This document shows, piece after piece, positions 1 through 64,000 of a stretch of DNA of 64,000 nt. The translations under genes were made by a program, and so were the position numbers. Under the pieces are notes generated by a model, which did not search any database, had not been told where the DNA came from, and saw only the letters and a list, made by a program, of their open reading frames with translations. This stretch comes from Bacteroidota bacterium. GTDB taxonomy: Bacteria > Bacteroidota > Bacteroidia > Chitinophagales > Chitinophagaceae. The number at the start of each line of letters is the position of its first letter. The first letter of the stretch is position 1. The stretch covers positions 9,318 through 73,317 of the forward strand of contig JAKQJG010000128.1 of the NCBI GenBank assembly GCA_029561305.1, read 5' to 3'.

Positions 1-931
1 ACAAGTATATGCTGTCAAGGCTCATACTGTCGCAGCTTATTTTATTTACCACAACCCGGGAAATACGGTAAACAGGACTGTTTGTAAACTGGCTGGGAGT
101 AAAGGTTGAAAAGTTTCCGCAGGCATCATATACCCTGATCCTTACCCTCCTTTCAGGAACATCAAGCTTTGAATACAAAGTAAAACGGGCAGGCAGCACA
201 GATCCCGATGCCCGTACAACCGAAGCACCGCTGCTGCTGATATTGATCACTTCAAACCTTCCTCCAGGCAGCAGGGCAGGCGTTACCGTGAGTGCATCAA
301 GCGAAAAACTATCACAATTAACCACGCTGATACTTGCACCGGTAATTGAAATAGAACCAGCACCACCAGTTACGGTTACCTCCCTCGTTTGTATATTTTG
401 ACAAGAGTCAGCAGCTTGTACCAGGTACGTTCCAGCGGGCAAGCCGGTAAAATCACCCGTAATATTGGTAACTCCCGTTTGTGCTGGCCCACTAAGGATT
501 GTGTAAGTATAAGGAGGCCGTCCGTTGGTCATTATGCCGGCGATACTGCCATTTGCAAGGGTGCAGGTTGTAACCGGGGTTGTAACTGGCGCATAATCGT
601 TGTTACCCGGCAGCACATAATTACCGTCCACTAAAATATTGCCGAATGTAAAAATCCCCCCGCTTCCATCTGTTACCCTAAGTGTGTATTGACCTGGAAA
701 CAGGGCGCTGAAAGTATCGGGCAATGCTAATGGAAAATGCGCCGGCCCTGGAGTATAATCTGGCGGATGGTTAGTAATGGACAATTGATAGGGGCCTCCG
801 CTACCAACTGTACCGCTGACAAATATGCTTCCGTTGTTTACACATCTCGATTCTGCAACCGTAATTGTTTGTGCTGAACCAGCACTGCTTAACAGGACTA
901 AAAAGGAGGTAAGTAAAATAAAAATCTTCAT
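1..931 (-). CDS. Partial (runs off left edge) large secreted beta-rich surface protein, SprB/T9SS-cargo-like
   Basis: Absent from the ORF track because it has no stop in the window. ATG at 931, signal peptide MKIFILLTSFLVLLSSAGSAQ, no stop seen in the frame down to the edge. Motifs GRPPYTYTI, FTGLPAGTYLVQAADSC and repeated (V/K)(N/S)CDS(F/M)SLD. Confidence 0.8.
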   Translation of the reverse strand, partial: MKIFILLTSFLVLLSSAGSAQTITVAESRCVNNGSIFVSGTVGSGGPYQLSITNHPPDYTPGPAHFPLALPDTFSALFPGQYTLRVTDGSGGIFTFGNILVDGNYVLPGNNDYAPVTTPVTTCTLANGSIAGIMTNGRPPYTYTILSGPAQTGVTNITGDFTGLPAGTYLVQAADSCQNIQTREVTVTGGAGSISITGASISVVNCDSFSLDALTVTPALLPGGRFEVINISSSGASVVRASGSVLPARFTLYSKLDVPERRVRIRVYDACGNFSTFTPSQFTNSPVYRISRVVVNKISCDSMSLDSIYL

Positions 932-987
932 TCAGTTGCCTTAAGTGTGCACTAATATATTTCTATTTCAACAAACGGCACGTATTA

Positions 988-1371
988 CTATAAAGACATT
1001 ATCGCAGTTACCTCTATTTCTATCAGCAACTCATCATCAATGAGCCTTGCCACTTCCACCATGGTTGCCGCAGGTTTTATCGTTGCAAAAAATTCTCCAT
1101 GGGCTTTACCAACTTCTTCCCAACCCGCAATATTGGTTACGTACATCCGGGTTCTTACCACATCATTAAGTGATGCACCGAAATGCAGTAAAGCTTTTTC
1201 AATCTTAGTAAAAATAAATTTCGTTTGCTGGTACACATCCCCCCTGCCTACGAGTATATCGCCATCCATGGCAGTGGTGCCTGCTACTTCTATTAAATTG
1301 CCCACTTTAACGGCCCTGGAGTAGCCCACTATATCTTCCCAGGGAGAACCTGAGCCTACCTGCTGTCTCAT
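988..1371 (-). CDS. RidA/YjgF/UK114 family protein
   Basis: WEDIVGYSRAV, EVAGTT, PAATMVEV, IEIEV motifs; 127 aa. Confidence 0.9.
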   Translation of the reverse strand: MRQQVGSGSPWEDIVGYSRAVKVGNLIEVAGTTAMDGDILVGRGDVYQQTKFIFTKIEKALLHFGASLNDVVRTRMYVTNIAGWEEVGKAHGEFFATIKPAATMVEVARLIDDELLIEIEVTAIMSL

Positions 1372-1422
1372 ATTGATATTTTTCTACAATGTACAGCTTT
1401 GTGTTTTTAAAAAGTTAGCCAT

Positions 1423-1442
1423 AAATTAGTCTAGCCTAATTT
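1423..1442. promoter_or_regulatory. Candidate DtxR/MntR-family operator upstream of mntH
   Basis: 20-bp palindrome AAATTAG-TCTAGC-CTAATTT about 70 bp upstream of the Nramp start; resembles DtxR-family boxes. Confidence 0.65.
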
Positions 1443-1513
1443 TAATTTTAGATAATGTGAATTATTAATTACTTTTATCCTTGATTTGAAACCACTATGT
1501 TTTATCGTACAAC

Positions 1514-3397
1514 ATGAGCAAACCGTTGCATAATGATCAATCGCTGAGTGAGGTACACCAGAGTATCGATACCACCATTAACCAGAAAACCGGCTGGCGC
1601 AGGATATTGAGCTTTCTTGGCCCTGCCTATTTAATCAGTGTGGGTTATATGGACCCCGGGAACTGGGCAACCGACCTGCAGGGTGGCAGCAAATTTGGCT
1701 ACAGTCTTATTTGGGTTTTATTGATGAGCAACCTGATGGCCTTGCTATTGCAGGGCCTCGCCGCCAGGCTGGGTATTGTAAGAGGCAGGGACCTTGCACA
1801 AGCTAACAGGGAAACCTACCCCAAAAGAATAAATTACGCTTTATATGGTCTTGCAGAAATTGCCATTGCTGCCACCGATCTGGCAGAAGTGCTGGGTATG
1901 GCGATCGGCATTCAGCTATTAACCGGTCTGCCGCTGATATGGGGTGTAAGCATAACGGTGCTGGATACATTTTTACTGTTGTACCTGCAGAAACTGGGTA
2001 TGAGAAAAATGGAGATCTTTATCATTGGTCTTGTAGCGGTTGTGAGTATTTCATTTTTGATCGAGATCATCCTCGCAAAACCAGATGCAGGTGAAATTGC
2101 CAGGGGCTTTATTCCCCATTTGGAAAATCCTGAAGCCCTCTATATTGCCATTGCCATCATCGGTGCCACTGTGATGCCACACAATCTTTACCTGCACTCG
2201 GCATTGGTGCAGACAAGAAAAATTGCACCAACAAAAGAAGGAATTAAAGAAGCGATCAAATTTAATTTGATCGACAGCGCCGTTGCACTCAACATAGCCT
2301 TTTTAGTAAATGCCGCCATTTTGATACTGGCAGCTACTGCTTTTTTTAATACCGGTAATTCAAATGTGGGCGAAATAAAAGAAGCACACCGGCTGCTGGC
2401 ACCCCTGTTGGGCAGCAAACTGGCGCCCATACTTTTTGCCGTTGCATTGATTGCTGCAGGACAAAGCAGTACTATCACGGGTACCCTGGCCGGGCAAATA
2501 GTAATGGAAGGTTACCTGCAATTGCGGATCAATCCCTGGGCCAGGAGATTGCTGACCAGGTTGCTGGCCATTATTCCTGCATTGATTGTAATATTAATTT
2601 ATGGAGAAGACAGGGTGGATGCCTTGCTGGTATTAAGCCAGGTCATATTAAGTCTGCAACTTGGGTTTGCTGTAATTCCTCTGATACATTTTGTAAGCGA
2701 CAAACAAAAAATGGGTGATTTTGCCATCAAAACTTACACAAAAATTGCCGCATGGATCATTGCTGCCACCTTGGTTGCCTTAAACTTTAAAATGCTGCTG
2801 AATGAAGCAGTTGGTATTTACAATGCCGATAGCATGCTACCCAAAATACTAGTCGCTATCGGCGGATTACTTTTTATTGCGCTGTTGGTATACATCACCA
2901 TACATCCCGCAGTTTCAAAAAGAAACAGAGAAGTGCCGATTGCGATCCATAGCGGCGACAATATTTTACAGGAAATACATGCACCTGCATTTAATCATAT
3001 TGCTGTGGCGCTTGATTTTTCTGAGAATGATGAAAAGCTTATTTCGCATGCATTAGGCCAGGGTAATCCAGGCAGCAGGTACTATTTAATTCATGTGGTG
3101 GAAAGCGTTTCTGCAAGCCTGCTGGGTAAATACAGCAACGATTACGAAACACAAAAAGATGCTGAAAGACTTGACACCTATGTAAAGCAGTTAAAAGAAA
3201 AAGGGTTTGATGCCGAGGCTAAACTCGGGTTTAACAGGCGTTCACCCGAGATCGTTAGAATTGTAAAAGAAACCGGTGCGGAAATGCTGATATTGGGGGC
3301 TCACAGGCATACTGGCTTAAAGGATATTTTATATGGTGAAACCGTAAACAGTGTGCGTCATGAATTGCCTATACCAGTCCTGATAGTAAATGTATGA
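1514..3397 (+). CDS. mntH: Nramp Mn2+/Fe2+ transporter with C-terminal universal stress protein domain
   Basis: YMDPGNW and MPHNLYLHS Nramp motifs; C-terminal IAVALDFS...LILGAH...G.TV..V.H....PVLIV USP fold. Confidence 0.93.
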   Translation: MSKPLHNDQSLSEVHQSIDTTINQKTGWRRILSFLGPAYLISVGYMDPGNWATDLQGGSKFGYSLIWVLLMSNLMALLLQGLAARLGIVRGRDLAQANRETYPKRINYALYGLAEIAIAATDLAEVLGMAIGIQLLTGLPLIWGVSITVLDTFLLLYLQKLGMRKMEIFIIGLVAVVSISFLIEIILAKPDAGEIARGFIPHLENPEALYIAIAIIGATVMPHNLYLHSALVQTRKIAPTKEGIKEAIKFNLIDSAVALNIAFLVNAAILILAATAFFNTGNSNVGEIKEAHRLLAPLLGSKLAPILFAVALIAAGQSSTITGTLAGQIVMEGYLQLRINPWARRLLTRLLAIIPALIVILIYGEDRVDALLVLSQVILSLQLGFAVIPLIHFVSDKQKMGDFAIKTYTKIAAWIIAATLVALNFKMLLNEAVGIYNADSMLPKILVAIGGLLFIALLVYITIHPAVSKRNREVPIAIHSGDNILQEIHAPAFNHIAVALDFSENDEKLISHALGQGNPGSRYYLIHVVESVSASLLGKYSNDYETQKDAERLDTYVKQLKEKGFDAEAKLGFNRRSPEIVRIVKETGAEMLILGAHRHTGLKDILYGETVNSVRHELPIPVLIVNV

Positions 3398-3404
3398 CAT
3401 CAAC

Positions 3405-6400
3405 TTAGTTAGATAATAATAAAGGCAGCTCTACATAAAAGCTGGTTCCCTGTCCTTCTCTTGTTTCAAACCATATTCGTCCATGGCTTTGTTCTACGAT
3501 ACCTTTGCACATTGCGAGGCCCAACCCGGTGCCGGATGTTTTAGTTGTAAAATTGGGTGTAAATATTTTTGACTGCATGGCTTCGGGAATGCCGTTGCCA
3601 TTATCTTTCACCGTAACCAGGACTTTATCATGTTCCACTTTCTCTGTTATATTTATATGCGGTATCCTGTCTTCCGGCACTGCCTGCATGGCATTTTGAA
3701 TAAGATTGGTAAACAGGCGATTGATATGCGTTTTATCTGCATAGATCATTACTGCACCATTCTGTGGGTACCAGTTCAACTGCAGATTTTCTTCGGCACC
3801 ATGCAAATGCGTTACTCCATCCAGTAATTCATTTAAATCAAATTTTTCACTGCGGGGATTACCAATATTTGCAAATTGTGAAAACTGTCCTGCGATCTGG
3901 CTAAGATGGTCTATCTGCTCCACCAATGTGCGGGCAACGCTTTTACTGAGATCCATTACGTTGGTTGCATTATTGTCTATCGCTTTTTGCAGGTACTGCA
4001 GGCTCAGCTTCATTGGCGTAAGCGGATTTTTTATTTCATGCGCCACCTGGCGGGCCATTTCACGCCACGCTCCTTCCCTTTCACTTTTTGCAAGGGCTGC
4101 AGCACTGTCATCCAGTTTTGCCACCATCTTGTTGTACTCCTCCACCAGCTCGCCGATCTCATCTTTTCGCTTCCATTTAATGGCTTCATTTATTTTCCCC
4201 AGGTTCACCTGCTTCATCCTGTTGCTGATAAAGGTGAACGAACGGGTGATGCGGTTGGTTATAAACAGTGCAACGATACCGGCAATTAAAAATATAAATG
4301 CATTCAGGTTGATGATGGCAACAAGAAAGTTGGAAATCTCCTGCCGCAGTTTTGTTTCAGAGGTAAAATAGGGAATATTCAGGTAAGCATACTGCTGCCC
4401 GTTAGCATCCAGCACCGGCACATAATTGCTGAGGTATTCCAGGCTGCCAATGGTTTCGTCTTTAAAAAACTGTATCTCTTTTAAATTATGAAGATGGTAA
4501 TAAGCCTCCGGGTCCATGAGGTTGCTTACAATTCCTTTGTTGTAGGGTAATGGCAAAGACGAAACTTTGAGATTACCATCCAGGTCGTACATGTTAATGT
4601 CCACTGCATGCACTTCCGATATTTTTGAAATGGTCAGTTCAAGTTTGTCACGGTAAGCCAGGTCGTATAGTTTTATCACATCGTCAAACACTGCAATATC
4701 AGCCAGGGAATTCCTCACCTCATTTTGCATCACCTGTATGGTGCGGCTGAGTGTTTCCCTGTTATTATTGTAATACCTGTCGATAAAGAAAAGGATAGTG
4801 GCCACCCCCACGACTATAAATGACAACAAGCTCATAAAAATGATAGTGGTATGTACCTGGTTGCGGATACTCATTTGCCAGTATTGCCTTATACTACCCC
4901 ATCTCAAGCGGGAACGTATAAACGAATTGAGTAACCAGAAAAACCCTGTTACAAAAAGAAATGCACAAAAAAGATAAGAGAACAATGTAATGGACTCAAT
5001 AATAAAGCTGTCTTTTTTCGCAATGATCACCACTTTGTCTGCTGCTGCTTTATACCACAATTCATCATAGTCGTCTTTTTCCCGCTGCTCATATTCCTCT
5101 TTTGGCACCTGGCTGGTTTGCAGGTGAGATGGAAACGCATAATCATTGTGACTGGTTACCATCTGCAGTTTATTATATACAGCAAATGAGTATATCGGTG
5201 AATTTTCAATGGAGGCATTATACCCTTTCAAAAAAAGTTCAGGGTACAGTGCGTCTGTCTTGTATTTTTTGGGTGTAGCAAGTATAAAAAGGGAACCCAG
5301 TGGTTTGCCCGTACTGTCCGAAATATCTTTCCTGCTGATGTAATTGAATTTATCATACGACACATCGTAGTAGTAAAGATCAGGCACAGCTGTGGCCTTA
5401 CCCTGCGTACGTAAAATGGAATTGAGTGTGGTAAACGTGCTCGAATCCTGGTTGTACAATGCCCTTTCGTTTTCATCAAATGAATAGATCCGGGTGTCGT
5501 ATTTGTTAAGGTATCCAGTAAAATTCCTGTTTAGCAAACTGTCTTTTATCAGTTTGTTTGACCGCTCGTTATTAAGCCTGGTAAACAAAGGAGCGATCGC
5601 TTCACTCCTGAAATCGGTCAATACGGTGTTCATCAGCCTTTCACTTGCAGGGTCTGCTTTTGATGACAGCACATCGGCATAATGTTTTCTTCTTTCGATC
5701 TCTTTTTTATTATTCTCCACCATGATGATGATGGAAATGGATATGGAGAAAAAGAACAACCAGAAAATAAGGCTGGAGGAAACAATTTTGGAGGCGAAAA
5801 AATACAGCCTCCGGGTATTTAACAGCAGTAAATAAATCAACAGCCAAATAAGTACGTTCAGTTCGAATATCACTCCCGGGTGACTGATACGAAAGGAAAG
5901 AAAAGCCAGGCCAACGATAGTAACGATCAGTATCAGCGACATGATGCTTTTGGGAAACAAAGGCTGCAGCAGGTAAACAACGATCTGTGATAAAAGAAAA
6001 AAACCGATTGCGAGGCATCCCAGGACCAGGAACCCCACAACAGTATAAATATTGAGGGTAAAGAAATTGACCACATCGAATGATATCTGTGAATCGGCCA
6101 CCATGGAGCGTATTATATTACCACAGCCAAACGCTGCTCCCAGTAAAATCAAAATGCCAATAAAAACCACCCCAAATTTTGCCGGGGTAGTTGTCACTTT
6201 TACTGCGATACCTTTTTCCTGCATAAAGTGCCGTACAAACAAAACGATCCATAAGAAAAAAATGGCGTTGATCAGCAAATCACCGAGTGAGCGGAATACG
6301 GCAGTGGCGGCATAAATTTTAGGGTCGAACAATTCGTACTGCCGCAGGTTTACCGGAACAGGAAAGAAATAACTTGCCAGCCTTACTAACAATAAGGCAG

Positions 6401-7154
6401 ACACGAGAAACAGAACACCCTTATAAAAACTCTGTTGAACAAAATTTCCAGCTACTACCTGTATAAACATCAGCAGCATAATAAGTGCCGTTAATCTGAA
6501 CATGGCAGCCACAATATTATTTCCTTGCACGCCGGCAGCAGACTTCTGCGTCAGTGAAAAAAGAAAAGTTCCATCTTTGGACCTGACATTGTTTTCATTT
6601 TCAACCTCTGATAATAGAAAATCATTTTCAAGACCGTCGTCCGTAACATAAGAATTGACGAGGTATTCATTGGTGATGGAGTAATTCCACTTTACAGGTA
6701 TCAGCTCAATTACTGTTAAATTGCCTTCCTGTACTTTTCGCCATACATACCACCCATTTCCGAGTTGCTGAAAACCCGTCCTTTTATCCTGCGTCAGCAC
6801 ATTTCCATCAGGCTGCACCACCTGTGTGTTCCAAAAAAGTAACCGGTAAAGCCCGATATCATCCTTGTCATATACGAAAATGAAATACTTTTTTTCAACG
6901 AATTGCTTTAGCAGTTTTTCATCATATTCTTTTACCGCAAGTCTTTGCAGAAGCTTTTTATCCGCAATAAGTGTATCGAAATCATTTTCCTGCTTTTGAA
7001 TATAGGACGACATTTTTCGCTGCACTGCACCCGCAGAAGAATTGGCAGCCCAATAATTATCAATGATAAATGAAATAGTAACCAGCCACGCTGCACCCAG
7101 CAACAGGTAGATGTTTTTTTTCAATATCTTATTAAATGAGCTCCCTTTATCCAA
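3405..7154 (-). CDS. Large multi-TM sensor histidine kinase (NtrY-like, HAMP-HisKA-HATPase)
   Basis: DEIGELV HAMP, AHEIKNPLTP H-box, NLIQNA N-box, DNGNG and GTGLGL G-boxes. Confidence 0.92.
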   Translation of the reverse strand: MDKGSSFNKILKKNIYLLLGAAWLVTISFIIDNYWAANSSAGAVQRKMSSYIQKQENDFDTLIADKKLLQRLAVKEYDEKLLKQFVEKKYFIFVYDKDDIGLYRLLFWNTQVVQPDGNVLTQDKRTGFQQLGNGWYVWRKVQEGNLTVIELIPVKWNYSITNEYLVNSYVTDDGLENDFLLSEVENENNVRSKDGTFLFSLTQKSAAGVQGNNIVAAMFRLTALIMLLMFIQVVAGNFVQQSFYKGVLFLVSALLLVRLASYFFPVPVNLRQYELFDPKIYAATAVFRSLGDLLINAIFFLWIVLFVRHFMQEKGIAVKVTTTPAKFGVVFIGILILLGAAFGCGNIIRSMVADSQISFDVVNFFTLNIYTVVGFLVLGCLAIGFFLLSQIVVYLLQPLFPKSIMSLILIVTIVGLAFLSFRISHPGVIFELNVLIWLLIYLLLLNTRRLYFFASKIVSSSLIFWLFFFSISISIIIMVENNKKEIERRKHYADVLSSKADPASERLMNTVLTDFRSEAIAPLFTRLNNERSNKLIKDSLLNRNFTGYLNKYDTRIYSFDENERALYNQDSSTFTTLNSILRTQGKATAVPDLYYYDVSYDKFNYISRKDISDSTGKPLGSLFILATPKKYKTDALYPELFLKGYNASIENSPIYSFAVYNKLQMVTSHNDYAFPSHLQTSQVPKEEYEQREKDDYDELWYKAAADKVVIIAKKDSFIIESITLFSYLFCAFLFVTGFFWLLNSFIRSRLRWGSIRQYWQMSIRNQVHTTIIFMSLLSFIVVGVATILFFIDRYYNNNRETLSRTIQVMQNEVRNSLADIAVFDDVIKLYDLAYRDKLELTISKISEVHAVDINMYDLDGNLKVSSLPLPYNKGIVSNLMDPEAYYHLHNLKEIQFFKDETIGSLEYLSNYVPVLDANGQQYAYLNIPYFTSETKLRQEISNFLVAIINLNAFIFLIAGIVALFITNRITRSFTFISNRMKQVNLGKINEAIKWKRKDEIGELVEEYNKMVAKLDDSAAALAKSEREGAWREMARQVAHEIKNPLTPMKLSLQYLQKAIDNNATNVMDLSKSVARTLVEQIDHLSQIAGQFSQFANIGNPRSEKFDLNELLDGVTHLHGAEENLQLNWYPQNGAVMIYADKTHINRLFTNLIQNAMQAVPEDRIPHINITEKVEHDKVLVTVKDNGNGIPEAMQSKIFTPNFTTKTSGTGLGLAMCKGIVEQSHGRIWFETREGQGTSFYVELPLLLSN

Positions 7155-7172
7155 TACCTGGTAATTTACTGC

Positions 7173-7958
7173 TTATGATTGATGTTTTATCCCATTCCAG
7201 ATGCTGTCCATTTCCCCGAGGGTCATTTCCTGTAGTGGCTTTCCTTTAGCCAATGCTGCAGTTTCCATCTTTGTAAAACGCTCTATGAATTTTTTATTTG
7301 TCTTCTCCAGCGCATTCTCCGCATCCACCTGCAAAAATCTTGCAAAGTTTATCAGGGAAAAAAACAAGTCGCCTAATTCTTCTTCCATATGTGCCATATC
7401 ACCGGATTCAATGGCTTCTTTCAATTCCCGCTGCTCCTCTTCCACTTTCTCCCATACCTGGTCTTTGTTTTCCCACTCAAACCCAACCTGCTTTGCCTTC
7501 TCCTGCAGGCGCATGGCCTTTACCGTTGCTGGTAATGATTTTGGCACCCCACTCAAAACTGATTTTTTCCCCTCTTTCATTTTCAACTTTTCCCAATTGC
7601 GTTTTACATCTTCTTCATCATTTACCTGTACAAGCCCGGAACCCGACGCGGGGGCATATATGTGGGGGTGGCGGAAAATAAGCTTTTCACAAACGCCGTT
7701 GATAACATCATCCAGCGTAAACTGCTGCTGCTCTGTGCCAATTTTTGAATAAAAAACGATGTGCAGTAAAATATCACCCAATTCTTCTTTGATCGATTTC
7801 CAGTCATGTTCGGTAATGGCATCTGCCAGCTCGTATGTTTCCTCAATGGTAAGCTGGCGAAGGGTATCAATCGTCTGCTTTTTATCCCAGGGGCATTTTT
7901 CCCTAAGATCATCCATTATTTTTACCAGCCTGTTAAAAGGCATTTCCTCTGTATGCAT
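7173..7958 (-). CDS. mazG: Nucleoside triphosphate pyrophosphohydrolase MazG
   Basis: CPWDKKQT, EETYEL, EELGD twice, KLIFRHPH. Confidence 0.95.
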   Translation of the reverse strand: MHTEEMPFNRLVKIMDDLREKCPWDKKQTIDTLRQLTIEETYELADAITEHDWKSIKEELGDILLHIVFYSKIGTEQQQFTLDDVINGVCEKLIFRHPHIYAPASGSGLVQVNDEEDVKRNWEKLKMKEGKKSVLSGVPKSLPATVKAMRLQEKAKQVGFEWENKDQVWEKVEEEQRELKEAIESGDMAHMEEELGDLFFSLINFARFLQVDAENALEKTNKKFIERFTKMETAALAKGKPLQEMTLGEMDSIWNGIKHQS

Positions 7959-8119
7959 GCATATCTTTTTTATTGTACAAAAGTAACTGCTGCATTGTAT
8001 AACAGCAATTTGGTTAAAAATAGTTAAAAAAGCGGTCAGCTAAACTTTTGCTATATCTTGTGCAGGAGAAATAACACTAAAATGATTTCTTTAATTTTAC
8101 TTTCTTGAAAACAAAGAAA

Positions 8120-8989
8120 ATGAATACATACATTGCTGTTACTGCATTACTTGTTACTTCCTGTTTACAAAAAACAAACGCCCAGTATTATCATAAAGAT
8201 ATTATCAGCGTGTACCAGGCCAATGCAGAAAACAGGCTCTATGCGGAGCAGAATGTAAGAAGCGTTATTGTTCACAGTTTTGAACCTGATGGCGTAGAGA
8301 GCAAGGATTTTGTATGCAGGAAAAAAGTAAGCAAAAATTTCCGGACAGTTGAAACATTTACCAGTTCACCAGGTACAGTCAGTTCGGTATTGATTTCAGA
8401 ATTTAACGAAAAAAATCAACTGGTAAGATCGTCTGACAGTTCCGAAATTACTGCTGCCACCAGTTTATACGAATATGATCAATTGGGAAGAATCCTGCGT
8501 ATTACTGCATACAACCATTCCAGCGACGATGACTTTACCACTTCATTAAAAGAAGTGCATGAGTACAGCTATAACCAAAAGGATCAGCCCCTGAAAATGC
8601 TGCGTATAAAAAACGACAGAGATACCATGCTGGTGGAGTTTTTAACAGATTCTAATGGCAATGTATCCGATGAAATTGAAAGGATACCCGGCGGCAGGCA
8701 CTGTTATTATTATTATAATGAAAACAAACAACTCACTGATATTGTCCGGTATAACGTTATGAGCAAATCAATGAAACCGGATTTTGTTTTTGGATACAAT
8801 GAAAAAGGGCAGGTAGTGCAAATGGTAACCGTGGAAGAAGGAGTTAACAACCCCTATTACAACGAAAAAGAAATGGCCAACTATTATACCTGGCGCTACT
8901 ATTATAATGATGAAGGCCTGCGTATTATTGAAAAATGTTTTTCAAGAGGTGCCAAATTGATTGGGTATGTAGAGTATGAATACGAATAA
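8120..8989 (+). CDS. Secreted hypothetical protein with YD-like beta-hairpin repeats
   Basis: Signal peptide or lipobox (LLVTSC); repeated YEYD..GR, YSYN..DQ, YYYN..KQ, FGYN..GQ units; ATG at 8120 preferred to TTG 8105. Confidence 0.7.
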   Translation: MNTYIAVTALLVTSCLQKTNAQYYHKDIISVYQANAENRLYAEQNVRSVIVHSFEPDGVESKDFVCRKKVSKNFRTVETFTSSPGTVSSVLISEFNEKNQLVRSSDSSEITAATSLYEYDQLGRILRITAYNHSSDDDFTTSLKEVHEYSYNQKDQPLKMLRIKNDRDTMLVEFLTDSNGNVSDEIERIPGGRHCYYYYNENKQLTDIVRYNVMSKSMKPDFVFGYNEKGQVVQMVTVEEGVNNPYYNEKEMANYYTWRYYYNDEGLRIIEKCFSRGAKLIGYVEYEYE

Positions 8990-9052
8990 AAAAAGGGTAC
9001 CAGCAATGGCACCCTCTCAGTAATCAAAACATTACTGGCTGCCTGCCGGCAG

Positions 9053-10060
9053 TCAAGGTTTACCAAAAAGACTTTTATACAATTCGTTTTTGCAATATCG
9101 GTACAAAATGCCGCCTGTTAAAGCCAGCATGCCAATAAAACAGCCCCCTATAAAACCAATGATCATCAGTAAAATGATGGGCTGCTTTTTCACGTCGAAC
9201 GGTGCGGTGGGTTTATCCAGCATGGCAATGATCGGTGTCACTTTTTGCAGACGCCATACCGCTTCATCCCTGTTATTGATGTACATATCCCGCTGGCGGA
9301 GTACCCTTTCTTTTTCTGAAGCAACATTTACTTTGGGTATGGAATATTCCAATAATTCAGCCGGGGTAAACATCGTGCGTTGCTGCATGGCAATCGCCTT
9401 CCTGTCCTCAGAATTGATCATCTTTTGAAGCGAATCAATTTTATCGAGCGTGAAATTATAATCGTCCAGTGCTTTTTGTCTTTTCAATTCCACATAAAAT
9501 TTCGACAGCTTATCAGCAATAACATTGGAGATCGGTGTAATATAACTTTCGTTGGTGCCGGTATAATACAATTCAAGCACTCCGTTCTTATTCATCTTTG
9601 CAGTAATATCCGCTTTTATTATTTCAGAAGCTTTTGTCGCCAGCGCCAAACTGTCTTTTGGAACAGTGGTACCGCTGCTGTAAAAAGGCCTATGCTCGTT
9701 GATGTCATTAATGATAAGTTCACCAATGGTTTTATTTTCAAACGCTGACAGCCTGGTTGTTACAACCGACTCCCTGATGCGGCGGCTCTGTGCCAGTTCA
9801 ATGATATTGATCGTTGCCTCGCTGCTGAAGGATTTTGGCGCATCATTTAAACCCAGTATGCCCTGGAGCATATTGTTTGAAATGGTATTATCACTAGGTG
9901 ACAACAAAGGAAATAAAGTTGCTTTGGAAGTATAAGTGGTGCGTTTGCCATTGGCATATACAAAAGCCAATACGGCAAACAAAGCGCCTGCTGCCAGTAT
10001 AATTATCTTGTACCGCTTTAGTTTGTGTAATACTGATATTAATAATTCTTGTGAATTCAC
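9053..10060 (-). CDS. Polysaccharide chain-length determinant (Wzz/GumC-like)
   Basis: N- and C-terminal TM helices around a coiled periplasmic region; LDKPTAP motif; directly follows the Wza-like gene. Confidence 0.75.
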   Translation of the reverse strand: MNSQELLISVLHKLKRYKIIILAAGALFAVLAFVYANGKRTTYTSKATLFPLLSPSDNTISNNMLQGILGLNDAPKSFSSEATINIIELAQSRRIRESVVTTRLSAFENKTIGELIINDINEHRPFYSSGTTVPKDSLALATKASEIIKADITAKMNKNGVLELYYTGTNESYITPISNVIADKLSKFYVELKRQKALDDYNFTLDKIDSLQKMINSEDRKAIAMQQRTMFTPAELLEYSIPKVNVASEKERVLRQRDMYINNRDEAVWRLQKVTPIIAMLDKPTAPFDVKKQPIILLMIIGFIGGCFIGMLALTGGILYRYCKNELYKSLFGKP

Positions 10061-10070
10061 AACGGGTATT

Positions 10071-12464
10071 TTATTTTCTTAAGAGTAAATAAGTGATCAC
10101 TAAGGGTATAGCTGCTGTCATTCCCTGCGTAATTGCATTGCCAATCTCTTTTCCTTCCGGTCTTTCAGGAACGGTTATTACACAACCCTCTTCCACCTTT
10201 GGATAAAAATGCATAAAAAAGAAATTCTTTGTGCGTTTGCTCTTGCCATTTGCATAGGTAACAAAGATCCTTTTACGCCATGGCCTCAGGCTGTAGCCTC
10301 CTGCTTTGTCAATATAATAGCTGAGGCTGGAATGGTCTTTATCATAAGCGATCTTCAATGGCGATTGTACCTTACCCTGAACAGTTATGAACGGGTTTAT
10401 TTCCGGAATATATATCACATCATTGTCCTGCAGGATGATATCGTATTGTGAACCTTTCTCTTTCATGGCTCTTTCCAGGTCGATGCTAACAGGCTGTTCC
10501 AGGTTGTTCAGCAATGCATTATCATCACCACCGATTATTCTTCCGGCGGAATCTTTTTTTGGCTTTGCTAAAAATTTTTCTCTCAGGTAATCACCCTTTC
10601 GCCTGTACAGCATGGCGCCATTGAGGTTGGCATTGTCTAAAATACCACCGGCCCTTTCTAAGTAGGAAGAAAGCCTTTCGTATTTATCCAGCCTTGGATA
10701 AGCACCCTGGTATTTCACCAGTCCAACAATCTGTATATTTTCCTGTAAGGAGAAACTGGGATTTTTTCTTACATGTATTTGATCGTAGGGACGAAGGATA
10801 ATTTTTCCTGCAACTGAATCCAGCTCTAATGTGGAATTGATGTTATAAGACCTTACAATGGTACGGGTGGGTTTTAATCCTTGTTTTGCACTATCCATAT
10901 CTACAATACTGGCAATTTCAAGGCGCCCAAATTCTGCCGAAGGTTTTAATCCCCCGGACAAATAGATAAGATCCTGTAAAGTCATTCCACCATATTTTTT
11001 AACTTTTCCTTCTTTGCGTACTTCGCCATCGATAAATACAAATTGCTGTTCGCCAAATTCGCTGGTGCTGAACAATTGTATCATATCATTTGGCTGAAGC
11101 GGCACATTATTTACACTGTGTACATTTTCTTCACTGTAGTCGGTAAGGTTTACTTCCAGCTTATCAGACTTTATATTGGTGGAATCACCGGCGCCCCGAA
11201 AAATATAAGCCCTGGGCAGATAAGTACTGTTGGTGATACCACCAGCCCGGTTAATGATATCAAATAACCTGTCGCCTTTCCTCATTTCATAGATGCCCGG
11301 GTAGGCAACAGCGCCACTTACTTCAATTTTATTAACGATACCAGACTTAACAATATCTGCTTTTACTATATCCCCGTCCATCAGTTCAAAATCCAGGTCT
11401 TTCAATTTTACAATGGCGGTGGCATTTACATCATGTATTACCTGTCTTTCGTTTTCAGAACGCACCACTTTTATGGCAGAAGAATAAGCATCAGAGGTAA
11501 AACCCCCGGAGTATTGCATCAATGCTTTCATTCCTTCGCTTGTTTTAAGCTGGTAGTACATGGGTCTTTTAAACTGACCGGTAGCCAGTACTTTCTTTTG
11601 TGCAAAGCTCACAACGATAAAATCATTGTTTTGCAGGTACACCCTTCTGCCCACATCACCGTTGTGCAAATATTTATATACATCCAGCACTTCCACCACT
11701 TTACCATTGCGCTTTACCAAAATCTCCCGCAGGTTACCATATTCAGTAACGCCACCGGCTAGCCCAATAGCATTATAGGCATTAGAGAATGCTGATAACA
11801 ATTTAGGTCCCGGGTTCATCACTTCACCCACTACATTAATGTTAATGGTTCGTGGCTGTCCCAGTGTTATCTGTATATTGGTGCCGGGTGGTACTGCTGT
11901 ATTGAATCTTGCTGTAATGATCTGTTGCGCATTCTCAAAGGTTAATCCCTGCACAGTAATTTTTCCAAGGCCTGATGGAAAAATAGCACCATCCCTTGCA
12001 ACGATGTAATCTTCCTGGTATTCGCCACCGCCCCATAGGGAAACAATGATATGGTCTCCCACACCAATGGGATAATCAGGTGGTGGAATGGACAGTTCAG
12101 AAATATCATTCATGGCACTGTTCTGAAAAATATTGGCACCATAGGTATCATCCGCCCTGTAATATGCCCGCTTCAAATTATCGCCCTGTGTACTGTCTTT
12201 GTCTAATTTCTTATTTTCAAGCCTTCTTCTTATCTCGGGATTGTCTTTTGTGCGGTCGCCACCGGGTGTATTTTGCTTTTGATTATTGTCTTTAAAGAAA
12301 GTTTCGAAACCACTTTTGGTCATCATCGCAGGATTCAGATTTCCCGGAGCCAATGGGCTCATCCCCTGCGTAGGTGGCTGTGCGGTGGCTGTATTCACCA
12401 ATACGATCAACAGGCAAAGCAGTAGTTTATAATGATTCAAAAGGATCTTCTGGACGGTCTTCAT
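10071..12464 (-). CDS. SLBB-domain polysaccharide export protein (Wza/KpsD-like)
   Basis: DYPIGVGD poly_export domain plus several SLBB repeats (V.GEV..PG, L.D.I..AGG). Confidence 0.9.
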   Translation of the reverse strand: MKTVQKILLNHYKLLLCLLIVLVNTATAQPPTQGMSPLAPGNLNPAMMTKSGFETFFKDNNQKQNTPGGDRTKDNPEIRRRLENKKLDKDSTQGDNLKRAYYRADDTYGANIFQNSAMNDISELSIPPPDYPIGVGDHIIVSLWGGGEYQEDYIVARDGAIFPSGLGKITVQGLTFENAQQIITARFNTAVPPGTNIQITLGQPRTININVVGEVMNPGPKLLSAFSNAYNAIGLAGGVTEYGNLREILVKRNGKVVEVLDVYKYLHNGDVGRRVYLQNNDFIVVSFAQKKVLATGQFKRPMYYQLKTSEGMKALMQYSGGFTSDAYSSAIKVVRSENERQVIHDVNATAIVKLKDLDFELMDGDIVKADIVKSGIVNKIEVSGAVAYPGIYEMRKGDRLFDIINRAGGITNSTYLPRAYIFRGAGDSTNIKSDKLEVNLTDYSEENVHSVNNVPLQPNDMIQLFSTSEFGEQQFVFIDGEVRKEGKVKKYGGMTLQDLIYLSGGLKPSAEFGRLEIASIVDMDSAKQGLKPTRTIVRSYNINSTLELDSVAGKIILRPYDQIHVRKNPSFSLQENIQIVGLVKYQGAYPRLDKYERLSSYLERAGGILDNANLNGAMLYRRKGDYLREKFLAKPKKDSAGRIIGGDDNALLNNLEQPVSIDLERAMKEKGSQYDIILQDNDVIYIPEINPFITVQGKVQSPLKIAYDKDHSSLSYYIDKAGGYSLRPWRKRIFVTYANGKSKRTKNFFFMHFYPKVEEGCVITVPERPEGKEIGNAITQGMTAAIPLVITYLLLRK

Positions 12465-12743
12465 TCTTCCTTGGTATTGGTAAATAGTTTATAAAGCGCT
12501 AGCAGTTTTCTTTAGAGGTTGAGGATCAAACGAAAATGCAGTAACCAGCAAGCCAGTTAGTCCAGTTTCGGGTAAACACAACAGGTGTTATGTTCTAAAA
12601 CGAAGAATTGGAAATTTTATTTTGGAGAGTTTCCGTTTTTTGGAAGAAAGGTTGGATAAAGCAGGCTATGGCCGGATTCAAACCCGCCATTTTCGAATCA
12701 TTAAGAACCAGGGAAGAAATCAAAGGATTGATTATCAACTATA

Positions 12744-13688
12744 TTATTTCAGGTCATTCAGTGTTGACAAGTATTCACTCCATATCTCATTTACTACCTC
12801 CGCAGCCGGTTTTATTTCATTAATTATCGCACTCACCTGCCCTATCTCCAGTTCACCTTCTTCCAGGTCGCCTTCAAACATGCCCTTTTTGGCTCGGGCC
12901 CGGCCAAGCAGTTGCTGTAGTTCCTCAAGGCTGGCGCAATTATTTTCTGCCAGCTGTACTTTGTCAAAAAATGCATTCTTTATTAAACGGACCGGGGTTA
13001 GTTTTTTCAAGGACAGCTGTGTATCACCCTCCTTGGCTTTTACTACAGCTTCCTTAAAGTTGATATGGGACGAAGCTTCTGGAGTGGCTACAAAGCGGCT
13101 GCCAACCTGCACGCCTGCTGCGCCCAACACCATGGCTGCCAGCATTTGCCTGCCCGTGGCAATACCACCTGCCGCAATAACCGGAATGCTAACTGCATTA
13201 CAAACAGCCGGTATTAACACCAGGGTGGTGGTTTCCTCTCTACCATTATGACCACCTGCTTCAAAGCCTTCGGCTACCACGGCATCGCAACCTGCTTCCT
13301 GTGCCTTAAGGGCAAACTTGCTGCTGCTAACCACGTGTACTACAATAATGCCCTGCTCTTTCAGTTTACCGGTCCAGGTTTTGGGATTGCCCGCCGACGT
13401 AAAAACGATGGGCACTTTTTCGTCTATGATGATTTGAATATGTTTGTCGATATCAGGATATAAGAGCGGCAGGTTTACAGCGAAAGGCTTGTCCGTTGCT
13501 GCTTTGCATTTTTGAATATGCTCTTTTAAAACTTCAGGATACATGCTGCCGGCACCAATAATACCGAGGCCACCCGCATTACTAACGGCACTGGCTAACC
13601 GCCAGCCACTTGCCCATATCATACCTGCCTGGATGATGGGGTATTGGATGTTGAAGAGGGAAGTGATTTTATTGTTGAAAGGCCCCAT
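12744..13688 (-). CDS. Nitronate monooxygenase / FabK-like flavin oxidoreductase
   Basis: PIIQAGM, EAGGHNG, VIAAGGI, GVQVGSRF. Confidence 0.9.
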   Translation of the reverse strand: MGPFNNKITSLFNIQYPIIQAGMIWASGWRLASAVSNAGGLGIIGAGSMYPEVLKEHIQKCKAATDKPFAVNLPLLYPDIDKHIQIIIDEKVPIVFTSAGNPKTWTGKLKEQGIIVVHVVSSSKFALKAQEAGCDAVVAEGFEAGGHNGREETTTLVLIPAVCNAVSIPVIAAGGIATGRQMLAAMVLGAAGVQVGSRFVATPEASSHINFKEAVVKAKEGDTQLSLKKLTPVRLIKNAFFDKVQLAENNCASLEELQQLLGRARAKKGMFEGDLEEGELEIGQVSAIINEIKPAAEVVNEIWSEYLSTLNDLK

Positions 13689-13858
13689 AGATAAATGGCT
13701 GAATGGTTATAATGTTGAATTGTTGGTTTGCCAAATTGATTCAAAACTAATAAATCAAATACACAACTTGGTCAATGATGAAATTTGTATGAGTTTGTGA
13801 AGCAGCACCAAATTTTCTGACTGTAAAACAACAATTAAACAATGCATCAATGTATCAT

Positions 13859-14854
13859 CTAACCCAGGTCAATATCCGTATCATCCCCAATGTTCAGCGA
13901 TCTTGTTTCGCCTTTGATGCCGGTATCACTGCCAATGAGGGATTCATCCAGCACCACATCATATAATTTGGAGAAAGATCCAACAATAGATTCTTTTATG
14001 ATGGTATAATTAAGCACCGTATGTTCTCCAATAGAAACATTGGGTCCAATTACAGAGTTTTTTATATCGCAGCCTTCACCAATACTCACTGGTGGAATAA
14101 TGATGGTATTCTCAAATTTTTCCTGTCCGAATATAGTACCCCCGAATTTCTTTAACATGGTGGCATTTGACTCCAGCAGCGTTTCTTTTCTGCCACAGTC
14201 GAACCAGTTCTGCACTTTGAAGTATTTGAATTTGGCACCCTGTTGAATCATACATTCCAGGGCATCCGTGAGCGTAAACTCCTCATTTGTTTTTTCACCC
14301 TGCTCAATAATTTTTTTGATGCAGGAAAAAAGAATACTGGTCTCCTTTATTTTGTATATCCCCACCAGTGCCAGGTTGCTTTTTGGAATCGCCGGCTTTT
14401 CCACCACCCTGGTAATATTGTGTTCGTCATCCACTTCTGCCACACCAAAATTGCGGGGGTCATCCACTTTTTTTACACCCAGCATAGAATGTGGTGCATC
14501 CAGTACCTCCCTCACATTGTATTCTGCAATGGTATCGCCCAGCACAATGATCAGTTCTTCATCCCGGTTAACGATCTGCTTTGTCAGATCAATGGCATAA
14601 CCTGTACCATTCCTTTCATTTTGATAAACAAAATAATTGTTGTGGTGGGGATATTTGGCCTTCACATAATCCTGTATCTTATCACCCAGGTAGCCCACGA
14701 TAAAAATAAAATCGGTGACACCTGCATCGTGTAACTGGTCAACAATGATGCTGAGGATGGTTTTTCCCGCCAATGGGATCAATGCCTTTGGCTGTGTATA
14801 GGTATGAGGGCGAAGCTTAGTGCCTGCACCCGCTACTGGAATGATTGCCTTCAT
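13859..14854 (-). CDS. Sugar-phosphate nucleotidyltransferase (glucose-1-P thymidylyltransferase-like) with C-terminal left-handed beta-helix
   Basis: AGAGTKLRPHT..QPK, VEKP, WFDCG motifs. Confidence 0.9.
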   Translation of the reverse strand: MKAIIPVAGAGTKLRPHTYTQPKALIPLAGKTILSIIVDQLHDAGVTDFIFIVGYLGDKIQDYVKAKYPHHNNYFVYQNERNGTGYAIDLTKQIVNRDEELIIVLGDTIAEYNVREVLDAPHSMLGVKKVDDPRNFGVAEVDDEHNITRVVEKPAIPKSNLALVGIYKIKETSILFSCIKKIIEQGEKTNEEFTLTDALECMIQQGAKFKYFKVQNWFDCGRKETLLESNATMLKKFGGTIFGQEKFENTIIIPPVSIGEGCDIKNSVIGPNVSIGEHTVLNYTIIKESIVGSFSKLYDVVLDESLIGSDTGIKGETRSLNIGDDTDIDLG

Positions 14855-15067
14855 GTTTTAATAATTACCAGGCTTTGACCCAATATTTTATTCACAATTG
14901 AAATGCTTCTTTTTTAAAAACGGACTGTGAAAGTAGGGGATTTTTGTGTAAATACTACATGGTTGAAAAGCTAAGAGATTAATTACAGGCGGGTTTTCAA
15001 GTTGACTTTTTTAAACAAATTAACTCCGTTACTTATTTTTAATACAACTGTTCATCAAAATTTTCAC

Positions 15068-16240
15068 TTACTGACTCCATTTTTTTTCCGCCAAAAATTT
15101 ATTTTTCCAGGCGACAATGGCAGCCATTATCATCATTACTATTAATAAAGAAAGTCCTTTTGATAAACTGGCCTTTTCTGAAATGATTCCAATAACAGAC
15201 GGTCCTGCTAAAAAACCGATCAAACCGCCGGTTGTCACCATCGCAAAACCTTCCACTTTGCTTACACCGGGAATGTTGGCCGAAGCCCGGAATAATATGG
15301 GCACTATACCCGAACATCCAAAGCCGATAATAACATAGCCGGCAATAGCGAGTCCGACATATTCGGACAACACCACAATTAAAAATCCTGTAGCGGCAGT
15401 GAGGGACCCTGCAATTACTGTTTTTTTGTTTCCTAAAACAGACACAATACTGTCGCCATTGAGCCGGCCAATCGTCATAGCAATTGAAAAACCGGCATAA
15501 CCTAAACTGATCAGCTCTTTTGGCGCCTTCATTACTTCCTTAAAATAAATAGCACTCCAGTCGGCCACACAACCCTCGGCCATAAACAACACCATACATA
15601 TAAATGAGATGCTGAGAATGCTTAGGGAAGGCAATTTTAAACCCGAACCAGAATGTATGATCTCTTTATTGGCCAGTAAGTGATGCCTGTTACTGATATT
15701 AATAGCAACAATAATCGCAGACATGATCACAATTTGTAAGCCGGAAGGAACCGCAACTGTAAACATTAAAGCTGCAAAACCAGCGCTAACAAAACCACCA
15801 AGGCTATACAGGGCGTGACAGGAGCTCATTAGCAGGCGATCGTACTTTTGCTCCATTATATTTACAGTGGCATTTGATGATACCCCATTCAAAAAACTTA
15901 CCAGCCCCAGGCAATACAAACTTACCCAGCACATAGGCCTGTTAACTGAATTGATAAGAGCGATCATAATGATACTTTGTATAATATAACCGGCCAGCAT
16001 CCACTTGCCCACCGGAATTTTCCCAAACACTTTTGTTGATAGAAATACCCCGGTAATGGCACCTAAAGGTGATAACAATAAGGAAAGACCCAGGCTGCCA
16101 TCCGTAAAATCAAGTCGTTGCTTTATACCCGGGATGGCCGCCACCCAGGTTCCAAACAGTAAACTGCTGCAGGCAAACAAAAAACCCACTGCTACTACGG
16201 GCTTTAATTTTACAAAAGAAGAAAAATTTTTAAGCAGCAT
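15068..16240 (-). CDS. MFS transporter
   Basis: About 12 hydrophobic helices; W...IP.IK..L motif; start at MLLKN preferred. Confidence 0.88.
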   Translation of the reverse strand: MLLKNFSSFVKLKPVVAVGFLFACSSLLFGTWVAAIPGIKQRLDFTDGSLGLSLLLSPLGAITGVFLSTKVFGKIPVGKWMLAGYIIQSIIMIALINSVNRPMCWVSLYCLGLVSFLNGVSSNATVNIMEQKYDRLLMSSCHALYSLGGFVSAGFAALMFTVAVPSGLQIVIMSAIIVAINISNRHHLLANKEIIHSGSGLKLPSLSILSISFICMVLFMAEGCVADWSAIYFKEVMKAPKELISLGYAGFSIAMTIGRLNGDSIVSVLGNKKTVIAGSLTAATGFLIVVLSEYVGLAIAGYVIIGFGCSGIVPILFRASANIPGVSKVEGFAMVTTGGLIGFLAGPSVIGIISEKASLSKGLSLLIVMMIMAAIVAWKNKFLAEKKWSQ

Positions 16241-16366
16241 ACTGTGAAAATAGAAAATGCAACCCAAACAAGGTGATTAAAATAAACAACTGCGGAAAAA
16301 ACTTTATAATAAAATCAAAAAATTATGTAACAGCCTGTTGGCAAGGCCTGATTAATTTTACAGCCC

Positions 16367-16684
16367 ATGTTGAAAAACTCCAGAGAACAACTGCTAAATT
16401 TTATTAGCCATCACCAACTGAAAAAAGAAAACGGCATTATCTGCTTTGATGCACATGTACGCTTTTTTGAACCAGTAGCTGTTAATACATTTTCTGAGAT
16501 CCAGATCATTTCGCTCCCATTTGAACATGCCCTGTACGTAATTAATTGCCCAGATTCGTTGCCACAGGGATGCGACGTATACAGCACTTCCAGGTTCAAT
16601 TTTTCCAAAGAGGAGGATGAAGAGCTTATAATAACTGCCGGCGAAGGGCAGAAAATACTTACATTAAGCTTAAAAAAAACCTGA
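16367..16684 (+). CDS. Hypothetical protein
   Basis: 105-aa ORF filling the gap, co-oriented with the AraC gene; no recognisable motif. Confidence 0.6.
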   Translation: MLKNSREQLLNFISHHQLKKENGIICFDAHVRFFEPVAVNTFSEIQIISLPFEHALYVINCPDSLPQGCDVYSTSRFNFSKEEDEELIITAGEGQKILTLSLKKT

Positions 16685-16768
16685 CGTCTTCCGTGCCTTC
16701 TTTACATGTATATAAATAAGTAGGCCATTCCGTACATAAAAAATAAAAAAATCGTTTATTTTTCGGGT

Positions 16769-17326
16769 ATGAAACTGTTTATCAAAAATATGGCTTGCGA
16801 AAGCTGTAAAGTGGTGGTGAGAGAAGAGCTGGAAAAGCTGGGCGTGGCACCCATCAAGGTGGACCTGGGCGAAGTGGATATAAAAGAAAAACTAACGCAG
16901 GCAGAACGAAAGGAGTTTAACAGCGCCATAAAAAAAGCCGGGCTTGAACTGGTTAATAGCAAAGAGGGCGTGCTGATTGACCAGATAAAGGCTGCCATCA
17001 TCGATTACATTGAAAACAACAAAAATTTTAAGAACAACCTCTCAGACTACCTGAGCAAAAAATTAAATTACGAGTACAGTTATATCTCCAGTTATTTTTC
17101 TGCTATGCAGGCTAATACTATTGAGCAATTTGCTATCAATTTGAGAATTGAAAAAGTTAAAGAAAAGATTGTGCTGGAAGACCTTACACTTACCCAAATT
17201 GCCGATGAATTGAATTACAGCAGTGTAGCTCACCTGTCGAGCCAGTTTAAAAAAGTGACCGGCTTACCGGCCTCTCATTTTAAAAAATTGCGGGCGATAC
17301 GGCGTAACACTATTCAGGCTTTGTAA
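16769..17326 (+). CDS. AraC-family regulator with N-terminal HMA-like CxxC domain
   Basis: IKNMACESCK N-terminus; C-terminal double HTH (IADELNYSSVAHLSSQFKKVTG). Confidence 0.9.
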   Translation: MKLFIKNMACESCKVVVREELEKLGVAPIKVDLGEVDIKEKLTQAERKEFNSAIKKAGLELVNSKEGVLIDQIKAAIIDYIENNKNFKNNLSDYLSKKLNYEYSYISSYFSAMQANTIEQFAINLRIEKVKEKIVLEDLTLTQIADELNYSSVAHLSSQFKKVTGLPASHFKKLRAIRRNTIQAL

Positions 17327-17392
17327 AATACTGTTCTATCCACAGAAAAAATGGCTTGTCCACAACAACCATGTTGCTTTGCCCATGTTAGC

Positions 17393-17400
17393 TATATTTG
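17393..17400 (+). promoter_or_regulatory. Bacteroidota -7 promoter element for glyA
   Basis: TATATTTG matches TAnnTTTG, 18 bp before the ATG at 17419. Confidence 0.55.
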
Positions 17401-17418
17401 CAGCCTCAAACCAACTAC

Positions 17419-18699
17419 ATGCAAAGGGACACCCTCGTTTTCGACATCATCAACAAAGAATTACAACGCCAGCGCCATGGGCTGGAATTAATTGCTTCTG
17501 AAAATTTTACTTCATTGCAGGTAATGCAGGCATGCGGCAGCGTAATGACCAATAAATATGCTGAGGGATACCCCGGCAGGCGCTACTATGCCGGTTGCGA
17601 AATCGTTGACCAGACTGAGCAACTGGCTATTGACAGGATCAAACAGGTGTTTAACTGTGGTTATGCCAATGTGCAGCCTCATAGTGGCGCACAGGCAAAT
17701 GCAGCTGTTGCATTAGCTGTTTTAAAACCTGGCGACAGAATTTTAGGTCTTGATCTCAGCATGGGCGGCCACTTAACACACGGTTCGCCCGTTAATTATT
17801 CCGGCAAATTATACGAAGCCCATTTTTACGGCGTGGTAAAAGAAACAGGCATCGTGGACTACGAAATGCTGGAGCAAAAAGCAAGAGAGTTTAAACCCAG
17901 GCTGATTTTTTGCGGCGCCAGTGCGTATAGCCGTGACTGGGATTATGCAAGGATAAGAAAAGTGGCTGATGAAGTGGGTGCCTTTGTGCAGTGCGATATG
18001 GCACATCCTGCAGGACTGATCGCTAAAGGTTTATTAAGCTCTCCTTTTGAACATTGTCATTTTGTTACCAGCACAACGCACAAAACTTTGCGTGGACCAA
18101 GGGGCGGTATAATATTGATGAAAGCCGATTTTGACAATCCATTTGGGTTAAAAGACGTGAAAGGCAATACCAGGCCAATGAGCAACCTGCTGGATATGGC
18201 GGTGTTTCCGGGGATACAGGGCGGCCCGTTAGAGCATATCATTGCCGGCAAGGCCATTGCTTTTGGAGAAATTCTCACGGATGAATTTACCGTGTATGCC
18301 AAACAGGTAGTGAATAACGCACAGGCGATGGCAAAAGCGTTTGTTGACAAAGGCTATCACCTTATCAGCAGCGGTACCGACAATCATTTAATGCTGATTG
18401 ATCTGCGGAATAAAAATATCAGTGGCAAAAAAGCAGAGCAGGCACTCGTGAAAGCGGAGATCACTTTGAATAAGAATATGGTGCCATTTGATGATAAAAG
18501 CGCTTTCGTTACTTCAGGTATAAGAATTGGAACACCGGCTATTACAACAAGGGGGCTAAAAGAAGAACATATGCAGTTCGTGGTAAATGCGGTTGACAAT
18601 GTGCTGATGAATGCAGACGATGAAAATGTTATTAACAACGTACGGAAACAGGTGAATGAATTCATGGAACAGTTTCCGCTATACCCGGAGCTGGGATAA
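17419..18699 (+). CDS. glyA: Serine hydroxymethyltransferase
   Basis: [39 protein letters not shown] (PLP Lys). Confidence 0.98.
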
Positions 18700-18707
18700 T
18701 ATATTTG

Positions 18708-18783
18708 TTTAAGGTTTAAAAGTTTAAGGTTTAAAGTTGCAACTACCTTAAACCACCTTAAACTTTAAACCTTCAACTTTAAA
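18708..18783. repeat. Heptamer-built imperfect inverted repeat (TTTAAGG/TTTAAAG ... CCTTAAA/CTTTAAA)
   Basis: Read directly from sequence; 21 bp are identical to 63635-63655. Confidence 0.8.
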
Positions 18784-18793
18784 ATTTCTTCAC

Positions 18794-19228
18794 ATGCTGC
18801 AAAGAATACAAACGATCTGGCTCTTACTGGCAGGTGTAGCCGCTTTTCTTACCCTCAAACTTCATTTTTACAGCGGCCTGATGACGGTGGAGGGTAATCC
18901 GGCGCCCGTTTATACGAAACTTACCGGTATGTCGAACCCATGGTGGTTACTTTTGTTGACAGTGGCCATTGGGTTAATTGCATTGATCGCAATTGGTTTG
19001 TATAAAAACAGGGTGGTACAGTTAAGGCTCTGTGTATTGGGTATTTTATTGGAAGCGCTGCTGATATTTTTGTACTATCAAACGATCACATCGAAATTTG
19101 TAGCGGGCCAGGGAGCGTATTCACTCACTTCGGTATTGCATGCCGGTATCATCCTGTTTTTTGTTCTGGCTGCAATAAACATCAATAAAGATGAAAAGCT
19201 GATAAAGGAAAGTGACCGCCTGCGGTAA
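18794..19228 (+). CDS. DUF4293 family membrane protein
   Basis: MLQRIQTIWL start, YKNR..Q motif, I.KDEKLIKESDRLR end. Confidence 0.88.
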   Translation: MLQRIQTIWLLLAGVAAFLTLKLHFYSGLMTVEGNPAPVYTKLTGMSNPWWLLLLTVAIGLIALIAIGLYKNRVVQLRLCVLGILLEALLIFLYYQTITSKFVAGQGAYSLTSVLHAGIILFFVLAAININKDEKLIKESDRLR

Positions 19229-19264
19229 ACAGAAAAAGGATTCAAAAAAACGATTTTACTCTGT

Positions 19265-19299
19265 AAAAAAGGATGCCCTGCTTTTGGCGGGGCATTTTT
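19265..19299. terminator. Bidirectional intrinsic terminator between DUF4293 gene and uvrA
   Basis: A-tract, ATGCCCTGC-loop-GCGGGGCAT stem, T-tract, between convergent genes. Confidence 0.75.
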
Positions 19300-19324
19300 A
19301 TTCCTTTATTTTAAATTCGCCGGA

Positions 19325-22153
19325 TCACAAAAACCGGCCTGTATGACTTTTCTTTTCCTTCTTCAGATCTTCCGGTTTGCCGGTAAATACAACATGACCA
19401 CCAGCATCGCCTGCTTCCGGACCAAGGTCAATTACCCAGTCTGCGCTCTTGATAACATCAGTATTGTGCTCAATTACCAGAATAGTATGCCCCTGCTCTA
19501 TTAATGCATTGAAAGAAGTCAATAATTTTTTTATATCATGAAAATGAAGCCCAGTAGTGGGTTCATCAAAGATGAAAAGAATTTGTCCGTTTGCCTTACC
19601 CTTACCGAGAAAAGAGGCCAGTTTCACCCTTTGTGCTTCTCCACCGGATAATGTATTGCTGGATTGCCCCAATTTTACATATCCAAGGCCAACATTACTT
19701 AATGGCTGTATCTTTCTTGCCACTTCAGGATCGCCTGCAAAAAAATCAATCGCCTCATCTACACTCATTTCCAATACATCATAAATGCTTTTCTCTTTGT
19801 AGGTAACTTCCAATACTTCCTCTTTGAATTTTTTTCCGCCGCAAACTTCACAGGTCAAATGCACATCTGCCAAAAACTGCATTTCCACTATTTGTTCACC
19901 CTCGCCACTGCAGGCATCACACCTTCCCCCTTCTACGTTAAAGGAAAAGTGCTTTGGCTGAAAGCCCCGTATCTTACTCAGCGGCTGCCTGCTAAACAGT
20001 TCCCTTATCTCATCATAGGCTTTTATGTAGGTAACGGGGTTGCTCCTCGAAGATTTGCCGATCGGGTTCTGGTCAACCATTTCAATTTGAGAAATAGCAT
20101 CTATATCACCTGTTATGGCTTTGTGAATGCCAGCTTTATCAACGCCCTCCCCTTTTATTTTCTGTAAAGCCGGGTATAAAATTTGTTTTACCAGGGTTGT
20201 TTTGCCACTGCCACTTACACCACTCACCACGCAAAGCAGACCCAATGGGAATTCGACTGAAATATTTTTTAAGTTGTTTTGTCTTGCGCCCTCTACTTTA
20301 ATACTTCGTTTCCATTTGCGCACATTTTTCGGCGGTTCTATTTTAAACACACCTGATAAGTATTTCCCAGTAAGACTTTTATCATTTGCAATCAGTTCAT
20401 CATAATTACCGGCGGCCACCACTTCACCGCCCAGGTGGCTGGCCAGTGGCCCCATGTCAATAATATGATCTGCCTCCCTCATCATCATCTCATCATGCTC
20501 CACTACTACAACAGTGTTGCCCAAATCCCTCAATTCTTTCAATACTGCAATTAACCGCTCTGTATCGCGGCTGTGCAGGCCAATACTTGGCTCATCTAAT
20601 ATATATAATGAATTGGTGAGATTACTGCCAAGACTCCTGGTTAGCTGGATACGCTGGCTTTCTCCACCACTCAATGAATTGGCCAGCCGGTTGAGCGTAA
20701 GATATCCCAAGCCAACATCCATCAATGTTTTAATCCGGTGATTTACTTCCAGCAGGATCCTTTTCGCCACCTGCCCGTCGTAAGCGGTTAATTCAAGTTT
20801 GCTAAACCATGTTTGCAGATCTCTTACTGGCATATTGCACAACTCCCCGATATGCTTTTCTGCTACCTTAACATACAGTGCTTCTTTGCGAAGGCGGTAA
20901 CCTTTGCAATCTGTACATTGTGTTCTGCCACGATACCGGCTTAGTAAAACCCGGTATTGTACTTTATATAAATTTTGTTCAACTTCTTTGAAGAAATCAT
21001 TTATCCCTAATACATTACTACGTCCTTCCCATAATTGCTGCAGTTGTTCTTCTGTAAGGTCAATAATGGGCTTATGAATAGGAAAACCAAAACTCTTTGC
21101 TCCTTTTATAAACTGTTCCCGCCACCAGCCCAGCTTTTCACCCTTCCAGGGAGCCACCGCTTCTTCGTACAGGCTTAACTGTTTGTTGGGGATGATCAGG
21201 TCTGCATCCAGGCCGAGTATTTGAGAAAAACCTTCGCAGGTGGGGCAGGCGCCAAAAGGATTATTAAACGAAAATAAATTGGGAACAGGCTCCTCAAACT
21301 GTATCCCATCCATTTCAAACTTATTACTGAAATGAAGCATTTGTTTCCCGTTCACTTCAACCAGCATTTCACCTTCACCTTCATAAAAAGCGGTACCAAC
21401 AGAATCTGAAATCCGGTGTATATCATCCTCATCAAACGCCTTTACAACAAGCCTGTCTACTAACAAAAACATTTTTTCAGGAAGAGACTTATCCGGCATC
21501 TCTAACAATTCTTCAATACGTGAAGGTTCTAAAGCCCCTCCTTTGGCCCCGTCCTGACGGGACGGGGAGGCCGTTCTTGAAAAACCCTTTTGCAGTAAAA
21601 TATTAAGCTCTTCCTTCGTATTACGCTTTGCATGTTTTTTGAAAGGCACAACAATCAGAACCCTGTCACCTTCGTTTAATTCCTTAATTGCTTTCACCAC
21701 ATCTGCCACATCATCTTTTTTTACCTCTCTTCCTGTTACGGGTGAAATAGTTTTCCCCACCCGTGCATATAGTAAGCGTAAGTAGTCGTAAATCTCCGTC
21801 ATACTGCCAACCGTGCTTCTTGGAGTACGGGTAATCACTTTTTGTTCTATAGCAATAGCAGGACACAAACCTTTGATATAATCCACATCCGGCTTATTCA
21901 TTCGTTGCATGAACTGCCGTGCATATGCACTCAGGCTTTCTGCATAACGGCGTTGTCCTTCTGCAAAAAGAGTATCGATCGTGAGCGAAGATTTGCCAGA
22001 ACCTGACACGCCTGTCACCACCACCAGCTTGTTTCGTGGTATCGTAACCGTTACATCCTTCAGGTTATGCACTCTTGCACCTTTTATCTGTATCCCGTCT
22101 GTTGCAGAAAGCGAAGATTTTGTAACAGTCTGTAATTTTTCCTTGGTTGCCAT
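19325..22153 (-). CDS. uvrA: Excinuclease ABC subunit A
   Basis: Two GVSGSGK Walker A motifs, two LSGGE signatures, Zn fingers; start MATKE at 22153 preferred to the ORF-track 22321. Confidence 0.97.
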   Translation of the reverse strand: MATKEKLQTVTKSSLSATDGIQIKGARVHNLKDVTVTIPRNKLVVVTGVSGSGKSSLTIDTLFAEGQRRYAESLSAYARQFMQRMNKPDVDYIKGLCPAIAIEQKVITRTPRSTVGSMTEIYDYLRLLYARVGKTISPVTGREVKKDDVADVVKAIKELNEGDRVLIVVPFKKHAKRNTKEELNILLQKGFSRTASPSRQDGAKGGALEPSRIEELLEMPDKSLPEKMFLLVDRLVVKAFDEDDIHRISDSVGTAFYEGEGEMLVEVNGKQMLHFSNKFEMDGIQFEEPVPNLFSFNNPFGACPTCEGFSQILGLDADLIIPNKQLSLYEEAVAPWKGEKLGWWREQFIKGAKSFGFPIHKPIIDLTEEQLQQLWEGRSNVLGINDFFKEVEQNLYKVQYRVLLSRYRGRTQCTDCKGYRLRKEALYVKVAEKHIGELCNMPVRDLQTWFSKLELTAYDGQVAKRILLEVNHRIKTLMDVGLGYLTLNRLANSLSGGESQRIQLTRSLGSNLTNSLYILDEPSIGLHSRDTERLIAVLKELRDLGNTVVVVEHDEMMMREADHIIDMGPLASHLGGEVVAAGNYDELIANDKSLTGKYLSGVFKIEPPKNVRKWKRSIKVEGARQNNLKNISVEFPLGLLCVVSGVSGSGKTTLVKQILYPALQKIKGEGVDKAGIHKAITGDIDAISQIEMVDQNPIGKSSRSNPVTYIKAYDEIRELFSRQPLSKIRGFQPKHFSFNVEGGRCDACSGEGEQIVEMQFLADVHLTCEVCGGKKFKEEVLEVTYKEKSIYDVLEMSVDEAIDFFAGDPEVARKIQPLSNVGLGYVKLGQSSNTLSGGEAQRVKLASFLGKGKANGQILFIFDEPTTGLHFHDIKKLLTSFNALIEQGHTILVIEHNTDVIKSADWVIDLGPEAGDAGGHVVFTGKPEDLKKEKKSHTGRFL
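21530..21572 (-). repeat. In-frame palindromic repeat inside uvrA (encodes ASPSRQDGAKGGAL)
   Basis: TAAAGCCCCTCCTT...GGGGAGGCC ends are identical to the metG copy at 49581-49614; internal hairpin CCCCGTCC-TGACG-GGACGGGG. Confidence 0.85.
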
Positions 22154-22465
22154 AGTTGTAAAGCTGCAAAAATATCTGATTAAAACGAGTAAAAATCGGA
22201 ATTCCGAATAAGGGTAACGTAGATCTACGATATCCACATTCGTAGTTGTTCTTAAATGCCGAGTACTAACGCCCGATTTTGCATTTTGTACCAAAAAATC
22301 GTTAAAAAAAAGTGTGCTCAATACAATTTCACTCTACTTTAGCACTACCAATATCCGAAACACTTTGAAAAGCCGTTAGCACATCAAGCGCTTCTACAGC
22401 TTCCTCATTTTGTCTCTTCTATTGGCACTTATCCAAATCTATAACAAACCAAAAACCGCCTAATT

Positions 22466-23047
22466 ATGAAGAGCCTGTCAAGCCTAACAGACCAACAATT
22501 GGTACACCAGTATGTAGAAGGAAACACCGAAGCATTGTCAACTTTAGTTTCCCGCTACAAAGACAAGATCTACACATCTATCTACCTGCTTGTTAAAGAC
22601 AAGTACCTGGCAGAAGATCTTTTCCAGGACGTTTTCATCCGTATCATTGATACACTCAATGGTGGCCGCTACACGGAAGAAGGAAAATTTTTACCATGGG
22701 CATTAAGGATCGCACACAATATGTGTGTTGACCATTTCCGCAAGGTAAAACGCAGTCCAAGTATCAAAACCAGCGATGACCGCGACATTTTTGAAGTGCT
22801 GAACTTTAACGAGGCCAGCCCAGAGCAAAAAATGATGCAAAATCAAAGCCATGATCGTGTTCGTAAAATGATCGACATGCTTCCCGAAGACCAGCGTGAA
22901 GTGATCATCCTGCGTCACTATGCAGACCTGAGCTTTAAAGAAATTGCTGAACTCACCAAGTGCAGCATCAACACCGCTTTGGGCAGAATGCGCTATGGGC
23001 TGATCAACATGCGTAAAATGATGGTTGAAAAACAAATTGCATTATAA
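22466..23047 (+). CDS. ECF sigma-70 factor
   Basis: AEDLFQDVF region 2, LPEDQREVIILRH..LSFKEIA region 4. Confidence 0.93.
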   Translation: MKSLSSLTDQQLVHQYVEGNTEALSTLVSRYKDKIYTSIYLLVKDKYLAEDLFQDVFIRIIDTLNGGRYTEEGKFLPWALRIAHNMCVDHFRKVKRSPSIKTSDDRDIFEVLNFNEASPEQKMMQNQSHDRVRKMIDMLPEDQREVIILRHYADLSFKEIAELTKCSINTALGRMRYGLINMRKMMVEKQIAL

Positions 23048-23114
23048 CTTAAAAAAAATATCAACAACAGATAAACTTTACATAAAAGATACACTGTAAC
23101 CCCTCAATAACACT

Positions 23115-23147
23115 AAACCCTCCAGATTGTTGGAGGGTTTATTTTTT
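23115..23147 (+). terminator. Intrinsic terminator after the ECF sigma gene
   Basis: AAACCCTCCA-GATTGT-TGGAGGGTTT followed by a T-run. Confidence 0.8.
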
Positions 23148-23325
23148 GTAATCAACCCTTCTGCGTTATATGATATTATTTTGCCTCTGCAACGGTATAC
23201 AACTGATTAACCATTTGTACAGGAATGATCTGATGGTTTAAACAACTTAAAGAAATTTTAGATGCATTTGATACTTTGTATATGCATCAACTATATATCA
23301 ATTTTTTTGGCTAGTAAAATAAAGA

Positions 23326-26300
23326 ATGAGACTTTATCCTTTTGTAGTATGTATAACGCTGGTCAATATTTTTTTCCCTTCTGTTAAAGGCCAGGTAGCC
23401 GGGCAAAGGAATATTCAATACACTTCTGCACCCTCCTCCCTGCAATCCAGCGTAATGGTAAAAGGATTTGGCCAATCTTATATACAAACGGGTTGTGAAT
23501 ATATAAACGGGGGTAATGATGACGGGAACTCATTCATTACAAAATATGACAGTTTGAACAACCCGGTGGTTTCAATTAAAGTAAGCCGCTATTTAATAAG
23601 GGGTATATGTGAGGATGCCAATAACAATCTTTATACTATAGGTATTGACGCTGGTACCACCTCCAAGGTATCCATGTTAAAGATAAGTTCCACTGGCAGT
23701 ATCGTTTGGAAGAAAACGATACCACAAACCGACAATTCAAATACTTTTATACCGGATTACTATCCTTACGATTTTTACAAAGCCGTTCTTTTATCCAATG
23801 GAAACATCCTTTTTAATTGCTTTGCAACTAACAGCAGGTCATTGATCATATTATCTCCTGACGGAACATTCATCAGATCTGCCGACCTGCCCGTTATTAT
23901 TGGCGACATTGAGCAAGGCTTTAATAACACCATTACTGCGGCCTACTTTGACAGGGTTGGCTTTTTTGGAGATAATGTGACAGTGTCTGGTGTTATTCAG
24001 TTTGATTATAATCTAAGGATCATAAGAAACAAAAAAATCACTACGCCTTCTTCTTTTTTCATTTATGGCGTTAGTAGTGATAAAAATGGTTTCTATTATT
24101 TCAACGGAGTGGATTCTTCAGCCAATCCGTCGGCTACAGCAGGTGGCATCATTATAAAATTAGATTCACAATTAAGTACCGCACCTGGCAATACCATTGC
24201 TTTTGTTGGCACCAGCAAAAAGAATTGTGGTCAAACCAACGATGGACGTTTTTTCAAAATAGCCGTGAGTGATCATTCAGTCACGGTAATGGAAAACCTG
24301 TTCTTTATTTCACTGCAGAATTCAATTATCTATAATAACAACAGCTATGTATCTGTTCCTGTATTGAATTTTGATACTGCACTGAATATGCAATGGAGTA
24401 AAAATATGTTCATCCGGCAAGACAGCTTAAACCCTGTCTTTATGGTGTCAGATGATATTGTTAAAGTAAAGGATAATATCATCTTTTCCATCAGGACGAA
24501 TTTGAACAGTGCATTTCTATATTACCTGGATACTGCTGGCAACACCGGAAACTGCTACCATTCCAATGCGGACTTTGCGGTGAGGAAATTGTCGAGTATC
24601 CTTACAGATACATCGTTCAACACACCGGTATCCTTTTATGTACCGGCGCCAACCTCCAATCTTGCCAATACCATAACAGCAGACCCGGCTATTATCACCC
24701 TTGAATGTGTGCCGCCCTTAAAACCCATCAGTAATTTTGTAACTGATTACAGCAATCCAAATAATGACACTTCAACCATTTGCCTGAACACCGCAATCAG
24801 ATTTATTGACAGTTCAAAAAATGATCCTGCTGTTTTCAGATGGATCTTTCCTCTGGAGGCCGATCTGTCAAATGCAGACAGCAGCTGCTTTCCAAACATT
24901 AGCAACGTGTTCTTTACATATGAAGGAATTTTCCCGGTGCAATTAATTGCCTGCAATAATTTTGGATGTGATACGGTCACTAAATATATCAACACCCGTT
25001 TACAGGCAACGCCACCTAATCTCGGCAATGACACAACGATTTGCCCCGGCGACAGTATTGCGTTAATATATATCAACCAGCCCAACAGCAACCATGAATT
25101 TACCGGCAGCAATGGATTCTTATCCTCACAGGATACCATTTATATAACAGAAAGCGGCACATACACTTGTACTGTTATTTCTGACTGTGGCGTATTGTCG
25201 GATGACATTACGGTAACTGTTTTGCAAGCACCCATGGCTGCATTTACAACCAATATACTTTGTGACGCTCTCAGTATATCCTTTACAAACAATTCCGAAA
25301 CTAACGGTAATACTAACCCTGTTTACAACTGGGATTTTTTCACTGCTTCAAATGTATTGCTTGGCAGCAGCGCTGATGAAAACCCGGTATTCACCTTCCC
25401 TTCTTTTGACAGTTTTCGGGTACAGCTATCTGTAAGCAGCAGGGTTGGTTGTGCAGTAAGTGACTCTTTTTCCTCCTTTCTCTATGTAAAGGCGAAGCCT
25501 GTAGCAGCATTTACTGCAACCACTGATTGCGGCAATTTTGAAGTAATTTTTAATGATAACAGTATAGTAGCAGCCGATACACTTCAATCCTGGCTTTGGG
25601 ATTTTGGTAATGGGCAGGGTTCCGCTGAAAGCAACCCGGTCTTTACTTTTTCAACTTATGGGCCGGCTCCGGTAACACTAACTACCACCAGTAGCCGCGG
25701 CTGCAGTGATACTGTAACACAAACTGTAGTAATAAAAGAAAAGCCTGTAGTAATACTCAATCAAACCTCTAATGTATGTGCGAACAATCCATTTTATATT
25801 ATTGCAACTGCCGGTATAGCGGATACAGCAATCAGCAACCTGCTTTGGTGGATAAACGACATACCTCAAGGTGAAAACAATGACTCACTGCAACTGATAA
25901 AACCTGCTGGAAATTATACCGTAAAAAACCTGGTAGTTTCCAGCGAGGGTTGTGCCAGCGATACCGCAATAAAAAATATTGTTGTAGAGGAACAACCGCA
26001 GGTAACTGCCCAGGTTGGCAACGGATGCGCAGGCACTCCCGTTAATTTTTCAGCACAAGTATTAAATGGTTCTGTCGCAACCCATCAATGGTATTTTGGA
26101 GATGGAGACAGCAGCACTGTTTTGTCAGGAACACATATGTATGTATTGCCTGGAAATTTTATAGTACGCTATATTGCAACCGGCGCCAATGGATGCAGCA
26201 GTACTGTTGATAGTGTGATCCTGTTTATTGAAAGTATTCCGGAGGCCGCATTTTCATTGAATACTACCTGTGCTGGTAAACCGCTTGAATTTTCTGCATT

Positions 26301-26979
26301 GGCAAGCAGTAATGCTGTTGGTAACATCACAAACTATAACTGGATCTTCGACGGGACTCAAACTGCAAATGGCATTAACGTTTCGTTTCCACCGGTTGCT
26401 CCTGGTAGTTACAATGCAACATTAACTGCAAGCACTGCAAACGGATGTTCGGCAGAAAAGACAGAATTGATTGATGTACGCAATGCCGCCATAAGCGCCG
26501 GCAATGATGCGGCTGTTACTGCCAATACACCGTACACTTTACAAGGCAATGGTGCGGTAAGTTATCAATGGCAACCAGCCGGTCTTTTAGACAATGCATT
26601 AACTGCAAAGCCCGTTGCTACTATTAAAAACGATCAGTTGTTTATACTGGAAGCAACAGATGTGAACGGGTGCAAGGGTTACGACAGCGTATTTATAAAA
26701 GTTATTGGAAACATTTTTATACCCAGTGCCTTTAATCCATCAGGCATAATTAACCAGGTATGGCGTATTAAAGATCTTGCTGATTACGGCAAAGTAAAAC
26801 TTGCGGTGTACAACCGTTATGGCCAGGTGGTTTTTGAAGGCAGTGCCGCCAATAACTATAGCTGGGATGGAACGTATAAAAACAAACCACAACCGCCCGG
26901 TGTTTATGTATACGTCGTGCAGATAAATGATGGCAGGCGGGTGAAAGATTATAAAGGAACGGTCACATTGATCCGCTGA
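23326..26979 (+). CDS. T9SS type-B (gliding-motility C-terminal) cargo protein with N-terminal propeller-like region and PKD repeats
   Basis: Signal peptide; PKD motifs WDFGNG and WYFGDG; C-terminal IPSAFNP..YNRYGQVVF..WDGTYK..PPGVYVY. Confidence 0.88.
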   Translation: MRLYPFVVCITLVNIFFPSVKGQVAGQRNIQYTSAPSSLQSSVMVKGFGQSYIQTGCEYINGGNDDGNSFITKYDSLNNPVVSIKVSRYLIRGICEDANNNLYTIGIDAGTTSKVSMLKISSTGSIVWKKTIPQTDNSNTFIPDYYPYDFYKAVLLSNGNILFNCFATNSRSLIILSPDGTFIRSADLPVIIGDIEQGFNNTITAAYFDRVGFFGDNVTVSGVIQFDYNLRIIRNKKITTPSSFFIYGVSSDKNGFYYFNGVDSSANPSATAGGIIIKLDSQLSTAPGNTIAFVGTSKKNCGQTNDGRFFKIAVSDHSVTVMENLFFISLQNSIIYNNNSYVSVPVLNFDTALNMQWSKNMFIRQDSLNPVFMVSDDIVKVKDNIIFSIRTNLNSAFLYYLDTAGNTGNCYHSNADFAVRKLSSILTDTSFNTPVSFYVPAPTSNLANTITADPAIITLECVPPLKPISNFVTDYSNPNNDTSTICLNTAIRFIDSSKNDPAVFRWIFPLEADLSNADSSCFPNISNVFFTYEGIFPVQLIACNNFGCDTVTKYINTRLQATPPNLGNDTTICPGDSIALIYINQPNSNHEFTGSNGFLSSQDTIYITESGTYTCTVISDCGVLSDDITVTVLQAPMAAFTTNILCDALSISFTNNSETNGNTNPVYNWDFFTASNVLLGSSADENPVFTFPSFDSFRVQLSVSSRVGCAVSDSFSSFLYVKAKPVAAFTATTDCGNFEVIFNDNSIVAADTLQSWLWDFGNGQGSAESNPVFTFSTYGPAPVTLTTTSSRGCSDTVTQTVVIKEKPVVILNQTSNVCANNPFYIIATAGIADTAISNLLWWINDIPQGENNDSLQLIKPAGNYTVKNLVVSSEGCASDTAIKNIVVEEQPQVTAQVGNGCAGTPVNFSAQVLNGSVATHQWYFGDGDSSTVLSGTHMYVLPGNFIVRYIATGANGCSSTVDSVILFIESIPEAAFSLNTTCAGKPLEFSALASSNAVGNITNYNWIFDGTQTANGINVSFPPVAPGSYNATLTASTANGCSAEKTELIDVRNAAISAGNDAAVTANTPYTLQGNGAVSYQWQPAGLLDNALTAKPVATIKNDQLFILEATDVNGCKGYDSVFIKVIGNIFIPSAFNPSGIINQVWRIKDLADYGKVKLAVYNRYGQVVFEGSAANNYSWDGTYKNKPQPPGVYVYVVQINDGRRVKDYKGTVTLIR

Positions 26980-26991
26980 TAGTCCGTAAAA

Positions 26992-28938
26992 TTATTTCTT
27001 TTGAAAAGCTTCCAATCCACACTGCAGCCATTCTGCAAACTCTTCCGGATCAGGTGTATAGTATTTTGTTTTTGTGAGAGCTATTTCATCAGCATTGATG
27101 ATGGCATATTGCGGTTGCGAAGTAGCGCCAAAATTAGCCGTTTGAAAAGTTGCCCACTTGTCTCCCACGGTAATGATATTTTTATCGGTAGTATCTTTCC
27201 CATTGATGATCTTAAACACCGTTTGTTCGGTTGAAGGCAATTTGGTTCTTTCATCAACATACAGGCTCAGTACTATAAATTTTGTACGCATAATACTGTC
27301 CACACCTTTATCTGTCCATACTTTTTCTTCCATTCTTCTGCAGTTCACACAGGCCCACCCGGTAAAATCTATTAGTAAAGGTTTATTTTCTGCCTTTGCC
27401 AAAGCCAACGCTTTTTCATAATCATTGTGCAAAGGCTTGATGCCTTCTGTTATCAGTACATGCTCTTTATAAACGGTATAATTTAAAGGAGGGGCAAAAC
27501 CACTAAACAATCCCAGCTTTGACCAGCGGCTGTTTAAAACACCGGGTATTAAGTACAAGGCGATGGCGCCAAATAAAATGATGGTAGTGATCCTGGCAAA
27601 TGAAAATTTCTTTACAGGGCTACTGTGGCTCATCTTTAACCAACCCATTAAATAAAACACAATACACAGGCTGATAATGATCCAGGCTGCCACAAATATT
27701 TCTCTTTTTAAGAAGCCCCATTGTTCCACATTGTCTGCATTAGCCAAAAACTTGACTGCCAGTGCCAGCTCCACAAAACCAAGCACCACTTTTACATCCG
27801 TCATCCAGCCACCGCTTTTTGGCAAAGAATGCAGCCAGTTGGGGAACATGGCGAATAAGGCAAAGGGCAAACCCAATGCCACACCAAAACCGGCAGCGCC
27901 TACTGTAAGTGGCCAGGGACCCTGGTCTGCTACATTGGCCAGCAAGGTACCCAGCAATGGACCCGTACAGGAAAATGAAACAATGCATAAAGTGGCGGCC
28001 ATAAAAAAGATGCCGCTAAGATTACTCAATCCTGATTTGGAATCAGCGCTATTGGCAAAAGATGAAGGCAACACTATTTCAAACAAACCAAAGAAGGACA
28101 ATGCAAAAAACACGAATACTGCAAAGAAGATCAGGTTGAGCCATACATTGGTGGAAATATTATTGAAGATCTCCGGGCTGATGGCCTTGCTTGCCACATG
28201 AAAAGGAATGGTGATGGCAACATAAATAAAGAAAATGGAAAGGCCGTAAAAAACCGCATTGCTGATGGCCTGTTTTTTTGTAGTTGATTTTTTGGTAAAG
28301 AAGGTAACCGTAACCGGTATCAACGGAAACACACATGGCGTAAGCAGGGCGATCAATCCGCCCAATAAACCCAACAGGAAAATGGAGATCAAACTCTTAT
28401 TGGCTGTACCATCATCACCGCAATTGCTCACCGGGCTTTTGATATCAATCGAAGCTATTTTTATTTTACCCCCAGATGCCACACCTCCCTCCAGCTCTGC
28501 ACTAAAGGTCAAAGGAATGTCCTGCAAAAACTCGTCCCCCTTATTATAATTAACCGATAATTTACCCAGTAATTGTGCAGGCACTTTGTCCCTGAATTGT
28601 ATGACTGCCTTCCATTCCGCACCTCCCTCAGTTACCAGTAATTCCTTTTCAAAGATTACTGAATTTATTTTTTTTGTTTCGCCTGTGGCTGTAAAACTAT
28701 CTATAATAATGCTGCTGTCAACGAAGGCTAACTCTGCAGAAGGTGAACCACCAAAATCCTGCGATGGTGCATACAATTGGGTACCTGCCACTCCGGGAGT
28801 ACTGAAAGTGACTTCATATTTATTTTCCGCTATTTTTTTGGATGCAACTTGCCAGGTAAAGGCAGATCGAGCTGAAGGATCCTGTGCAAAAGAAACCAGC
28901 GATGCAAAAAGGAAGCTGAGTAAAAATATGAATTTCAT
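26992..28938 (-). CDS. dsbD: Thiol:disulfide interchange protein DsbD / cytochrome c biogenesis protein
   Basis: LTPCVFP, SFSCTGP, LPKSGGWM, thioredoxin FTGWACVNCRRME. Confidence 0.92.
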   Translation of the reverse strand: MKFIFLLSFLFASLVSFAQDPSARSAFTWQVASKKIAENKYEVTFSTPGVAGTQLYAPSQDFGGSPSAELAFVDSSIIIDSFTATGETKKINSVIFEKELLVTEGGAEWKAVIQFRDKVPAQLLGKLSVNYNKGDEFLQDIPLTFSAELEGGVASGGKIKIASIDIKSPVSNCGDDGTANKSLISIFLLGLLGGLIALLTPCVFPLIPVTVTFFTKKSTTKKQAISNAVFYGLSIFFIYVAITIPFHVASKAISPEIFNNISTNVWLNLIFFAVFVFFALSFFGLFEIVLPSSFANSADSKSGLSNLSGIFFMAATLCIVSFSCTGPLLGTLLANVADQGPWPLTVGAAGFGVALGLPFALFAMFPNWLHSLPKSGGWMTDVKVVLGFVELALAVKFLANADNVEQWGFLKREIFVAAWIIISLCIVFYLMGWLKMSHSSPVKKFSFARITTIILFGAIALYLIPGVLNSRWSKLGLFSGFAPPLNYTVYKEHVLITEGIKPLHNDYEKALALAKAENKPLLIDFTGWACVNCRRMEEKVWTDKGVDSIMRTKFIVLSLYVDERTKLPSTEQTVFKIINGKDTTDKNIITVGDKWATFQTANFGATSQPQYAIINADEIALTKTKYYTPDPEEFAEWLQCGLEAFQKK

Positions 28939-29074
28939 TAAGCGAAGTTAAACATGAGTCTTATTTGGTAAGGCAATGCTTCTTAAAAATGACCATGTAT
29001 TTTATAAAGCAAGTTGAACCGGAAATGCCTGGCTGTTTTTTTCGAAATTTTATCATCCAATGTTATCGCCACAC

Positions 29075-29105
29075 AAAAAAACGGGTTTAAAAACCCGTTT
29101 TCTTT
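29075..29105. terminator. Intrinsic terminator or attenuating hairpin between the DsbD-N gene and dsbD
   Basis: Perfect stem AAAACGGGTTT-AA-AAACCCGTTTT with flanking A/T tracts. Confidence 0.7.
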
Positions 29106-29119
29106 ATTGCCCGTCTCAT

Positions 29120-29575
29120 TTAATTCAATGCGACAGTAAAGTCAACTTTTTTTGCGGGCAGACATTTCTTGTCATCGCAGGTTTGATATTCCACACTTCC
29201 TACAAGATTAGTTTTTACGTTTGCCTTCAATTTGACTACCTGCACAAAATCAACTTTACTGGAATATTGATTGGCTGAAATTTTAAGCTTTTCATCTTTA
29301 AATAACTGCATTTTACCCACTTCTTTTACCGGGCCATTCAGCGTAACCAAGGGGTTTTTACTGAACAAAATCTCAGTAGGGATATTGATGGCATCCTCTG
29401 GCTGGTTTTGAGAATACAAATGCCAGCTCGGAAGTATGTTAGCAGTTAAATGCACTTCATAGGTCTTGTCAGCAATTTTTTTTGCTGAATAACTCCACTG
29501 AACCGGATTAACTGTTTGTGCAGCGGCTGTTCCAAAAGAAAAAGCCAATAACAAAGTGTAAAAAATTGATTTCAT
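29120..29575 (-). CDS. DsbD N-terminal domain protein
   Basis: Signal peptide, PVQWSYS, WHLYSQ, VEYQTCDDKKCLP. Confidence 0.87.
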   Translation of the reverse strand: MKSIFYTLLLAFSFGTAAAQTVNPVQWSYSAKKIADKTYEVHLTANILPSWHLYSQNQPEDAINIPTEILFSKNPLVTLNGPVKEVGKMQLFKDEKLKISANQYSSKVDFVQVVKLKANVKTNLVGSVEYQTCDDKKCLPAKKVDFTVALN

Positions 29576-29658
29576 TCGTTTATTTTTTTTCCAATGGCAA
29601 ATTTACAAATACAACGCCGGGTATGCTGTAACATTGGTTACATCTTCACCATTTAACA

Positions 29659-30330
29659 TTAGTTTAGCTGAAACAGGTGACAGAAAACTTTTTTCCCATC
29701 TTCGTTGCCCAGCAAACTGCTGGTGGCCCTTTCGGGGTGAGGCATCATACCAAAAACATTTCTTTCCTTATTGCAGATGCCGGCAATATTGTGAATGGCA
29801 CCGTTAGGATTGCCAGCGGCGGTAATATGTCCATTTTCATCGCAATAGCGGTAAATGATCTGCCGGTGCAATTCCAGCTCTTCCAAAATTTTTGGATCAG
29901 CAAAATAACGGCCTTCTCCATGTGCAACCGGTACTTTGAGAGGGCTGCCACCTTCTGCTGCACCTTCTTTTATGAAAACATTTTTACAGGCGAATTGTTG
30001 CTTTTCATTGCGCAATAAAATACCCGGCAATAAGCCACTTTCGCACAGGATCTGGAAGCCATTGCAAACGCCTAATACTTTTCCACCCTTATTGGCAAAT
30101 TCAATTACACTTTGCATCATGGGGCTAAATTTGGCAATGGCACCACAACGCAGGTAATCGCCAAAACTAAAACCACCAGGCAACACGATGCAATCATCGG
30201 TGGTAAACATGCTAATGTCTTTGTCTTTATGCCAAAGCTCAACTACTTCCTGCCCAAGGTCGTTGCGGAGGGATTCAATCATATCCCTGTCGCAGTTGCT
30301 GCCGGGAAAAACTACTACGCCAAATTTCAT
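29659..30330 (-). CDS. purQ: Phosphoribosylformylglycinamidine synthase subunit PurQ
   Basis: FPGSNCD, PGGFSFGDYLR, GVCNGFQIL, MMPHPER. Confidence 0.96.
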   Translation of the reverse strand: MKFGVVVFPGSNCDRDMIESLRNDLGQEVVELWHKDKDISMFTTDDCIVLPGGFSFGDYLRCGAIAKFSPMMQSVIEFANKGGKVLGVCNGFQILCESGLLPGILLRNEKQQFACKNVFIKEGAAEGGSPLKVPVAHGEGRYFADPKILEELELHRQIIYRYCDENGHITAAGNPNGAIHNIAGICNKERNVFGMMPHPERATSSLLGNEDGKKVFCHLFQLN

Positions 30331-30531
30331 AATAATGGACTCGTCCAACCTTACGCCAAGGGGCAGAGAGGACTTTGGAGAGTTAATATTTAAAAGTTAT
30401 AAATGATTGTAAGAGCAACTGCAAATTTTGTTTAGTATCCTGGCGTGAAAAGACAGGTATTCCTAACTTTTTCAAGGCCACCATGTGTAGAACTGAACAG
30501 CCATGCAGGCAACAAAAATACGACTACGGCA

Positions 30532-31527
30532 TCACTTTTTTATGAAGTTATGCAATCCAAATTGCAGGGCGATTACAAAACCCGCCATCAGCCAGTGCAA
30601 TAGCTTTGGAAACCATTTTACCTCCGGGTAAAAAAATGTGGCTCCAGTTGCGGCCGATAGGGGGATAGCGCACAGGATCCAGTATTCAAAACTATGACTT
30701 GCGTTGATAAATGGAATGCAAACCGCTACAATGAAATACAGGAACACCAGGCTCCAGCTTTTGCGGCTTTGCACCAATTGCCGGAAATAGTTTTTCCGGA
30801 TAAAATAAAAGCCAACCAGCGACGTAAACAGGACAATGATAATGGCACCTACAGCCCACACACTGTCATAAAATTGAGGCAGTGTAACAGACACTCCGGG
30901 CCATTTATAGTTCTTTAACCTGTCTGTTAAAAATACAAAACTTAATAAAAAATACCAGGGTGTTAAAATTCCCAGCAACGAAACAAGCCATTCTGCCAGC
31001 CTGAAAGGCCGAATGATCAACAGGCCGAATATCATTAATGCCGCAAAAGCAATGGAAGGGAAATAAAAAAATGTAGCAATACCAATGACTATCCCGGTAT
31101 TAAAGAGTGACCCATTGGCATTTTTTACATTGCTGAGTGAGCTCATCTTTGACCAAACCCATATCATCAGCGAACCTACAATCAGTGGCGCTGAAAGCAA
31201 ATTCCACTCTTTAAACAAGGACGTGATGAGCAGGTAACTCATCGCAATAAGATAGTTGGGTTTGGGCATTAATTTTTGCCCGTTTGCCAGTTGATTAAAG
31301 GTTATAGCCTGCGTAAACAGCAATAAAAAAGCGATGCTGGCATATACGGCAGGTAAGGGACCAGCTACTTTATCTAATTGTTGCAATAATAATTTGTAAA
31401 GAAAACCATCAGAGGATTGGGGCAAAGGTTTTACAGGAAATAAAAACATGGGCAGCTTCAGCACCAGGCCATACAATAGCAGTAAAAATGTATTGATGGG
31501 GTTATTGGCTTTAAAAGTGCCTGTCAC
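30532..31527 (-). CDS. Polytopic membrane protein (DUF6427-like)
   Basis: About 10 TM segments; family assignment from recall only. Confidence 0.7.
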   Translation of the reverse strand: MTGTFKANNPINTFLLLLYGLVLKLPMFLFPVKPLPQSSDGFLYKLLLQQLDKVAGPLPAVYASIAFLLLFTQAITFNQLANGQKLMPKPNYLIAMSYLLITSLFKEWNLLSAPLIVGSLMIWVWSKMSSLSNVKNANGSLFNTGIVIGIATFFYFPSIAFAALMIFGLLIIRPFRLAEWLVSLLGILTPWYFLLSFVFLTDRLKNYKWPGVSVTLPQFYDSVWAVGAIIIVLFTSLVGFYFIRKNYFRQLVQSRKSWSLVFLYFIVAVCIPFINASHSFEYWILCAIPLSAATGATFFYPEVKWFPKLLHWLMAGFVIALQFGLHNFIKK

Positions 31528-31749
31528 GAATGGTTATGATTTTGATTGCTGCAAAAATGAGTAATAAATACTGTGCGGCAAAAACTGTTTGGCTAGAGCC
31601 AGAAAATACACAGATACTTACCAGCTACAGATCGCTCAGATTAACAGAAGAAAGTTTGCTATTCAGCGGTACCGATGTACTTGAGATGTTTATTTATTAA
31701 ATCTATGTCAATCTGTGTGATGTTTGGCAGTACATTAACTGTGACTATA

Positions 31750-33264
31750 TCAAAAATCTATTTTGGCAAAACAAATCTGGCCCCGGTAAGTACAGGGAAC
31801 AATTAGCTGCCTGGCCCCCACCTGCTTGGCAAATTTTGGCATAAACTCAAATCCCTTTTCATAGGTGCGGAGCGTTGGGTTACGCTTTACCTTGCCATCT
31901 GGAGTCACAATATTATCCGAAAGCAACTTATCACGCTTTGTAATATCATTAAAGAGAAAATGTATTTCACCGGAAGTATTAAAAAGATTGAAGGAAAGAT
32001 AATTGTCATTTTCATCGGACACCTGTTGTTTATGAATGATATTTGTCCATTCGGGAATACCCGTTTTGGAAACACTTAAAATAAGTATGTTATCATTGTA
32101 ATAACGGATATTAGGATTACCAAAACTGTTAAATGGACGATACATACCGAAGTAGGAAGGCCTGTACATGTAATAATCATAGGGGGAGAAAAATGGTGAG
32201 CCGTAGAGATAATCAAAGCGGTTGAAATTATTCATACCTGACGACTGGCTTGTTTGGTCTTCGGCTGTAATAATGAAACTGCCATCCCTTTTCAATACTA
32301 CATTTCTTAAAAAAAAGTCATCAAAGGCAGATTTGTTCCGGCCAGTTGCCCTGGCTACAGCCCTTAGTTCGTCGTTAAACGCCGTAAACACACTGGCGTA
32401 ACTACTGTCCCCCGCTGCATCATAAATGTAGTTATACAACCCTTCAATATTACCGCTCCGTTCTGTGTAATACAGCGTGCTAACAATATATTTTTTATTC
32501 AGATTGTCAATCTTCACCATCACCTCGTCTGCAAAAGCGCTGTCGAAGGGCACTCTTTTTATTTTTAATGTATCTTCTCCGGGTGGCTTAATGAACAATG
32601 AAATCTTTGATCCGGCATCCCTGTGATTGGCCCGTTCCACATCACTAAATACAAAGTTGCCGTCATTATCGGCAAAGAAATCGCCAAAGCTATTTCTGCG
32701 GTCTTCATAGGGAATACTAAAGCGGCTCTGTTGGCGCAGCTGAAGATCTTTATCAAATAACTTTACTAAAAAGTTGGCTTGTTCATCTTTTCGCTGCATT
32801 TTAAATACCACAATGCTTTTCTTGTCATCGCTGTAAATAGAAGAATAAATTTTGTTATCCCCAACCGAGCCGATACTGGTGGTATCTAACTCAATTGCCT
32901 CATTTATTTTTTCCCCCTTTGCATCCACTTTTTGGGCCATACAATACAAAATTCCCTTTTTTTGATACTGGTAAATAAGCCATATATGTTCATTGTAAGC
33001 AATACAATCAACATTTAAGGTTTTAGAAGGCAGAAAATCCAGCTCTTGCTGCTTCACCAGCCGCATGCTGTCGTTAAAAAAATTCAGGGCATATTTCCAG
33101 CGTACATCCTTAAAAATAACGGTATTGCCATTCATTTTGCCAAGGATATCAAAGTTCATCGTCTGGATGTCATCCCGGTATGGCTCAGAAAAAGTTATCT
33201 GCTGTGCTCTTACGCCTATTGTGCATGAAAACAAAAGAAATATAGTTACAATCCTATTAATCAT
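31750..33264 (-). CDS. Secreted hypothetical protein
   Basis: Signal peptide ending VRA|Q; beta-rich 504 aa; no catalytic motif recognised. Confidence 0.75.
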   Translation of the reverse strand: MINRIVTIFLLFSCTIGVRAQQITFSEPYRDDIQTMNFDILGKMNGNTVIFKDVRWKYALNFFNDSMRLVKQQELDFLPSKTLNVDCIAYNEHIWLIYQYQKKGILYCMAQKVDAKGEKINEAIELDTTSIGSVGDNKIYSSIYSDDKKSIVVFKMQRKDEQANFLVKLFDKDLQLRQQSRFSIPYEDRRNSFGDFFADNDGNFVFSDVERANHRDAGSKISLFIKPPGEDTLKIKRVPFDSAFADEVMVKIDNLNKKYIVSTLYYTERSGNIEGLYNYIYDAAGDSSYASVFTAFNDELRAVARATGRNKSAFDDFFLRNVVLKRDGSFIITAEDQTSQSSGMNNFNRFDYLYGSPFFSPYDYYMYRPSYFGMYRPFNSFGNPNIRYYNDNILILSVSKTGIPEWTNIIHKQQVSDENDNYLSFNLFNTSGEIHFLFNDITKRDKLLSDNIVTPDGKVKRNPTLRTYEKGFEFMPKFAKQVGARQLIVPCTYRGQICFAKIDF

Positions 33265-33537
33265 ATTCTGTATTGTTTTAATCCTGATAAATGCAAGTTA
33301 TTATTATCTGTACGAAAGTTATGCCAGCAGTGATACATAAAATGCAAATATTTTACTGCCGGCTTCAGGCACTATATTTTACAATCAATTTCGTTTCTTG
33401 TTCAACTTTCAGGCGCTGCACAATGTTAATATGGATGCAGCCCTGTTGCTTTTTACATGAAACAACCATTATTTTTTAAAAACTGTTTACAAATGCTGTA
33501 ATCATAAACCCATAACTTACAGCAGGCTATCAATATT

Positions 33538-34467
33538 ATGCAAACAATTTTAATTACCGGGGGAACTGGCCTTGTAGGCAAAGTCCTTACGCAGCGCTTA
33601 CTTAAAAAAGGTTTTCGGGTTATCGTTCTTACAAGGAAAATACCTGTTACAGGGGCAACTGAGGGTTTGCAATATGCTTTGTGGAATGTGAAAGAAAAAA
33701 AGATTGACCTGGCAGCTGTTCAAAAGGCAGATCATATTATTCACCTTGCAGGTGCCGGCGTGGTTGACAAAAGATGGAGTGCTTCTTACAAAAAAGAAAT
33801 ACAAGAAAGCCGAACACAAAGCAGTGCGTTAATTGTTGACACGCTGAAAGAACATAACAACAAAGTACAAACAATTGTCAGTTCCTCCGCTATTGGATGG
33901 TATGGAGCCGATACTGCCGCTTCCCAGGAAACAGGTTTTACAGAAACATCCCCTGCCGACGGTCTGTTTTTAGGAGAAACATGCCGTCTTTGGGAAGAAA
34001 AGGTGGATGCTGCAACATTCATTGGTAAAAGAGTAGTAAAACTCAGAACAGGGATCGTATTGAGCAAGGATGGCGGCGCTTTAACAGAATTTAAAAAACC
34101 ATTAAAAGCCGGACTGGCTGCCATTCTTGGCAACGGTAAGCAAATGGTAAGCTGGATACATATCGACGACCTCTGCAGGATGTATATTGAAGCAATACAA
34201 AATACGGATATGCAGGGTGCCTATAATGCAGTAGCTCCTAAACCAGTCACCAATAAAATTCTTACGCTTGGGCTGGCAAAGATTGTGAGAGGTAAATTTT
34301 TTATACCTGTGTATGTTCCTGCTTTTGTATTAAAAATAATGCTCGGAGAAAGCAGTATTGAAGTATTAAAAAGCTGCACCGTGAGTTGTGAAAAAATCAA
34401 AAAGGCCGGGTTTACTTTTTTATATCCAGACATTGAACCGGCATTGGTACAACTCTGCAGGGAATAA
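33538..34467 (+). CDS. TIGR01777 (YfcH-like) NAD-dependent epimerase family protein
   Basis: ITGGTGLVG, HLAGAG, LRTGIVLS, WIHIDD. Confidence 0.92.
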   Translation: MQTILITGGTGLVGKVLTQRLLKKGFRVIVLTRKIPVTGATEGLQYALWNVKEKKIDLAAVQKADHIIHLAGAGVVDKRWSASYKKEIQESRTQSSALIVDTLKEHNNKVQTIVSSSAIGWYGADTAASQETGFTETSPADGLFLGETCRLWEEKVDAATFIGKRVVKLRTGIVLSKDGGALTEFKKPLKAGLAAILGNGKQMVSWIHIDDLCRMYIEAIQNTDMQGAYNAVAPKPVTNKILTLGLAKIVRGKFFIPVYVPAFVLKIMLGESSIEVLKSCTVSCEKIKKAGFTFLYPDIEPALVQLCRE

Positions 34468-35301
34468 CTACAAATCTGTTTTAATGATCCTGCTCCTGCT
34501 CCAAACATAAAATATTGCCAGGTATAATATCGCCAAACCAAAAATCAGCCAACTATACGTATGCGGCGCCACTGATGAATTCTTTGCCATATCTGTAACT
34601 ACATTTTTGGGAAATGTAAGCAAAGCATCCGAAGCATTCATTGGGAGGTAGTCGCCCATGTTTCCAATATCAAAACCGTTTTGCACCTTCAGATAAAAAG
34701 ACAATCCTTCCAAAAGAGCAGAAATAAAATTTTCAAAAAACATATAAACAAAATACAACCCAATGGCAAATCCGGTTTTCCTAATCAGTACGCCAAACAG
34801 CAGGGCTACCATATTATAAGTAAGCGACTTTAGAAAGAAATAACCCACTGCCTCAATATTCTCAAAAGAAAAAGATGTACCGGATGCAAAACCAAAGACC
34901 AGCCCCGTTAAAAAAACCAATAAGGTGGATGCCAACGCCGCTATGACTACCAACGCCAGTTTTACATTAAAGAATTCGCTTCGGCTCCATCCATCCAGAA
35001 TATTTTGCCTGTGTGTGCGGAAGTTAAATTCATTTGTAATTAAAAGTATGAGCAAGAGACCCGGCAATAGCAGCAAAAAACCGGAAACATAACTGGTTGT
35101 TTGCCATGTATGGGCAAAGTCGTAAAATTTGATCGATGATATCAAACCCGGCGTAGGGTCGCTTTTATCAATCACATTTGTTTTAAAAACATATACGGCA
35201 TAGTTAGCCCCCACAACACCCAATGCAAAAAACAGGCTGAGTACAATAAATGCAGAATAGTTTTTTATTTTAAGCCATTCTATTTTGAGTAATTCGGTCA
35301 T
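34468..35301 (-). CDS. ABC-2 type transporter permease
   Basis: LLKIEWLK start, ITNEFNFRTHRQNILDGWSR, 6 TM. Confidence 0.88.
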   Translation of the reverse strand: MTELLKIEWLKIKNYSAFIVLSLFFALGVVGANYAVYVFKTNVIDKSDPTPGLISSIKFYDFAHTWQTTSYVSGFLLLLPGLLLILLITNEFNFRTHRQNILDGWSRSEFFNVKLALVVIAALASTLLVFLTGLVFGFASGTSFSFENIEAVGYFFLKSLTYNMVALLFGVLIRKTGFAIGLYFVYMFFENFISALLEGLSFYLKVQNGFDIGNMGDYLPMNASDALLTFPKNVVTDMAKNSSVAPHTYSWLIFGLAILYLAIFYVWSRSRIIKTDL

Positions 35302-35305
35302 CAGG

Positions 35306-36193
35306 TTAGTTTGTAAGTTCAAAAAATTTGGATTCAAGGCTTTTCTTTTTCACCTGCAGGCCGTTCAACACCACACCGTGTTCAAAAAAACTGCGGTTGA
35401 TCTGCTCAAGATCAGCGGTACCCAGTGGATAAAACAATTTCAGGATATTTTCTTCCGCTTTTAGGTTGGTGTAACCACTTAATGTTTTGGCCACCTGTTG
35501 CAGTTTATTCATATCGGCAGCGCTGATTTCTACTATGTCTTCATTTGCCAAAATATCATTTACATGGCCTGCTGCGATCAATTCCCCTTTTTTTAGTATT
35601 GCCACATGCGTACATACTTTTTCCACTTCATCCAGCAGGTGGCTTGCCATAATGATGGTTTTACCCTGCTGGTGCAGTTTTTTTATCAGTTCCCTTGTTT
35701 CAGCAATTCCCACCGGGTCAAGGCCATTGGTTGGTTCATCTAAAATAAGCACGTTGGGGTTGCCCAATAAACAGGAAGCAATAGCAAGCCGCTGTTTCAT
35801 TCCCAGTGAGTAAGTACTGAACCGGCTGTCTTTTCTTTGGGTAAGATTTACAACCTCTATAACCCTGTCAATATCGTCACCACCTCTTTGTTTAATGGCA
35901 GCGGATATCCGGAGGTTTCGTACAGCAGACAAATAATGATAAAAATTAGGCGTTTCCAAGAAGGTACCCATCTGTCTTCTGTGGCTTTCATTGGGCTCTT
36001 CATTAAACAGTTTGTAAGAGCCTGCTGTGGGTTTTAAAATATCCGTAATTAAACCGAGTAAAGTCGTTTTTCCGCTGCCGTTAGGGCCAAGTATGCCAAA
36101 GACCGCTCCTTCGGGAACAGAAAAGCTTACACCTTTCAAAGCTTGTATCCTTCCATAATCTTTACGAAGGTTTTCAACTGTTAAGACTGCCAT
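35306..36193 (-). CDS. ABC transporter ATP-binding protein (BcrA-like)
   Basis: GPNGSGKT, YSLGMKQR, ILDEPTNGLD. Confidence 0.94.
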   Translation of the reverse strand: MAVLTVENLRKDYGRIQALKGVSFSVPEGAVFGILGPNGSGKTTLLGLITDILKPTAGSYKLFNEEPNESHRRQMGTFLETPNFYHYLSAVRNLRISAAIKQRGGDDIDRVIEVVNLTQRKDSRFSTYSLGMKQRLAIASCLLGNPNVLILDEPTNGLDPVGIAETRELIKKLHQQGKTIIMASHLLDEVEKVCTHVAILKKGELIAAGHVNDILANEDIVEISAADMNKLQQVAKTLSGYTNLKAEENILKLFYPLGTADLEQINRSFFEHGVVLNGLQVKKKSLESKFFELTN

Positions 36194-36277
36194 AATCTAT
36201 TATCAAAATATTTGTAAAAAGGAAAGATAGCGGATTTTGTGTCAATGGTATTTCAAATTTTTTATAAGCGGCAGCAT

Positions 36278-36934
36278 TCATAAACAGGCCTCATGCCATA
36301 AAGATGAGAATTCACCCAATGTAGCAAAGCCCTGTTCATTAAAATCCAGTTTGTGCAAATTCAGATTGTCAATATCCTGTTGTAATACTTTTCTTGAAAC
36401 GGGATTCATGGTACCACCGTTAAAATTTTCACCAGCCCTGGCATTGGGATTATATTGAAACACCGCATCAACAATGGTACCCCTTGGATACATGATGCCC
36501 GGCACTCCCTTGCCTCTTATATCGAGGTTGTAAGGATGTATCAAGCCGATGGTATGTCCATATTCATGTGCCGCAGTAGTGGAATCCTGTAAAAGATTTT
36601 GCAGTAAAAAATAGCCTGTATTACAACCAATGGCATCTACAAAAGACACTTCCATTGGAGAGGTCTCTTCTATTCTAAAATAATTATTCCTTGGATTGGT
36701 GTTTTCGAATACTTCTATGGGTGCAAGGTTTTCCCTGTAAAAGCCTTCTATGTGAAACTGAACTTTGAAAGGGTGGTTTTTAATTCTGGTAAAAAATTCG
36801 CCCTCATTCCAGTGTTGCCGGATATCATTTGCTACCTGCCTGCTCAATGCTTCTGTAGCCGCATTACCATAAAAAAAGAAGGTGGAGTGAATCAGGAGAA
36901 GGTGCTGCTGTGGTATGAGTTCGGCGTGGCCCAA
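36278..36934 (-). CDS. Zinc metallopeptidase (metzincin/M10-like)
   Basis: AAHEYGHTIGLIH zinc motif and IMYP Met-turn; probable TTG start at 36934. Confidence 0.75.
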   Translation of the reverse strand: MGHAELIPQQHLLLIHSTFFFYGNAATEALSRQVANDIRQHWNEGEFFTRIKNHPFKVQFHIEGFYRENLAPIEVFENTNPRNNYFRIEETSPMEVSFVDAIGCNTGYFLLQNLLQDSTTAAHEYGHTIGLIHPYNLDIRGKGVPGIMYPRGTIVDAVFQYNPNARAGENFNGGTMNPVSRKVLQQDIDNLNLHKLDFNEQGFATLGEFSSLWHEACL

Positions 36935-37011
36935 GTTAATTATATTGAGAATGAAGTTACTATTTATAAAATTGAACTTATTTGATTTAAATTGTATAAA
37001 TTTCTCCTGCA

Positions 37012-38097
37012 ATGAAAAACTTACAAGTTGATGCCAATATCGCCAAAGCCAAAACGCTTAACACGGACTTTTACACTTCTGGAGAACATTTAGCAGCAGC
37101 CAAAGAAAAAATCTTTGCCCCTTCCTGGCAATTTATCGGCAGTAAGGAAATGATAAAGTTCAATGGTGACGTGGTGCCGGTTACATTACTGCAGGATTAT
37201 ATGAACGAACCGCTGTTGCTGACGAAAGATAAAGAGGGCGCCATTCATTGCCTGAGTAATGTGTGTACTCACCGGGGCAACCTGGTGGCCTACAAAGCCT
37301 GCAGTAAAGCCCATACCCTTCGTTGCAAATACCATGGCCGTTTGTTTGAGCTCTCTGGCAAATTTATTTCTATGCCGGAGTTTAAAGAAGTGATTAACTT
37401 CCCTTGTGAAGATGATAACCTTCCCTCACTGCCATTATTTGAATGGGGCAACTTGCTGTTTACTTCCCTGCAGTCAGCACAAAACAGCAATGTTTATTTC
37501 CAGGAAATGATGGAGCGGCTGAACTGGTTGCCCATACATGAATTTACGCACCGGCCCGACCTCAGTAAAACCTTTGAGATGGATGCCAACTGGGCTTTGT
37601 ATTGTGAAAATTACCTGGAAGGCTTTCATATTCCATTTGTACATGCTTCGCTGAATGCAGCATTAAGTTTCGGTGACTATACCACAGAGTTATATCCCCG
37701 GAGTGTTTTACAAATAGGTGTTGGAAAAAATGAAGAAGATTGTTTTGAGCTACCCGAAAGTTCGGAAGACTATGGCACTAACGTAGCTGCGTATTACTAT
37801 TGGGTGTATCCCAACATGATGTTCAATTTTTATCCATGGGGTTTATCGGTAAATATCGTAAACCCAGTAAGCGTAAATAAAACCCGGGTGGAGTTTATTG
37901 TTTTTATGTGGAAGGAAGATAAATATGATAAGGGTGCCGGAAGCGATCTTGACAAAGTGGAAGTGGAAGATGAAGAAATAGTGGAGAATGTACAGAAAGG
38001 TATTGTGAGCAGGTTTTATAAACACGGCCGCTATTCTGTTACAAGAGAAACAGGTACGCATCATTTTCATAGGATGATTGCGGATAGTATGAAGTAA
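37012..38097 (+). CDS. Rieske non-heme iron oxygenase alpha subunit (choline monooxygenase-like)
   Basis: CTHRG...CKYHG Rieske ligands; ENYLEGFHIPFVH mononuclear Fe site. Confidence 0.9.
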   Translation: MKNLQVDANIAKAKTLNTDFYTSGEHLAAAKEKIFAPSWQFIGSKEMIKFNGDVVPVTLLQDYMNEPLLLTKDKEGAIHCLSNVCTHRGNLVAYKACSKAHTLRCKYHGRLFELSGKFISMPEFKEVINFPCEDDNLPSLPLFEWGNLLFTSLQSAQNSNVYFQEMMERLNWLPIHEFTHRPDLSKTFEMDANWALYCENYLEGFHIPFVHASLNAALSFGDYTTELYPRSVLQIGVGKNEEDCFELPESSEDYGTNVAAYYYWVYPNMMFNFYPWGLSVNIVNPVSVNKTRVEFIVFMWKEDKYDKGAGSDLDKVEVEDEEIVENVQKGIVSRFYKHGRYSVTRETGTHHFHRMIADSMK

Positions 38098-38127
38098 TTG
38101 AAAATGACATAATTGATAATTTACCTG

Positions 38128-39582
38128 ATGCTGCAACCAACTCTTTCCCGTAAAATTGGCCTTTGGACAACCGTAAGTCTGGTGGCAGGCAGTATCATCG
38201 GCAGCAGTATTTTTATGAAGCCGGCGATAATGGCTGGTCAATTAGGCTCTCCGTTGCTGTTAGTAGGTGTGTGGATTGCCGCAGGCCTCATTTCTTTGAT
38301 GGGTGCAGCGGTTAATGCAGAGATCGGCGCCATGCTTCCTGTTACAGGGGGACAATATGTTTTTTTTCAAAAAATGTACGGCAGCTTTTTTGCTTACCTC
38401 TATGGGTGGGCGGCGTTTGCCGTTATCAATACTGCGAGTATCGCTTCTATCGCTTTTATCTTTTCACAATATGCCGAAACATTTGTATCACTGCCGCGTT
38501 TTTCGCAGGGTGTTGAACAATCTATACATTGGTACATTCCTTTTATAGGCAAATTGTACCCGCTTGAAAATGCAGGTGTAAAAACACTTACCATCATTTT
38601 GATTGTTGTGCTTACCTGGGTAAACTGCCGCAGTGTAAAAGCAGGTGGAAGGGTGCAGGTACTCTTTTCTGCTGCTAAAATTATGGCGCTGGTACTAATG
38701 GTGTGTATGTTGTTTTTTTCGGGCAAAGGAGATGTTGCTCATTTTACTGAACCTTCTTCCACCATTCATTTAAGCGGCACAGCCCTGGTGGCAGGTATCA
38801 TCGCAGCCATGAGCGGTGCTTTTGCAGCGTATGATGGATGGAACAATATTAGTTTTGTAGCCGGCGAGATAAAAGAACCTGGAAGAAATATTCCCAAAGG
38901 ATTATTCATTGGACTTGTTACCTGTATTATCCTGTATGTAATTACTAACCTCGCTTACTTGTATATTTTACCTGTTGATACCATGGCCGGTTCTTCGCTG
39001 GTAGCAACAGATGCGCTTACACCTGTAGCCGGAAATGCAGGTGCTGGTTTAATTGCATTGCTGGTAATGGTTTCATCACTGGGCTGCACCAACGGCAATA
39101 TACTGGCCTGTGCAAGGGTAAGTTTTGAAATGTCCAGGCAGGGTTGTTTTTTTGCTTCTACCGGTAAGGTACACCCGAAATACCAAACGCCGGCCAATGC
39201 ATTGTGGCTTCACACATTAGTCAGCTGTCTTTTTGTAGTGAGCGGTTCATTCGACATGCTAACGGACCTTTTCATATTTGTTACATGGATATTTTATGGT
39301 TTTGGTGCATACGGAATTTTTATCCTCCGGAGAAAAATGCCCGCTGCAGAACGTCCTTATAAAGTGCATGGATATCCCTGGCTGCCGCTGGTATTTGTAT
39401 TATTTACTGCCTTTTATTTTGTGATGACATTATACACCGATATCAGTAATTATGTTTCGGGAAAAACACAATTCATCAGTTCTGTATTTGGTCTTCTCCT
39501 GGTACTGGCCGGCGTACCTTTGTATTTTTATTTCAGGATGAAAAGAAAGGAAGCAGGAAACTCTTCTACGACTGCAGCATAA
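38128..39582 (+). CDS. APC-family amino acid permease
   Basis: IIGSSIF, AEIGAMLP.TGG.Y, YDGWN, RPYKV.GYPW. Confidence 0.92.
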   Translation: MLQPTLSRKIGLWTTVSLVAGSIIGSSIFMKPAIMAGQLGSPLLLVGVWIAAGLISLMGAAVNAEIGAMLPVTGGQYVFFQKMYGSFFAYLYGWAAFAVINTASIASIAFIFSQYAETFVSLPRFSQGVEQSIHWYIPFIGKLYPLENAGVKTLTIILIVVLTWVNCRSVKAGGRVQVLFSAAKIMALVLMVCMLFFSGKGDVAHFTEPSSTIHLSGTALVAGIIAAMSGAFAAYDGWNNISFVAGEIKEPGRNIPKGLFIGLVTCIILYVITNLAYLYILPVDTMAGSSLVATDALTPVAGNAGAGLIALLVMVSSLGCTNGNILACARVSFEMSRQGCFFASTGKVHPKYQTPANALWLHTLVSCLFVVSGSFDMLTDLFIFVTWIFYGFGAYGIFILRRKMPAAERPYKVHGYPWLPLVFVLFTAFYFVMTLYTDISNYVSGKTQFISSVFGLLLVLAGVPLYFYFRMKRKEAGNSSTTAA

Positions 39583-40414
39583 GCGCTTTTATTTCTTTTA
39601 CCACTTCAAAATGTGCTGGCGTCATCTCGTCATGCCAGGCAATACCGATCTTTTTAAAATCGAAATGACGGAGTATGGTCCCGGTGTTTTTGAGTGTACC
39701 ATCTGTATTGGTACCATACCCCAATACATACAATGAATCTGCCAGCTCCACAGCCAGTTCAATATCATGGGTACTAAAGATAACCGTATTGAGTTCGTGA
39801 CTTTTATTGATGAGTGCCAGCGATTTCTTTACGTTTTGGATATTGCCGACATCCAAACCTGAGAAGGGCTCATCCAGCACCATATAATAACCAGAGCTTA
39901 ATAACTGCTCAAGGATGGCAGTACGCTGGCGCTGTCCGCCAGATAATTCATTTGGATACTGGTTCTTCGCAGCCTCAAGCCCCCACTCTACCAGGTATTG
40001 CATGATCTTGTCATGCTTCTCCGATTCACTGCCCGCTGCATTACGTAGCGCAAACCTGAGTGCCTGGTAAATGGTTTTGTGCCTGAACAAAGTGTATCGC
40101 TGGTTAACAAAACCCACATCGCCTTCTGCTACTTCTTTCGCTGGCTGCTGACCGTTAGTAACAGCCTGGTTATAATCAGGAATCAATACGGTTCCGCTGG
40201 TTGGTTGTTCCAGCCCGGTAAGTGCCCTGAATAAGGTTGATTTGCCCCTGCCCGATCTTCCAACAAAGGCAATGGTTTGCCCCTGGGTAGTACCTGGCCT
40301 TATCACATTTTTTTCTTCTAAATTAATATCTGAAATAATTACTTTGCTTCCATAAGCAATGCTGAGATTGCTTACATGGAGTATGGTATCTTTTTGTTCG
40401 TATGCTGTTGCCAT
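39566..40414 (-). CDS. ABC importer ATP-binding protein (TauB/SsuB-like)
   Basis: GRSGRGKST, LSGGQRQR, VLDEPFSGLD, STHD. Confidence 0.92.
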   Translation of the reverse strand: MATAYEQKDTILHVSNLSIAYGSKVIISDINLEEKNVIRPGTTQGQTIAFVGRSGRGKSTLFRALTGLEQPTSGTVLIPDYNQAVTNGQQPAKEVAEGDVGFVNQRYTLFRHKTIYQALRFALRNAAGSESEKHDKIMQYLVEWGLEAAKNQYPNELSGGQRQRTAILEQLLSSGYYMVLDEPFSGLDVGNIQNVKKSLALINKSHELNTVIFSTHDIELAVELADSLYVLGYGTNTDGTLKNTGTILRHFDFKKIGIAWHDEMTPAHFEVVKEIKALMLQS

Positions 40415-40417
40415 TGA

Positions 40418-41191
40418 TCAGTAAGTTGAGTAGCGGAACAATCCTTTTCTTGTAGTTTGTAATACCCAATCAAGCGCCAGCCCAATAAGCAGGATGATGA
40501 TCTGCAATGCCACAATGCGGCCATGATTGGCAAACTTATCACTGTTTTTGATGAGTACCCCCAGACCGCCAGCGGCTACGAGGATAGACTCTACCGTTAC
40601 CAGCATCATCCAAATAATGGCGAGGTTCTGCCGCAGTACATCCAGCACATAATCAAGCCTGCCTTTTATCACCACCTCCCACAATATTTCCCAGCGGCTG
40701 CATTTAAGTGACCGGGCATGATCTATCTCTTCTTCAGGGATATCTTTTAAAACAGCCAGCAAAGAAGTAATAAAATACAAACTCATAAATACCACCAGCA
40801 CCCATACCTGCATGTTTCTTGCACCACTTACTAATATGGATAGGTAAAAAGTAATACCTGTAAGCGGGAGATAGCGTAGCCGGCTTAAAAAAACCGCTAC
40901 CGGCCTTAAAGCCGGCAGCGGTGATAAATAAACTACAATAAGTGAAATAACAAGTGAGATGGCAGCAGCCTGGAGGCAAAGTCCCAGCGAGCTTGCAATA
41001 TGCACCACCAGACCTTCGGCGTACAAGGATTTTAAACCGCTCCATACCTGGGCCGGAGTCGGGAATAAATTTTTACTGCCAAAAGAAGAAAATATCCAGT
41101 AACCAATGACCAGCACTACCCACACCAGCATGATCATCATTCGCCGGCTTTTTGACACTTCTTCAAAAGGCCTGAATAATTTCTTTATCAT
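40418..41191 (-). CDS. ABC importer permease (TauC/SsuC-like)
   Basis: FPTPAQVW, EAA-like EEIDHARSLKCSRWEILWEVV, GGLG motif. Confidence 0.9.
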   Translation of the reverse strand: MIKKLFRPFEEVSKSRRMMIMLVWVVLVIGYWIFSSFGSKNLFPTPAQVWSGLKSLYAEGLVVHIASSLGLCLQAAAISLVISLIVVYLSPLPALRPVAVFLSRLRYLPLTGITFYLSILVSGARNMQVWVLVVFMSLYFITSLLAVLKDIPEEEIDHARSLKCSRWEILWEVVIKGRLDYVLDVLRQNLAIIWMMLVTVESILVAAGGLGVLIKNSDKFANHGRIVALQIIILLIGLALDWVLQTTRKGLFRYSTY

Positions 41192-41192
41192 T

Positions 41193-42992
41193 TTATGACT
41201 TTAAAAGATTAATGGCCACACGCCTGTTCTTTGACTTACCTGCCGGTGTTGCATTGTCGGCTACGGGTTCATCCTGCCCTTTTCCTTCCAGCTTTTGAAA
41301 ACGGGTGGCAGGAATTCCTTTTTGTATAAAGAAATTCTTAACTGCTTCTGCCCTGGCCCTCGACAAGCCATAATTACCTTCCTGTGTACCAGAGTTATCA
41401 GTGTGACCAAACAATTCCAGTTTGGCATCTTCTGCCTGTATCAGCAGGTTATATATCTGGTCAAGCACATCTTTTCCTTCGGGGCGGAGTGTAGCCCTGC
41501 CTACATCAAAGTTGATCTGCCATTCACCCGAAGCCACCTGCTGTGTTGCCTTTTTCGTATAGTCAGATACGTCAGCCTTACCGGCATCAATATTTTCAAC
41601 CGCTTTTAAAAAGGAAAGGTTTACTGCCTCTTCATAAGGGACGATCCTTTTTACGTTCTGATTAAAACCAGCGGGATTCAGATCTTTTAGATATTTTGAC
41701 ACCTGGTCGTACACCGCTTTGTAACGGTTGGTTCCATCTGTGATGCCGTAGTACTGGTTAGCATCGGCCAGGTTAAACACCCTTGTACCACCCATGTTAT
41801 AGGAGATACCGTTCTTTTCTCCCTTCTGTCCTTTAAACATATTATACCAGTAATCCGCATCTTCCATATTGAAGGTTTTGGCAACATTCTCTGCCGCTTT
41901 TCTTTTCCAGCCTTCATACTGTTTCACCTGGTTGCTGGCGATATAAGAGGCTTTTAAAATATTGCTTACGGTGGCCTTGTTTTTATCTGCCCATTCTTTC
42001 AATACGATGATCGTGGTTGCCATCTGGTTGTTAAACTCCCTGGTTGAAGCGATATCGGTAAAACCAGACAGCGCATCAAACACCATTTTATCACCGGGCG
42101 TCCAGGTAGCACAGCCATCTACTTTTTTGTTGATGGTTTTACCAGTAAGTTTTCCGTCTTTTACTTCCTTTAATGGAATGGTCCATCCTTCTTTTTGTGA
42201 TTTGATGAGTTCTTTCGAAGCTTCGATATAATCATCATTGGCAGACGCCAAAAAGTTAAGCGCCTCTGCATCATAGGTTGCAGGGTCGGGATTTACTTTA
42301 ATGTTGTTGGCAAAAGCATAATTCACAGCAGTTACCCAGTCGCCATCACCAATCACGGTTGACACCAATGCGCCTTTCATGGATTGTGGATTCAGTTTCC
42401 AGCTTGGTGGCCCGATCAGTTTATCTTCGCCATAGCTAAGACCAACGGCGCCGACTACCTGCATATTGTATTTTCCTTTTCCGTATTTATCATCCAGCGA
42501 TTGCTGAACAGAACTGATATAGAAAGGAACACCATCACCCATGATGATGATACCTGCCACACCATCTTTGGGATTGGCATTGCCTTTATCAAATTCATCC
42601 ACAAATTTCATGTGTGAATTGCGGAGCTCTGAAAGCCAGTCCTGGCGGATGATCTCCAGGTTAACACCATTCTGTTCCATTAAAGAACCCTTGGTTGTTT
42701 TGGGACCACCGTTGGCAACAATAATTCCAGACTGCCCGTTCCAGGCATAGCCAGCCAATTTTACCAATGGTTTTGAAGCGGCTTCTGTAGAGGCATCTGC
42801 CGAAGGCAAAGGCAGTTCTTCAGAGGTAGTTACATTGTTTACATCTTTATCCGTTACTTCCAGCTTTTCTAATTGCTTGGATGCATCGGTACGAAGCCCG
42901 GGTGATAAATAGTAAACACCTGCTCCGATAGCACCTGCCACACCCAGTGTGATAAGTGCTTTAGAAAAAAAAGTAAGTTTTGACCAGCCCAT
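41193..42992 (-). CDS. Membrane-anchored substrate-binding protein fused to a C-terminal OmpA/MotB peptidoglycan-binding domain
   Basis: N-terminal TM; NMT1/SsuA-like middle; C-terminal FDVGRATL..GHTD..N..LS..RA..VK..G.G..PVADN.T..G..KNRRV. Confidence 0.85.
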   Translation of the reverse strand: MGWSKLTFFSKALITLGVAGAIGAGVYYLSPGLRTDASKQLEKLEVTDKDVNNVTTSEELPLPSADASTEAASKPLVKLAGYAWNGQSGIIVANGGPKTTKGSLMEQNGVNLEIIRQDWLSELRNSHMKFVDEFDKGNANPKDGVAGIIIMGDGVPFYISSVQQSLDDKYGKGKYNMQVVGAVGLSYGEDKLIGPPSWKLNPQSMKGALVSTVIGDGDWVTAVNYAFANNIKVNPDPATYDAEALNFLASANDDYIEASKELIKSQKEGWTIPLKEVKDGKLTGKTINKKVDGCATWTPGDKMVFDALSGFTDIASTREFNNQMATTIIVLKEWADKNKATVSNILKASYIASNQVKQYEGWKRKAAENVAKTFNMEDADYWYNMFKGQKGEKNGISYNMGGTRVFNLADANQYYGITDGTNRYKAVYDQVSKYLKDLNPAGFNQNVKRIVPYEEAVNLSFLKAVENIDAGKADVSDYTKKATQQVASGEWQINFDVGRATLRPEGKDVLDQIYNLLIQAEDAKLELFGHTDNSGTQEGNYGLSRARAEAVKNFFIQKGIPATRFQKLEGKGQDEPVADNATPAGKSKNRRVAINLLKS

Positions 42993-43013
42993 AGTTTTAT
43001 TGATTTATGATTA

Positions 43014-44126
43014 TTAAGAGTTGAATATATCACCAAACCCACCGCTGTCCATTTTATCCTGGCCGGTAAGCTTGTAATTAGGGTTATTGTATTTCTGCGA
43101 CTCAGGCAAAGCATAACTGTTGGTCTTTATCTGGTCGGCCAGTTTATCCAGTTTTGAATATAATTCATCACTGTCCATTGAATACTGGCTGGTAAGAGAA
43201 TCCAGGTCAAGCAGGTTTTCTTTTGTAGTGGCAAGATCCATTGAAATGGTGTTGGTAACAACATCCAATGCATATTCCAGCTCCCAGCTTTTGGTAAACA
43301 GCATAGCACTTTTTGCCTGTTCGGTTGCTTCCCTGGCAGCCTGGGCAAAAGCGTATTCTTTTTTCAGCATATCAATACTTACATCAAAATCAGCGATCTT
43401 AATTTCCATAGCAGTGTCCACCATATTCAGCTTTCTGTCGAGCTTACCTATAACATGTGCCCTGCTGCCATACTTCCTTACTAAACCCGTGCTCTGGTTC
43501 AGCATATGGCTCACACGTTGTGCTTCGCTCAAGGTCTTCATCAGGCCCGTCTGCAATTCTACATATTCATCTGTTTCTTTTGCAGCAGCGCCCTTTGTTG
43601 CATCCAGTACGGTCATCTTGTTTTTAAACGACTCTGCCCTCGACTGCATTGTAACAACCGTATCCTGGTATTCTTTGGCTTCCTTTTCAGCTTTCAGCGA
43701 TTCGCTTTCCATATTACTTTTGATCGCTTTTATTTTCGCCTTGGCTCTTTTGAAATTTTCCCTGTTGGCTACCATTTTTTGCTTCTGTTCTTCCAGTTCG
43801 CCAAACGGATCGTACTTGATCAGTAATTTGTGCAAGGCACGGGCAAGTTTTTTAAAAGCCTTGATGATCACCGGCAATAAAATAAAAAATCCTATCACCA
43901 GCACCGCCACAGAAATAGCACCCAGGGTTTTACCTATCCAGGTAAATACGATGGGTAAAATAAAACTGTAAAGCCCCCACGCAATGGTGCCCAGTAAAAC
44001 CAATCCAACAATGCCGGCTATACCTTTTTCGCCTTTGCGCCAGTTTTGGGGGTTAAGCGAAATTTCCCCTTTTTCAAAATGCTTAAGTATAGGAAGTTCC
44101 AATACTTTTTGTGTTTCGTTTGACAT
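43014..44126 (-). CDS. Membrane-anchored coiled-coil protein, PspA/IM30-like
   Basis: Two TM helices, then YDPFGELEEQ (PspA-like DP..L) and about 250 aa of heptad helix. Confidence 0.65.
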   Translation of the reverse strand: MSNETQKVLELPILKHFEKGEISLNPQNWRKGEKGIAGIVGLVLLGTIAWGLYSFILPIVFTWIGKTLGAISVAVLVIGFFILLPVIIKAFKKLARALHKLLIKYDPFGELEEQKQKMVANRENFKRAKAKIKAIKSNMESESLKAEKEAKEYQDTVVTMQSRAESFKNKMTVLDATKGAAAKETDEYVELQTGLMKTLSEAQRVSHMLNQSTGLVRKYGSRAHVIGKLDRKLNMVDTAMEIKIADFDVSIDMLKKEYAFAQAAREATEQAKSAMLFTKSWELEYALDVVTNTISMDLATTKENLLDLDSLTSQYSMDSDELYSKLDKLADQIKTNSYALPESQKYNNPNYKLTGQDKMDSGGFGDIFNS

Positions 44127-44141
44127 TTTATTGAGGTTGTG

Positions 44142-44825
44142 TTATTTAATAAATTTCAGAATACCTTCTTTCACTGCCATCAGTCTTGACACGCTTATCT
44201 GTTTAGCGTTATCATTGGCCAGTAATTTTTCTCTTACAGTTGACTCCTGCGGACTGTATTTGGCATCTACCCCGGTTAGGTGTATCCGCTTTTGATTTAT
44301 CTCAGCTTCCAGTGCCTGCAGCTGGTTACGCAACTGGTTCACCTGCTTTGTACCCTGCTCTATGTCTGCCATCAGTTTGTTCTTCTCTTCATTGCGCCTG
44401 CCATCGATCTCATTGATCTTTTGCTGGCCCTGCATGGTATACTGGCTATGCACTTCATTGATCTTACTGATATAAAACTCTGCATCATTCACCAGTTTGT
44501 GTGAACTGATACTGCTGTCCATTGATTTGGCCATCTGGAAAGCCATTGAATAAGTTTCTGACCCGGCATTTCCCACTGCACTGATGGCCCGGTAGAACTC
44601 ATAAAAATCGTAACCAGGCATATTGATAGAGTCGATCCCTCTTTCGTAAACAGCCAGCACCTCAGTAAGTGCCGCCTGGTTTATAGGAGCTGCCTGGTGT
44701 AGAGAAGCATCGGGCATTGGCACAGTGTGGTTCACAGGAAAGGTATAGCCACCAGCTTGTACAGGCGGTGCCTTTTTTTCTTCTTCGTCCTCCGTTTTTA
44801 CAAAGAGACTTTTCCAATTTTTCAT
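44142..44825 (-). CDS. Hypothetical coiled-coil protein, first gene of the operon
   Basis: MKNWKSLF amphipathic start, Pro-rich linker, long C-terminal coiled coil. Confidence 0.8.
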   Translation of the reverse strand: MKNWKSLFVKTEDEEEKKAPPVQAGGYTFPVNHTVPMPDASLHQAAPINQAALTEVLAVYERGIDSINMPGYDFYEFYRAISAVGNAGSETYSMAFQMAKSMDSSISSHKLVNDAEFYISKINEVHSQYTMQGQQKINEIDGRRNEEKNKLMADIEQGTKQVNQLRNQLQALEAEINQKRIHLTGVDAKYSPQESTVREKLLANDNAKQISVSRLMAVKEGILKFIK

Positions 44826-45025
44826 TGCAGTAAGTAGAGTTTGTTTTTAGCTAAAGATAATTTACAGCTAAAGATAGTAATAAACCAATATCAAGGTAAA
44901 ATTGCCCGAAAGTTGAGGGCAAAAACTTTATTAAGAGGCGTTGTGCTTACATCGCAGTAGTGGTATGAGGGCATAAAGATATAAAGAAAGTAAAATGGCC
45001 GCAGGAAATTTTACGAACGGTAATT

Positions 45026-45058
45026 CACCCAGTCTGACCGTCCTGGTCTGACTGGGTG
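45026..45058 (+). repeat. REP palindrome, left
   Basis: CACCCAGTC-T-GACC-GTCCT-GGTC-T-GACTGGGTG. Confidence 0.9.
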
Positions 45059-45100
45059 TGTTGGAAACAGGAGATCATCTTTTCGAATACTTCAACTAAG

Positions 45101-45715
45101 TCAATCATCTTTTTCAAAAGATCCTAAAAAGTCTGTGTTAAAGCCTTTTTGTGTAAGACCACCAGACTGATAACCACAATACATGACGGCTAGTTCTTTA
45201 TTACATAAAGTTCCATTTCTTTTTCCGATATAATCACAGTATGATGAATATACCCAATGCTCAGGCTGTTTCACTAAACCAGCTAGTACCGGATTTTGGT
45301 GTATATAATCAAAACAACGGAAGCAATAATCCTGTAAACTATAGCGATGCTTTACAACCCAATCAGATTCTGCAACATTTTTCGCTTTGGTTTTTTGCCG
45401 GAATAAAGAACCCGTTCGTTTATACCGCTTATTGAAAACCCTTGCATACCCACTAAGCAATTTCCGGACTCCATTTGTGAGTTTTTCGATTTCAAGACCA
45501 CCCTGCTTCATTTTAGCACAACTTGCCTCGCCAGTGTACACCAGTAAGTGAAAGTGATTTGGCATCAGGCACCAAGCGATAATTTCAGTATTACTTTGAA
45601 CCTGCGTTCTTAGCATACGGAGAAAAATCAGGTAATCTTCATCACAACTAAAAATTCCCTGGCGATTGTTTCCCTGGTTGTAAATGTGATAGATATTATT
45701 GGGAAGAAACTTCAT
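45101..45715 (-). CDS. REP-associated tyrosine transposase (RAYT, HUH/Y1)
   Basis: YHIYNQGNN, CLMPNHFHLL (HUH), YIHQNPV (catalytic Tyr), WVYSSY. Confidence 0.92.
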   Translation of the reverse strand: MKFLPNNIYHIYNQGNNRQGIFSCDEDYLIFLRMLRTQVQSNTEIIAWCLMPNHFHLLVYTGEASCAKMKQGGLEIEKLTNGVRKLLSGYARVFNKRYKRTGSLFRQKTKAKNVAESDWVVKHRYSLQDYCFRCFDYIHQNPVLAGLVKQPEHWVYSSYCDYIGKRNGTLCNKELAVMYCGYQSGGLTQKGFNTDFLGSFEKDD

Positions 45716-45797
45716 TCGTTATCCAGTCAAACCATGACGGTTAGACTGAATTTGAAGATACGAACTTTAGCAGTATTTAGAATAGCGAAGAGCTTGC

Positions 45798-45836
45798 CCC
45801 GTCCCAGTCAGACCGGGACGGTCAGACTGGGACGGG
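45798..45836 (-). repeat. REP palindrome, right
   Basis: CCCGTCCCAGTC-A-GACC-GGGAC-GGTC-A-GACTGGGACGGG. Confidence 0.9.
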
Positions 45837-45847
45837 AAGTCTGGGTG

Positions 45848-48226
45848 TTAGTTCCTCAATGGCTTTCCTGTTTTCAACACACTCTGTATCCTCTCCAATG
45901 ATTTCTTTTCGCCACACAAAGAAAGAAAGGCTTCTCTTTCCAAATCCAATAAGTATTGCTCCGTTACAAGTGTTGGCTCGCTCAGATCACCTCCAGCCAT
46001 TACGTAGGCTAGTTTTTTTGCAACGGTTACATCATGCTCCGTGGCGTAATTAGCAGTACGCATGCCATGAATGCCCGCCAGCATGGCACCCAATGCACTG
46101 CGGCCGAGTACTTTGATATCTTTTCTTTGAACAGGCATTACATACCCATCATCATACATTTCGATCACCGCCTGTTTTGCTTCACTGATCCTTCTTCCAA
46201 TATTGATACTTACCTGGTCCCTTCCTTTTCTATAGATGCCTAACTCATACGCTTCATGAGCAGAAGTGGCAACTTTTGCTGTAGCGATGGTGAGGAAACG
46301 GTTTTGTAAAGTATTGGTATCCACTTCACCACTGTGCAGTTCGTCGCTGGCTCTTAATACAAATTCTTTTGTGCCGCCACCACCTGGAATAACGCCAATA
46401 CCCACTTCCACCAAACCGGTATAGGTTTCAGCAGCAGCCACTACTTTATCTGCATGCAGACTTAACTCACATGCACCACCCAACGCTAATCCATGAGGGG
46501 CCACCACAACAGGGATGGAAGAATACCTTGCTCTCATCATGCTGTTCTGGAACATGCGGATGGCCATATCGATCTCATCATAATCCTGTTCTATGGCCAG
46601 CATGAATATCATACCTACATTGGCACCCGCAGAAAAATTCTGCCCTTCGTTGGCAATAACAAGCCCTTTGTATTTTTCTTCTGCCAGGGAAATGGAGCGT
46701 TGAATACCTTCCAGTACTTCTCCTCCTATGCTGCCCATTTTAGTGTACCATTCAAGGCCAAGCACATCATCCCCGAGATGATAAGTGCGGCAGGCACTGT
46801 TTTTCCAAACGGTTTGGTTATCGAAATTCTTCATTACAATAAAGGCATCGCCGCCTGGCAATGCTTTATAGATCTTGCTACTAACGTCGTAACATAGCCG
46901 CTTTCCATTCTCTACTTTATAAAACGATTTGTTGCCGGCAGCAGTCATTTCCTCTACCCACGCAGCCACTTTAAAACCGGCTGCTTTCATAGCTTCTGTT
47001 GTTTTTGCCACACCCAATACGTCCCAGCTTTCAAAAGCACCAATTTCCCAGCCAAAGCCGGCCATCATGGCATCATCCACACGGTATATTTCATCACTTA
47101 TTTCAGGAATACGTTGACTGATATAGGAGAATAAATTGAAGTGAAATAACCTGTAGAACTCGCCTGCTTTATCAGTACCGGAACAGAGTGCTTTTAATCT
47201 TGTTTTCAGGTCTTCAATGGGTTTGGCTGCTTCCAGTGTTGCAAACTTTGGTTTTTGTCTTGGGCCGTATTCAAGTGTTTGTAAATTCAGCGTAAGAATT
47301 TCTTTTTCGCCGGCTGCAGTTTTTGTCTTTTTAAAGAAGCCTTGTTTTGTTTTATCGCCCAGCCAGTTATTAGCAACCATTTTATCCAACCATGCCGGAA
47401 TAGCAAACATGGACTTCGCTTCATCATCAGGACAATTATCAGCAACACCCTTCGCTACTTTAACCAACGTATCAATACCCACTACATCTGCTGTGCGGAA
47501 AGTGGCAGATTTAGGGCGGCCAACAACCGGCCCGGTCAATGCATCAACTTCATCTACATTCAGACCTAACTTCTCCATTGTATTCATGATCGCCATCATG
47601 CCAAACACACCAACACGATTGGCGATAAATGCAGGCGTGTCCTTGCATAATACCGTTGTCTTGCCCAATACAAGGTCGCCATAGTTCATTAAAAAATCAA
47701 CAACGGACTGGTCAGTATGCGGTGTAGGAATGATCTCTAATAACCGCAGGTATCTTGGCGGATTAAAAAAGTGTGTACCGCAGAAATGCTTTTTAAAATC
47801 ATCGCTCCTTGCTTCGGCCATTAAGTGAATAGGAATGCCTGATGTGTTGGAAGTAATTAATGTGCCGGGCTTGCGGTACTTTTCTACTTCCGTAAAAACA
47901 GCTTGCTTGATGTCCAGTCTTTCCACCACTACTTCAATCACCCAATCGCAATCAGCGATCTTCTTCATGTCATCGGTAAAGTTGCCGGTAGCAATTCTCT
48001 TTACCACATCCTGTGTATATACGGGCGATGGATTTGATTTGATCGCCGCTGTTAAAGCATCATTTACAATTTTATTTTTTTCCGCGGACTTTGCATCAGC
48101 AGGCAGATCTTTTGGTTGAATGTCTAATAACAACACCTGCAAACCCACGCCTGCAAAATGACAGGCAATGCGGCTGCCCATAACACCACTTCCTAAAACG
48201 GCTACTTTTTTGATTGTCCTTTTCAT
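45848..48226 (-). CDS. fadN: 3-hydroxyacyl-CoA dehydrogenase / enoyl-CoA hydratase (FadN-type)
   Basis: GSGVMGSRIA, EVVVERLDIK, SNTSGIP, HFFNPPRY, C-terminal crotonase ALGGACE. Confidence 0.93.
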   Translation of the reverse strand: MKRTIKKVAVLGSGVMGSRIACHFAGVGLQVLLLDIQPKDLPADAKSAEKNKIVNDALTAAIKSNPSPVYTQDVVKRIATGNFTDDMKKIADCDWVIEVVVERLDIKQAVFTEVEKYRKPGTLITSNTSGIPIHLMAEARSDDFKKHFCGTHFFNPPRYLRLLEIIPTPHTDQSVVDFLMNYGDLVLGKTTVLCKDTPAFIANRVGVFGMMAIMNTMEKLGLNVDEVDALTGPVVGRPKSATFRTADVVGIDTLVKVAKGVADNCPDDEAKSMFAIPAWLDKMVANNWLGDKTKQGFFKKTKTAAGEKEILTLNLQTLEYGPRQKPKFATLEAAKPIEDLKTRLKALCSGTDKAGEFYRLFHFNLFSYISQRIPEISDEIYRVDDAMMAGFGWEIGAFESWDVLGVAKTTEAMKAAGFKVAAWVEEMTAAGNKSFYKVENGKRLCYDVSSKIYKALPGGDAFIVMKNFDNQTVWKNSACRTYHLGDDVLGLEWYTKMGSIGGEVLEGIQRSISLAEEKYKGLVIANEGQNFSAGANVGMIFMLAIEQDYDEIDMAIRMFQNSMMRARYSSIPVVVAPHGLALGGACELSLHADKVVAAAETYTGLVEVGIGVIPGGGGTKEFVLRASDELHSGEVDTNTLQNRFLTIATAKVATSAHEAYELGIYRKGRDQVSINIGRRISEAKQAVIEMYDDGYVMPVQRKDIKVLGRSALGAMLAGIHGMRTANYATEHDVTVAKKLAYVMAGGDLSEPTLVTEQYLLDLEREAFLSLCGEKKSLERIQSVLKTGKPLRN

Positions 48227-48385
48227 ACGACTTGATTTAAGCCCTTTTGGGGTCCAGGGCAAATTAGTTAGTTAAACAACTATTTTACGAAATTAAGGGA
48301 TTCTGTTTTCTGCAAAAAATAAATGATTGCTAACCCCGTCAGCGGTTGCAAACCCTGAGGGTGGTTAAAGTAAATTCTATGAAAC

Positions 48386-48417
48386 AAAAAACCACAACCG
48401 TTTACAGTTGTGGCTTT
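48386..48417 (-). terminator. Intrinsic terminator after metG
   Basis: CCACAAC/GTTGTGG stem with a T-run on the minus strand. Confidence 0.7.
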
Positions 48418-48437
48418 GCAAAAAAAATTAATCCTGT

Positions 48438-51029
48438 TTAACTGACACCACTTCCAGCATCAATCACCGATTCAGGGCTTACAAAATGCAATTTGCCGGT
48501 TTTATCTTCAGCCATCAATATCATGCCATTGCTTTCAATACCCCTCATTTTACGGGGAGCGAGGTTAGCCACTACAACAACCTGTTTACCAACAATAGTT
48601 TCGGGTTGGTAATGCATCGCAATACCGCTTACTACGGTCCTGGTTTCAAAACCCATGTCTATTTGCAGCTTTAATAACTTATCTGCTTTTTCTACTTTTC
48701 CGGCAGAAATAATTGTTCCGACTTTCAAATCGATCCTGGCAAAATCGTCGTAAACGATTTCGGGTTTTAAAGCCTCCCTGCCCTCCAAAGGAGGGTTCCT
48801 GGTGTCGGATAACTTCTTAGACTCCTCGACTTTCACAGGGACCAAGGTCCCTCCTTTGGAGGAATTTAGGGAGGCCCCCGCTTTTAATTTTTCTACTTGT
48901 GCCGCTATTTCTGCATCTTCAATTTTCCTGAATAGTAATTGTGGTTCTCTTAAGCTATAACCCACACTCAGCAAATTAATTTTACCAGCGTTATTCCAAT
49001 CCAGCATTTTATCCACCACTTTCATCATGTACAGCATTTTTTTGGCTGTGGTTGGTAAAAATGGATTGATAAGAATGGCGAGGTTGGCTGTTAACTGTAA
49101 GCAGAGATGCAAACAGTTGTCGATGCTTTTTTGAGCCTCCCTGCCCTCCAAAAGAGGGTTCTCGAAACCTGCAGTTGTTTGTTTCTTTTCGTTTAGCTTA
49201 GAAAGAATGGTATTTAAAACATAATCAGTCTTATTTAATACGTCATCGTTAGTAAACCGCAGTACTTCAAATCCAAACTTATTTAACTCTGCCGTCCTGA
49301 TCGCATCACTCAGTTTATTTTCCGGGATCTCATGTATCAATCCATCAACTTCAACAATAAGCTTTTGTGAAAGACAAACAAAATCTGCAATGTAGGTGCC
49401 AATGATATGTTGCCTTCTAAACTTAAAACTGTCCAGTTTTTTCCCTCTTACTATTTGCCATAATAAATCCTCCGCTTCTGTAGGATTCGACCTGTGCTCT
49501 TCAACAAATTTCTTCAGCAACCCATAAGTTACAGTATCCGCTGTTTGATATTCATAAGGACTGTTTGCTTTCGCAGAGTCTAAAGCCCCTCCTTCGGAGG
49601 GGTTTGGGGAGGCCACTTTCTTCGCTACAATCCATGGCTCTTTTTCCTGCATATACTTATTTCCCTTCCTGCTCAGGTCAATCACTTCAAACAAGGCATC
49701 TCTGAATTTATATTCCTCTAATAAACCTTCCACTTTCACTTTTGCATTTTCGATGTCTGCAATCAGCACTTTATCTTTTTCATCTAAAATATCTTCATGT
49801 AATTTTGGAACCTTGCCTCCGCATAGTTTATGCATCAATACCCATGTTCTATTCACAAAATTTCCAAAGATGCTTACCAGTTCACTGTTGTTCCTGTCCT
49901 GGAAATCCTTCCAGGTAAAATCATTATCCTTTGTCTCCGGTGCATTGGCACAGAGAACGTACCGGAGTACATCTTCACAACCTTCAAAGTCTTTGATGTA
50001 TTCGTTTACCCATACTGCCCAGTTGCGGCTGGTACTTACTTTTTCCCCTTCAATATTTAAAAACTCATTGGCAGGAACATTATCCGGCAAAGCAAATCCG
50101 CCATGTGCTTTCAACATCGCAGGGAAAATGATGCAATGAAAAACGATATTGTCTTTGCCAATAAAGTGAACCAGTTTTGTATCTTCTTTACACCAGTAGT
50201 CGGCCCATTTATCGGTCAGTTCCTTTGTTGCAGAGATATAACCGATCGGTGCGTCAAACCACACATACAATACTTTTCCTTCTGCATCCGGCAGCGGCAC
50301 TTTAATTCCCCAGTTGCTGTCCCTTGTCATGGCCCTGCTATGCAATCCGCTGTCGAGCCAGCTCTTGCATTGTCCATATACGTTGTTCTTCCATTCTTTG
50401 TGTCCTTCAATTATCCATTCTTTCAGCCACGGTTCATAATTCTGTAGTGGAAAATACCAATGCGTTGTTTTTTTCTTTACCGGTACCGCATCACTCAACG
50501 CACTTTTGGGATTGATCAGTTGCTCCGGCGATAGACTTGTTCCGCATTTTTCACACTGGTCGCCATAGGCATTTGGGTTGGCACAAACCGGGCAGGTGCC
50601 GGTGATATAACGATCGGCCAAAAACGTGTTTGTCTTTTCATCAAAATACTGCTCCGTTTCTTTCTCCTCAAACAAACCATCATCATACAGTTTCTTAAAA
50701 AATGCCGATGCTGTATCGTGATGTACTTTATTGGAGGTACGGGAATAGATATCAAACGAGATACCCATTTGCTCCATACTTTCTTTGATGATGGCATGAT
50801 AACGGTCAACCACCTGTTGCGGTGTGATGCCTTCCTTCATGGCACGGATGGTAATGGGCACACCATGCTCATCGCTGCCACCGATAAATTTCACGTCTTT
50901 CTTTTGTGCTCTTAAATAACGTACATAAATATCCGCAGGCAAATAACATCCTGCCAGGTGGCCAATATGTACCGGGCCATTGGCATAGGGAAGCGCTGCT
51001 GTAACTAAATATCTGGATGGATGGTTCAT
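48438..51029 (-). CDS. metG: Methionine--tRNA ligase carrying an in-frame DUF559 insert and repeat-derived linker
   Basis: [12 protein letters not shown], Zn knuckle, KVSTS (KMSKS), C-terminal Trbp111-like domain [15 protein letters not shown]; start MNHPS at 51029. Confidence 0.97.
48771..48876. repeat. In-frame inverted repeat doublet in the metG linker (miniature element)
   Basis: Plus strand GCCTCCCTGCCCTCCAAAGGAGGG (48772-48795) and minus strand GCCTCCCTAAATTCCTCCAAAGGAGGG (48849-48875), 53-bp spacer. Confidence 0.88.
49134..49614 (-). mobile_element. Repeat-flanked DUF559 (Vsr-like endonuclease) cassette inserted in frame in metG
   Basis: [30 protein letters not shown]...KLIVEVDG..H...D..RT..L...GF.VLRFTN between inverted repeats at 49581-49614 and 49134-49161. 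Confidence 0.85.
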
Positions 51030-51166
51030 TTTTTTGAATCTGTCTTTTGTGCTACTATTAAACATCGTTCTGTCACTTCCCGAAAGCATTCGGGATACTG
51101 GTACAACTACAGGCAACAAAACAACGGCTGCAAAAATACCTTAATTGAGCCCAACGAACAAACCAC

Positions 51167-51193
51167 AAAAAAGCCCCCAACAAATTGGGGGCT
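51167..51193 (-). terminator. Intrinsic terminator
   Basis: AGCCCCCAA-loop-TTGGGGGCT followed by a T-run on the minus strand. Confidence 0.8.
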
Positions 51194-51215
51194 CCATGAA
51201 AAACTGACCTCAAAG

Positions 51216-53012
51216 TCACTTGTCCAATTTGCTCAATGAAGCTTTCAAATCAGGTACGGAAGTTGTTTGGAATTGTAAACCTTTTAATTCCTGTTCACTG
51301 GTTGTTGTATGGGTTACTGAATAAACAGTTTCGCCTTTTTTGTTGATGCCGATGCTGATGATCTTTACTGGCTCACCGATGGGTATGTTTTGAAAAGCCA
51401 CCTGATTTCCATCGATAACACCTGTCATCATTGATTTGATCTTTTCAAACACCAGCATAGTGTAGTAACTGGTTGCAGAATCGCCCAGGTCAACTTTAAA
51501 ATTTACCTTTTTCCGGCTGTCGGAGTAAAAACGATCGCAGTTGATCCAGCCTAATTCCGTAAGGTTAATGCTGTACCTTGAACTGATCTCAACAGGAACA
51601 GCAATAAGCACCGGAGATTCAACTTTTGGATAATCCCGCTGGGGTAAAAACTTCAACTGTGAACTGTCTGTCGATAAGGCAGGGCTCAGATCAATTGCCT
51701 TTTCTTCCAGCGCAATTTTCCTTGTAACAGAAATGTTCAATCCATACTTTTCTGCTATTTCTTTTTCCATCCATACAGAATCTCCCACACGTTCTGAATA
51801 ACGACGGTCGGATTTTGCACCAACCCAATTTCCAAAGGTCGGCAGGAACCTGTCTCTTATAGATGATGTCAGCTTAACCTTAGTATAACCATATTTCTCT
51901 TTCAGTATCCTCTTTAACGCTCTCTTGGGTACAGTTAAACCATCCTCATCATACATAAAGTATCCCACTTTCTTTCTATCACTTTCTTTGATAAGCCAGG
52001 GCATATCAGCTACGTTAAAAACCCTTGCTTCCGTTACAATCCGTCTCCTTAAAAAGTATTGCGGTTTTGCCAACCAGTTGATCGTACTGGAAACGCCTGT
52101 TTCACCAGAATTAAGTTCCCCCAAGAACAATTGCATGTCTTTCATGTCTTGTTTTGTATCGGGCAAAAACAGTGTTACCGGAATTACGTTGCTACACTTA
52201 ATATCATTACCCTTATAGCTTGCTGATAACTGAAACATACCTCCGGTTTCCAATTGTTCCATTTTGCTTCGGGTATTTAATTGATTCAAAACAATATCCG
52301 ATGTTTTATAAAATTCTCTTGCAGTAATCTCAACCCCGTTCATGCCACCAAAACTATTTGCCGGAATCAATAAAGCTGTTCCTTCCTGAAACTGCAGCAA
52401 GGTATCCCTGCTGTTATCAATAGTAAAATGCTGGTCTTCTTTTTCTAACTGTGTAAAGAGGGTATTTAATCTTAATTGCCGCTCTGCATTGCTTACTGCT
52501 GCGCTACTATCTGTTTTAGCTGGACAGTTTAAACAGTCAGTTACATTCAATTTTATAGTTCCCAAAATTGAATCCTCATCCGTCCATTGCATTGGCTCCC
52601 CGCTGAGTATTTCATCAGCTATCAAAGAAGGATTGAGTGAAGCCACAGGGGAAACAACCGAAACCCCATATGCGCTGGCAGTATCTTTTACAAAAGTCGC
52701 TGGTGCCGTTTGTTGTGTATTGATCTTTGCATTTTCTATATTGGCAGTATCCTTACCAGCAACTTCATTCGTTTTAAAATCACTGCCATTTTTTGTTGAA
52801 ACAAACCACATCGCTACACTTATCAGCAGCACCACAGCCGCAGCAGAAAAACCATTCAGCATCCATTTAGGCCAACCCTTTTTCAAAGGTAGTACAGGAG
52901 GCTGCAACATACCTGCCATCTGCTGCCAATGATCGTCCATCTGCCCCAGTTCTGGTTGCTCCATGGCTTCCATCTCCCTCAGCTTATTTTCTATGTTATT
53001 ATCTTGTTGCAT
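51216..53012 (-). CDS. Single-pass membrane protein, putative anti-sigma factor
   Basis: Short cytoplasmic N-terminus (DDHWQQMAGML), TM helix, large exported domain ending LGWINCDRF; directly follows an ECF sigma. Confidence 0.65.
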   Translation of the reverse strand: MQQDNNIENKLREMEAMEQPELGQMDDHWQQMAGMLQPPVLPLKKGWPKWMLNGFSAAAVVLLISVAMWFVSTKNGSDFKTNEVAGKDTANIENAKINTQQTAPATFVKDTASAYGVSVVSPVASLNPSLIADEILSGEPMQWTDEDSILGTIKLNVTDCLNCPAKTDSSAAVSNAERQLRLNTLFTQLEKEDQHFTIDNSRDTLLQFQEGTALLIPANSFGGMNGVEITAREFYKTSDIVLNQLNTRSKMEQLETGGMFQLSASYKGNDIKCSNVIPVTLFLPDTKQDMKDMQLFLGELNSGETGVSSTINWLAKPQYFLRRRIVTEARVFNVADMPWLIKESDRKKVGYFMYDEDGLTVPKRALKRILKEKYGYTKVKLTSSIRDRFLPTFGNWVGAKSDRRYSERVGDSVWMEKEIAEKYGLNISVTRKIALEEKAIDLSPALSTDSSQLKFLPQRDYPKVESPVLIAVPVEISSRYSINLTELGWINCDRFYSDSRKKVNFKVDLGDSATSYYTMLVFEKIKSMMTGVIDGNQVAFQNIPIGEPVKIISIGINKKGETVYSVTHTTTSEQELKGLQFQTTSVPDLKASLSKLDK

Positions 53013-53038
53013 TATTATAAAAAGTTTTCATCCTGTTG

Positions 53039-53587
53039 TTAAATTGCTTTCTTCATTACCCACTGTTTCTCGAATTTTTTTTTCAGCAGCTTCTTTGCTT
53101 CACTCACATGCCACTTGCTCGTACCTTCCGATATATTTAGCTGCTCGCCTACCTGCTTATGCGTAAACCCGTCAAACACAAATAACTTGAACACCGTGGC
53201 AGTTGCACCGGGTAATTCATTGATCACCTGCAGCACTTCCTTATAACCCACACGATCAAATGCGTCGGGCTCAATTACTACTTCATCCTCTGCGATATAG
53301 GGTGTTGAATTTTTGAAAATATTCTTTTTCCTGCAAAAATCTATGCAGCAGTTCACCACAATGGCTTTTATCCAACCCCCCAGCTTTCCTTCCTCACTGT
53401 ATGAATGAATGTGCTGGAATACCCTGAGCATGGCATTGTTATAAATGCTTCCGGCGCTGTCTGCATCACCGCCATAGCGGAAACAGGTCTTGATCATCTC
53501 AGGATAAAAATGCTTGTACAATTGCTGCTGGCTTTGAATGTCCTGCCTTTTGCAGCCCTGTACCAATATGTGAAGTGGTGTTTCCAA
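53039..53587 (-). CDS. ECF sigma-70 factor
   Basis: QQQLYKHFY, GWIKAIVVNCCID, ELPGATATVFKL..DGFTHKQVGEQLNISEGTSKW. Confidence 0.92.
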   Translation of the reverse strand: METPLHILVQGCKRQDIQSQQQLYKHFYPEMIKTCFRYGGDADSAGSIYNNAMLRVFQHIHSYSEEGKLGGWIKAIVVNCCIDFCRKKNIFKNSTPYIAEDEVVIEPDAFDRVGYKEVLQVINELPGATATVFKLFVFDGFTHKQVGEQLNISEGTSKWHVSEAKKLLKKKFEKQWVMKKAI

Positions 53588-53702
53588 GAATTGATGGAGG
53601 GGTTAAAATTGTCCCTTTGTAATATAAACTGGTTTGGGTAAAAAAATGGTTGGGTAAATGTGAAAAATATATTTTAGGCGAAAAACATGCCAACTGTATT
53701 CC

Positions 53703-53736
53703 AAAAAAATACCTCCCAGGTAATACGAGGGAGGTA
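53703..53736 (-). terminator. Intrinsic terminator after bglX
   Basis: TACCTCCC/GGGAGGTA stem followed by T7 on the minus strand. Confidence 0.75.
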
Positions 53737-53792
53737 AAGAATTTTGCGACGAATTACACCAATGAACACGAATGGTATGCACTTAAAGCATT

Positions 53793-56123
53793 CTACTTGT
53801 TTATCTCGTTTATAACAGCTTGTGGCACCAATACTTTGTTGCATTTTTCTGTCACTATGCTTTTGGGCAGACTGAAGGAAGCCGTTTGTTTAATATCCAA
53901 TGATGAAGCCCCGATCTTTACCGTGTACTTGCCTGCATCCGCTACCCAGGAAGTTTTATCCGTATCAAAGGAGGAAAGGGCGTCTTTATGAATCGTAAAA
54001 CTCAGCGTTTGCTTTTCGCCCGGTTGCAGCAGTTTTGTTTTAGCAAAAGCTTTTAATTCTTCTGATGGTTTTTGCAAAGTACCTGCCGGGGCAGTGATGT
54101 ATAGCTGCACTGCTTCTTTGCCTGCTGCCTTACCCGTATTGGTGATATCGATCGTAAGTGTAACTGGTTTATTAAATACCGGGCTGCTCAGTTTGATATT
54201 GCTGTAAGAAAAATTGGTGTAACTCAACCCATAACCAAATGCATAAGCAGGTTGTACCTTAAATGTATTGTAATAACGATACCCGACATAAATGCCTTCT
54301 TCATACACAACTTCTGCAGGTACAGCAGGCATACCCATCATCCCGGTTGTTTTTTTCTCCGGAAATTCTTTGCCTGGAAAATTTTTAGCCGTGATATCAT
54401 CATCGTATTTCACAGGAAAGGTGGTCGCCAGTTTACCAGAAGGATTAACCTTGCCACTGAGTATATCTGCCACCGCATTACCAGCCTCCAGTCCCGGTTG
54501 CCAGGCCAGCAACACCGCATCCACTTTATCACGCCAGCTGGCTGTTTCAATTACACCACCTGCGTTGATGATGACCACTACCTTTTTCCCATTGGCATGA
54601 AAAGCTGCCGATACTTCATCTATTAAAGTGACTTCTGTTGCTTTCAGGTTGAAATCATTTTCTACCTTCCTGTCACTGCCTTCACCAGCGTTTCTGCCAA
54701 TAGTAATAATGGCTACATCGTTTTCACCAGCTTTTTTTGCAAGCATCTCCTTGTTGATGGCCAGTTCCGGAATCCTCGGCGTTGGATTCATAAATTCTTC
54801 GAAGAAGTTTTTCTTCGGTTGCCTGGCTTTTTCTTCTTTTACATAAGATGAATATTGTGTATTGAGTTCTTCATCCAGTGTATAACCTGCATTGCTCAAT
54901 CCCTGTACCAATGATATAGTGTACTCTTCATTTACATCACCACTGCCCGTGCCACCCGAAACAAAATCATAAGAAGTAATGCCAAAGGCAGCGATTTTTT
55001 TGATGGTAGACGATAATGGAAGAACACCTGTATTATTTTTTAACAGCACCATGCCATCTGCAGCAGCTTCTCTTGCAAGTACTGCATGTGCTTTCAGGTC
55101 AGGTTTATTGCTAAAAACATATTTTTTATATGCAGGAGTTGCCAAAATATAATGTACCATGCGCTCTGCATTTTCATCCAGTACTTTCATATCCAGTGTG
55201 CCATTGTTGACCGCAGCAATGATCGCTTTCTTTTGATCAGGCCTGCCGGGCATTAACAGGTCATTACCCGCTTTCATTTGTGCCACGGCATCTTTACCTC
55301 CAAACCAGTCTGTCATCACAATGCCTTTAAAACCCCACTCCTTTCTTAAAATGGTGGTAAGCAGGTCATAGCTTTCCGATGTATAGGTTCCATTTAAATA
55401 ATTGTATGAACTCATCACTGTCCAGGGGTTTGCTTCTTTCACTGCAATCTGAAACCCTTTTAAATAAATTTCTCTTAATGCTCTTTCAGTGGCAATAACA
55501 TTTACCGTATTGCGGTTTTTTTCCTGGTTGTTTACAGCAAAATGTTTGATGGAGGTACCAACGCCATTTGACTGTATGCCGTTCACGATTGCTGCTGCAA
55601 TTTTACCTGTCACCAACGGATCCTCAGAATAGTATTCAAAATTTCTGCCACCGAGGGGATTGCGGTGTATGTTCATTCCGGGCGCCAGTATCACATCCAC
55701 GCCATACTCCTTTACTTCGTTGCCAAAAGCCACTCCTACTTTGTGTACCAAGTCTGTATCCCAGGTGGAAGCCAATAATGTTGCGACGGGCCAGGCGGTT
55801 GCATAATAGGTGTTTTTATCATTTTCACGGGTTGGGCTAATCCGCAAACCAGCAGGACCGTCTGCTACAACAGTTGTTGGCAAATTCATTCTTTGGATTG
55901 CGAAAGTAGTGCCTGCTGCACCGGGTACTTTGTCCATGGTTTGTCCCACACCGGTGCCGCTTCCCTCTGTCATCCCGGGTATCTTCATACCCATACCCAC
56001 CACCAGGTTCACTTTTTCTTCCAAAGTCATTTTACTTACTAATTCTTTTGCCGAAGGTGCAGTTTGTGCCATCAGTACTGTGGTAACTGCAAGCAACACA
56101 CCGGAGGTGATGATTTTTTTCAT
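53793..56123 (-). CDS. bglX: GH3 beta-glucosidase
   Basis: ADGPAG, GRNFEYYSEDP, IKHFAVN, VMTDW nucleophile, EGIYVGYRY, FGYGLSYT, Fn3 tail. Confidence 0.93.
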   Translation of the reverse strand: MKKIITSGVLLAVTTVLMAQTAPSAKELVSKMTLEEKVNLVVGMGMKIPGMTEGSGTGVGQTMDKVPGAAGTTFAIQRMNLPTTVVADGPAGLRISPTRENDKNTYYATAWPVATLLASTWDTDLVHKVGVAFGNEVKEYGVDVILAPGMNIHRNPLGGRNFEYYSEDPLVTGKIAAAIVNGIQSNGVGTSIKHFAVNNQEKNRNTVNVIATERALREIYLKGFQIAVKEANPWTVMSSYNYLNGTYTSESYDLLTTILRKEWGFKGIVMTDWFGGKDAVAQMKAGNDLLMPGRPDQKKAIIAAVNNGTLDMKVLDENAERMVHYILATPAYKKYVFSNKPDLKAHAVLAREAAADGMVLLKNNTGVLPLSSTIKKIAAFGITSYDFVSGGTGSGDVNEEYTISLVQGLSNAGYTLDEELNTQYSSYVKEEKARQPKKNFFEEFMNPTPRIPELAINKEMLAKKAGENDVAIITIGRNAGEGSDRKVENDFNLKATEVTLIDEVSAAFHANGKKVVVIINAGGVIETASWRDKVDAVLLAWQPGLEAGNAVADILSGKVNPSGKLATTFPVKYDDDITAKNFPGKEFPEKKTTGMMGMPAVPAEVVYEEGIYVGYRYYNTFKVQPAYAFGYGLSYTNFSYSNIKLSSPVFNKPVTLTIDITNTGKAAGKEAVQLYITAPAGTLQKPSEELKAFAKTKLLQPGEKQTLSFTIHKDALSSFDTDKTSWVADAGKYTVKIGASSLDIKQTASFSLPKSIVTEKCNKVLVPQAVINEINK

Positions 56124-56143
56124 TACAAGCGATTTAAATTTTC

Positions 56144-56164
56144 ATTGCGTTAATATGACACAAT
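56144..56164. promoter_or_regulatory. Candidate NrtR-family operator
   Basis: ATTGCGT-TAATATG-ACACAAT: 21-bp imperfect palindrome with a GT-N7-AC core, between the divergent bglX and NrtR-like genes. Confidence 0.65.
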
Positions 56165-56231
56165 GATAAAACTTTTATATTTGCTTTGCAAGTTTTTAGT
56201 GTATTTTTTTTGCAACCCCTTAATTTAGAGT

Positions 56232-57005
56232 ATGAGTTTTAAAGAAGAAATAACCCAGCATTTCAAAAAAGGCCAGGAGCTTTACCTGCGTCATATTTCA
56301 GTTGACTGCGTCATTTTTGGATTTCATCAAAACAAATTGAATGTGTTGTTGCTCCAGTCAAAGTACGCTGGTGACTGGGCACTGCCCGGTGGTTTTATTT
56401 TAAAGCAAGAACATATGGATGATGCTGCCAACCGTATACTAAAAAACCGGACAGGTCTGCACAATATTTACTTGCAGCAGTTCCATGTATTTAGCGAACC
56501 GAGCCGCTCCACAAAATTGATGAACCAGCAGTTTTTAAAAAATGCCGGCGTGGTAATGGAAGAAAGCTGGATGTTTGAACGCTTTATTACAGTGGGTTAC
56601 ACCGCCCTGGTTGATTTTAGCAAAGCTCAATTAATCCCGGATAGTTTTTCTGTGGCTTGTGAATGGCACAACGTAAATTCTTTGCCTGGCATGATACTGG
56701 ACCACCGGGAAATATTAAATACGGCGTTGCTACAGTTGCAAACCAATTTAAATTACCATCCTGTTGGCTATAACCTGCTGCCAGAAAAATTCACCATGCC
56801 GGAATTACAGAAGTTGTATGAAACCATCCTGAACCGGCCGCTTGACAGAAGAAATTTTCAAAGAAAAATAACCGGGACAAAAATTTTGAAAAAGCTGGAT
56901 GAAACTAAAAAGGGCGTGGCACATAAAGCTCCTAATTACTATAAGTTTGATCTAAAGAATTATAAAAAAGCTTTGAAAGGCGGCATGGGTTTTCAATTGT
57001 CTTAA
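56232..57005 (+). CDS. NrtR-family regulator (NUDIX + winged HTH)
   Basis: SVDCVIFGF, WALPGGF, LPEKFTMPELQKLYE.IL...LDRRNFQRKI. Confidence 0.92.
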   Translation: MSFKEEITQHFKKGQELYLRHISVDCVIFGFHQNKLNVLLLQSKYAGDWALPGGFILKQEHMDDAANRILKNRTGLHNIYLQQFHVFSEPSRSTKLMNQQFLKNAGVVMEESWMFERFITVGYTALVDFSKAQLIPDSFSVACEWHNVNSLPGMILDHREILNTALLQLQTNLNYHPVGYNLLPEKFTMPELQKLYETILNRPLDRRNFQRKITGTKILKKLDETKKGVAHKAPNYYKFDLKNYKKALKGGMGFQLS

Positions 57006-57315
57006 ACATTCACGTATCTCCCTGGTATTTTATAGCCAGACCAGGAGCAATTAAATAATGTTTCAAAAAAAGAACGCTGCAAACGCCGCCTCTGGCCTGA
57101 CTATATCCTACCCAGACCTGCCTGATACACTAAGCAGGATCATATTTGAAGCGAAAAATATGGTTTTGTACATATTCTGGAAGGAAAAGGAAAGGATTTT
57201 CCACATACTGGAGAATTCTGAACAGGCCATTTTCCTGAAACCCTTTACCAGTAAGGGTTTGGGTGGTTTGGCACTATCTATGAAAACTAACTATCAAACA
57301 AAACCACCCCAAATT

Positions 57316-57729
57316 ATGAAAACAATTATCACCCTAATCGCAGCAGGTTTCATCCTCAACACAAGTAATGTAACCGCACAGTCAACAGCGTCTATCAACA
57401 ATGACGGGATCACAGCAGCAGAAGGTAAAGTACCATCACTTATCATCAGCGAAGTAAACTTCAAAGCTTTAAGGAACGGGTACAATGTAACCTGGGAAAC
57501 ACAAAACCAGTTTAATGTTGCAAGCTTTGAATTACAGATCAGCGAAAACAACAAAAACTTCAGTACGGTAAAGAGAAGAACCTGCGGTCCTGAAAAGCGT
57601 TCAAAATACCAGGTACAGTTGAGCAACACGCTTATTTTAGCTAACCCGGTTTTTTACAGGCTTAAATGGGTAACAATGGATGGACAGGTTAACTATACAG
57701 AAAGCAAGCAGTTTAGAAATGATTTATAA
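57316..57729 (+). CDS. Small secreted protein with an Fn3-like beta-sandwich
   Basis: Signal peptide from ATG 57316; VTWETQNQFNVASFELQIS...FYRLKWVTMDGQVNY motif like the domain that usually precedes T9SS-A tails. Confidence 0.7.
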   Translation: MKTIITLIAAGFILNTSNVTAQSTASINNDGITAAEGKVPSLIISEVNFKALRNGYNVTWETQNQFNVASFELQISENNKNFSTVKRRTCGPEKRSKYQVQLSNTLILANPVFYRLKWVTMDGQVNYTESKQFRNDL

Positions 57730-57839
57730 GAGCGTTTGAGTGTTATCAATAAATACAGGTTGCCGGCATATTGCCGGCATCTCTGTTTGTAACAAATTAT
57801 TTGATCTCAAGGTTGTATTTTTAATATCAAATCAGCCTG

Positions 57840-58862
57840 ATGAAAAGAAAAGATTTTCTTTCTGCCTTACTCCCTGCAGCGGCTTTGTTGCAACCGTTCA
57901 CCTCACTGGCAGGTACACACGAAGATGAAAATGCTGTGGCAGTTATTCCGCCTTATTTAAAAAAAGGAGACTTGATCGGTATCAGTAGTCCGGCTGGTTA
58001 TATTACGCTGGAAGATGTGCAGCCAGCCATACAAAAATTGAAAGAATGGGGATTTAATGTAAAAGTTGGCAGCACGGTTGGTAAAAAGGATTTTACGTTT
58101 GGCGGTACCGATGAAGAACGGGCAAAAGACTTTCAGCAAATGCTGGATGACAAAATAATCAAAGCCATATTGTGCGCAAGAGGCGGATACGGTATTGTAA
58201 GGATCATTGATACAATTGATTTCACTAAATTTATACAAAAGCCCAAATGGATACTTGGCTTTAGCGATGCCACTGTACTTCATAGCCACATAAATAAGAA
58301 CTTTGGCATTGCATCTATCCACTCAAAAATGTGTAACAGTTTTCCTGCTGACTGGTTTATTGCAGATGCTGTACAAAGAGAAACGATCAACAGCATCAGG
58401 AAATGCATCAGCGGCGAAAAAATGCAGTATGAATTTCCCGCCAACACAAAAAATAAAACGGGAATTGCCGAAGCTGTATTGACTGGCGGAAATCTAAAAA
58501 CCATTGAAAGCCTGGCAGGAAGCAAAAGTGATATCAATACAACAGGCAAGATCCTGTTTGTGGAAGATACCGGTGAATATTTATATAGCATTGACCGGAT
58601 GTTCTGGAACCTTAAACGAAGTGGCAAGCTGGACAAATTAAAGGGCCTGATCATCGGCGGTTTTAAAAATAAAAAAGATGATGAAGGAGATGAGTTTGGT
58701 AAAACGCTGGAAGATATTGTACTGGAGAAAACAAAGGAATTTAAATATCCAGTGTGTTTTGATTTTCCTGTGGGGCACCAGAAAAATAATGTTGCATTGA
58801 AGTGTGGTGTACGGCACAGGTTGAAAGTAACAACAGATGGTTGCTTATTGAAGGAAATATAA
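57840..58862 (+). CDS. LD-carboxypeptidase (S66) with export signal
   Basis: MKRKDFL Tat-like leader; GFSD (Ser), FVED (Glu), VGH (His). Confidence 0.92.
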   Translation: MKRKDFLSALLPAAALLQPFTSLAGTHEDENAVAVIPPYLKKGDLIGISSPAGYITLEDVQPAIQKLKEWGFNVKVGSTVGKKDFTFGGTDEERAKDFQQMLDDKIIKAILCARGGYGIVRIIDTIDFTKFIQKPKWILGFSDATVLHSHINKNFGIASIHSKMCNSFPADWFIADAVQRETINSIRKCISGEKMQYEFPANTKNKTGIAEAVLTGGNLKTIESLAGSKSDINTTGKILFVEDTGEYLYSIDRMFWNLKRSGKLDKLKGLIIGGFKNKKDDEGDEFGKTLEDIVLEKTKEFKYPVCFDFPVGHQKNNVALKCGVRHRLKVTTDGCLLKEI

Positions 58863-58867
58863 ATTTG

Positions 58868-58875
58868 TATATTTG
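58868..58875 (+). promoter_or_regulatory. -7 promoter box for the TA module
   Basis: TATATTTG, 14 bp upstream of ATG 58890. Confidence 0.55.
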
Positions 58876-58889
58876 ATAAAATCTTTTGT

Positions 58890-59108
58890 ATGGTTGTAGT
58901 TGAAAAAATAAGCAAGGAAAAAATCACTATATCCTTTTCCGGGGTAGTAGGGAGGAAGGGGCTGAACAATATAAAACGATATATAGAATTTCTTGAAGCA
59001 AGCGGCATCCCTAAAAAGAAAGAGGTATCTCCGGCTATTATCAAGAAACTATCAGACGAAATAAATAAATCTGCTGCTGAGAAATTCAAAAAAGCAAAAG
59101 GATTTTAA
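58890..59108 (+). CDS. Putative antitoxin
   Basis: 72 aa; stop overlaps the PIN start (TAATG). Confidence 0.7.
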   Translation: MVVVEKISKEKITISFSGVVGRKGLNNIKRYIEFLEASGIPKKKEVSPAIIKKLSDEINKSAAEKFKKAKGF

Positions 59109-59548
59109 TGATTATTATTACGGATGCCAATATTATCCTTAGTGGTATCATTAACCCATACGGAATCATTGCTTCCTTGCTGATCCAGGAACACCCGGGC
59201 ATAAATTTCATGACTCCTGAATATGCCTTGTCAGAAATCAATCTTCATAAGAAGAGAATTTGCACTAAACAAAAAATTAAACCGGTGGAATTTGATATCC
59301 TGCTGGATAAATTTTTAACCAATATAACGCTGGCCGGCAATGATACTGTGACGGAAGACATCTACAGGCAAGCAGAAGAGATCACTTCTCCAATAGACAC
59401 TAATGACACCTGGTATATTGCTTTTTGCATTGCCTTAGATGCATTATTGTGGACAGGGGATTTGAAACTGCATTATGCACTCCGCAAACAACAATTTTAT
59501 AAAAGCATCATTACTGCTGAATTTAATTCAATTCTAAAAGGCATATGA
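59108..59548 (+). CDS. PIN-domain (VapC-like) protein
   Basis: IITDANII, E, DTNDTWYIA, LWTGD acidic PIN residues. Confidence 0.88.
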   Translation: MIIITDANIILSGIINPYGIIASLLIQEHPGINFMTPEYALSEINLHKKRICTKQKIKPVEFDILLDKFLTNITLAGNDTVTEDIYRQAEEITSPIDTNDTWYIAFCIALDALLWTGDLKLHYALRKQQFYKSIITAEFNSILKGI

Positions 59549-60456
59549 TAACCATTCCGCCATACCTAAAAAAAGGCGCTACCATCGGCATCACCTGCCC
59601 TGCAGGCTATATGCCAATAGAAAAAGCACAAACCTGTATTGATACTTTACAACAGTGGGGTTTTACTGTAATGGTGGGCAAAACACTCGGCAGTAACTCC
59701 AACAATTATTTTTCCGGAACAGATGAAGAACGCCTGTTTGAATTACAGGCGATGCTTGACAGTGAGGAGATCAATGCCATTCTTTGCGGCCGTGGTGGTT
59801 ATGGGTTAAGCCGTATTGTTGACAAACTGGATTTTACAAAATTTAAAAAGAAACCGAAATGGGTGATCGGCTATAGTGATATCACTGTGCTGCATTGCCA
59901 CCTGCATACAAAATTAAAAATCGCTTCCCTGCACGCTCCGATGGCTGCAGCATTTAATGATGGAGTAAAAGGAAATGTGTTTATTGAATCCCTGCACAAA
60001 GCCATTACAGGTAAAAAAGCCAACTATAAATCCGGTGTGTATTCATTTAACAAAGCTGGCAAGGCGCAGGGTGTATTGGTGGGTGGAAATTTAGCCTTAC
60101 TGGTAAACATGATTGGCACTAAATCGGAATTGACAACAAAAAACAAGATCCTTTTCATTGAAGATATTGGTGAATATATCTACAGTACCGACCGTATGAT
60201 GATGCAGTTAAAACGCAGCGGAAAATTAGACAATCTTGCCGGACTGGTAGTTGGCAATTTTACTGACACAAAAGACACTGAACGGCCATTTGGGGAAACT
60301 GTTTATCATGCCATATATAACTTAGTAAAGGAGTATGAGTACCCGGTTTGTTTCAATTTTCCTGTAGGTCATTCTAAAGAAAACTATGCATTAAAAACCG
60401 GTATTCACTATCAGCTGAGCGTCACCAGCAAATCAGTATCCCTCATTGAAAAATGA
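59545..60456 (+). CDS. LD-carboxypeptidase (S66), cytoplasmic paralog
   Basis: GYSD, FIED, VGH triad; no leader peptide. Confidence 0.92.
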   Translation: MITIPPYLKKGATIGITCPAGYMPIEKAQTCIDTLQQWGFTVMVGKTLGSNSNNYFSGTDEERLFELQAMLDSEEINAILCGRGGYGLSRIVDKLDFTKFKKKPKWVIGYSDITVLHCHLHTKLKIASLHAPMAAAFNDGVKGNVFIESLHKAITGKKANYKSGVYSFNKAGKAQGVLVGGNLALLVNMIGTKSELTTKNKILFIEDIGEYIYSTDRMMMQLKRSGKLDNLAGLVVGNFTDTKDTERPFGETVYHAIYNLVKEYEYPVCFNFPVGHSKENYALKTGIHYQLSVTSKSVSLIEK

Positions 60457-60518
60457 CAACAATTTGGTAACATCTAATTATTGGGAAGCGCTTTTTTATC
60501 ATTATAACTTTGTGAAAA

Positions 60519-61898
60519 ATGAACAAACTTTCACAACCGGAGTTGTGGGAAAAAATTCAAAACTTCAATTTCGATGACCAAAATTCAAGTTACCCCTTCT
60601 CCAAAAAATTAGCAACCGAAAACAACTGGTCAGATCCTTTCACTCAAAAAGCCATTGCAGAATACAAGAAATTTATTTTTCTCTGCTGCATCTCTCCCAC
60701 TGGCGCTTCTCCTTCCGAAACTGTAGACAAAGTATGGCACCTGCACCTGACTTACACTAAGAATTATTGGGAAGAATTTTGCCGGAAAACGCTGCAACAG
60801 GATATTCATCACCACCCAAGCAAAGGCGGCACTGCGGAAAAAACAAAACACCGCAACTGGTACAGCGAAACACTCAGCATGTATGAAACTGTTTTCAAAA
60901 GCAAGCCTCCGGTTGACATATGGCCGCCGGATAACGAAGCAGCACCGGAAGCAATAACCGACGCCATCTATGACAAAAAATTTTTAACGCAGTTTGTTCT
61001 GATTTTCTTGTCGGCAGTGTTACTGCTCATCTTTATATTAAATCCTTATCAGTCAAAGGGCCCTGAATTTTTAGAGTTTTACTGGATGGTGGCAGTTGGC
61101 GGTATCATCATTACTTTAATGCTTCAAAAAAACAAAGATGCCCGCCTGCAGGAAATCGTTTTTGCTAACCTGCCGGCCGGTTTCAATCTTTATCAAATCA
61201 CCCATTTTGTGCAGGGTCCGCACCGCTGCTATCAAACGGCCCTGGTTGATCTGTTGAAAAGAGGCATCATCGAAACTACCGGAAACGGGTACACTTTGAT
61301 AGAACTTCCTTCTTCTTTACACGAAGCAGAAAAGAATCCATTGCTGGCATCGTTGATCAGTAATTACCACAACGGTAAAAAATTCAATTACCTCGAAGGC
61401 TATGCACAGATGGATTTCGATTCAGTACAGCATCCTGCTTTTGAAAAACTGCTGCAGCTGTCAAAGAAAGTGGATCACCCCAAACTGATCATACCTGGTA
61501 TTGTGTTGCTGACAGGAATTATAAGACTGATGCAGGGAATAGCTAATAATAAACCGGTTGACTACCTGGTGGTCACTATGCTGGTTTTTACAATGCTGTC
61601 ACTTGCGATACTGCAGGCATACTCCTATACCTACACGGTAAAAAAAGGAGTGCAGGATTTTTGGGAGCGGCAAAACGCAGATGGAAAAGGCGATGATGTG
61701 CTGGGAAATTTCTCCATATTAGGTACGGCGGCCATAGCTGGTTTTGCAGAGTACAGCTTTCTTACCAGTGACTTTTCATTTTATGAGCCTCAAAATAAAA
61801 GATGGACCGGGGGAGAATACAGCAGTTCTTCTTCCTGCGGCAGCGGTGATGGGGGTGGAGGATGTGGTGGCGGCGGCTGTGGTGGATGCGGTAGTTAA
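60519..61898 (+). CDS. TIGR04222-domain membrane protein with N-terminal GRDP-like domain and Gly/Cys tail
   Basis: EYKKF..L..P...VDKVWHLH...T..YW..FC domain; TM segments; tail SSSSCGSGDGGGGCGGGGCGGCGS; TAACTTTG -7 box at 60505-60512. Confidence 0.82.
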   Translation: MNKLSQPELWEKIQNFNFDDQNSSYPFSKKLATENNWSDPFTQKAIAEYKKFIFLCCISPTGASPSETVDKVWHLHLTYTKNYWEEFCRKTLQQDIHHHPSKGGTAEKTKHRNWYSETLSMYETVFKSKPPVDIWPPDNEAAPEAITDAIYDKKFLTQFVLIFLSAVLLLIFILNPYQSKGPEFLEFYWMVAVGGIIITLMLQKNKDARLQEIVFANLPAGFNLYQITHFVQGPHRCYQTALVDLLKRGIIETTGNGYTLIELPSSLHEAEKNPLLASLISNYHNGKKFNYLEGYAQMDFDSVQHPAFEKLLQLSKKVDHPKLIIPGIVLLTGIIRLMQGIANNKPVDYLVVTMLVFTMLSLAILQAYSYTYTVKKGVQDFWERQNADGKGDDVLGNFSILGTAAIAGFAEYSFLTSDFSFYEPQNKRWTGGEYSSSSSCGSGDGGGGCGGGGCGGCGS

Positions 61899-61900
61899 TA

Positions 61901-62764
61901 TCAACGCAGCAACAAACTATCCAGCTTTAATTTAAACAACGGATAGTCATTCAAATTACGATGCGTTCCTCCTTCAATGGTCACAAACTCATCGGTAACT
62001 TTTAAAACTTCTTTCAATCTACTGGCATTACGGTAAGGGATCACCCCATCATCTGTGCCATGAAAAATAGTGATGGGATACCTGATGCCACTTAAAAATT
62101 CGTACGTGGGGATTTTATAACTCGCCATCCGGCTGTTGGGGTAAATGGGTGCATAGCAATTGTACAGTGAAGGGATGCTGTAGTAAGGTGTTTCTAAGAT
62201 CAGCCGCTTTGCTTTACCGGCTGCTGCGGTATAAGCAGCGATGCCTGTTCCTAAAGATTTGCCATAAATAACAATGCTGTCGGCCGCATATTTTGAAAGG
62301 GCCAGTTTATACAATTGCGTTGCCTGTTCATACAGTATTTTTTCTGTTCTGTTACCTACGCTTTTTCCAAAACCCGGGAAGTCCCCCATCCATACCTCAT
62401 AGCCATGTTTGGTAAAATTATTTACAAACCTTACGTAACGTTTAATATTACCCCTGTTGCCGTGAAAGTAAAGAACCACACCTTTTCGTACGGAATCTTT
62501 TGGAAAAAACTGTACCAGGTTAACGGTATCTGTGTCATTCATGGGCAGGTCAACCTCTTTAAAAGGGATATCAAATTGCCAGGGCACAGTTCTTTCAATG
62601 GCTGTGGGGTGAAATAAAAATTTTTCCTGCAGGTAAAACAAGGCGATGCCAATAGCAGAGTACAGCAATACAATTACTTTGATCCAGCGAAACAGTTTTC
62701 GGCCTAACCCTCTTTCTCCCTTCCCTAAAGGAAGGGAGCGGTGCTTCAAATCTTTATTAATCAT
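61901..62764 (-). CDS. Alpha/beta hydrolase (ABHD13/17-like)
   Basis: YFHGN, GKSLG nucleophile, FHGTDD, GGTH. Confidence 0.9.
   Translation of the reverse strand: MINKDLKHRSLPLGKGERGLGRKLFRWIKVIVLLYSAIGIALFYLQEKFLFHPTAIERTVPWQFDIPFKEVDLPMNDTDTVNLVQFFPKDSVRKGVVLYFHGNRGNIKRYVRFVNNFTKHGYEVWMGDFPGFGKSVGNRTEKILYEQATQLYKLALSKYAADSIVIYGKSLGTGIAAYTAAAGKAKRLILETPYYSIPSLYNCYAPIYPNSRMASYKIPTYEFLSGIRYPITIFHGTDDGVIPYRNASRLKEVLKVTDEFVTIEGGTHRNLNDYPLFKLKLDSLLLR
62701..62739. repeat. In-frame palindromic repeat in the hydrolase N-terminus (encodes SLPLGKGERGLG)
   Basis: GGCCTAACCC-TCTTT-CTCCCTTCC-CTAAA-GGAAGGGAG-C; same tail-plus-hairpin layout as the metG repeats. Confidence 0.7.
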
Positions 62765-62839
62765 CTTATCTTCCACTTGAACATTTTTAATTTATTGAGC
62801 TTACAGGAGAGGTCTTCTCTTGAAACAGATATGGAGCAT

Positions 62840-63586
62840 TTATATTGCCAAAATATCTCTTAAAAAATTATGATACTCCGGAAAAGAGGGCAAGTTATTA
62901 TGCCCGCCACCTTCTATCCTTATCAGGGTAATTTTTCTTGGATTCAGTTCCTGCAACTGCTCACTTTGGCTCACCGGTATCAGCCAGTCTTTGGTACCAT
63001 GAATAATATAGGTATGGCAATTGACTCTTTTGATCCATTTATCGGTACGTAAATGAAAGCGTAATACAAACCGCATCGGCAGAATAGGCAAAAACCGTTG
63101 CACCGTTTTTTTGAAATTAAAATAGGGCGCATCTAAAATTAAATACCTGGGTTTGTTATCACTCGCAATTTTTGTTGCAAAGCCACTGCCCAGGCTCCTG
63201 CCATACACCAGTATATGATTTTCATGATAGGTAGCAGCCAGTGTATCATAAACAAACTGCATATCATTCAGCATATCTTTTTCATTACGCTTGCCGGTGC
63301 TTTTGCCAAAACCACGGTAGTCTACCAGCACCACATCATATTGATATCTTGAAAAATCCTTGGCATATTTTGCCCACCCTTTTATGCTGCGGCTGTTGCC
63401 ATGAAAATATAATACCAACCCATGTGGACGGGTACAATAAAAATGTAAGCCATTTATCCTGACGCCTTCTTCCACATCAAAAAACAATTCTTTAAAGGGC
63501 ACATCATATTTATACTGGAAATTCTGTTTCAGTTTTTCCGGCTTAAAAATAAAACGCTCCTGTAAAAAGTAAGCAAGCCCGAGCAA
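62840..63586 (-). CDS. Alpha/beta hydrolase paralog; start codon uncertain
   Basis: YFHGN, GRSLG, IHGTKD, GGGH; the frame stays open up to 63640 with a hydrophobic anchor but no ATG. Confidence 0.85.
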   Translation of the reverse strand: MLGLAYFLQERFIFKPEKLKQNFQYKYDVPFKELFFDVEEGVRINGLHFYCTRPHGLVLYFHGNSRSIKGWAKYAKDFSRYQYDVVLVDYRGFGKSTGKRNEKDMLNDMQFVYDTLAATYHENHILVYGRSLGSGFATKIASDNKPRYLILDAPYFNFKKTVQRFLPILPMRFVLRFHLRTDKWIKRVNCHTYIIHGTKDWLIPVSQSEQLQELNPRKITLIRIEGGGHNNLPSFPEYHNFLRDILAI

Positions 63587-63634
63587 TACAATGTAGCCAA
63601 TGATGATATAAATGATGGTGGAGGAGATCTTGTA

Positions 63635-63664
63635 AAAAGTTTAAGGTTTAAAGTTAAAGGTTTG
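63635..63664. repeat. Heptamer repeat, half copy of the 18708-18783 family
   Basis: AAAAGTTTAAGGTTTAAAGTT is identical to 18718-18738. Confidence 0.75.
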
Positions 63665-63806
63665 TAGCAAAGACTGCCCGCTAACTTTTTTGAAAAACCG
63701 ACGCAGCATACAAGCTGTCTTTTTAAGCAATCGATATTATAAACTGCCTGGAAACAAAAACATAAATACTGTTCTTGTCGTGAAGTAATGTTTGTTAATT
63801 TTTACA

Positions 63807-64000
63807 TCAACCATCCATTGATTTCTTCCATGCCTCCGTTCCTCCTGTCAAATTGTACAAATTATTAAATGGAAATTTATCCTGTAATTTTTGAATGGCG
63901 ATCTGGCTGCGGATCCCTTTCCGGCAATATACAATAACCGGCCTGTCTTTTTGTATTTCGGAAATATGGGATATAACTTCTGCTAATGGCATCAATGCAC
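63807..64000 (-). CDS. Partial (runs off right edge) rhodanese C-terminus, probably of a MoeB/ThiF-rhodanese protein
   Basis: PVIVYCRKGIRS...NLYNLTGG..AW; parent family inferred. Confidence 0.75.
   Translation of the reverse strand, partial: ALMPLAEVISHISEIQKDRPVIVYCRKGIRSQIAIQKLQDKFPFNNLYNLTGGTEAWKKSMDG

Follow-up and report, generated by a model that had tools for sequence, protein, structure and literature searches.

In-frame triplex-type repeats in a Chitinophagaceae genome as probable ends of small DUF559-nuclease elements

Background

The 64,000-nt stretch of Bacteroidota DNA analysed here (the window) contains short, C- and G-rich repeats within genes for unrelated housekeeping proteins, which raises the question of what these repeats are and how they came to be read as parts of proteins. 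The initial annotation had counted six copies, all of them in coding sequence and in frame, and had likened them to the Rickettsia palindromic elements (RPEs). We favor, with a probability of roughly two in three, the interpretation that the repeats serve as the terminal motif for one family of small selfish elements, comprising DUF559-nuclease cassettes and their miniature derivatives, of which many copies are predicted to be translated as linker peptides.

Repeat copies in the window

All six copies are present (uvrA, 21530-21572; metG, 48772, 48849, 49135 and 49581-49613; hydrolase, 62701-62739), and an nhmmer search of the window found no further one. The strict repeat pattern has zero occurrences in 100 shuffles of the window. 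The copies make up one cassette and one miniature, both in metG, one solo end in uvrA and one partial element at the hydrolase start (Table 1). Five of them lie within metG and uvrA, where each orientation uses a single frame of the 893-aa and 998-aa products (the forward one reads ASP(N)PS.GGA) that is fixed genus-wide; the sixth, at the hydrolase gene, overlies the start codon. In the window, all six thus occur in an open reading frame as the initial annotation had described. The arms do measure 24 and 27 nt in the window, as described, but arms in the genus also vary by 1-2 nt, and the multiple-of-3 difference is therefore incidental.

Table 1. Repeat-derived features of the window (positions counted from its first nucleotide)
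Feature	Position	Strand	Evidence or remark
Solo A2-type end inside uvrA	21530..21572	-	nhmmer E 0.006, partial match
Miniature element, 104 nt, no nuclease; metG linker preceding the C-terminal tRNA-binding domain	48772..48875	-	in-frame peptide predicted
A1-type end of the miniature, GCCTCCC-TG-CCCTCC-AAA-GGAGGG-TTC	48772..48798	+	a-block mirrors stem arm 6/6
A2-like end of the miniature, GCCTCCC-TAAAT-TCCTCC-AAA-GGAGGG	48849..48875	-	
DUF559 cassette, 479 nt, in frame in metG	49135..49613	-	residues 504-658 of the 893-aa frame
A1-type end of the cassette	49135..49161	+	synonymous-codon identity 0.91
DUF559 (PF04480) Vsr-like PD-(D/E)XK nuclease domain	49194..49511	-	Pfam E 2.3e-33
A2-type end of the cassette, GCCTCCCC-AAA-CCCCTCC-GAA-GGAGGGG, read ASPNPSEGG	49587..49613	-	mirror 7/7; synonymous-codon identity 0.82
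Partial B-type element, ~128 nt, over the ancestral alpha/beta-hydrolase start codon	62702..62829	-	alignment with G020 and relatives' N-termini
B-type triplex/hairpin end	62707..62741	-	nhmmer E 6e-6
In-frame ATG within the element, likely new hydrolase start	62762..62764	-	alternative GTG 62774-62776

The metG cassette splits the anticodon-binding domain of MetRS: a 167-aa insert takes the place of a 7-residue inter-helix loop (compared with the P. abyssi enzyme, 1RQG) a few residues past the conserved KEPW motif. The junctions read V/ASP...REA/Q (slashes mark the insert boundaries), and Pfam detects only DUF559 in the insert. The nuclease domain retains intact motifs FRRQH, ADF and EVDG..H, and its matches in the PDB include 3HRL (E 5.5e-22) and 3R3P (E 0.038), the latter being the Vsr-like homing endonuclease I-Bth0305I (PMC3239194), to which the similarity is remote. 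At least 16 Chitinophagaceae genomes carry an insert at the cassette site, which is empty in the related genomes G006, G009 and G020; in metG of G011 and L074 the DUF559 part follows a complete miniature element. The window's own miniature is absent from every relative aligned, and in folding calculations for single-stranded DNA it forms one long hairpin (dG -26.9 kcal/mol, z -4.9).

In the uvrA end (ASPSRQDGAKGGALEP) the middle C-block is replaced by a nested palindrome with an 8-bp stem, CCCCGTCC..GGACGGGG. This end is missing from G006, G009, G022 and G011, and in G020 a different palindrome occupies the same site.

The hydrolase copy, with the end CTCCCTTCC-TTTA-GGGAAGGGAG-AAA-GAGGGTTAGGC, represents a separate subtype (B-type) from the metG and uvrA copies, and the partial element to which it belongs is similar to the right half of each of two intergenic elements, C237 and C117. 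Relatives of the hydrolase begin with MKRKxFFRW, homology to the window protein starts at residue 26, and no ATG, GTG or TTG occurs between the element and the transmembrane helix. As the element replaced the ancestral ATG, this copy is probably coding only as a new N-terminal extension.

Architecture of the ends

In each end a C-rich block (a) is followed by a mirror copy of itself (b) and then by the complementary G-rich block (b'). Judging from this arrangement, it can form a hairpin and, when single-stranded, a putative intrastrand triplex. The outer boundary is sharp, at GCC...GGC, and the ends have subterminal sequence in common. The a-block mirrors the stem arm in 26/31 ends of this genome. 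For 61 ends flanking DUF559 genes (~40 cassettes), the mirror match is better than the direct match in 47 and worse in none, and at least 10 distinct non-symmetric stem variants are accompanied by perfectly covarying mirror blocks.

Three arrangements of the ends were found: full cassettes of about 480-600 nt, with two inverted, slightly different ends around a DUF559 gene; miniatures, in which paired inverted ends bracket only about 50-130 nt; and solo ends. Pairs of A2 and A1 ends occur in metG (twice), polA, C219 and C243, and pairs of A and B ends in intergenic units of ~180 nt. The two ends in polA lie on either side of QMDLFGN, a conserved motif of the host protein, an arrangement that is at odds with a single inserted unit.

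No target-site duplication is visible at any junction, where divergence from the nearest empty alleles amounts to at least 10-15% and duplications of 1-2 nt could escape notice, and Pfam finds no transposase encoded in the cassette, the parent element. We therefore rejected classical MITEs or insertion sequences, despite the inverted ends. An intein or intron was rejected too, as there is no Hint domain, the junctions are of the Ala...Ala type, the insert, at about 160 aa, is small and no sign of an intron is found; the insert is thus predicted to stay in the protein.

Association with DUF559 nucleases

All four DUF559 genes of this genome, including the one in frame in metG, are bracketed by such ends. 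Within the genus, the repeat pattern occurs in 13 of 17 genomes with intact DUF559 and in none of 14 without it (Fisher p = 2e-5, with genomes counted without phylogenetic correction), and the reversed-pattern control gave 0 matches in the 31 genus genomes. End variants follow the particular DUF559 cassette that they flank. About 40 of the 51 DUF559 domains of the genus are located in open frames of >300 aa, whose hosts, named by eye from sequence motifs, are LeuRS, MetRS, MetH, an IcmF-like and an Acs-like protein. The four DUF559 copies of this genome exhibit 43-47% mutual identity, and among them the whole cassettes show no sign of recent copy-and-paste. Since ~21 A-type ends far outnumber the one A-type cassette of this genome, ends might also spread without the nuclease.

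These observations bear on an alternative that we regard as unlikely, though it is the strongest of the competing explanations, namely that an ordinary MITE- or REP-like family is spread by another enzyme or by replication and repair (e.g. by the RAYT-like Y1 transposase in the window, or by an IS transposase acting in trans), and DUF559 is either a passenger or a parasite homing into repeat pairs, with the miniature as the empty and the cassette as the filled target. Solo and miniature ends are indeed more numerous than cassettes, a Y1-transposase-like gene with flanking hairpins is present at 45101-45715, and the order of miniature and DUF559 part in metG of G011 and L074 would suit a gene that arrived next to or within a repeat pair; for the TMECO repeats of E. 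coli, Holder et al. (PMC4666352) found no link to mobile elements. However, the hairpins of the RAYT-like gene have a different sequence, whose core is present once in the genome, and neither the absence of repeats from the 14 genomes without DUF559 nor the tracking of end variants with their cassettes is in accord with this alternative. Against it stands also the universal frame of the ends, which is that of DUF559, as expected if miniatures derive from cassettes.

Genomic distribution and reading frame

The assertion that the family has no intergenic copies did not survive a wider survey. A profile search of this genome identified 36 ends, of which 11 are intragenic, 3 lie over gene 5' ends and 22 are intergenic; likewise, 93 strict matches in 12 genus relatives comprise 48 intragenic, 13 gene-edge and 32 intergenic ones. 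The family is not restricted to coding DNA, its intergenic share ranging from one third to two thirds, and the intergenic copies are often situated directly upstream of start codons.

The intragenic copies, which in this genome correspond to 8 insertions in 7 housekeeping genes, bear out the other half of the original expectation, as their frames are uniform and not random. All 49 intragenic matches, distributed over 21 unrelated host protein families, use the canonical frame of their orientation (ASPNPSEGG or NPPLEGREA), and this frame is the DUF559 reading frame continued through both ends. Each end has 2-3 open frames across its core, and a G/C-rich, low-complexity motif with few stops might happen to be open by chance, with essential genes retaining only non-disruptive insertions; such chance or survivorship is hardly credible as the source of the in-frame pattern. 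With at least two frames open, 21/21 host families share one (p <= 5e-7), neither shuffled sequence nor the reversed-pattern control contains the motif, and the copies have sharp boundaries and common subterminal sequence. The frame uniformity is not due to chance, a reading that the tally already contradicts.

Insertion sites, constraint and mobility

For 7 host genes, including metG (both sites), uvrA, rumA, miaB, aroA and rtcB, empty sites were found in relatives, with respect to which the intragenic copies are insertions. Every insertion site is an indel-rich loop or an inter-domain linker. A surface location is suggested by this sequence variability only, the AlphaFold model having a pLDDT of 39.5. 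The proposed analogy to RPEs thus holds, in that insertions in variable regions of housekeeping proteins are read in frame.

Comparison of 13 genomes reveals different constraints along the metG insert. The ends have a synonymous-codon identity of 0.82-0.91, compared with 0.56 for the DUF559 core and 0.52-0.55 for MetRS, and this conservation at synonymous sites implies constraint on the DNA, not on the peptide. The amino-acid identity of the DUF559 core (0.83, vs 0.79 for MetRS), at a synonymous-codon identity of 0.56, indicates purifying selection. The two metG classes are 0.94 substitutions per site apart, and the cassettes at this same site are shallow: the path between G000 and L064 is 0.23 for the cassette and 1.18 for the host gene, i.e. 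about 5 times shallower. The topologies of the cassette and host trees are compatible (same 5:8 split, support 61/86), so that the case for transfer rests on branch depth only. At the miaB, rumA and metG sites the variant or its orientation differs between genomes, and the distribution of inserts is patchy within one genus, the closest relatives being without the metG insert.

Could the peptides and DUF559 have been co-opted to serve MetRS, UvrA and the other host proteins (e.g. nucleic-acid binding near the tRNA anticodon), their similarity resulting from domain shuffling? Such host adaptation would agree with purifying selection on the MetRS DUF559 domain, its retention in at least 16 genomes and the position of the insert just past the KEPW motif. 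We nevertheless consider it very improbable, because the closest relatives manage without the insert, the same module is found in at least 21 unrelated proteins as well as in intergenic DNA, the ends are constrained as DNA, and the inserts are patchily distributed in the genus.

Comparison with known repeats and mobile elements

In their described features the repeats resemble the RPEs (Ogata et al. 2000, 2002), which are likewise short palindromic repeats, in frame in unrelated housekeeping genes, and which also have intergenic copies; RPEs are read as extra peptides at fold-compatible sites, and the same is predicted for the repeats described here. The 104-nt metG miniature hairpin is within the ~100-150 nt of palindrome-forming RPE families. 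The RPEs belong, however, to another phylum than this Chitinophagaceae metagenome-assembled genome, the ends described here are mirror-plus-inverted (triplex-type) G/C blocks, and the full-length members include a gene for a DUF559 nuclease; the summary of RPEs in the MITE review that we consulted (PMC10969869) names no partner enzyme.

The ends share their architecture with the BoxC/PIT/TMECO repeats (Holder et al. 2015, PMC4666352, which cites Hoyne et al. 2000): pyrimidine, purine and mirrored purine blocks (class II, or class IV on the other strand; C - G - G(mirror)) with loops of 3-6 nt, inverted pairs of two types and a tendency to sit upstream of ORFs. TMECO type A, CCCTCTCCC-TTGA-GGGAGAGGG-TTA-GGGTGAGGG, is nearly matched by the B-type and 9-nt-block subtypes, CCCCTCTCC-TCAA-GGAGAGGGG-TT-GGGGTGAGG, including the T in the third block. 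The TMECO consensus, CCCTCNCCC-N3-6-GGGNGAGGG-N3-GGGNGAGGG, has 0 matches in this genome, where the closest subtype differs in block register, and the blocks are mostly 6-7 nt long. In E. coli the TMECO repeats were reported to be always intergenic (PMC4666352), whereas here 30-50% of the copies are intragenic and predicted to be translated, with a nuclease gene enclosed by the ends.

REP/REPIN repeats with their RAYT partner are likewise hairpins in inverted doublets, with a candidate partner gene flanked by the same repeats and repeats only where that gene (here DUF559) is present. The partner here is, however, a PD-(D/E)XK nuclease and not a HUH Y1 transposase, it has several diverged copies per genome, and in-frame locations within coding sequence are occupied by many of the copies and by the partner gene as well. 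Membership in the REPIN/RAYT family was rejected, as the flanked gene is DUF559 and the RAYT-like gene of the window has unrelated hairpins.

With the Vsr-like EDxHD homing endonucleases (I-Bth0305I, PMC3239194; Vsr-like genes associated with split inteins, PMC2677866) the elements have in common a nuclease gene of the Vsr fold. As with homing endonuclease genes, one conserved site in an essential gene is occupied in diverged alleles, and the distribution is patchy; by branch depth the history of the insert also appears shallower than that of the host gene, with tree topologies that do not conflict. The difference is that copies of the ends occur at other places in the genome.

A possible life cycle and its implications

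To explain how elements ending in these repeats might move, we infer a mechanism in which the DUF559 nuclease would recognize or cut the folded ends, and so would maintain and spread the elements by break-induced copying, with homing-like events at cognate sites and, more rarely, ectopic capture. A PD-(D/E)XK nuclease is by itself incapable of strand transfer, hence insertion at a new site would need host repair. To our knowledge, no nuclease activity, cut site or target-site duplication has been described. An intragenic cassette would use host transcription and translation and would never be spliced out; intragenic copies would persist only in the frame that yields linker peptides rich in Pro, Gly, Ser and Glu, a filter from which intergenic copies would be exempt.

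More tentatively, and with clearly less confidence than in the terminal-motif interpretation itself, DUF559 nucleases with intrastrand-triplex/hairpin ends may constitute a previously undescribed class of bacterial selfish elements, which, without transposase, intron or intein, enter conserved genes in frame, are kept unspliced in the host protein and shed miniature or solo ends as new loops, linkers, N-termini and 5' leaders; the BoxC/PIT/TMECO repeats would then be ends of this kind that have lost their element.

Should the association prove causal, it would provide a partner enzyme and a life cycle for the BoxC/PIT/triplex repeats, whose origin has been open since the 1990s, and would add being translated, as a third mode besides introns and inteins, to the ways in which a nuclease-driven element resides in essential genes. 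The inserts inflate the lengths of aminoacyl-tRNA synthetases and repair proteins, break assemblies at the repeated nuclease genes and could be mis-annotated as fusion proteins or pseudogenes. Mechanism aside, one repeat family has left its mark on at least 21 families of housekeeping proteins within a single genus, reshaping their loops, linkers and start codons.

Repeat copies in the window

The six repeat copies that the initial annotation had placed in the window (C278:9318-73317 of an assembly of 4.83 Mb, 443 contigs and 41.7% G+C) are all present at their positions, and the strict repeat pattern did not occur in any of 100 shuffles of the window, while an Rfam search of the window yielded no family at threshold. 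The metG and uvrA frames stay open across five of the copies, which are read as ASLNSSKGG or ASPS..GAKGGA in one orientation and as NPLLEGREA or NPPLEGREA in the other. The reported arm lengths of 24 and 27 nt are correct, but their being multiples of three is incidental, since arms in the genus also differ by 1-2 nt. Two of the metG ends form a miniature that lacks a nuclease and folds into one hairpin, and the other two bracket a cassette with a gene for DUF559, a Vsr-like nuclease. In the solo end of uvrA a unique palindrome with an 8-bp stem (CCCCGTCC..GGACGGGG) takes the place of the middle block; the nearest relative, genome G020 (locus L036), carries a different palindrome, AGCTGCC-AAT-GGCAGCT, at the same site.

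The copy at the hydrolase start represents a different subtype, a B-type end (CTCCCTTCC-TTTA-GGGAAGGGAG-AAA-GAGGGTTAGGC). Hydrolases of relatives begin with MKRKxFFRW, their homology to the window protein starts at residue 26, and the alignment with the nearest relative reveals an inserted segment of about 128 nt over the ancestral ATG. As the only usable starts, one ATG and one GTG, lie within the inserted segment, translation most likely includes the end, as a new N-terminal tail of 21-25 residues.

We also found an ORF that weakly matches the IS200-like Y1 transposase (E 3e-4, which falls short of the Pfam cut-off); the hairpins on either side of it (CACCCAGTCTGACCGTCCTGGTCTGACTGGGTG; CCCGTCCCAGTCAGACCGGGACGG...) bear no relation to the DUF559 repeat family. 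The core of these RAYT hairpins and that of the inner palindrome in uvrA each occur once in the genome, which speaks neither for nor against a link between the two.

Coordinates of the features discussed (window positions, unless a contig or accession is given)
Feature	Location	Strand	Remarks
uvrA frame	19325-22321	minus	open through its repeat copy
uvrA solo end	21530-21572
Y1-transposase-like ORF	45101-45715	minus	204 aa
Same ORF with flanking hairpins	45026-45836
metG frame	48438-51119	minus	893 aa
metG miniature	48772-48875		104 nt
metG cassette	49135-49613
Hydrolase insert	62702-62829		B-type end
Hydrolase ATG	62762-62764
Hydrolase GTG	62774-62776
B-type ends near ORFs	C237:14272-14305; C117:15617-15651; C263:4955-4989
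miaB site	C183:1180-1323
polA ends	C299:8782-8942
Split DUF559 gene	C332:1-535; C412:1-435		sequences overlap
MetRS-like frame	C7:1768-2976		409 aa
Cnuella takakiae RG1-1 cassette (locus L081)	NZ_MTFE01000010.1:790193-798678		340-aa frame

Architecture of the ends

The block upstream of the hairpin mirrors the 5' stem arm and is not its direct repeat. The blocks follow the order Hoogsteen-pyrimidine, loop, Watson-Crick pyrimidine, loop, purine, and on the other strand pyrimidine, purine, mirrored purine. In 26 of the 31 ends from this genome the mirror match scored above the direct one; among 61 ends from about 40 DUF559 cassettes of many genomes it won in 47 and lost in none. At least ten non-symmetric stem variants possess perfectly covarying mirror blocks, e.g. 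TCCCCC/CCCCCT, CCCCTCTC/CTCTCCCC and TCTCCCCC/CCCCCTCT.

Judged from sequence, the same mirror-block design is found in the BoxC/PIT/TMECO repeats, which are class II intrastrand triplex motifs (Holder et al., PMC4666352). The TMECO regular expressions, both strict and relaxed, gave no hits here, yet the B-type ends and the subtype with 9-nt blocks almost coincide with TMECO type A, including the T in the third block. The 23 TMECO copies of E. coli K-12 are all intergenic and more often located upstream of ORFs, five copies form inverted pairs of two types, and the repeats showed no association with mobile elements and have no known function (Holder et al., PMC4666352). A more fitting description of the element would be a family associated with DUF559 and having putative triplex-hairpin ends.

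Genomic distribution and reading frame

The genome contains 12 strict copies, whose outer boundary is exactly GCCTCCC, with unrelated sequence beyond it and a common subterminal sequence, GGAGGGG-CTTTAGAACC, inside it. Iterated nhmmer searches extended this set to 21 A-type and 15 B-type ends. Eleven of these 36 ends lie inside genes, namely those for MetRS (4), PolA (2), UvrA, RumA, MiaB, AroA and RtcB, three overlap gene 5' ends, and 22 are intergenic, mostly in A...B units of about 180 nt; counting two weaker partner ends, there are 13 intragenic ends in eight insertions. A similar census of all 93 strict hits from 12 genus relatives gave 48 within an open frame that extends 50 or more codons to either side, nine at a gene 5' edge, four at a 3' edge, and 32 in intergenic DNA. 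The claim that all copies are coding and none intergenic is thus not sustained beyond the window: the original observation is real yet over-generalised. With a (crudely estimated) genome coding fraction of 0.88, the copies are rarer in genes than under random insertion, and they are far commoner there than the literature gives for REP or TMECO. At least 10 of the 15 B-type ends point at a long ORF 0-6 codons away, often a few nucleotides before the ATG. Bacteroidota mRNAs lack Shine-Dalgarno sequences (PMC6847099), and a G/C-rich hairpin in such a position could affect translation initiation.

The refuting outcome named in the initial annotation, hits that are mostly intergenic or in random frames, thus holds by half: many copies are intergenic, but the frames of the others are not random. 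The 49 intragenic hits whose ORFs span 200 aa or more represent 21 unrelated clusters of host proteins, and in 21 of 21 clusters each orientation uses the same frame, which bears out the consistent frame seen in the window. The analogy with Rickettsia palindromic elements is apt. The forward peptides are (A/T/S)S(P/L)xPS.GG or ASLPSKGG, and the reverse ones ..PP.EG(R/F)(E/G)EA or, in the variant with the TAAAT loop, PS.GGDLGEA. The end cores are open in two or three frames, one frame being closed only by the conserved cTTTAGa; with at least two open frames per core, the null probability is at most 1/2 per site, and p <= 5e-7. The frame used by the ends is that of the DUF559 ORF continued through both of them, and in free-standing cassettes small changes create stops, e.g. 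GCT TAG for GCT TTA G in the cassette of contig C2. We read the fixed frame as inheritance from cassettes expressed by read-through, together with selection for linkers rich in Pro, Gly, Ser and Glu.

DUF559 nuclease and its cassettes

A complete DUF559 domain (Pfam, E 2e-33) occupies residues 537-642 of MetRS. It interrupts the anticodon-binding domain and is located precisely between the repeat copies at 49135 and 49613. An intein was rejected as an explanation of this insert, which lacks a Hint domain, has the wrong junctions and is too short. The core matches PDB 3HRL (E 5.5e-22) and, weakly (E 0.038), the Vsr-like homing endonuclease I-Bth0305I (PMC3239194), and retains the motifs FRRQH, ADF and EVDG..H. 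All four DUF559 genes of the genome are bracketed by such ends, each with its own end-sequence variant: the metG copy, those on contigs C111 and C2, and one split across the ends of C332 and C412. Both of the latter contigs stop inside the same gene, i.e. the repeated nuclease gene breaks the assembly; this cassette runs directly up to the ATG of a nucleotidyltransferase, no stop codon intervening. The four cassette copies of the genome are old, with a mutual identity of only 43-47%. A related cassette (48% identity) is present in the cultured Chitinophagaceae strain Cnuella takakiae RG1-1. Our literature search returned no report of DUF559 cassettes with ends of this kind, nor of triplex repeats in coding sequence.

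In 13 genomes whose metG carries the cassette at one and the same site, synonymous-codon identity reaches 0.82 and 0.91 in the two ends vs 0.56 in the DUF559 core and 0.52-0.55 in MetRS, while amino-acid identity is 0.83 in the core vs 0.79 in MetRS. This pattern indicates that the ends function at the DNA level and that the nuclease is being kept. The last Ala codon is unconstrained at its third position, so that the cassette boundary falls at ...GGC. Across the genus, about 40 of 51 DUF559 domains are found within open frames longer than 300 aa; their hosts, named by eye from sequence motifs without a domain search, include LeuRS and MetRS (two sites each), MetH, an IcmF-like and an Acs-like protein, and there is read-through into ArgB, TrpG and a nucleotidyltransferase.

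Insertion sites

In the nearest MetRS relatives (89-90% identity) residues 504-658 are missing, a loop of 5-9 residues standing in their place, and the linker miniature is absent as well. Empty sites in relatives were likewise found for uvrA, rumA, miaB, aroA and rtcB, and all insertion sites are length-variable loops or inter-domain linkers. The metG insert takes the place of residues 482-488 of P. abyssi MetRS (1RQG); an AlphaFold2 model of the window enzyme, from a 15-sequence alignment, was unusable (mean pLDDT 39.5). Decayed or different versions are present in uvrA, rumA and polA of G020, and the relatives G022 and G011 have variants of their own at identical codon positions in rumA, miaB and metG. 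At the miaB site the ends vary between CCCTCC, CCCCTCC and CCCCCC across three genomes (the present one, G022 with locus L046 and G011 with locus L047), and the orientation in these two relatives is opposite to that in the present genome, which points to insertion having recurred at a single site or to an inversion in situ. The inverted ends in the PolA linker flank the host motif QMDLFGN, conserved even in genomes without any repeat, and hence resemble two separate solo insertions, or else a pair which has taken up host sequence. At about 20 junctions neither a target-site duplication nor a target motif is visible, the left flanks being merely A-rich.

Probable transfer and proposed spread

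The genus metG genes form two classes separated by an internal branch of 0.94 substitutions per site, which suggests that some members of the genus acquired a xenolog in place of their metG. The encoded enzymes (loci L001-L030 and L061-L074) show about 68% vs 90% identity to that of the window. A separate open frame on contig C7 matches the anticodon-binding and C-terminal tRNA-binding regions of MetRS with 33-34% identity and possibly encodes a truncated paralog resembling MetRS. At the shared metG site the cassettes are shallow (the path from this genome to locus L064 is 0.23 vs 1.18 for the host), host and cassette pairwise identities correlate only with r = 0.26, and the best cassette tree contains the host split, weakly (support 61/86). 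From these features we infer at least one transfer between the metG classes, probably followed by mostly vertical descent and not by rampant homing; it is only the discrepancy in depth that argues for transfer, as the cassette topology already holds the host split.

Among 31 genomes of the genus, 13 of the 17 with intact DUF559 have the repeat pattern vs none of the 14 without it (p = 2e-5, with the genomes counted as independent), and the reversed pattern used as a control had no hits. We propose that the nuclease recognises or nicks the folded ends, whereupon repair of the break would place copies of the element at cognate sites and only rarely at new ones, and internal deletions would yield miniatures and solo ends. 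The weak points of this mechanism are the missing target-site duplication, the age of the cassette copies and the large excess of ends over cassettes; the chief alternative is a spread of the ends on their own, with DUF559 as a passenger or homing into repeat pairs. According to the nuclease-driven mechanism, intragenic copies would persist only in a benign frame, and cassettes located there would be expressed within the host protein. Overall, roughly a third to a half of the family's copies appear to be translated as parts of housekeeping genes, in a single fixed frame.

Follow-up and report, generated by a model that had tools for sequence, protein, structure and literature searches.

An in-frame DUF559 nuclease cassette with inverted triplex-type ends in a methionyl-tRNA synthetase gene, most likely a mobile or once-mobile element

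The metG gene in the stretch of 64,000 nucleotides analysed here (the window) contains an in-frame insert, designated cassette A. Most likely this is an element that is mobile, or was so in the past, and remains part of the protein. We somewhat favour the reading that cassette A is a member of a small family of selfish elements consisting of a DUF559 coding block and two inverted triplex-type modules. No published description of such an in-frame nuclease cassette was found.

Results

The methionyl-tRNA synthetase (MetRS) encoded by metG matched the Pfam domains tRNA-synt_1g (residues 7-395, E 3e-155), DUF559, a split Anticodon_3 and tRNA_bind, and MetRS orthologues were present in 40 of 41 related genomes. 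Both the list of open reading frames and the sequence itself showed that metG reads from EPWIVAKK straight through the insert with no stop and no frameshift. When the bounds of cassette A were set as 5′-GGCC...GGC-3′, the insert was delimited as given in Table 1. The initial annotation had described about 160 in-frame extra codons at 49134-49614. Exactly 160 were found at this location, with the start corrected to 49135 and the insert thus one base shorter, and these codons are truly extra because relatives have empty alleles. Cassette A is laid out as a left module, a linker, the DUF559 core, a second linker and the right module. In the structure model, the MetRS helices on both flanks of the cassette are intact, and the core forms a separate folded unit that is joined via low-confidence linkers. 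Cassette A lies in the anticodon-binding domain of MetRS, in a surface loop that connects two helices.

Table 1. Positions in the window of metG, the two cassettes and the parts of cassette A
Feature	Position	Strand	Remarks
metG (methionyl-tRNA synthetase), host gene	48438..51029	minus	863 aa counted from MNHPSRY; list of open reading frames and Pfam
Cassette A	49135..49614	minus	480 nt = 160 codons, read in frame
Left end module	49585..49614	minus	G-GCCTCCCC-AAA-CCCCTCC-GAA-GGAGGGG-C
DUF559 / Vsr-like PD-(D/E)xK nuclease core (predicted)	49194..49511	minus	MetRS residues 507-612; PF04480
Right end module	49135..49158	minus	CCCTC(T)-TTT-GGAGGG-CA-GGGAGG-C; encodes NPLLEGREA; repeat family D3
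Cassette B	48772..48876	minus	105 nt = 35 codons, in frame, in the metG linker before the tRNA-binding domain

In a fragmented metagenome-assembled genome of 443 contigs, one of which, the short contig C7, has a MetRS fragment of foreign type, the insert could be imagined to be a chimera of the assembly or an artefact of annotation. However, cassette A sits in the middle of a 77-kb contig, and the same junctions at the same codon were found in dozens of independent assemblies from different sources, which renders this explanation extremely improbable. The C7 fragment was also considered as a backup metG and was rejected; it is 33% identical, lies on a 3-kb contig and is probably contamination.

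The core matched PF04480 with 114.8 bits (cut-off 20.6, E 2.2e-33) over profile positions 5-108 of 109, and a search of a structure database retrieved PDB entry 3HRL (E 8e-22); the match to I-Bth0305I (3R3P) was weak (E 0.05). An alignment of 14 diverse cassettes from 6 host proteins showed that E67, D69, H73, D82 and D56 are invariant, and the catalytic residues are all in place in the metG copy (IADF, EVDG, H and SD). The near full-length profile match and the presence of E-D-H-D were in full agreement with the complete DUF559/Vsr-like domain with intact catalytic residues that the initial annotation had proposed. The core belongs to the DUF559 (PF04480)/Vsr-like EDxHD nuclease superfamily, and its activity is predicted; no characterised DUF559 member was found in the literature searched. 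The DUF559 coding block itself possesses neither a start nor a stop codon. For the whole cassette A insert, linkers included, dN/dS was ~0.06-0.12 (about 0.1 overall), which indicates purifying selection on the cassette with its predicted nuclease.

Like an intein with a homing endonuclease, cassette A is an in-frame insert of selfish type in an essential gene and lies near a conserved motif. However, it begins with V-A-S-P and ends with E-G-R-E-A before Q, it lacks an N-terminal Cys/Ser/Thr and a C-terminal His-Asn plus nucleophile, and no Hint or intein family was detected in MetRS with Pfam. An intein was therefore rejected, as the earlier reading had done from the missing signature and the uninterrupted frame. 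Another difference is that the cassette is placed in a loop beside the motif and not within it, as would be expected if it were never removed. Group I and group II introns were likewise rejected, the frame being continuous and Rfam giving no match to intron families in 48400-51200 at E up to 1. Since features of inteins and introns are absent, it is almost certain that cassette A is translated and remains in the enzyme, where the Pro/Gly-rich peptides encoded by the modules may serve as flexible linkers. A transposon with terminal inverted repeats, or a MITE, was considered as well: inverted repeats are present at the termini and a gene-less derivative exists (cassette B, see below), but no target-site duplication was found in the junctions and flank pairs compared (see below), and there is no transposase domain.

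The two end sequences quoted in the initial annotation were located, the left one on the minus strand (49614 down to 49585, GGCCTCCCCAAACCCCTCCGAAGGAGGGGC) and the right one on the plus strand (49135-49158, GCCTCCCTGCCCTCCAAAAGAGGG). Each cassette end is tripartite, with a pyrimidine arm, a purine arm and, in addition, a third segment arranged as a mirror image of the latter. In the left module, which is resembled by ~12 copies in the genome, the order is third segment, spacer, pyrimidine arm, loop and purine arm; the right module displays one C-to-T decay compared with the family consensus CCCTCC, as derived from related cassettes. The ends are indeed inverted, but the plain palindromes that had been assumed turned out to be three-part mirror-repeat modules. 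Among 48 distinct asymmetric ends, the third segment fitted better in mirror register in 31 and in direct register in 4, with 13 ties. Opposite an A of the arm, the third segment has A 46 times and T 11 times, as in purine-motif triplexes.

Judged by their base order, the end modules have the BoxC/TMECO intrastrand-triplex architecture published for E. coli and other bacteria (Holder et al. 2015, PMC4666352) and so represent no unknown palindrome family. Three consecutive blocks able to form G.G-C, A.A-T and T.A-T triads are present, and the likeness to BoxC/PIT/TMECO extends to the pyrimidine arm, loop, purine arm, spacer and mirroring purine third segment, with A or T opposite A. Some modules are close to TMECO, for which the sequence implied by a four-G-to-C control oligonucleotide was used (PMC4666352); examples are CCCTCTCC-TTT-GGAGAGGG-TTT-GGGTGAGG in locus L101 and the modules on either side of the contig C111 DUF559 gene. 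The energy of the hairpin by itself carries no weight in this respect, as DNA folding of the four end modules was no better than that of shuffled sequences (z -1.7 to +0.2). Oligonucleotides of the E. coli TMECO formed a triplex in vitro by CD and NMR, and footprinting in vivo gave a negative or ambiguous result (PMC4666352). In contrast to TMECO, which is reported to be always intergenic (PMC4666352), the modules described here bracket a nuclease gene and are often in frame inside genes.

Cassette B contains left and right modules and subterminal sequence as in cassette A, the nuclease core being absent. The two cassettes share the repeats D1 (47 nt, 79%) and D3 (34 nt, 91%), and cassette B is predicted to be disordered (residues 714-764, pLDDT below 50). 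It is a MITE-like gene-less derivative. Cassette B had been missed in the earlier reading of metG.

In this genome, 63 triplex-type modules were detected versus 0 in a shuffled control, and 18 of them are located within long open frames, mostly of recognisable genes. Solo modules and gene-less cassettes are dispersed over the genome, many in frame and many outside genes. A genome-wide check of the DUF559 genes for flanking repeats, which the initial annotation had suggested, gave a uniform result: modules of the same architecture and of matching subfamilies flank each of the 4 other DUF559 loci. Free-standing intergenic DUF559 genes also bear these modules. At 80 related DNA loci from other genomes, nearly all cores were flanked by modules and placed inside open frames of 580-1470 aa.

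The modules outnumber the DUF559 genes of this genome by roughly 63 to about 5. Conceivably, triplex modules are themselves the unstable or mobile units, through structure-induced slippage at replication, template switching or gene conversion, with DUF559 as a trapped passenger or host nuclease and the metG cassette as an old, now immobile relic that a permissive loop tolerates. A single cassette often combines left and right modules of different subtypes, and tandem stacks of modules occur at cassette borders, which fits modules moving or converting alone with the nuclease as a possible passenger. The same explanation would suit the age of all cassette copies and the variable length of the metG loop among relatives (both described below), as well as the association of TMECO sites with genome instability and the finding of no mobility gene or enzyme partner nearby in E. 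coli (PMC4666352). We nevertheless regard it as unlikely. The DUF559 genes, both in this genome and at the 80 loci, lie between two inverted modules, an arrangement that is hard to obtain by chance trapping, and the subfamilies to which the modules belong agree with those at the flanks of the resident DUF559 genes. Moreover, a domain without its own start codon is under strong purifying selection, and in E. coli a TMECO is present ~170 nt downstream of the DUF559 gene ycjD, beside a duplicated fragment of the ycjD 3′ end.

The metG orthologues were compared for empty alleles, as had been proposed earlier. Of 20 same-genus species, 18 were empty at this site, including the three closest ones (MetRS about 90% identical), and 2 were filled, so the insert is not a feature of all relatives. 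Two others have a cassette at a second metG loop, and no filled allele was seen in the genomes sampled from other families. Filled alleles at the present site occur in both host clades, and other MetRS proteins have cassettes of 78-92% identity at the same site. Apart from the insert, the filled metG allele is without 5-10 codons of the loop that are present in the empty alleles of the genus. This difference, which the earlier reading had missed, excludes a simple insertion into the present-day empty sequence; the loop length at this site varies among relatives. CAAACCCC-like bases are common to the left module and the short empty loops (xNPxN), and at the second site one of the empty loops represents a perfect small hairpin (CCGCCGGCTTTAGCCGGCGG). 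As footprints of loss, these resemblances are suggestive and post hoc, and they are not relied upon here.

Related cassettes are carried by 1203 proteins of 475-1510 aa. The hosts are MetRS (2 sites), MetH (2), CinA, adenine deaminase, IleRS (2) and LeuRS (2); in all of them the cassettes share the same bounding end peptides and the insertion sites are fixed loops beside conserved motifs, such as GDVHDIGKN in MetH. In an adaptive domain fusion, the DUF559 fold would provide its hosts with a useful activity, for example nucleic-acid binding as in RAP/FASTK. The purifying selection on the insert would agree with this, several hosts handle tRNA (MetRS, IleRS and LeuRS), and Vsr-like RAP/FASTK domains are reported to bind RNA (PMC11879112). 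However, the closest relatives thrive without the cassette, which also occurs in the unrelated enzymes MetH, CinA and adenine deaminase, and is always accompanied by the repeat modules, which are found alone and between genes as well. With the nuclease catalytic residues conserved in addition, an adaptive fusion appears very improbable.

Cassette similarity does not follow host similarity. In between-clade pairs, the hosts are 69% and the cassettes 77% (up to 92%) identical, whereas within clade A these values are 85% and 75%, respectively. The starred branches of the cassette tree mix host clades, and a composite left end is common to carriers from both of them. No bootstrap cassette tree shows clade-A monophyly, but the AU test with the clade-A cassettes as one clade did not reject it (p 0.195 with 119 columns, p 0.142 with 176 columns). 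As this test leaves a single clade of clade-A cassettes standing, lateral transfer of cassettes between host lineages is suggested, not proven. Since dS is saturated in all cassette pairs (1.1 to above 3), no recent event is documented; near-identical copies were absent among the pairs compared, and all copies are old. The cassette termini are 5′-GCC...GGC-3′ with an A-rich left flank, and neither a target-site duplication nor a target motif was apparent when filled and empty junctions were compared or when 64 pairs of flanks were inspected. The core has few and weak matches in phage records (2 of 50,697) and in plasmid records (40, all below 60% identity and mostly in very large replicons), which leaves no obvious carrier.

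The sporadic distribution, with the same site filled in different lineages, is of the homing type, and the repeated use of exactly the same two metG loops in divergent lineages argues for site-specific, homing-like spread no less than for scattering of the REP type. Could cassette A be a pure homing element, whose nuclease cuts the empty metG loop so that double-strand-break repair copies the cassette, the modules being only stop-free Pro/Gly linkers by which the additional domain can fold separately from its host? The same two loops are filled in divergent host clades, they adjoin highly conserved motifs as is typical of homing elements, and cassettes at one site are mostly mutual closest relatives. 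In addition, the linkers are predicted to be disordered and the fold is related to that of the homing nuclease I-Bth0305I (PMC3239194, PMC2677866), although the match to the latter is weak (E 0.05). A mere linker, however, has no need of a mirror third segment that covaries with the arms and is conserved across all host genes, and linkers would not account for dispersed solo modules and gene-less cassettes, many outside genes, or for the same modules at free-standing intergenic DUF559 genes. Furthermore, no co-conversion tract was seen in the filled/empty pair L032 versus L017 (93-94% identical), with no excess divergence near the site, nor in G000 versus clades A and B, where the flanks of G000 stay clade-A-like. 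Altogether, pure homing seems rather unlikely.

Discussion

For the reading that we favour, a selfish element of DUF559 block and inverted modules, the following course of events can be envisaged. Each inverted GC-rich module can fold, in principle, into a hairpin plus a third, mirror-repeat strand. The nuclease would act on the structured end modules, or on DNA bearing modules, to copy the element, and this recognition of folded ends would be akin to that in REP/RAYT or IS200-type systems. Spread to the same loop in other lineages might then proceed via site-specific, homing-like insertion or recombination, while jumps to new loops would be rare. The copy in this genome is presumably old; its ends have decayed slightly, and it may no longer be active.

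A bolder version, which we put forward as possible but with clear reservations, is that DUF559 is the long-missing partner of BoxC/PIT/TMECO. The module-DUF559-module unit would then be an undescribed autonomous mobile element, in which a Vsr-fold recognises folded ends, and which lodges unspliced and in frame. If this is true, an element without expression signals gains expression and immunity to deletion via the loops of essential proteins, a third way, besides introns and inteins, for a nuclease gene to reside inside essential genes. Acting in trans, the unit would also mobilise its gene-less derivatives and solo modules, which would seed Pro/Gly-rich loops in many proteins.

Should the cassette move by its own nuclease, this would provide an enzyme and a life cycle for the BoxC/TMECO repeats, which have been catalogued and examined biophysically and hitherto are of no known origin. 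The large uncharacterised DUF559 family, to which E. coli YcjD belongs, would gain a function. The cassette would also represent a splicing-free strategy by which selfish nuclease genes persist in essential genes, and housekeeping enzymes would have in it a natural supply of inserted domains and loops. A small structure-specific nuclease could have practical interest. Even if cassette A is an old, tolerated relic, annotation pipelines should recognise such inserts, which inflate and split essential genes and yield misleading "fusion" annotations.

Several known systems resemble the cassette in part. Rickettsia palindromic elements (RPEs; Ogata et al. 2000) are not known to encode a protein or to have an enzyme partner; they are of another sequence family and lineage, whereas the autonomous form described here carries a nuclease domain. 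Enzymes of the I-Bth0305I type share the catalytic fold and the E-D-H-D signature, and they too are found inside conserved housekeeping genes with a patchy distribution and at the same site across lineages (PMC2677866, PMC3239194). However, these enzymes are free-standing ORFs in group I introns or between split-intein halves and possess extra DNA-binding domains, and their hosts are restored by RNA or protein splicing, while here there is no splicing element and the nuclease is within the host polypeptide.

The initial annotation had interpreted the insert as a REPtron-like selfish cassette. In its anatomy this holds, with an enzyme gene amid inverted copies of a short structured and far commoner dispersed repeat, more numerous solo copies, and subfamilies that match the flanks of the gene. 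A REPtron in the strict sense was rejected, the sole domain of the cassette being DUF559, a PD-(D/E)xK Vsr-like nuclease, where REPtrons have a HUH tyrosine transposase (RAYT, Y1). The repeats also differ, being of the triplex type instead of simple REP hairpins, and many copies here, enzyme gene included, would be translated inside host proteins. Apart from metG, the window contains a RAYT-like ORF with a HUH-type HFHLL motif at 45101-45715.

An in-frame DUF559 cassette in metG

Within metG, the gene for methionyl-tRNA synthetase (MetRS), the initial annotation had reported about 160 additional codons at 49134-49614 that caused no frameshift. The insert is indeed found there and comprises exactly 160 codons when its bounds are set as 5'-GGCC...GGC-3', which gives the extent tabulated below for cassette A. 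It follows the motif EPWIVAKK, and the reading frame passes through it continuously, without a stop or frameshift. Pfam assigned residues 7-395 to the MetRS catalytic domain and residues 507-612 to a DUF559 domain that is complete, as had been proposed (E 2.2e-33, 104 of 109 profile positions); the cassette interrupts the Anticodon_3 domain, and a tRNA-binding domain lies C-terminally. The annotated lack of an intein signature was borne out by Pfam, which detected no Hint/intein family in MetRS including the insert, and by the junctions, where intein-type residues are absent (the cassette starts with Val/Ala and ends with Glu-Ala followed by Gln). An Rfam scan revealed no intron at metG. Since there is no splicing signature, the insert is likely retained in the enzyme. 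Both end sequences quoted in the annotation are present at the cassette ends, and cassette A is a real, well-defined feature.

Positions of the genes, cassettes and modules discussed (window coordinates unless a contig or accession is named)
Feature	Position	Strand	Size and remarks
metG (MetRS)	51029 to 48438	minus	863-aa ORF
Cassette A (DUF559 insert in metG)	49135-49614	minus	480 nt, 160 extra codons
Cassette B (nuclease-less insert in metG)	48772-48876	minus	105 nt, 35 in-frame codons; linker before tRNA-binding domain
ORF with HUH-type motif	45101-45715	minus	204 aa
Further module	21530-21572
Further module	62701-62739
Gene-less left-right module pair, in frame	C299:8783-8941		~140-160 nt; read as DNA polymerase I
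Gene-less left-right module pair, in frame	C295:5380-5521		~140-160 nt; read as RlmD-like rRNA methyltransferase
E. coli K-12 ycjD locus (L114)	NC_000913.3, 1351030-1351830

The catalytic residues had been described as intact, and alignment of cassettes from six host proteins showed that the Glu, Asp, His and Asp of EDxHD and an upstream Asp are invariant. In pairwise comparisons the insert has a dN/dS of ~0.06-0.12, and the cassette protein is therefore under selection. Among solved structures, the DUF559 protein 3HRL is the closest (E 8e-22), and the homing nuclease I-Bth0305I (3R3P) gave a weak match (E 0.05). In an AlphaFold2 model of MetRS built on 48 MetRS sequences (mean pLDDT 75), host helices 465-473 and 628-654 are preserved and the DUF559 core forms a separate folded unit (block pLDDT ~60-86). 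The stretches encoded by the cassette ends (474-498 and 617-630) and cassette B (714-764) are predicted to be flexible linkers because their pLDDT is <50.

Three-part modules of the triplex type at the cassette ends

The left end of cassette A reads GCCTCCCC-AAA-CCCCTCC-GAA-GGAGGGG, and the right end, CCCTC(T)-TTT-GGAGGG-CA-GGGAGGC, is its imperfect inverse. The ends are thus inverted, as annotated; rather than plain palindromes, however, they are modules of three parts, in which a third segment beside the hairpin mirrors the purine arm instead of complementing it. Among 80 related loci fetched with DNA, the arms vary (CCCTCC, CCCCTCC, CCCCCC, CCCTTCCC, CCCTCTCC and others) and the third segment covaries with them. 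A register test covered 48 distinct ends whose arms are asymmetric: the mirror alignment was better for 31 and the direct one for 4, with 13 ties. An A in the arm faced A in the third segment 46 times and T 11 times, C or G being rare, a pattern that follows the rules of purine-motif triplexes (G.G-C, A.A-T, T.A-T). The argument for three-part modules rests on covariation and not on stability, because the hairpin energies of the four metG modules were no better than those of shuffled sequence.

The same architecture characterizes the BoxC/TMECO "intrastrand triplex motif" of E. coli, an oligonucleotide of which folds as a triplex by CD and NMR (PMC4666352). A module at one related locus (L101), CCCTCTCC-TTT-GGAGAGGG-TTT-GGGTGAGG, is close to the TMECO sequence that can be deduced from the mutated control oligonucleotide of that study, as are the modules flanking the DUF559 gene on contig C111 of the present genome. 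TMECO was stated to be always intergenic, and no mobility function or enzyme partner was found near it (PMC4666352). The E. coli K-12 gene ycjD, itself a DUF559 gene, has a decayed CCCTCTCCC hairpin as its 3' end; downstream follow a duplicated fragment of this 3' end and then, at ~170 nt, a canonical TMECO/BoxC (CCCCTCGCCCCTCTGGGGAGAGGGTTAGGGTGAGGGG).

Gene-less elements and modules across the genome

A repeat search located the ends of cassette A again within metG, 738 nt (left) and 363 nt (right) further along. The match to the left end takes in 17 subterminal bases (79% over 47 nt), and that to the right end spans 34 nt at 91%. The resulting cassette B resembles a MITE-like derivative, as it shares both ends and the subterminal sequence with cassette A while the nuclease is absent. 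The module pairs on contigs C299 and C295 are elements of the same kind, the former being located between the exonuclease domains of what reads as DNA polymerase I.

Scanning the genome (4.83 Mb, 443 contigs) for the three-part pattern yielded 63 modules, versus 0 in a shuffled genome, with 18 of the 63 inside long open frames. By reading of the translations, most of these frames look like ordinary genes, the hosts including, besides the two with module pairs, chorismate synthase, an EPSP-synthase-like enzyme, RtcB, an Lhr-type helicase, alpha-2-macroglobulin, a histidine kinase and a UxaA-like dehydratase. The C/G-rich modules cannot encode stops and translate into Pro-Pro...Gly-Gly peptides, which is why they are tolerated in loops.

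The search for other DUF559 genes with flanking repeats, suggested by the initial annotation, was positive. Four DUF559 loci exist besides metG, among them those on C111 and C2 and a gene split across C332/C412; each carries modules on both sides, of the same architecture and a locus-specific sequence subtype. The commonest subtypes in the genome correspond to the flanks of resident DUF559 genes. The window itself holds two further modules; one (TAAAGCCCCTCCTTTGGCCCCGTCCTGACGGGACGGGGAGGCC) looks interrupted by a second hairpin, and the other, CTCCCTTCCCTAAAGGAAGGGAG preceded by a pyrimidine tract, belongs to a different subtype.

The cassette family in other proteins

A search of 5.8 billion proteins with the cassette region, limited to lengths of 475-1510 aa and E up to 1e-5, returned 1203 matches. 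The hosts are MetRS, IleRS and LeuRS (two sites each), methionine synthase MetH (two sites, one directly before the B12-binding GDVHDIGKN motif), CinA/PncC and adenine deaminase. Module-encoded peptides bound every cassette (for example ASLPSKGGF on the left and NPPSGGRGA on the right), and the insertion points are loops immediately beside highly conserved motifs. Cassette A belongs to a widespread family of DUF559 cassettes that lie in frame and have BoxC/TMECO-type ends. In the literature searched on DUF559, we found no published description of such cassettes; the triplex motif itself is already known (PMC4666352). In a survey of PD-(D/E)xK nucleases, Vsr and DUF559 share a clade with the intron homing nuclease, and no lateral transfer was recorded (PMC3424549). 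Vsr-like homing nucleases have been described only as separate genes that lie inside group I introns or between the halves of split inteins (PMC2677866, PMC3239194).

Filled and empty alleles in relatives

A search with the MetRS protein found the gene in 40 of 41 related genomes, and the insert region was recovered in 20 other species of the genus. The loop holding cassette A (site 1) is filled at the identical codon in G022 and G011 and empty in the other 18, including the closest three (G009, G006 and G020; ~90% identical), so that the empty alleles sought by the initial annotation do exist. In two other genomes (G001 and G012) a DUF559 block occupies a second loop, site 2, after DLDWGIKVP. 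No filled allele was present in the sampled genomes of other families of the order. The filled alleles all read AKxx-cassette-(A)QK, a length equal to that of outgroups, and the empty alleles of the genus are not a simple pre-insertion state because they have 5-10 additional loop codons (AK-ITGEDGKPSKE-AQ or AK-TLDTNPDN-QK). The junctions and flanks compared contain no target-site duplication.

In G011 (L016/L038), a TAA within the site-1 DUF559 core divides metG into two ORFs, and at L110 a stop directly follows the core of a site-2 cassette; these could reflect a two-piece working MetRS, pseudogenes or sequencing errors. Two full cassettes, one per site and ~60-65% identical, occur in the MetRS genes P0001 and P0002 (L085). 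Contig C7 of our genome (2988 nt) encodes the C-terminal 409 aa of another type of MetRS, with 33% identity; as this contig is very short, it is probably bin contamination rather than a second metG.

Vertical or lateral descent

The host tree divides the genus into clade A, with the present genome and its relatives, and clade B; in both, alleles filled at site 1, alleles filled at site 2 and empty ones are intermingled. Between clades, site-1 carriers average 69% identity in the host and 77% (up to 92%) in the cassette, and within clade A 85% and 75%, respectively. Our cassette shares 92% identity with the P0019 cassette (host 68%) but only 74% with the one in P0061, which is among the closest-host carriers (host 86%). 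Cassette dN is ~0.09-0.15 irrespective of host dN (0.04-0.28). Well-supported branches of the full-length site-1 cassette tree mix host clades, no bootstrap tree keeps the clade-A cassettes together, and a composite left end, with a gene-less mini-element ahead of the core, is common to carriers in both clades. Lateral spread into the same site is thus likely but unproven, since AU tests did not reject a single clade of clade-A cassettes (p 0.195 and 0.142), dS is saturated in all pairs and no co-conversion tract is visible beside the cassette in the flank comparisons. Three clade-A site-2 cassettes nest among site-1 cassettes, which would imply occasional jumps between sites. The copy in the present genome is old, and the data compared gave no sign of recent cassette activity.

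The empty site-2 loops of clade B exceed those of outgroups by two codons and read P..xxGG; in G018 (L019), the DNA forms a perfect small hairpin, CCGCCGGC-TTTA-GCCGGCGG. These loops may represent footprints of cassettes that were lost, or solo hairpins.

A possible mode of spread

The nuclease would act on the structured ends of the element, and this action would copy it. Every DUF559 gene examined is associated with two inverted modules, in different phyla and host genes alike; within this genome the subtypes match, and solo and gene-less copies are numerous. REP/RAYT systems are mirrored in all of these features, which is why we regard a partnership between nuclease and repeats as the single model that fits best. 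Alternatively, the modules may spread independently with the nuclease as a passenger. In favour of this less likely alternative, the left and right modules of a single cassette often differ in subtype among related cassettes and additional modules pile up in tandem at cassette borders, but the two inverted modules at each DUF559 gene and the subtype matches favour the partnership. Besides this partnership, a site-specific, homing-like component may be at work, because identical loops beside conserved motifs are used repeatedly. The initial annotation's REPtron-like selfish cassette is largely right in its anatomy and selfish-element logic; the observations concern anatomy, distribution, selection and gene-repeat association, from which we infer nuclease-driven spread.

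Directly downstream of a fadN-like gene in the window, the ORF at 45101-45715 carries HFHLL, a motif typical of REP-associated tyrosine transposases. If this ORF is a RAYT, the genome would contain a RAYT/REP system alongside the DUF559/triplex-module one.

Follow-up and report, generated by a model that had tools for sequence, protein, structure and literature searches.

The gene of methionyl-tRNA synthetase (metG) of a Chitinophagaceae bacterium (Bacteroidota) contains two inserts with similar ends, a cassette that encodes a DUF559 nuclease domain and a short inverted repeat pair, the cassette lying 260 bp upstream of the pair. Whether the short element is a derivative of its larger neighbor or has a history of its own is the question raised by this locus. 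An initial annotation of the stretch analyzed here (64,000 nucleotides of assembly GCA_029561305.1, referred to as the window) had described the short element as a nuclease-less miniature copy of the cassette, similar to MITEs or REPINs, and the two inserts as an autonomous/non-autonomous pair in one gene. Here, the anatomy of the element, its orthologues, its repeat family and its possible origin are considered in turn.

Anatomy of the Linker Doublet

The element is a minus-strand inverted pair of hairpin arms of 105 bp at 48771-48875, with no gene inside (Table 1). The second inverted pair, the spacer of about 53 nt and the encoded peptide ending in NPPLEGREA, as described initially, are all present, except that codon boundaries place the end of the element at 48875 rather than 48876. 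The hairpin stems are separated by ~52-53 nt, and the spacer is weakly palindromic. According to the repeat search of the window, the two arms are mutually inverted over 22 nt with 86% complementarity, plus their tails. Both follow one grammar, in which a C-rich tail mirroring the stem comes before a short hairpin. On the plus strand, the B arm consists of the tail GCCTCCC (48772-48778), TG, the stem CCCTCC (48781-48786), the loop AAA, the stem GGAGGG (48790-48795) and TTC. The A' arm reads GCCTCCCT-AAA-TTCCTCC-AAA-GGAGGGA on the gene strand, and in the present genome (G000) it carries a stem-weakening C-to-T substitution relative to the consensus TCCCTCC. The triplex-compatible blocks are CCTCCC-TG-CCCTCC-AAA-GGAGGG in the B arm and CCTCCCT-AAA-T(T/C)CCTCC-AAA-GGAGGGA in the A' arm; judged from the letters alone, this grammar is that of a potential intrastrand triplex. 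The single-stranded DNA of the doublet is predicted to fold into a long hairpin of -27.8 kcal/mol (z = -4.1), and none of 200 shuffled sequences was as stable. The GC content is 55% in the element and 60% in its arms, against 42% in metG. A 27-nt arm query allowing up to three mismatches found matches in the 64-kb window only at the places of the doublet and the cassette, and none in any of 100 dinucleotide shuffles. An Rfam scan of 48000-50000 returned no known RNA family, the single match (mir-3661, E = 0.53) being due to chance.

The doublet is open in one frame on each strand, and its translation gives MetG residues 749-783 (35 aa) with no stop. It connects the anticodon-binding domain of MetG to the tRNA-binding domain at the C-terminus (tRNA_bind), which comes after it. 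Since the reading frame is open through the insert, the doublet peptide is presumed to be present in the synthetase. AlphaFold2 (AF2) assigned pLDDT values below 50 to residues 748-794, which include the doublet region; the doublet can thus be read in frame as a 35-residue stretch for which the model predicts no confident structure.

Table 1. Features of the metG locus, with positions counted in the window.
Feature	Position	Strand	Description
metG (methionyl-tRNA synthetase)	48438..51119	-	open frame of 893 aa; likely start M31 at 51029
DUF559 cassette, 480 bp	49134..49613	-	MetG residues 503-662; A arm and B arm (NPLLEGREA) at its ends
doublet (mini element), 105 bp	48771..48875	-	whole interdomain linker, between EKLKAG and the C-terminal-side residues
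B-type arm, 3' in gene orientation	48772..48798	-	peptide NPPLEGREA
spacer, ~52 nt	48796..48847	-	inner-flank motifs of both arms and ~20 variable central bases
A'-type arm ("TAAAT" subtype), 5' in gene orientation	48848..48875	-	peptide ASLNSSKGG

Relation to the Neighboring Cassette

The DUF559 domain of the cassette extends over ~49194-49511 (residues 537-642; Pfam E = 2.3e-33). The repeat search confirmed that the B arms of doublet and cassette are identical at 27 of 28 positions (48771-48798 vs. 49134-49161), within a direct repeat of 34 nt at 91% (48765-48798 vs. 49128-49161). Around the 5' arms the direct repeat is longer and less similar, 47 nt at 79% (48830-48876 vs. 49568-49614). It includes the 12/17 match between the inner flanks that had been noticed at first; the match exists, but it represents an inner motif found throughout the family (~CTTTAGAACCTGCG) and is not peculiar to the cassette. 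The 5' arms also differ in subtype: that of the doublet is of the "TAAAT" subtype and closest to the copies C263 and C295, and that of the cassette is of the "CAAA" subtype. An A-type arm is paired with a B-type arm in the cassette, in the linker doublet and in a doublet in PolA.

Occupied Sites in MetG and the Age of the Doublet

Three fixed sites of MetG hold alternating alleles, which are empty or carry a solo arm, a doublet or a cassette. Among 120 MetG homologues, site 1 is filled by a cassette in 12 and by a doublet in 9; for site 2 the numbers are 8 for cassettes and 5 for doublets (or single arms). In the MetG of genome G078, cargo-less doublets take the very positions that cassettes occupy in G000 (site 1) and in G012 and G001 (site 2). 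At the linker site only doublets and no cassette were seen in these 120 homologues, of which at least 29 have an arm-bearing linker, 12 of them without any other insert. Orthologous linker doublets are present in at least 20 MetG variants, many of them free of any cassette, such as those of G048, P0003 and P0004. Since orthologues occur in so many cassette-free variants, the linker doublet appears to be old and not to come from the neighboring cassette; the comparison points to an insertion that replaced the native linker and was inherited in many species of the genus.

A look at the orthologous linkers, as had been proposed initially, revealed doublets of the same length at the same position in G000, G101 and G048, and it also showed that the element had replaced the native linker. 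As the native linker was replaced, the doublet must now act as the linker. The native linker is retained in functioning close relatives. No target-site duplication was detected at the junctions in G000, G101, G048, G045 and G118, and the junctions share no common target motif. In several orthologues (G048, P0019, and P0107) the arms have decayed or been replaced, with no sign of loss of the open reading frame. Trees of the closest relatives built from the C-terminal and N-terminal parts of MetG are too poorly resolved for gains and losses to be counted. The C-terminal tree places G020, which has a native linker, beside G000, and this would require recombination or an error of the tree. The history of the linker doublet may therefore involve a single origin followed by losses, spread by recombination, or repeated insertion.

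The possibility that the spacer is native linker enclosed by two independent solo arms was suggested by its likeness to the linker KMEENKSSST of G006. This reading was rejected on three counts: the inner flanks carry the motif seen throughout the family, other genes contain doublets of equal size (105 bp), and the doublet abutting the cassette of G044/G011 has a spacer resembling that of the mini element.

The Repeat Family and Its Association With DUF559

About 25 arm units were detected in G000 with nhmmer, and the genome-wide count yielded six doublets of 108-181 bp. Because the copy number is low, there is no REPIN-like burst in this genome. In-frame copies of the arm family are present in PolA, in a TRAM/U5-methyltransferase (rRNA/tRNA methyltransferase) and in AroA, those in the PolA and methyltransferase genes being doublets; MetG, PolA, AroA and other proteins share the arm peptides ASxNPSxGG and NPPLEGREA. 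Unrelated genes, intergenic stretches and the surroundings of nuclease genes all contain these arms. The remaining DUF559 genes of the genome are flanked by arm families of the same grammar, and arms belonging to different sequence families all go with DUF559 genes. One free-standing DUF559 gene of G000 lies at C2:13974-14273. Doublets of ~105 bp are found at other loci of related genomes as well (G011:C122, G078:C344, G084:C34, and G214:C18), and some doublets have near-perfect palindromic spacers (L079).

The comparison covered 121 genomes of one genus, probably Ferruginibacter. The arm family was present in 50 of 88 DUF559-positive and in 2 of 33 DUF559-negative genomes (Fisher p = 1.2e-7, kinship being ignored), and each of the two arm-bearing DUF559-free genomes had a single copy. 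The abundance of arms was correlated with that of DUF559 (Spearman 0.63 over the 121 genomes), a value that ignores kinship and is partly circular, as each cassette adds two arms. DUF559 is present in each of the 16 genomes that fit a strict doublet pattern. The expectation that other doublets exist and that repeat abundance follows the presence of DUF559 was thus borne out, the link across genomes being correlative. Within cassettes, the nuclease gene is always central, between two conserved inner motifs.

Conservation of the Arms at the DNA Level

In nine orthologues, the two arms show 97% and 94% nucleotide identity, compared with 77-79% in the flanks and 58% in the spacer. Identical synonymous codons were found at 95% and 86% in the arms and at 51-59% in the flanks. 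The nucleotide conservation of the arms exceeds what the protein needs, which implies constraint or homogenization at the DNA level. It could also result from selection on the structure of the mRNA or DNA, or on the peptide, rather than from homogenization. The B arm of G000 is identical to that of the G101 orthologue at all 25 positions compared, and copies in other genomes match it as closely as the B arm of the cassette does.

Origin of the Doublet and a Possible Mechanism

Taken together, the element at 48771-48875 is a cargo-less doublet of a repeat family that brackets DUF559 genes, and probably an old insertion that replaced the linker and not a recent product of the cassette; doublets of this kind would be non-autonomous partners of DUF559 nucleases. 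What was right in calling it a nuclease-less copy is that the same arm family brackets DUF559. Its derivation from the neighboring cassette was not upheld. If a second copy of that cassette had recently lost its interior, leaving a linked autonomous/non-autonomous pair, this would account for the near-identical B arms, the A-then-B orientation common to both inserts and the similar inner flanks. Such a deletion is nevertheless very improbable, given that doublets of the same length lie at the same position in cassette-free MetG, that the 5' arm is of another subtype and nearer to C263 and C295, that the B arm has equally identical copies in other genomes, and that the inner-flank motif is family-wide. 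That both forms are found together in this gene is coincidental, two permissive sites having been filled independently. We also see little chance that the doublet is a domesticated host sequence whose arms are needed by MetRS or its mRNA, as an inter-domain translational pause, a regulatory RNA or DNA structure, or a Pro/Gly-rich linker, with no nuclease interaction left. The synonymous-site conservation, the linker role forced by the replacement and the strong predicted hairpin agree with domestication, but the same arms recur outside MetG, even in intergenic DNA and around nuclease genes, they have decayed or been replaced in several orthologues with no sign of a lost frame, and close relatives function with the native linker.

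The most serious competitor, though still an unlikely one, takes the doublet as primary and DUF559 as the latecomer: doublets would have spread by host processes (template switching or recombination at folded DNA), a selfish homing DUF559 would have invaded their centers, and the mini element would be of the ancestral type. This order of events would fit the central position of the nuclease gene between the inner motifs, the exclusive presence of doublets at the linker site and the near-perfect palindromic spacers, which are expected of a self-templated unit. In many genomes there are fewer cassettes than arms and doublets (19 arms and one DUF559 gene in G048, 14 and one in G084), and homing endonucleases with a Vsr fold are known as a family (I-Bth0305I; PMC3239194). 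On the other hand, the near absence of arms from DUF559-free genomes is hard to fit with nuclease-independent spread, and DUF559 genes are the common companion of arm families that differ in sequence. Doublet and cassette may be related through deletion of the nuclease or through its gain by a doublet.

As to the mechanism, we infer that DUF559 mobilizes the doublets. As non-autonomous partners, their folded or duplex arms would be recognized and nicked by the DUF559 nuclease, and break repair or gene conversion would then copy or homogenize the element. Such a route would explain the absence of target-site duplications, the replaced residues of the native loop, and the near-identical arms with drifting spacers. 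More tentatively, and with rather more doubt than belief, DUF559 and its hairpin- or triplex-type doublets might constitute an undescribed class of selfish elements, in which Vsr-like nicking acts on folded or mismatched arms, repair copies the element without target-site duplication, and ongoing gene conversion keeps old copies in essential genes near identical.

Significance

To our knowledge, no role has been assigned to DUF559, a very large protein family, and the in-frame palindromic inserts in essential genes that we know of are mainly those of Rickettsia. Literature searches found no published description of a pairing between DUF559 and such repeats, and the pairing appears to be undescribed. 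The three MetG sites offer a series of natural alleles (empty, solo arm, doublet, and cassette) and with it a compact, testable system, in which one essential gene has three recurrently occupied sites, with nuclease-bearing forms in some species and nuclease-less forms in others. The form without a gene now serves as a protein linker, and arms that are nearly invariant at synonymous positions suggest that something still acts on the DNA. If the link between nuclease and repeat is true, it would give DUF559 a function, provide a nuclease-driven counterpart to REPIN-RAYT, and show one way in which selfish DNA can reshape the loops and linkers of core enzymes. For annotation, such segments inflate the lengths of aminoacyl-tRNA synthetases and yield odd "fusion" domain calls.

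Comparison With Known Systems

Classical MITEs resemble the doublet in being small, in having terminal inverted repeats and no coding capacity of their own, and in having a larger relative with the same ends. The strict label fails, since no target-site duplication is present and what the larger form encodes is a DUF559 nuclease domain alone, and no transposase; moreover, native residues are replaced at the insertion site here. EDxHD homing endonucleases (I-Bth0305I, PMC3239194) share the Vsr-fold nuclease of a selfish element, and in both cases a single site of a conserved gene is occupied repeatedly but is empty in relatives. The EDxHD nucleases are carried by introns or inteins, which are excised from RNA or protein (PMC3239194), whereas the insert in MetG is predicted to stay in the protein and the mini element has no nuclease. 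The frame is open through the insert, and neither a Hint/intein domain (Pfam, MetG) nor an intron (Rfam, 48000-50000) was detected.

Like the arms, as read here from their sequence, the TMECO/BoxC triplex repeats (PMC4666352) have a pyrimidine tail mirroring the stem and two stem blocks, one of pyrimidines and one of purines. Holder et al. (2015, PMC4666352) searched for triplex motifs made of three adjoining blocks, allowing stems of 6-15 nt and loops of 1-6 nt, and the arms fit these criteria with loops of 2-4 nt and stems of 6-7 nt. Both are G/C-rich and associated with variable loci. TMECO copies are intergenic, with no mobility gene found nearby (PMC4666352); the motifs described here differ in forming inverted doublets, in lying in coding sequence and in flanking DUF559.

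REPIN-RAYT systems likewise consist of an inverted doublet of two hairpin repeats with a short spacer, no coding capacity of the doublet and no target-site duplication. In both cases a small enzyme gene of low copy number is flanked by these repeats, and repeat and enzyme co-occur across genomes. The gene flanked here, however, encodes a Vsr-like PD-(D/E)XK nuclease (DUF559) and not an HUH/Y1 transposase, the copies lie in frame inside coding sequence (metG, polA, and the methyltransferase gene) whereas REPINs are extragenic, and they number tens rather than hundreds. A RAYT is present in the window at 45026-45836, 3 kb away, flanked by CCCAGTCTGACC-type REPs. These REPs are unrelated in sequence to the doublet arms; the RAYT was accordingly rejected as their partner, and the doublet cannot be called a REPIN in the strict sense.

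The Rickettsia palindromic elements, as far as they are described in the part of the source consulted (PMC10969869), are also palindromes of ~100-150 bp that lie in frame in unrelated housekeeping genes, where permissive loops accommodate the conserved peptide they encode. The host phylum (Bacteroidota, with a Chitinophagaceae host) differs here, and probably the sequence as well. That part of the source names no partner enzyme, whereas the arms of the present family bracket a nuclease gene, and, compared with what is described there, the same sites are here repeatedly occupied by alternative forms of the element.

Organization of the linker insert in metG

The 105-bp segment in the MetG linker (the mini) belongs, as a genuine member without cargo, to a palindromic repeat family associated with DUF559. 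The short hairpin units (arms) of this family occur singly, as inverted pairs (doublets) or as brackets of a DUF559 nuclease insert (the cassette), which in the same gene splits the anticodon-binding domain (Pfam). As the initial annotation had described, the right arms of mini and cassette are nearly identical, matching at 27 of 28 positions within a direct repeat of 34 nt at 91% (48765-48798 versus 49128-49161), and the likeness of the inner flanks was recovered as a direct repeat of 47 nt at 79% (48830-48876 versus 49568-49614). The arm sequence occurs at these two places only in the 64-kb window, and shuffled sequence gave zero arm matches. The mini folds as a long hairpin on both strands (-27.8 kcal/mol, z = -4.1), has 55% GC against 42% for metG, and contains exactly one open frame per strand, the GCC-TCC-C frame.

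In bacterial MetRS, the C-terminal domain sits on a flexible tether as a dispensable appendix for tRNA binding and dimerisation. In an AlphaFold2 model of MetG built from 69 sequences (moderate quality; mean pLDDT 66, pTM 0.43), a fold is predicted for the DUF559 core and for the flanking domains, and residues 748-794 and both cassette arms come out at pLDDT below 50, which at 748-794 fits a tolerated, disordered linker.

Coordinates of metG features, repeat arms and related loci (C, contigs, of this genome unless a related genome G is named)
Feature	Position	Strand	Remarks
metG	window 48438-51119	minus	893-aa open frame, likely start M31
Class I catalytic domain	MetG residues 37-425		Pfam
DUF559 domain	MetG residues 537-642		Pfam, E = 2.3e-33
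C-terminal tRNA_bind domain	MetG residues 798-889		Pfam
Mini	window 48771-48875	minus	105 bp, MetG residues 749-783
RAYT gene	window 45026-45836		3 kb from metG, between inverted REPs of CCCAGTCTGACCGTCCTGGTCTGACTGGG type
Weak arm-model nhmmer match	window 21521-21572 (C278:30838-30889)		E = 3.7e-4
Doublet, DNA polymerase I interdomain linker	C299:8782-8942		in frame
Doublet, TRAM/uracil-5-methyltransferase	C295:5382-5522		in frame
Solo arm, EPSP synthase	C53:2504-2527		in frame, NPPLEGREA
Arms at ORF 3' ends	C126:2238-2265; C178:3233-3260; C406:39973-39996		final residues (ASPNPSxGGA) and stop
Doublets, 467-aa gene	G078:C344:6431-6535; G084:C34:24265-24370		~105 bp
MetG locus L003	G011:C276:11212-13881		sole copy found in G011
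Long DUF559 frames	G067:C89:12575-14179; G087:C37:1588-3315		

Arm anatomy and subtypes

Aligned copies define an arm unit of about 45 nt in which a C-rich tail is followed by 2-5 nt, then by a 6-7 bp hairpin (CCCTCC/GGAGGG) and last by an inner motif close to CTTTAGAACCTGCG. Three subtypes were distinguished, namely A (GCCTCCCC-AAA-CCCCTCC, peptide ASPNPSxGGA), A' (GCCTCCCT-AAA-TCCCTCC, ASLNPSKGG) and B (GCCTCCC-TG-CCCTCC, NPPLEGREA, read in reverse). The cassette and the polymerase doublet pair A with B, and the mini pairs A' with B. In all three subtypes the tail mirrors the pyrimidine strand of the stem, the block pattern by which Holder et al. (PMC4666352) looked for potential intrastrand triplexes.

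Distribution of arms and DUF559

The assembly (4.83 Mb, 443 contigs) contains about 25 arm units detected by nhmmer and six inverted doublets of 108-181 bp. The stop codon of the three ORF-end arms derives from the inner CTTAAG motif. The remaining DUF559 genes of this genome (C2, C111, C332/C412) are free-standing, each bracketed by arm families that differ in sequence and follow the same grammar. The REPs around the RAYT gene are unrelated to the arms and form a second palindromic repeat system in the window.

Doublets of about 105 bp were also found at further loci in related genomes, including an E1-type dehydrogenase gene (G011:C122) and one 467-aa gene in which two species carry a doublet at an identical position; there, opposite orientation and differing arm subtypes suggest that the site was hit independently. 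Related genomes also contain many B+B doublets (100-106 bp), an A+B doublet of 107 bp occurs in a sister genus, and in an order-wide sample the arm family is nearly confined to the family of the window.

The expected association with DUF559 was borne out: the arm pattern was present in 50 of 88 DUF559-positive and 2 of 33 DUF559-negative genomes of the genus (121 genomes; Fisher p = 1.2e-7, Spearman 0.63, ignoring phylogeny and with every cassette adding two arms to the counts). Arm numbers in many genomes are far above what cassettes account for, and all 16 genomes with the strict doublet pattern also carry DUF559. DUF559 matches in the genus (e.g., G067, G087, G065:C13, G081:C93, G114:C204 and G064:C41) lie mostly within open frames of 800-1380 aa, and several ORFs have two DUF559 domains.

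Three recurrently occupied sites in MetG

Inserts recur at three MetG sites, with occupants that differ by species, and at all three the insert takes the place of the native loop. Site 1, after EPWIVAKK in the anticodon domain, holds a cassette in this genome (G000), G101, G022, G011, G042, G044 and G045, a doublet in G078 and a solo footprint in G001. Site 2, after WG(I/V)KVP in the catalytic domain, holds a cassette in G012 and G001 and a cargo-less doublet in G078. At site 3, the linker, doublets and solo arms were seen and no cassette.

An arm-bearing linker is present in at least 29 of 120 MetG homologues, 12 of them without other insert, and in most its consensus begins ASLNPSKGGT..EPAK....SK...... 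Native linkers of relatives have roughly 20-30 residues, whereas in G000, G101 and G048 the doublet fills the entire stretch from EKLKAG to (L/S)K(P/S)EI.FDDF; the native linker was therefore replaced, not simply interrupted. No target-site duplication was found at the linker doublet junctions. In G011, a complete doublet adjoins the 5' end of the cassette in MetG, and an in-frame TAA inside this cassette may reflect a sequencing error or a split MetRS, or may hint at bypass of the insert.

Conservation of the arms at the DNA level

Nine orthologous linker doublets were compared codon by codon. The two arms show nucleotide identities of 97% and 94%, with identical synonymous codons at 95% and 86% of conserved residues, against 77-79% and 51-59% in flanking, well-conserved MetG; the spacer shows 58% nucleotide identity. 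Because a flexible linker offers no protein-level reason for such conservation, the comparison points to a probable DNA/RNA constraint or to ongoing homogenisation from other copies. The B arm is decayed or carries a nested palindrome in some orthologues (G048, P0005, P0013, P0019 and P0107), and one C-to-T change weakens the stem in the G000 mini. The small second palindrome, CTCTCCCGATACATTCGGGAGAG (peptide PLPIHSGES), lies inside the B-arm hairpin loop in the G048:C78 linker (L076/L086), P0005 and P0013, so the arms themselves appear to be insertion targets.

Origin and proposed mechanism

The initial annotation interpreted the mini as an internally deleted, non-autonomous derivative of the adjacent cassette. 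Its observation stands, as does membership in a DUF559-associated family, but recent derivation from the cassette is contradicted: in G101 the cassette is accompanied by an orthologous mini of equal length (83% identical), in G048 the cassette site is empty although the mini is there, and the A' arm is of another subtype than the cassette A arm, with its nearest copies on C263 and C295. The mini was inserted long ago, has been inherited since and now takes the role of the linker in MetRS. Star-like MetG trees of the closest relatives do not separate one origin, followed by sorting, recombination or loss, from repeated insertion.

As for propagation, DUF559, with its Vsr-like nicking-nuclease fold, may recognize the arms, and repair of the nick or break would then copy or homogenise the element; such a route would account for the missing target-site duplication, the lost native loop residues and the near-identical arms. 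The main rival takes the doublets as primary and DUF559 as a homing nuclease that invaded the doublet centre. The two G078 MetG doublets are near-copies of each other, which shows that doublets multiply as doublets.

Comparison with known systems

In the full-text literature on DUF559, judged by titles and abstracts, no published link to repeats was found. The closest analogues are REPIN-RAYT systems, Rickettsia palindromic elements (PMC10969869), intrastrand-triplex repeats (PMC4666352) and Vsr-fold homing endonucleases (PMC3239194), but the mini lacks defining features of each. What is new is the three-site allelic series within one essential gene, together with arm conservation at synonymous sites.
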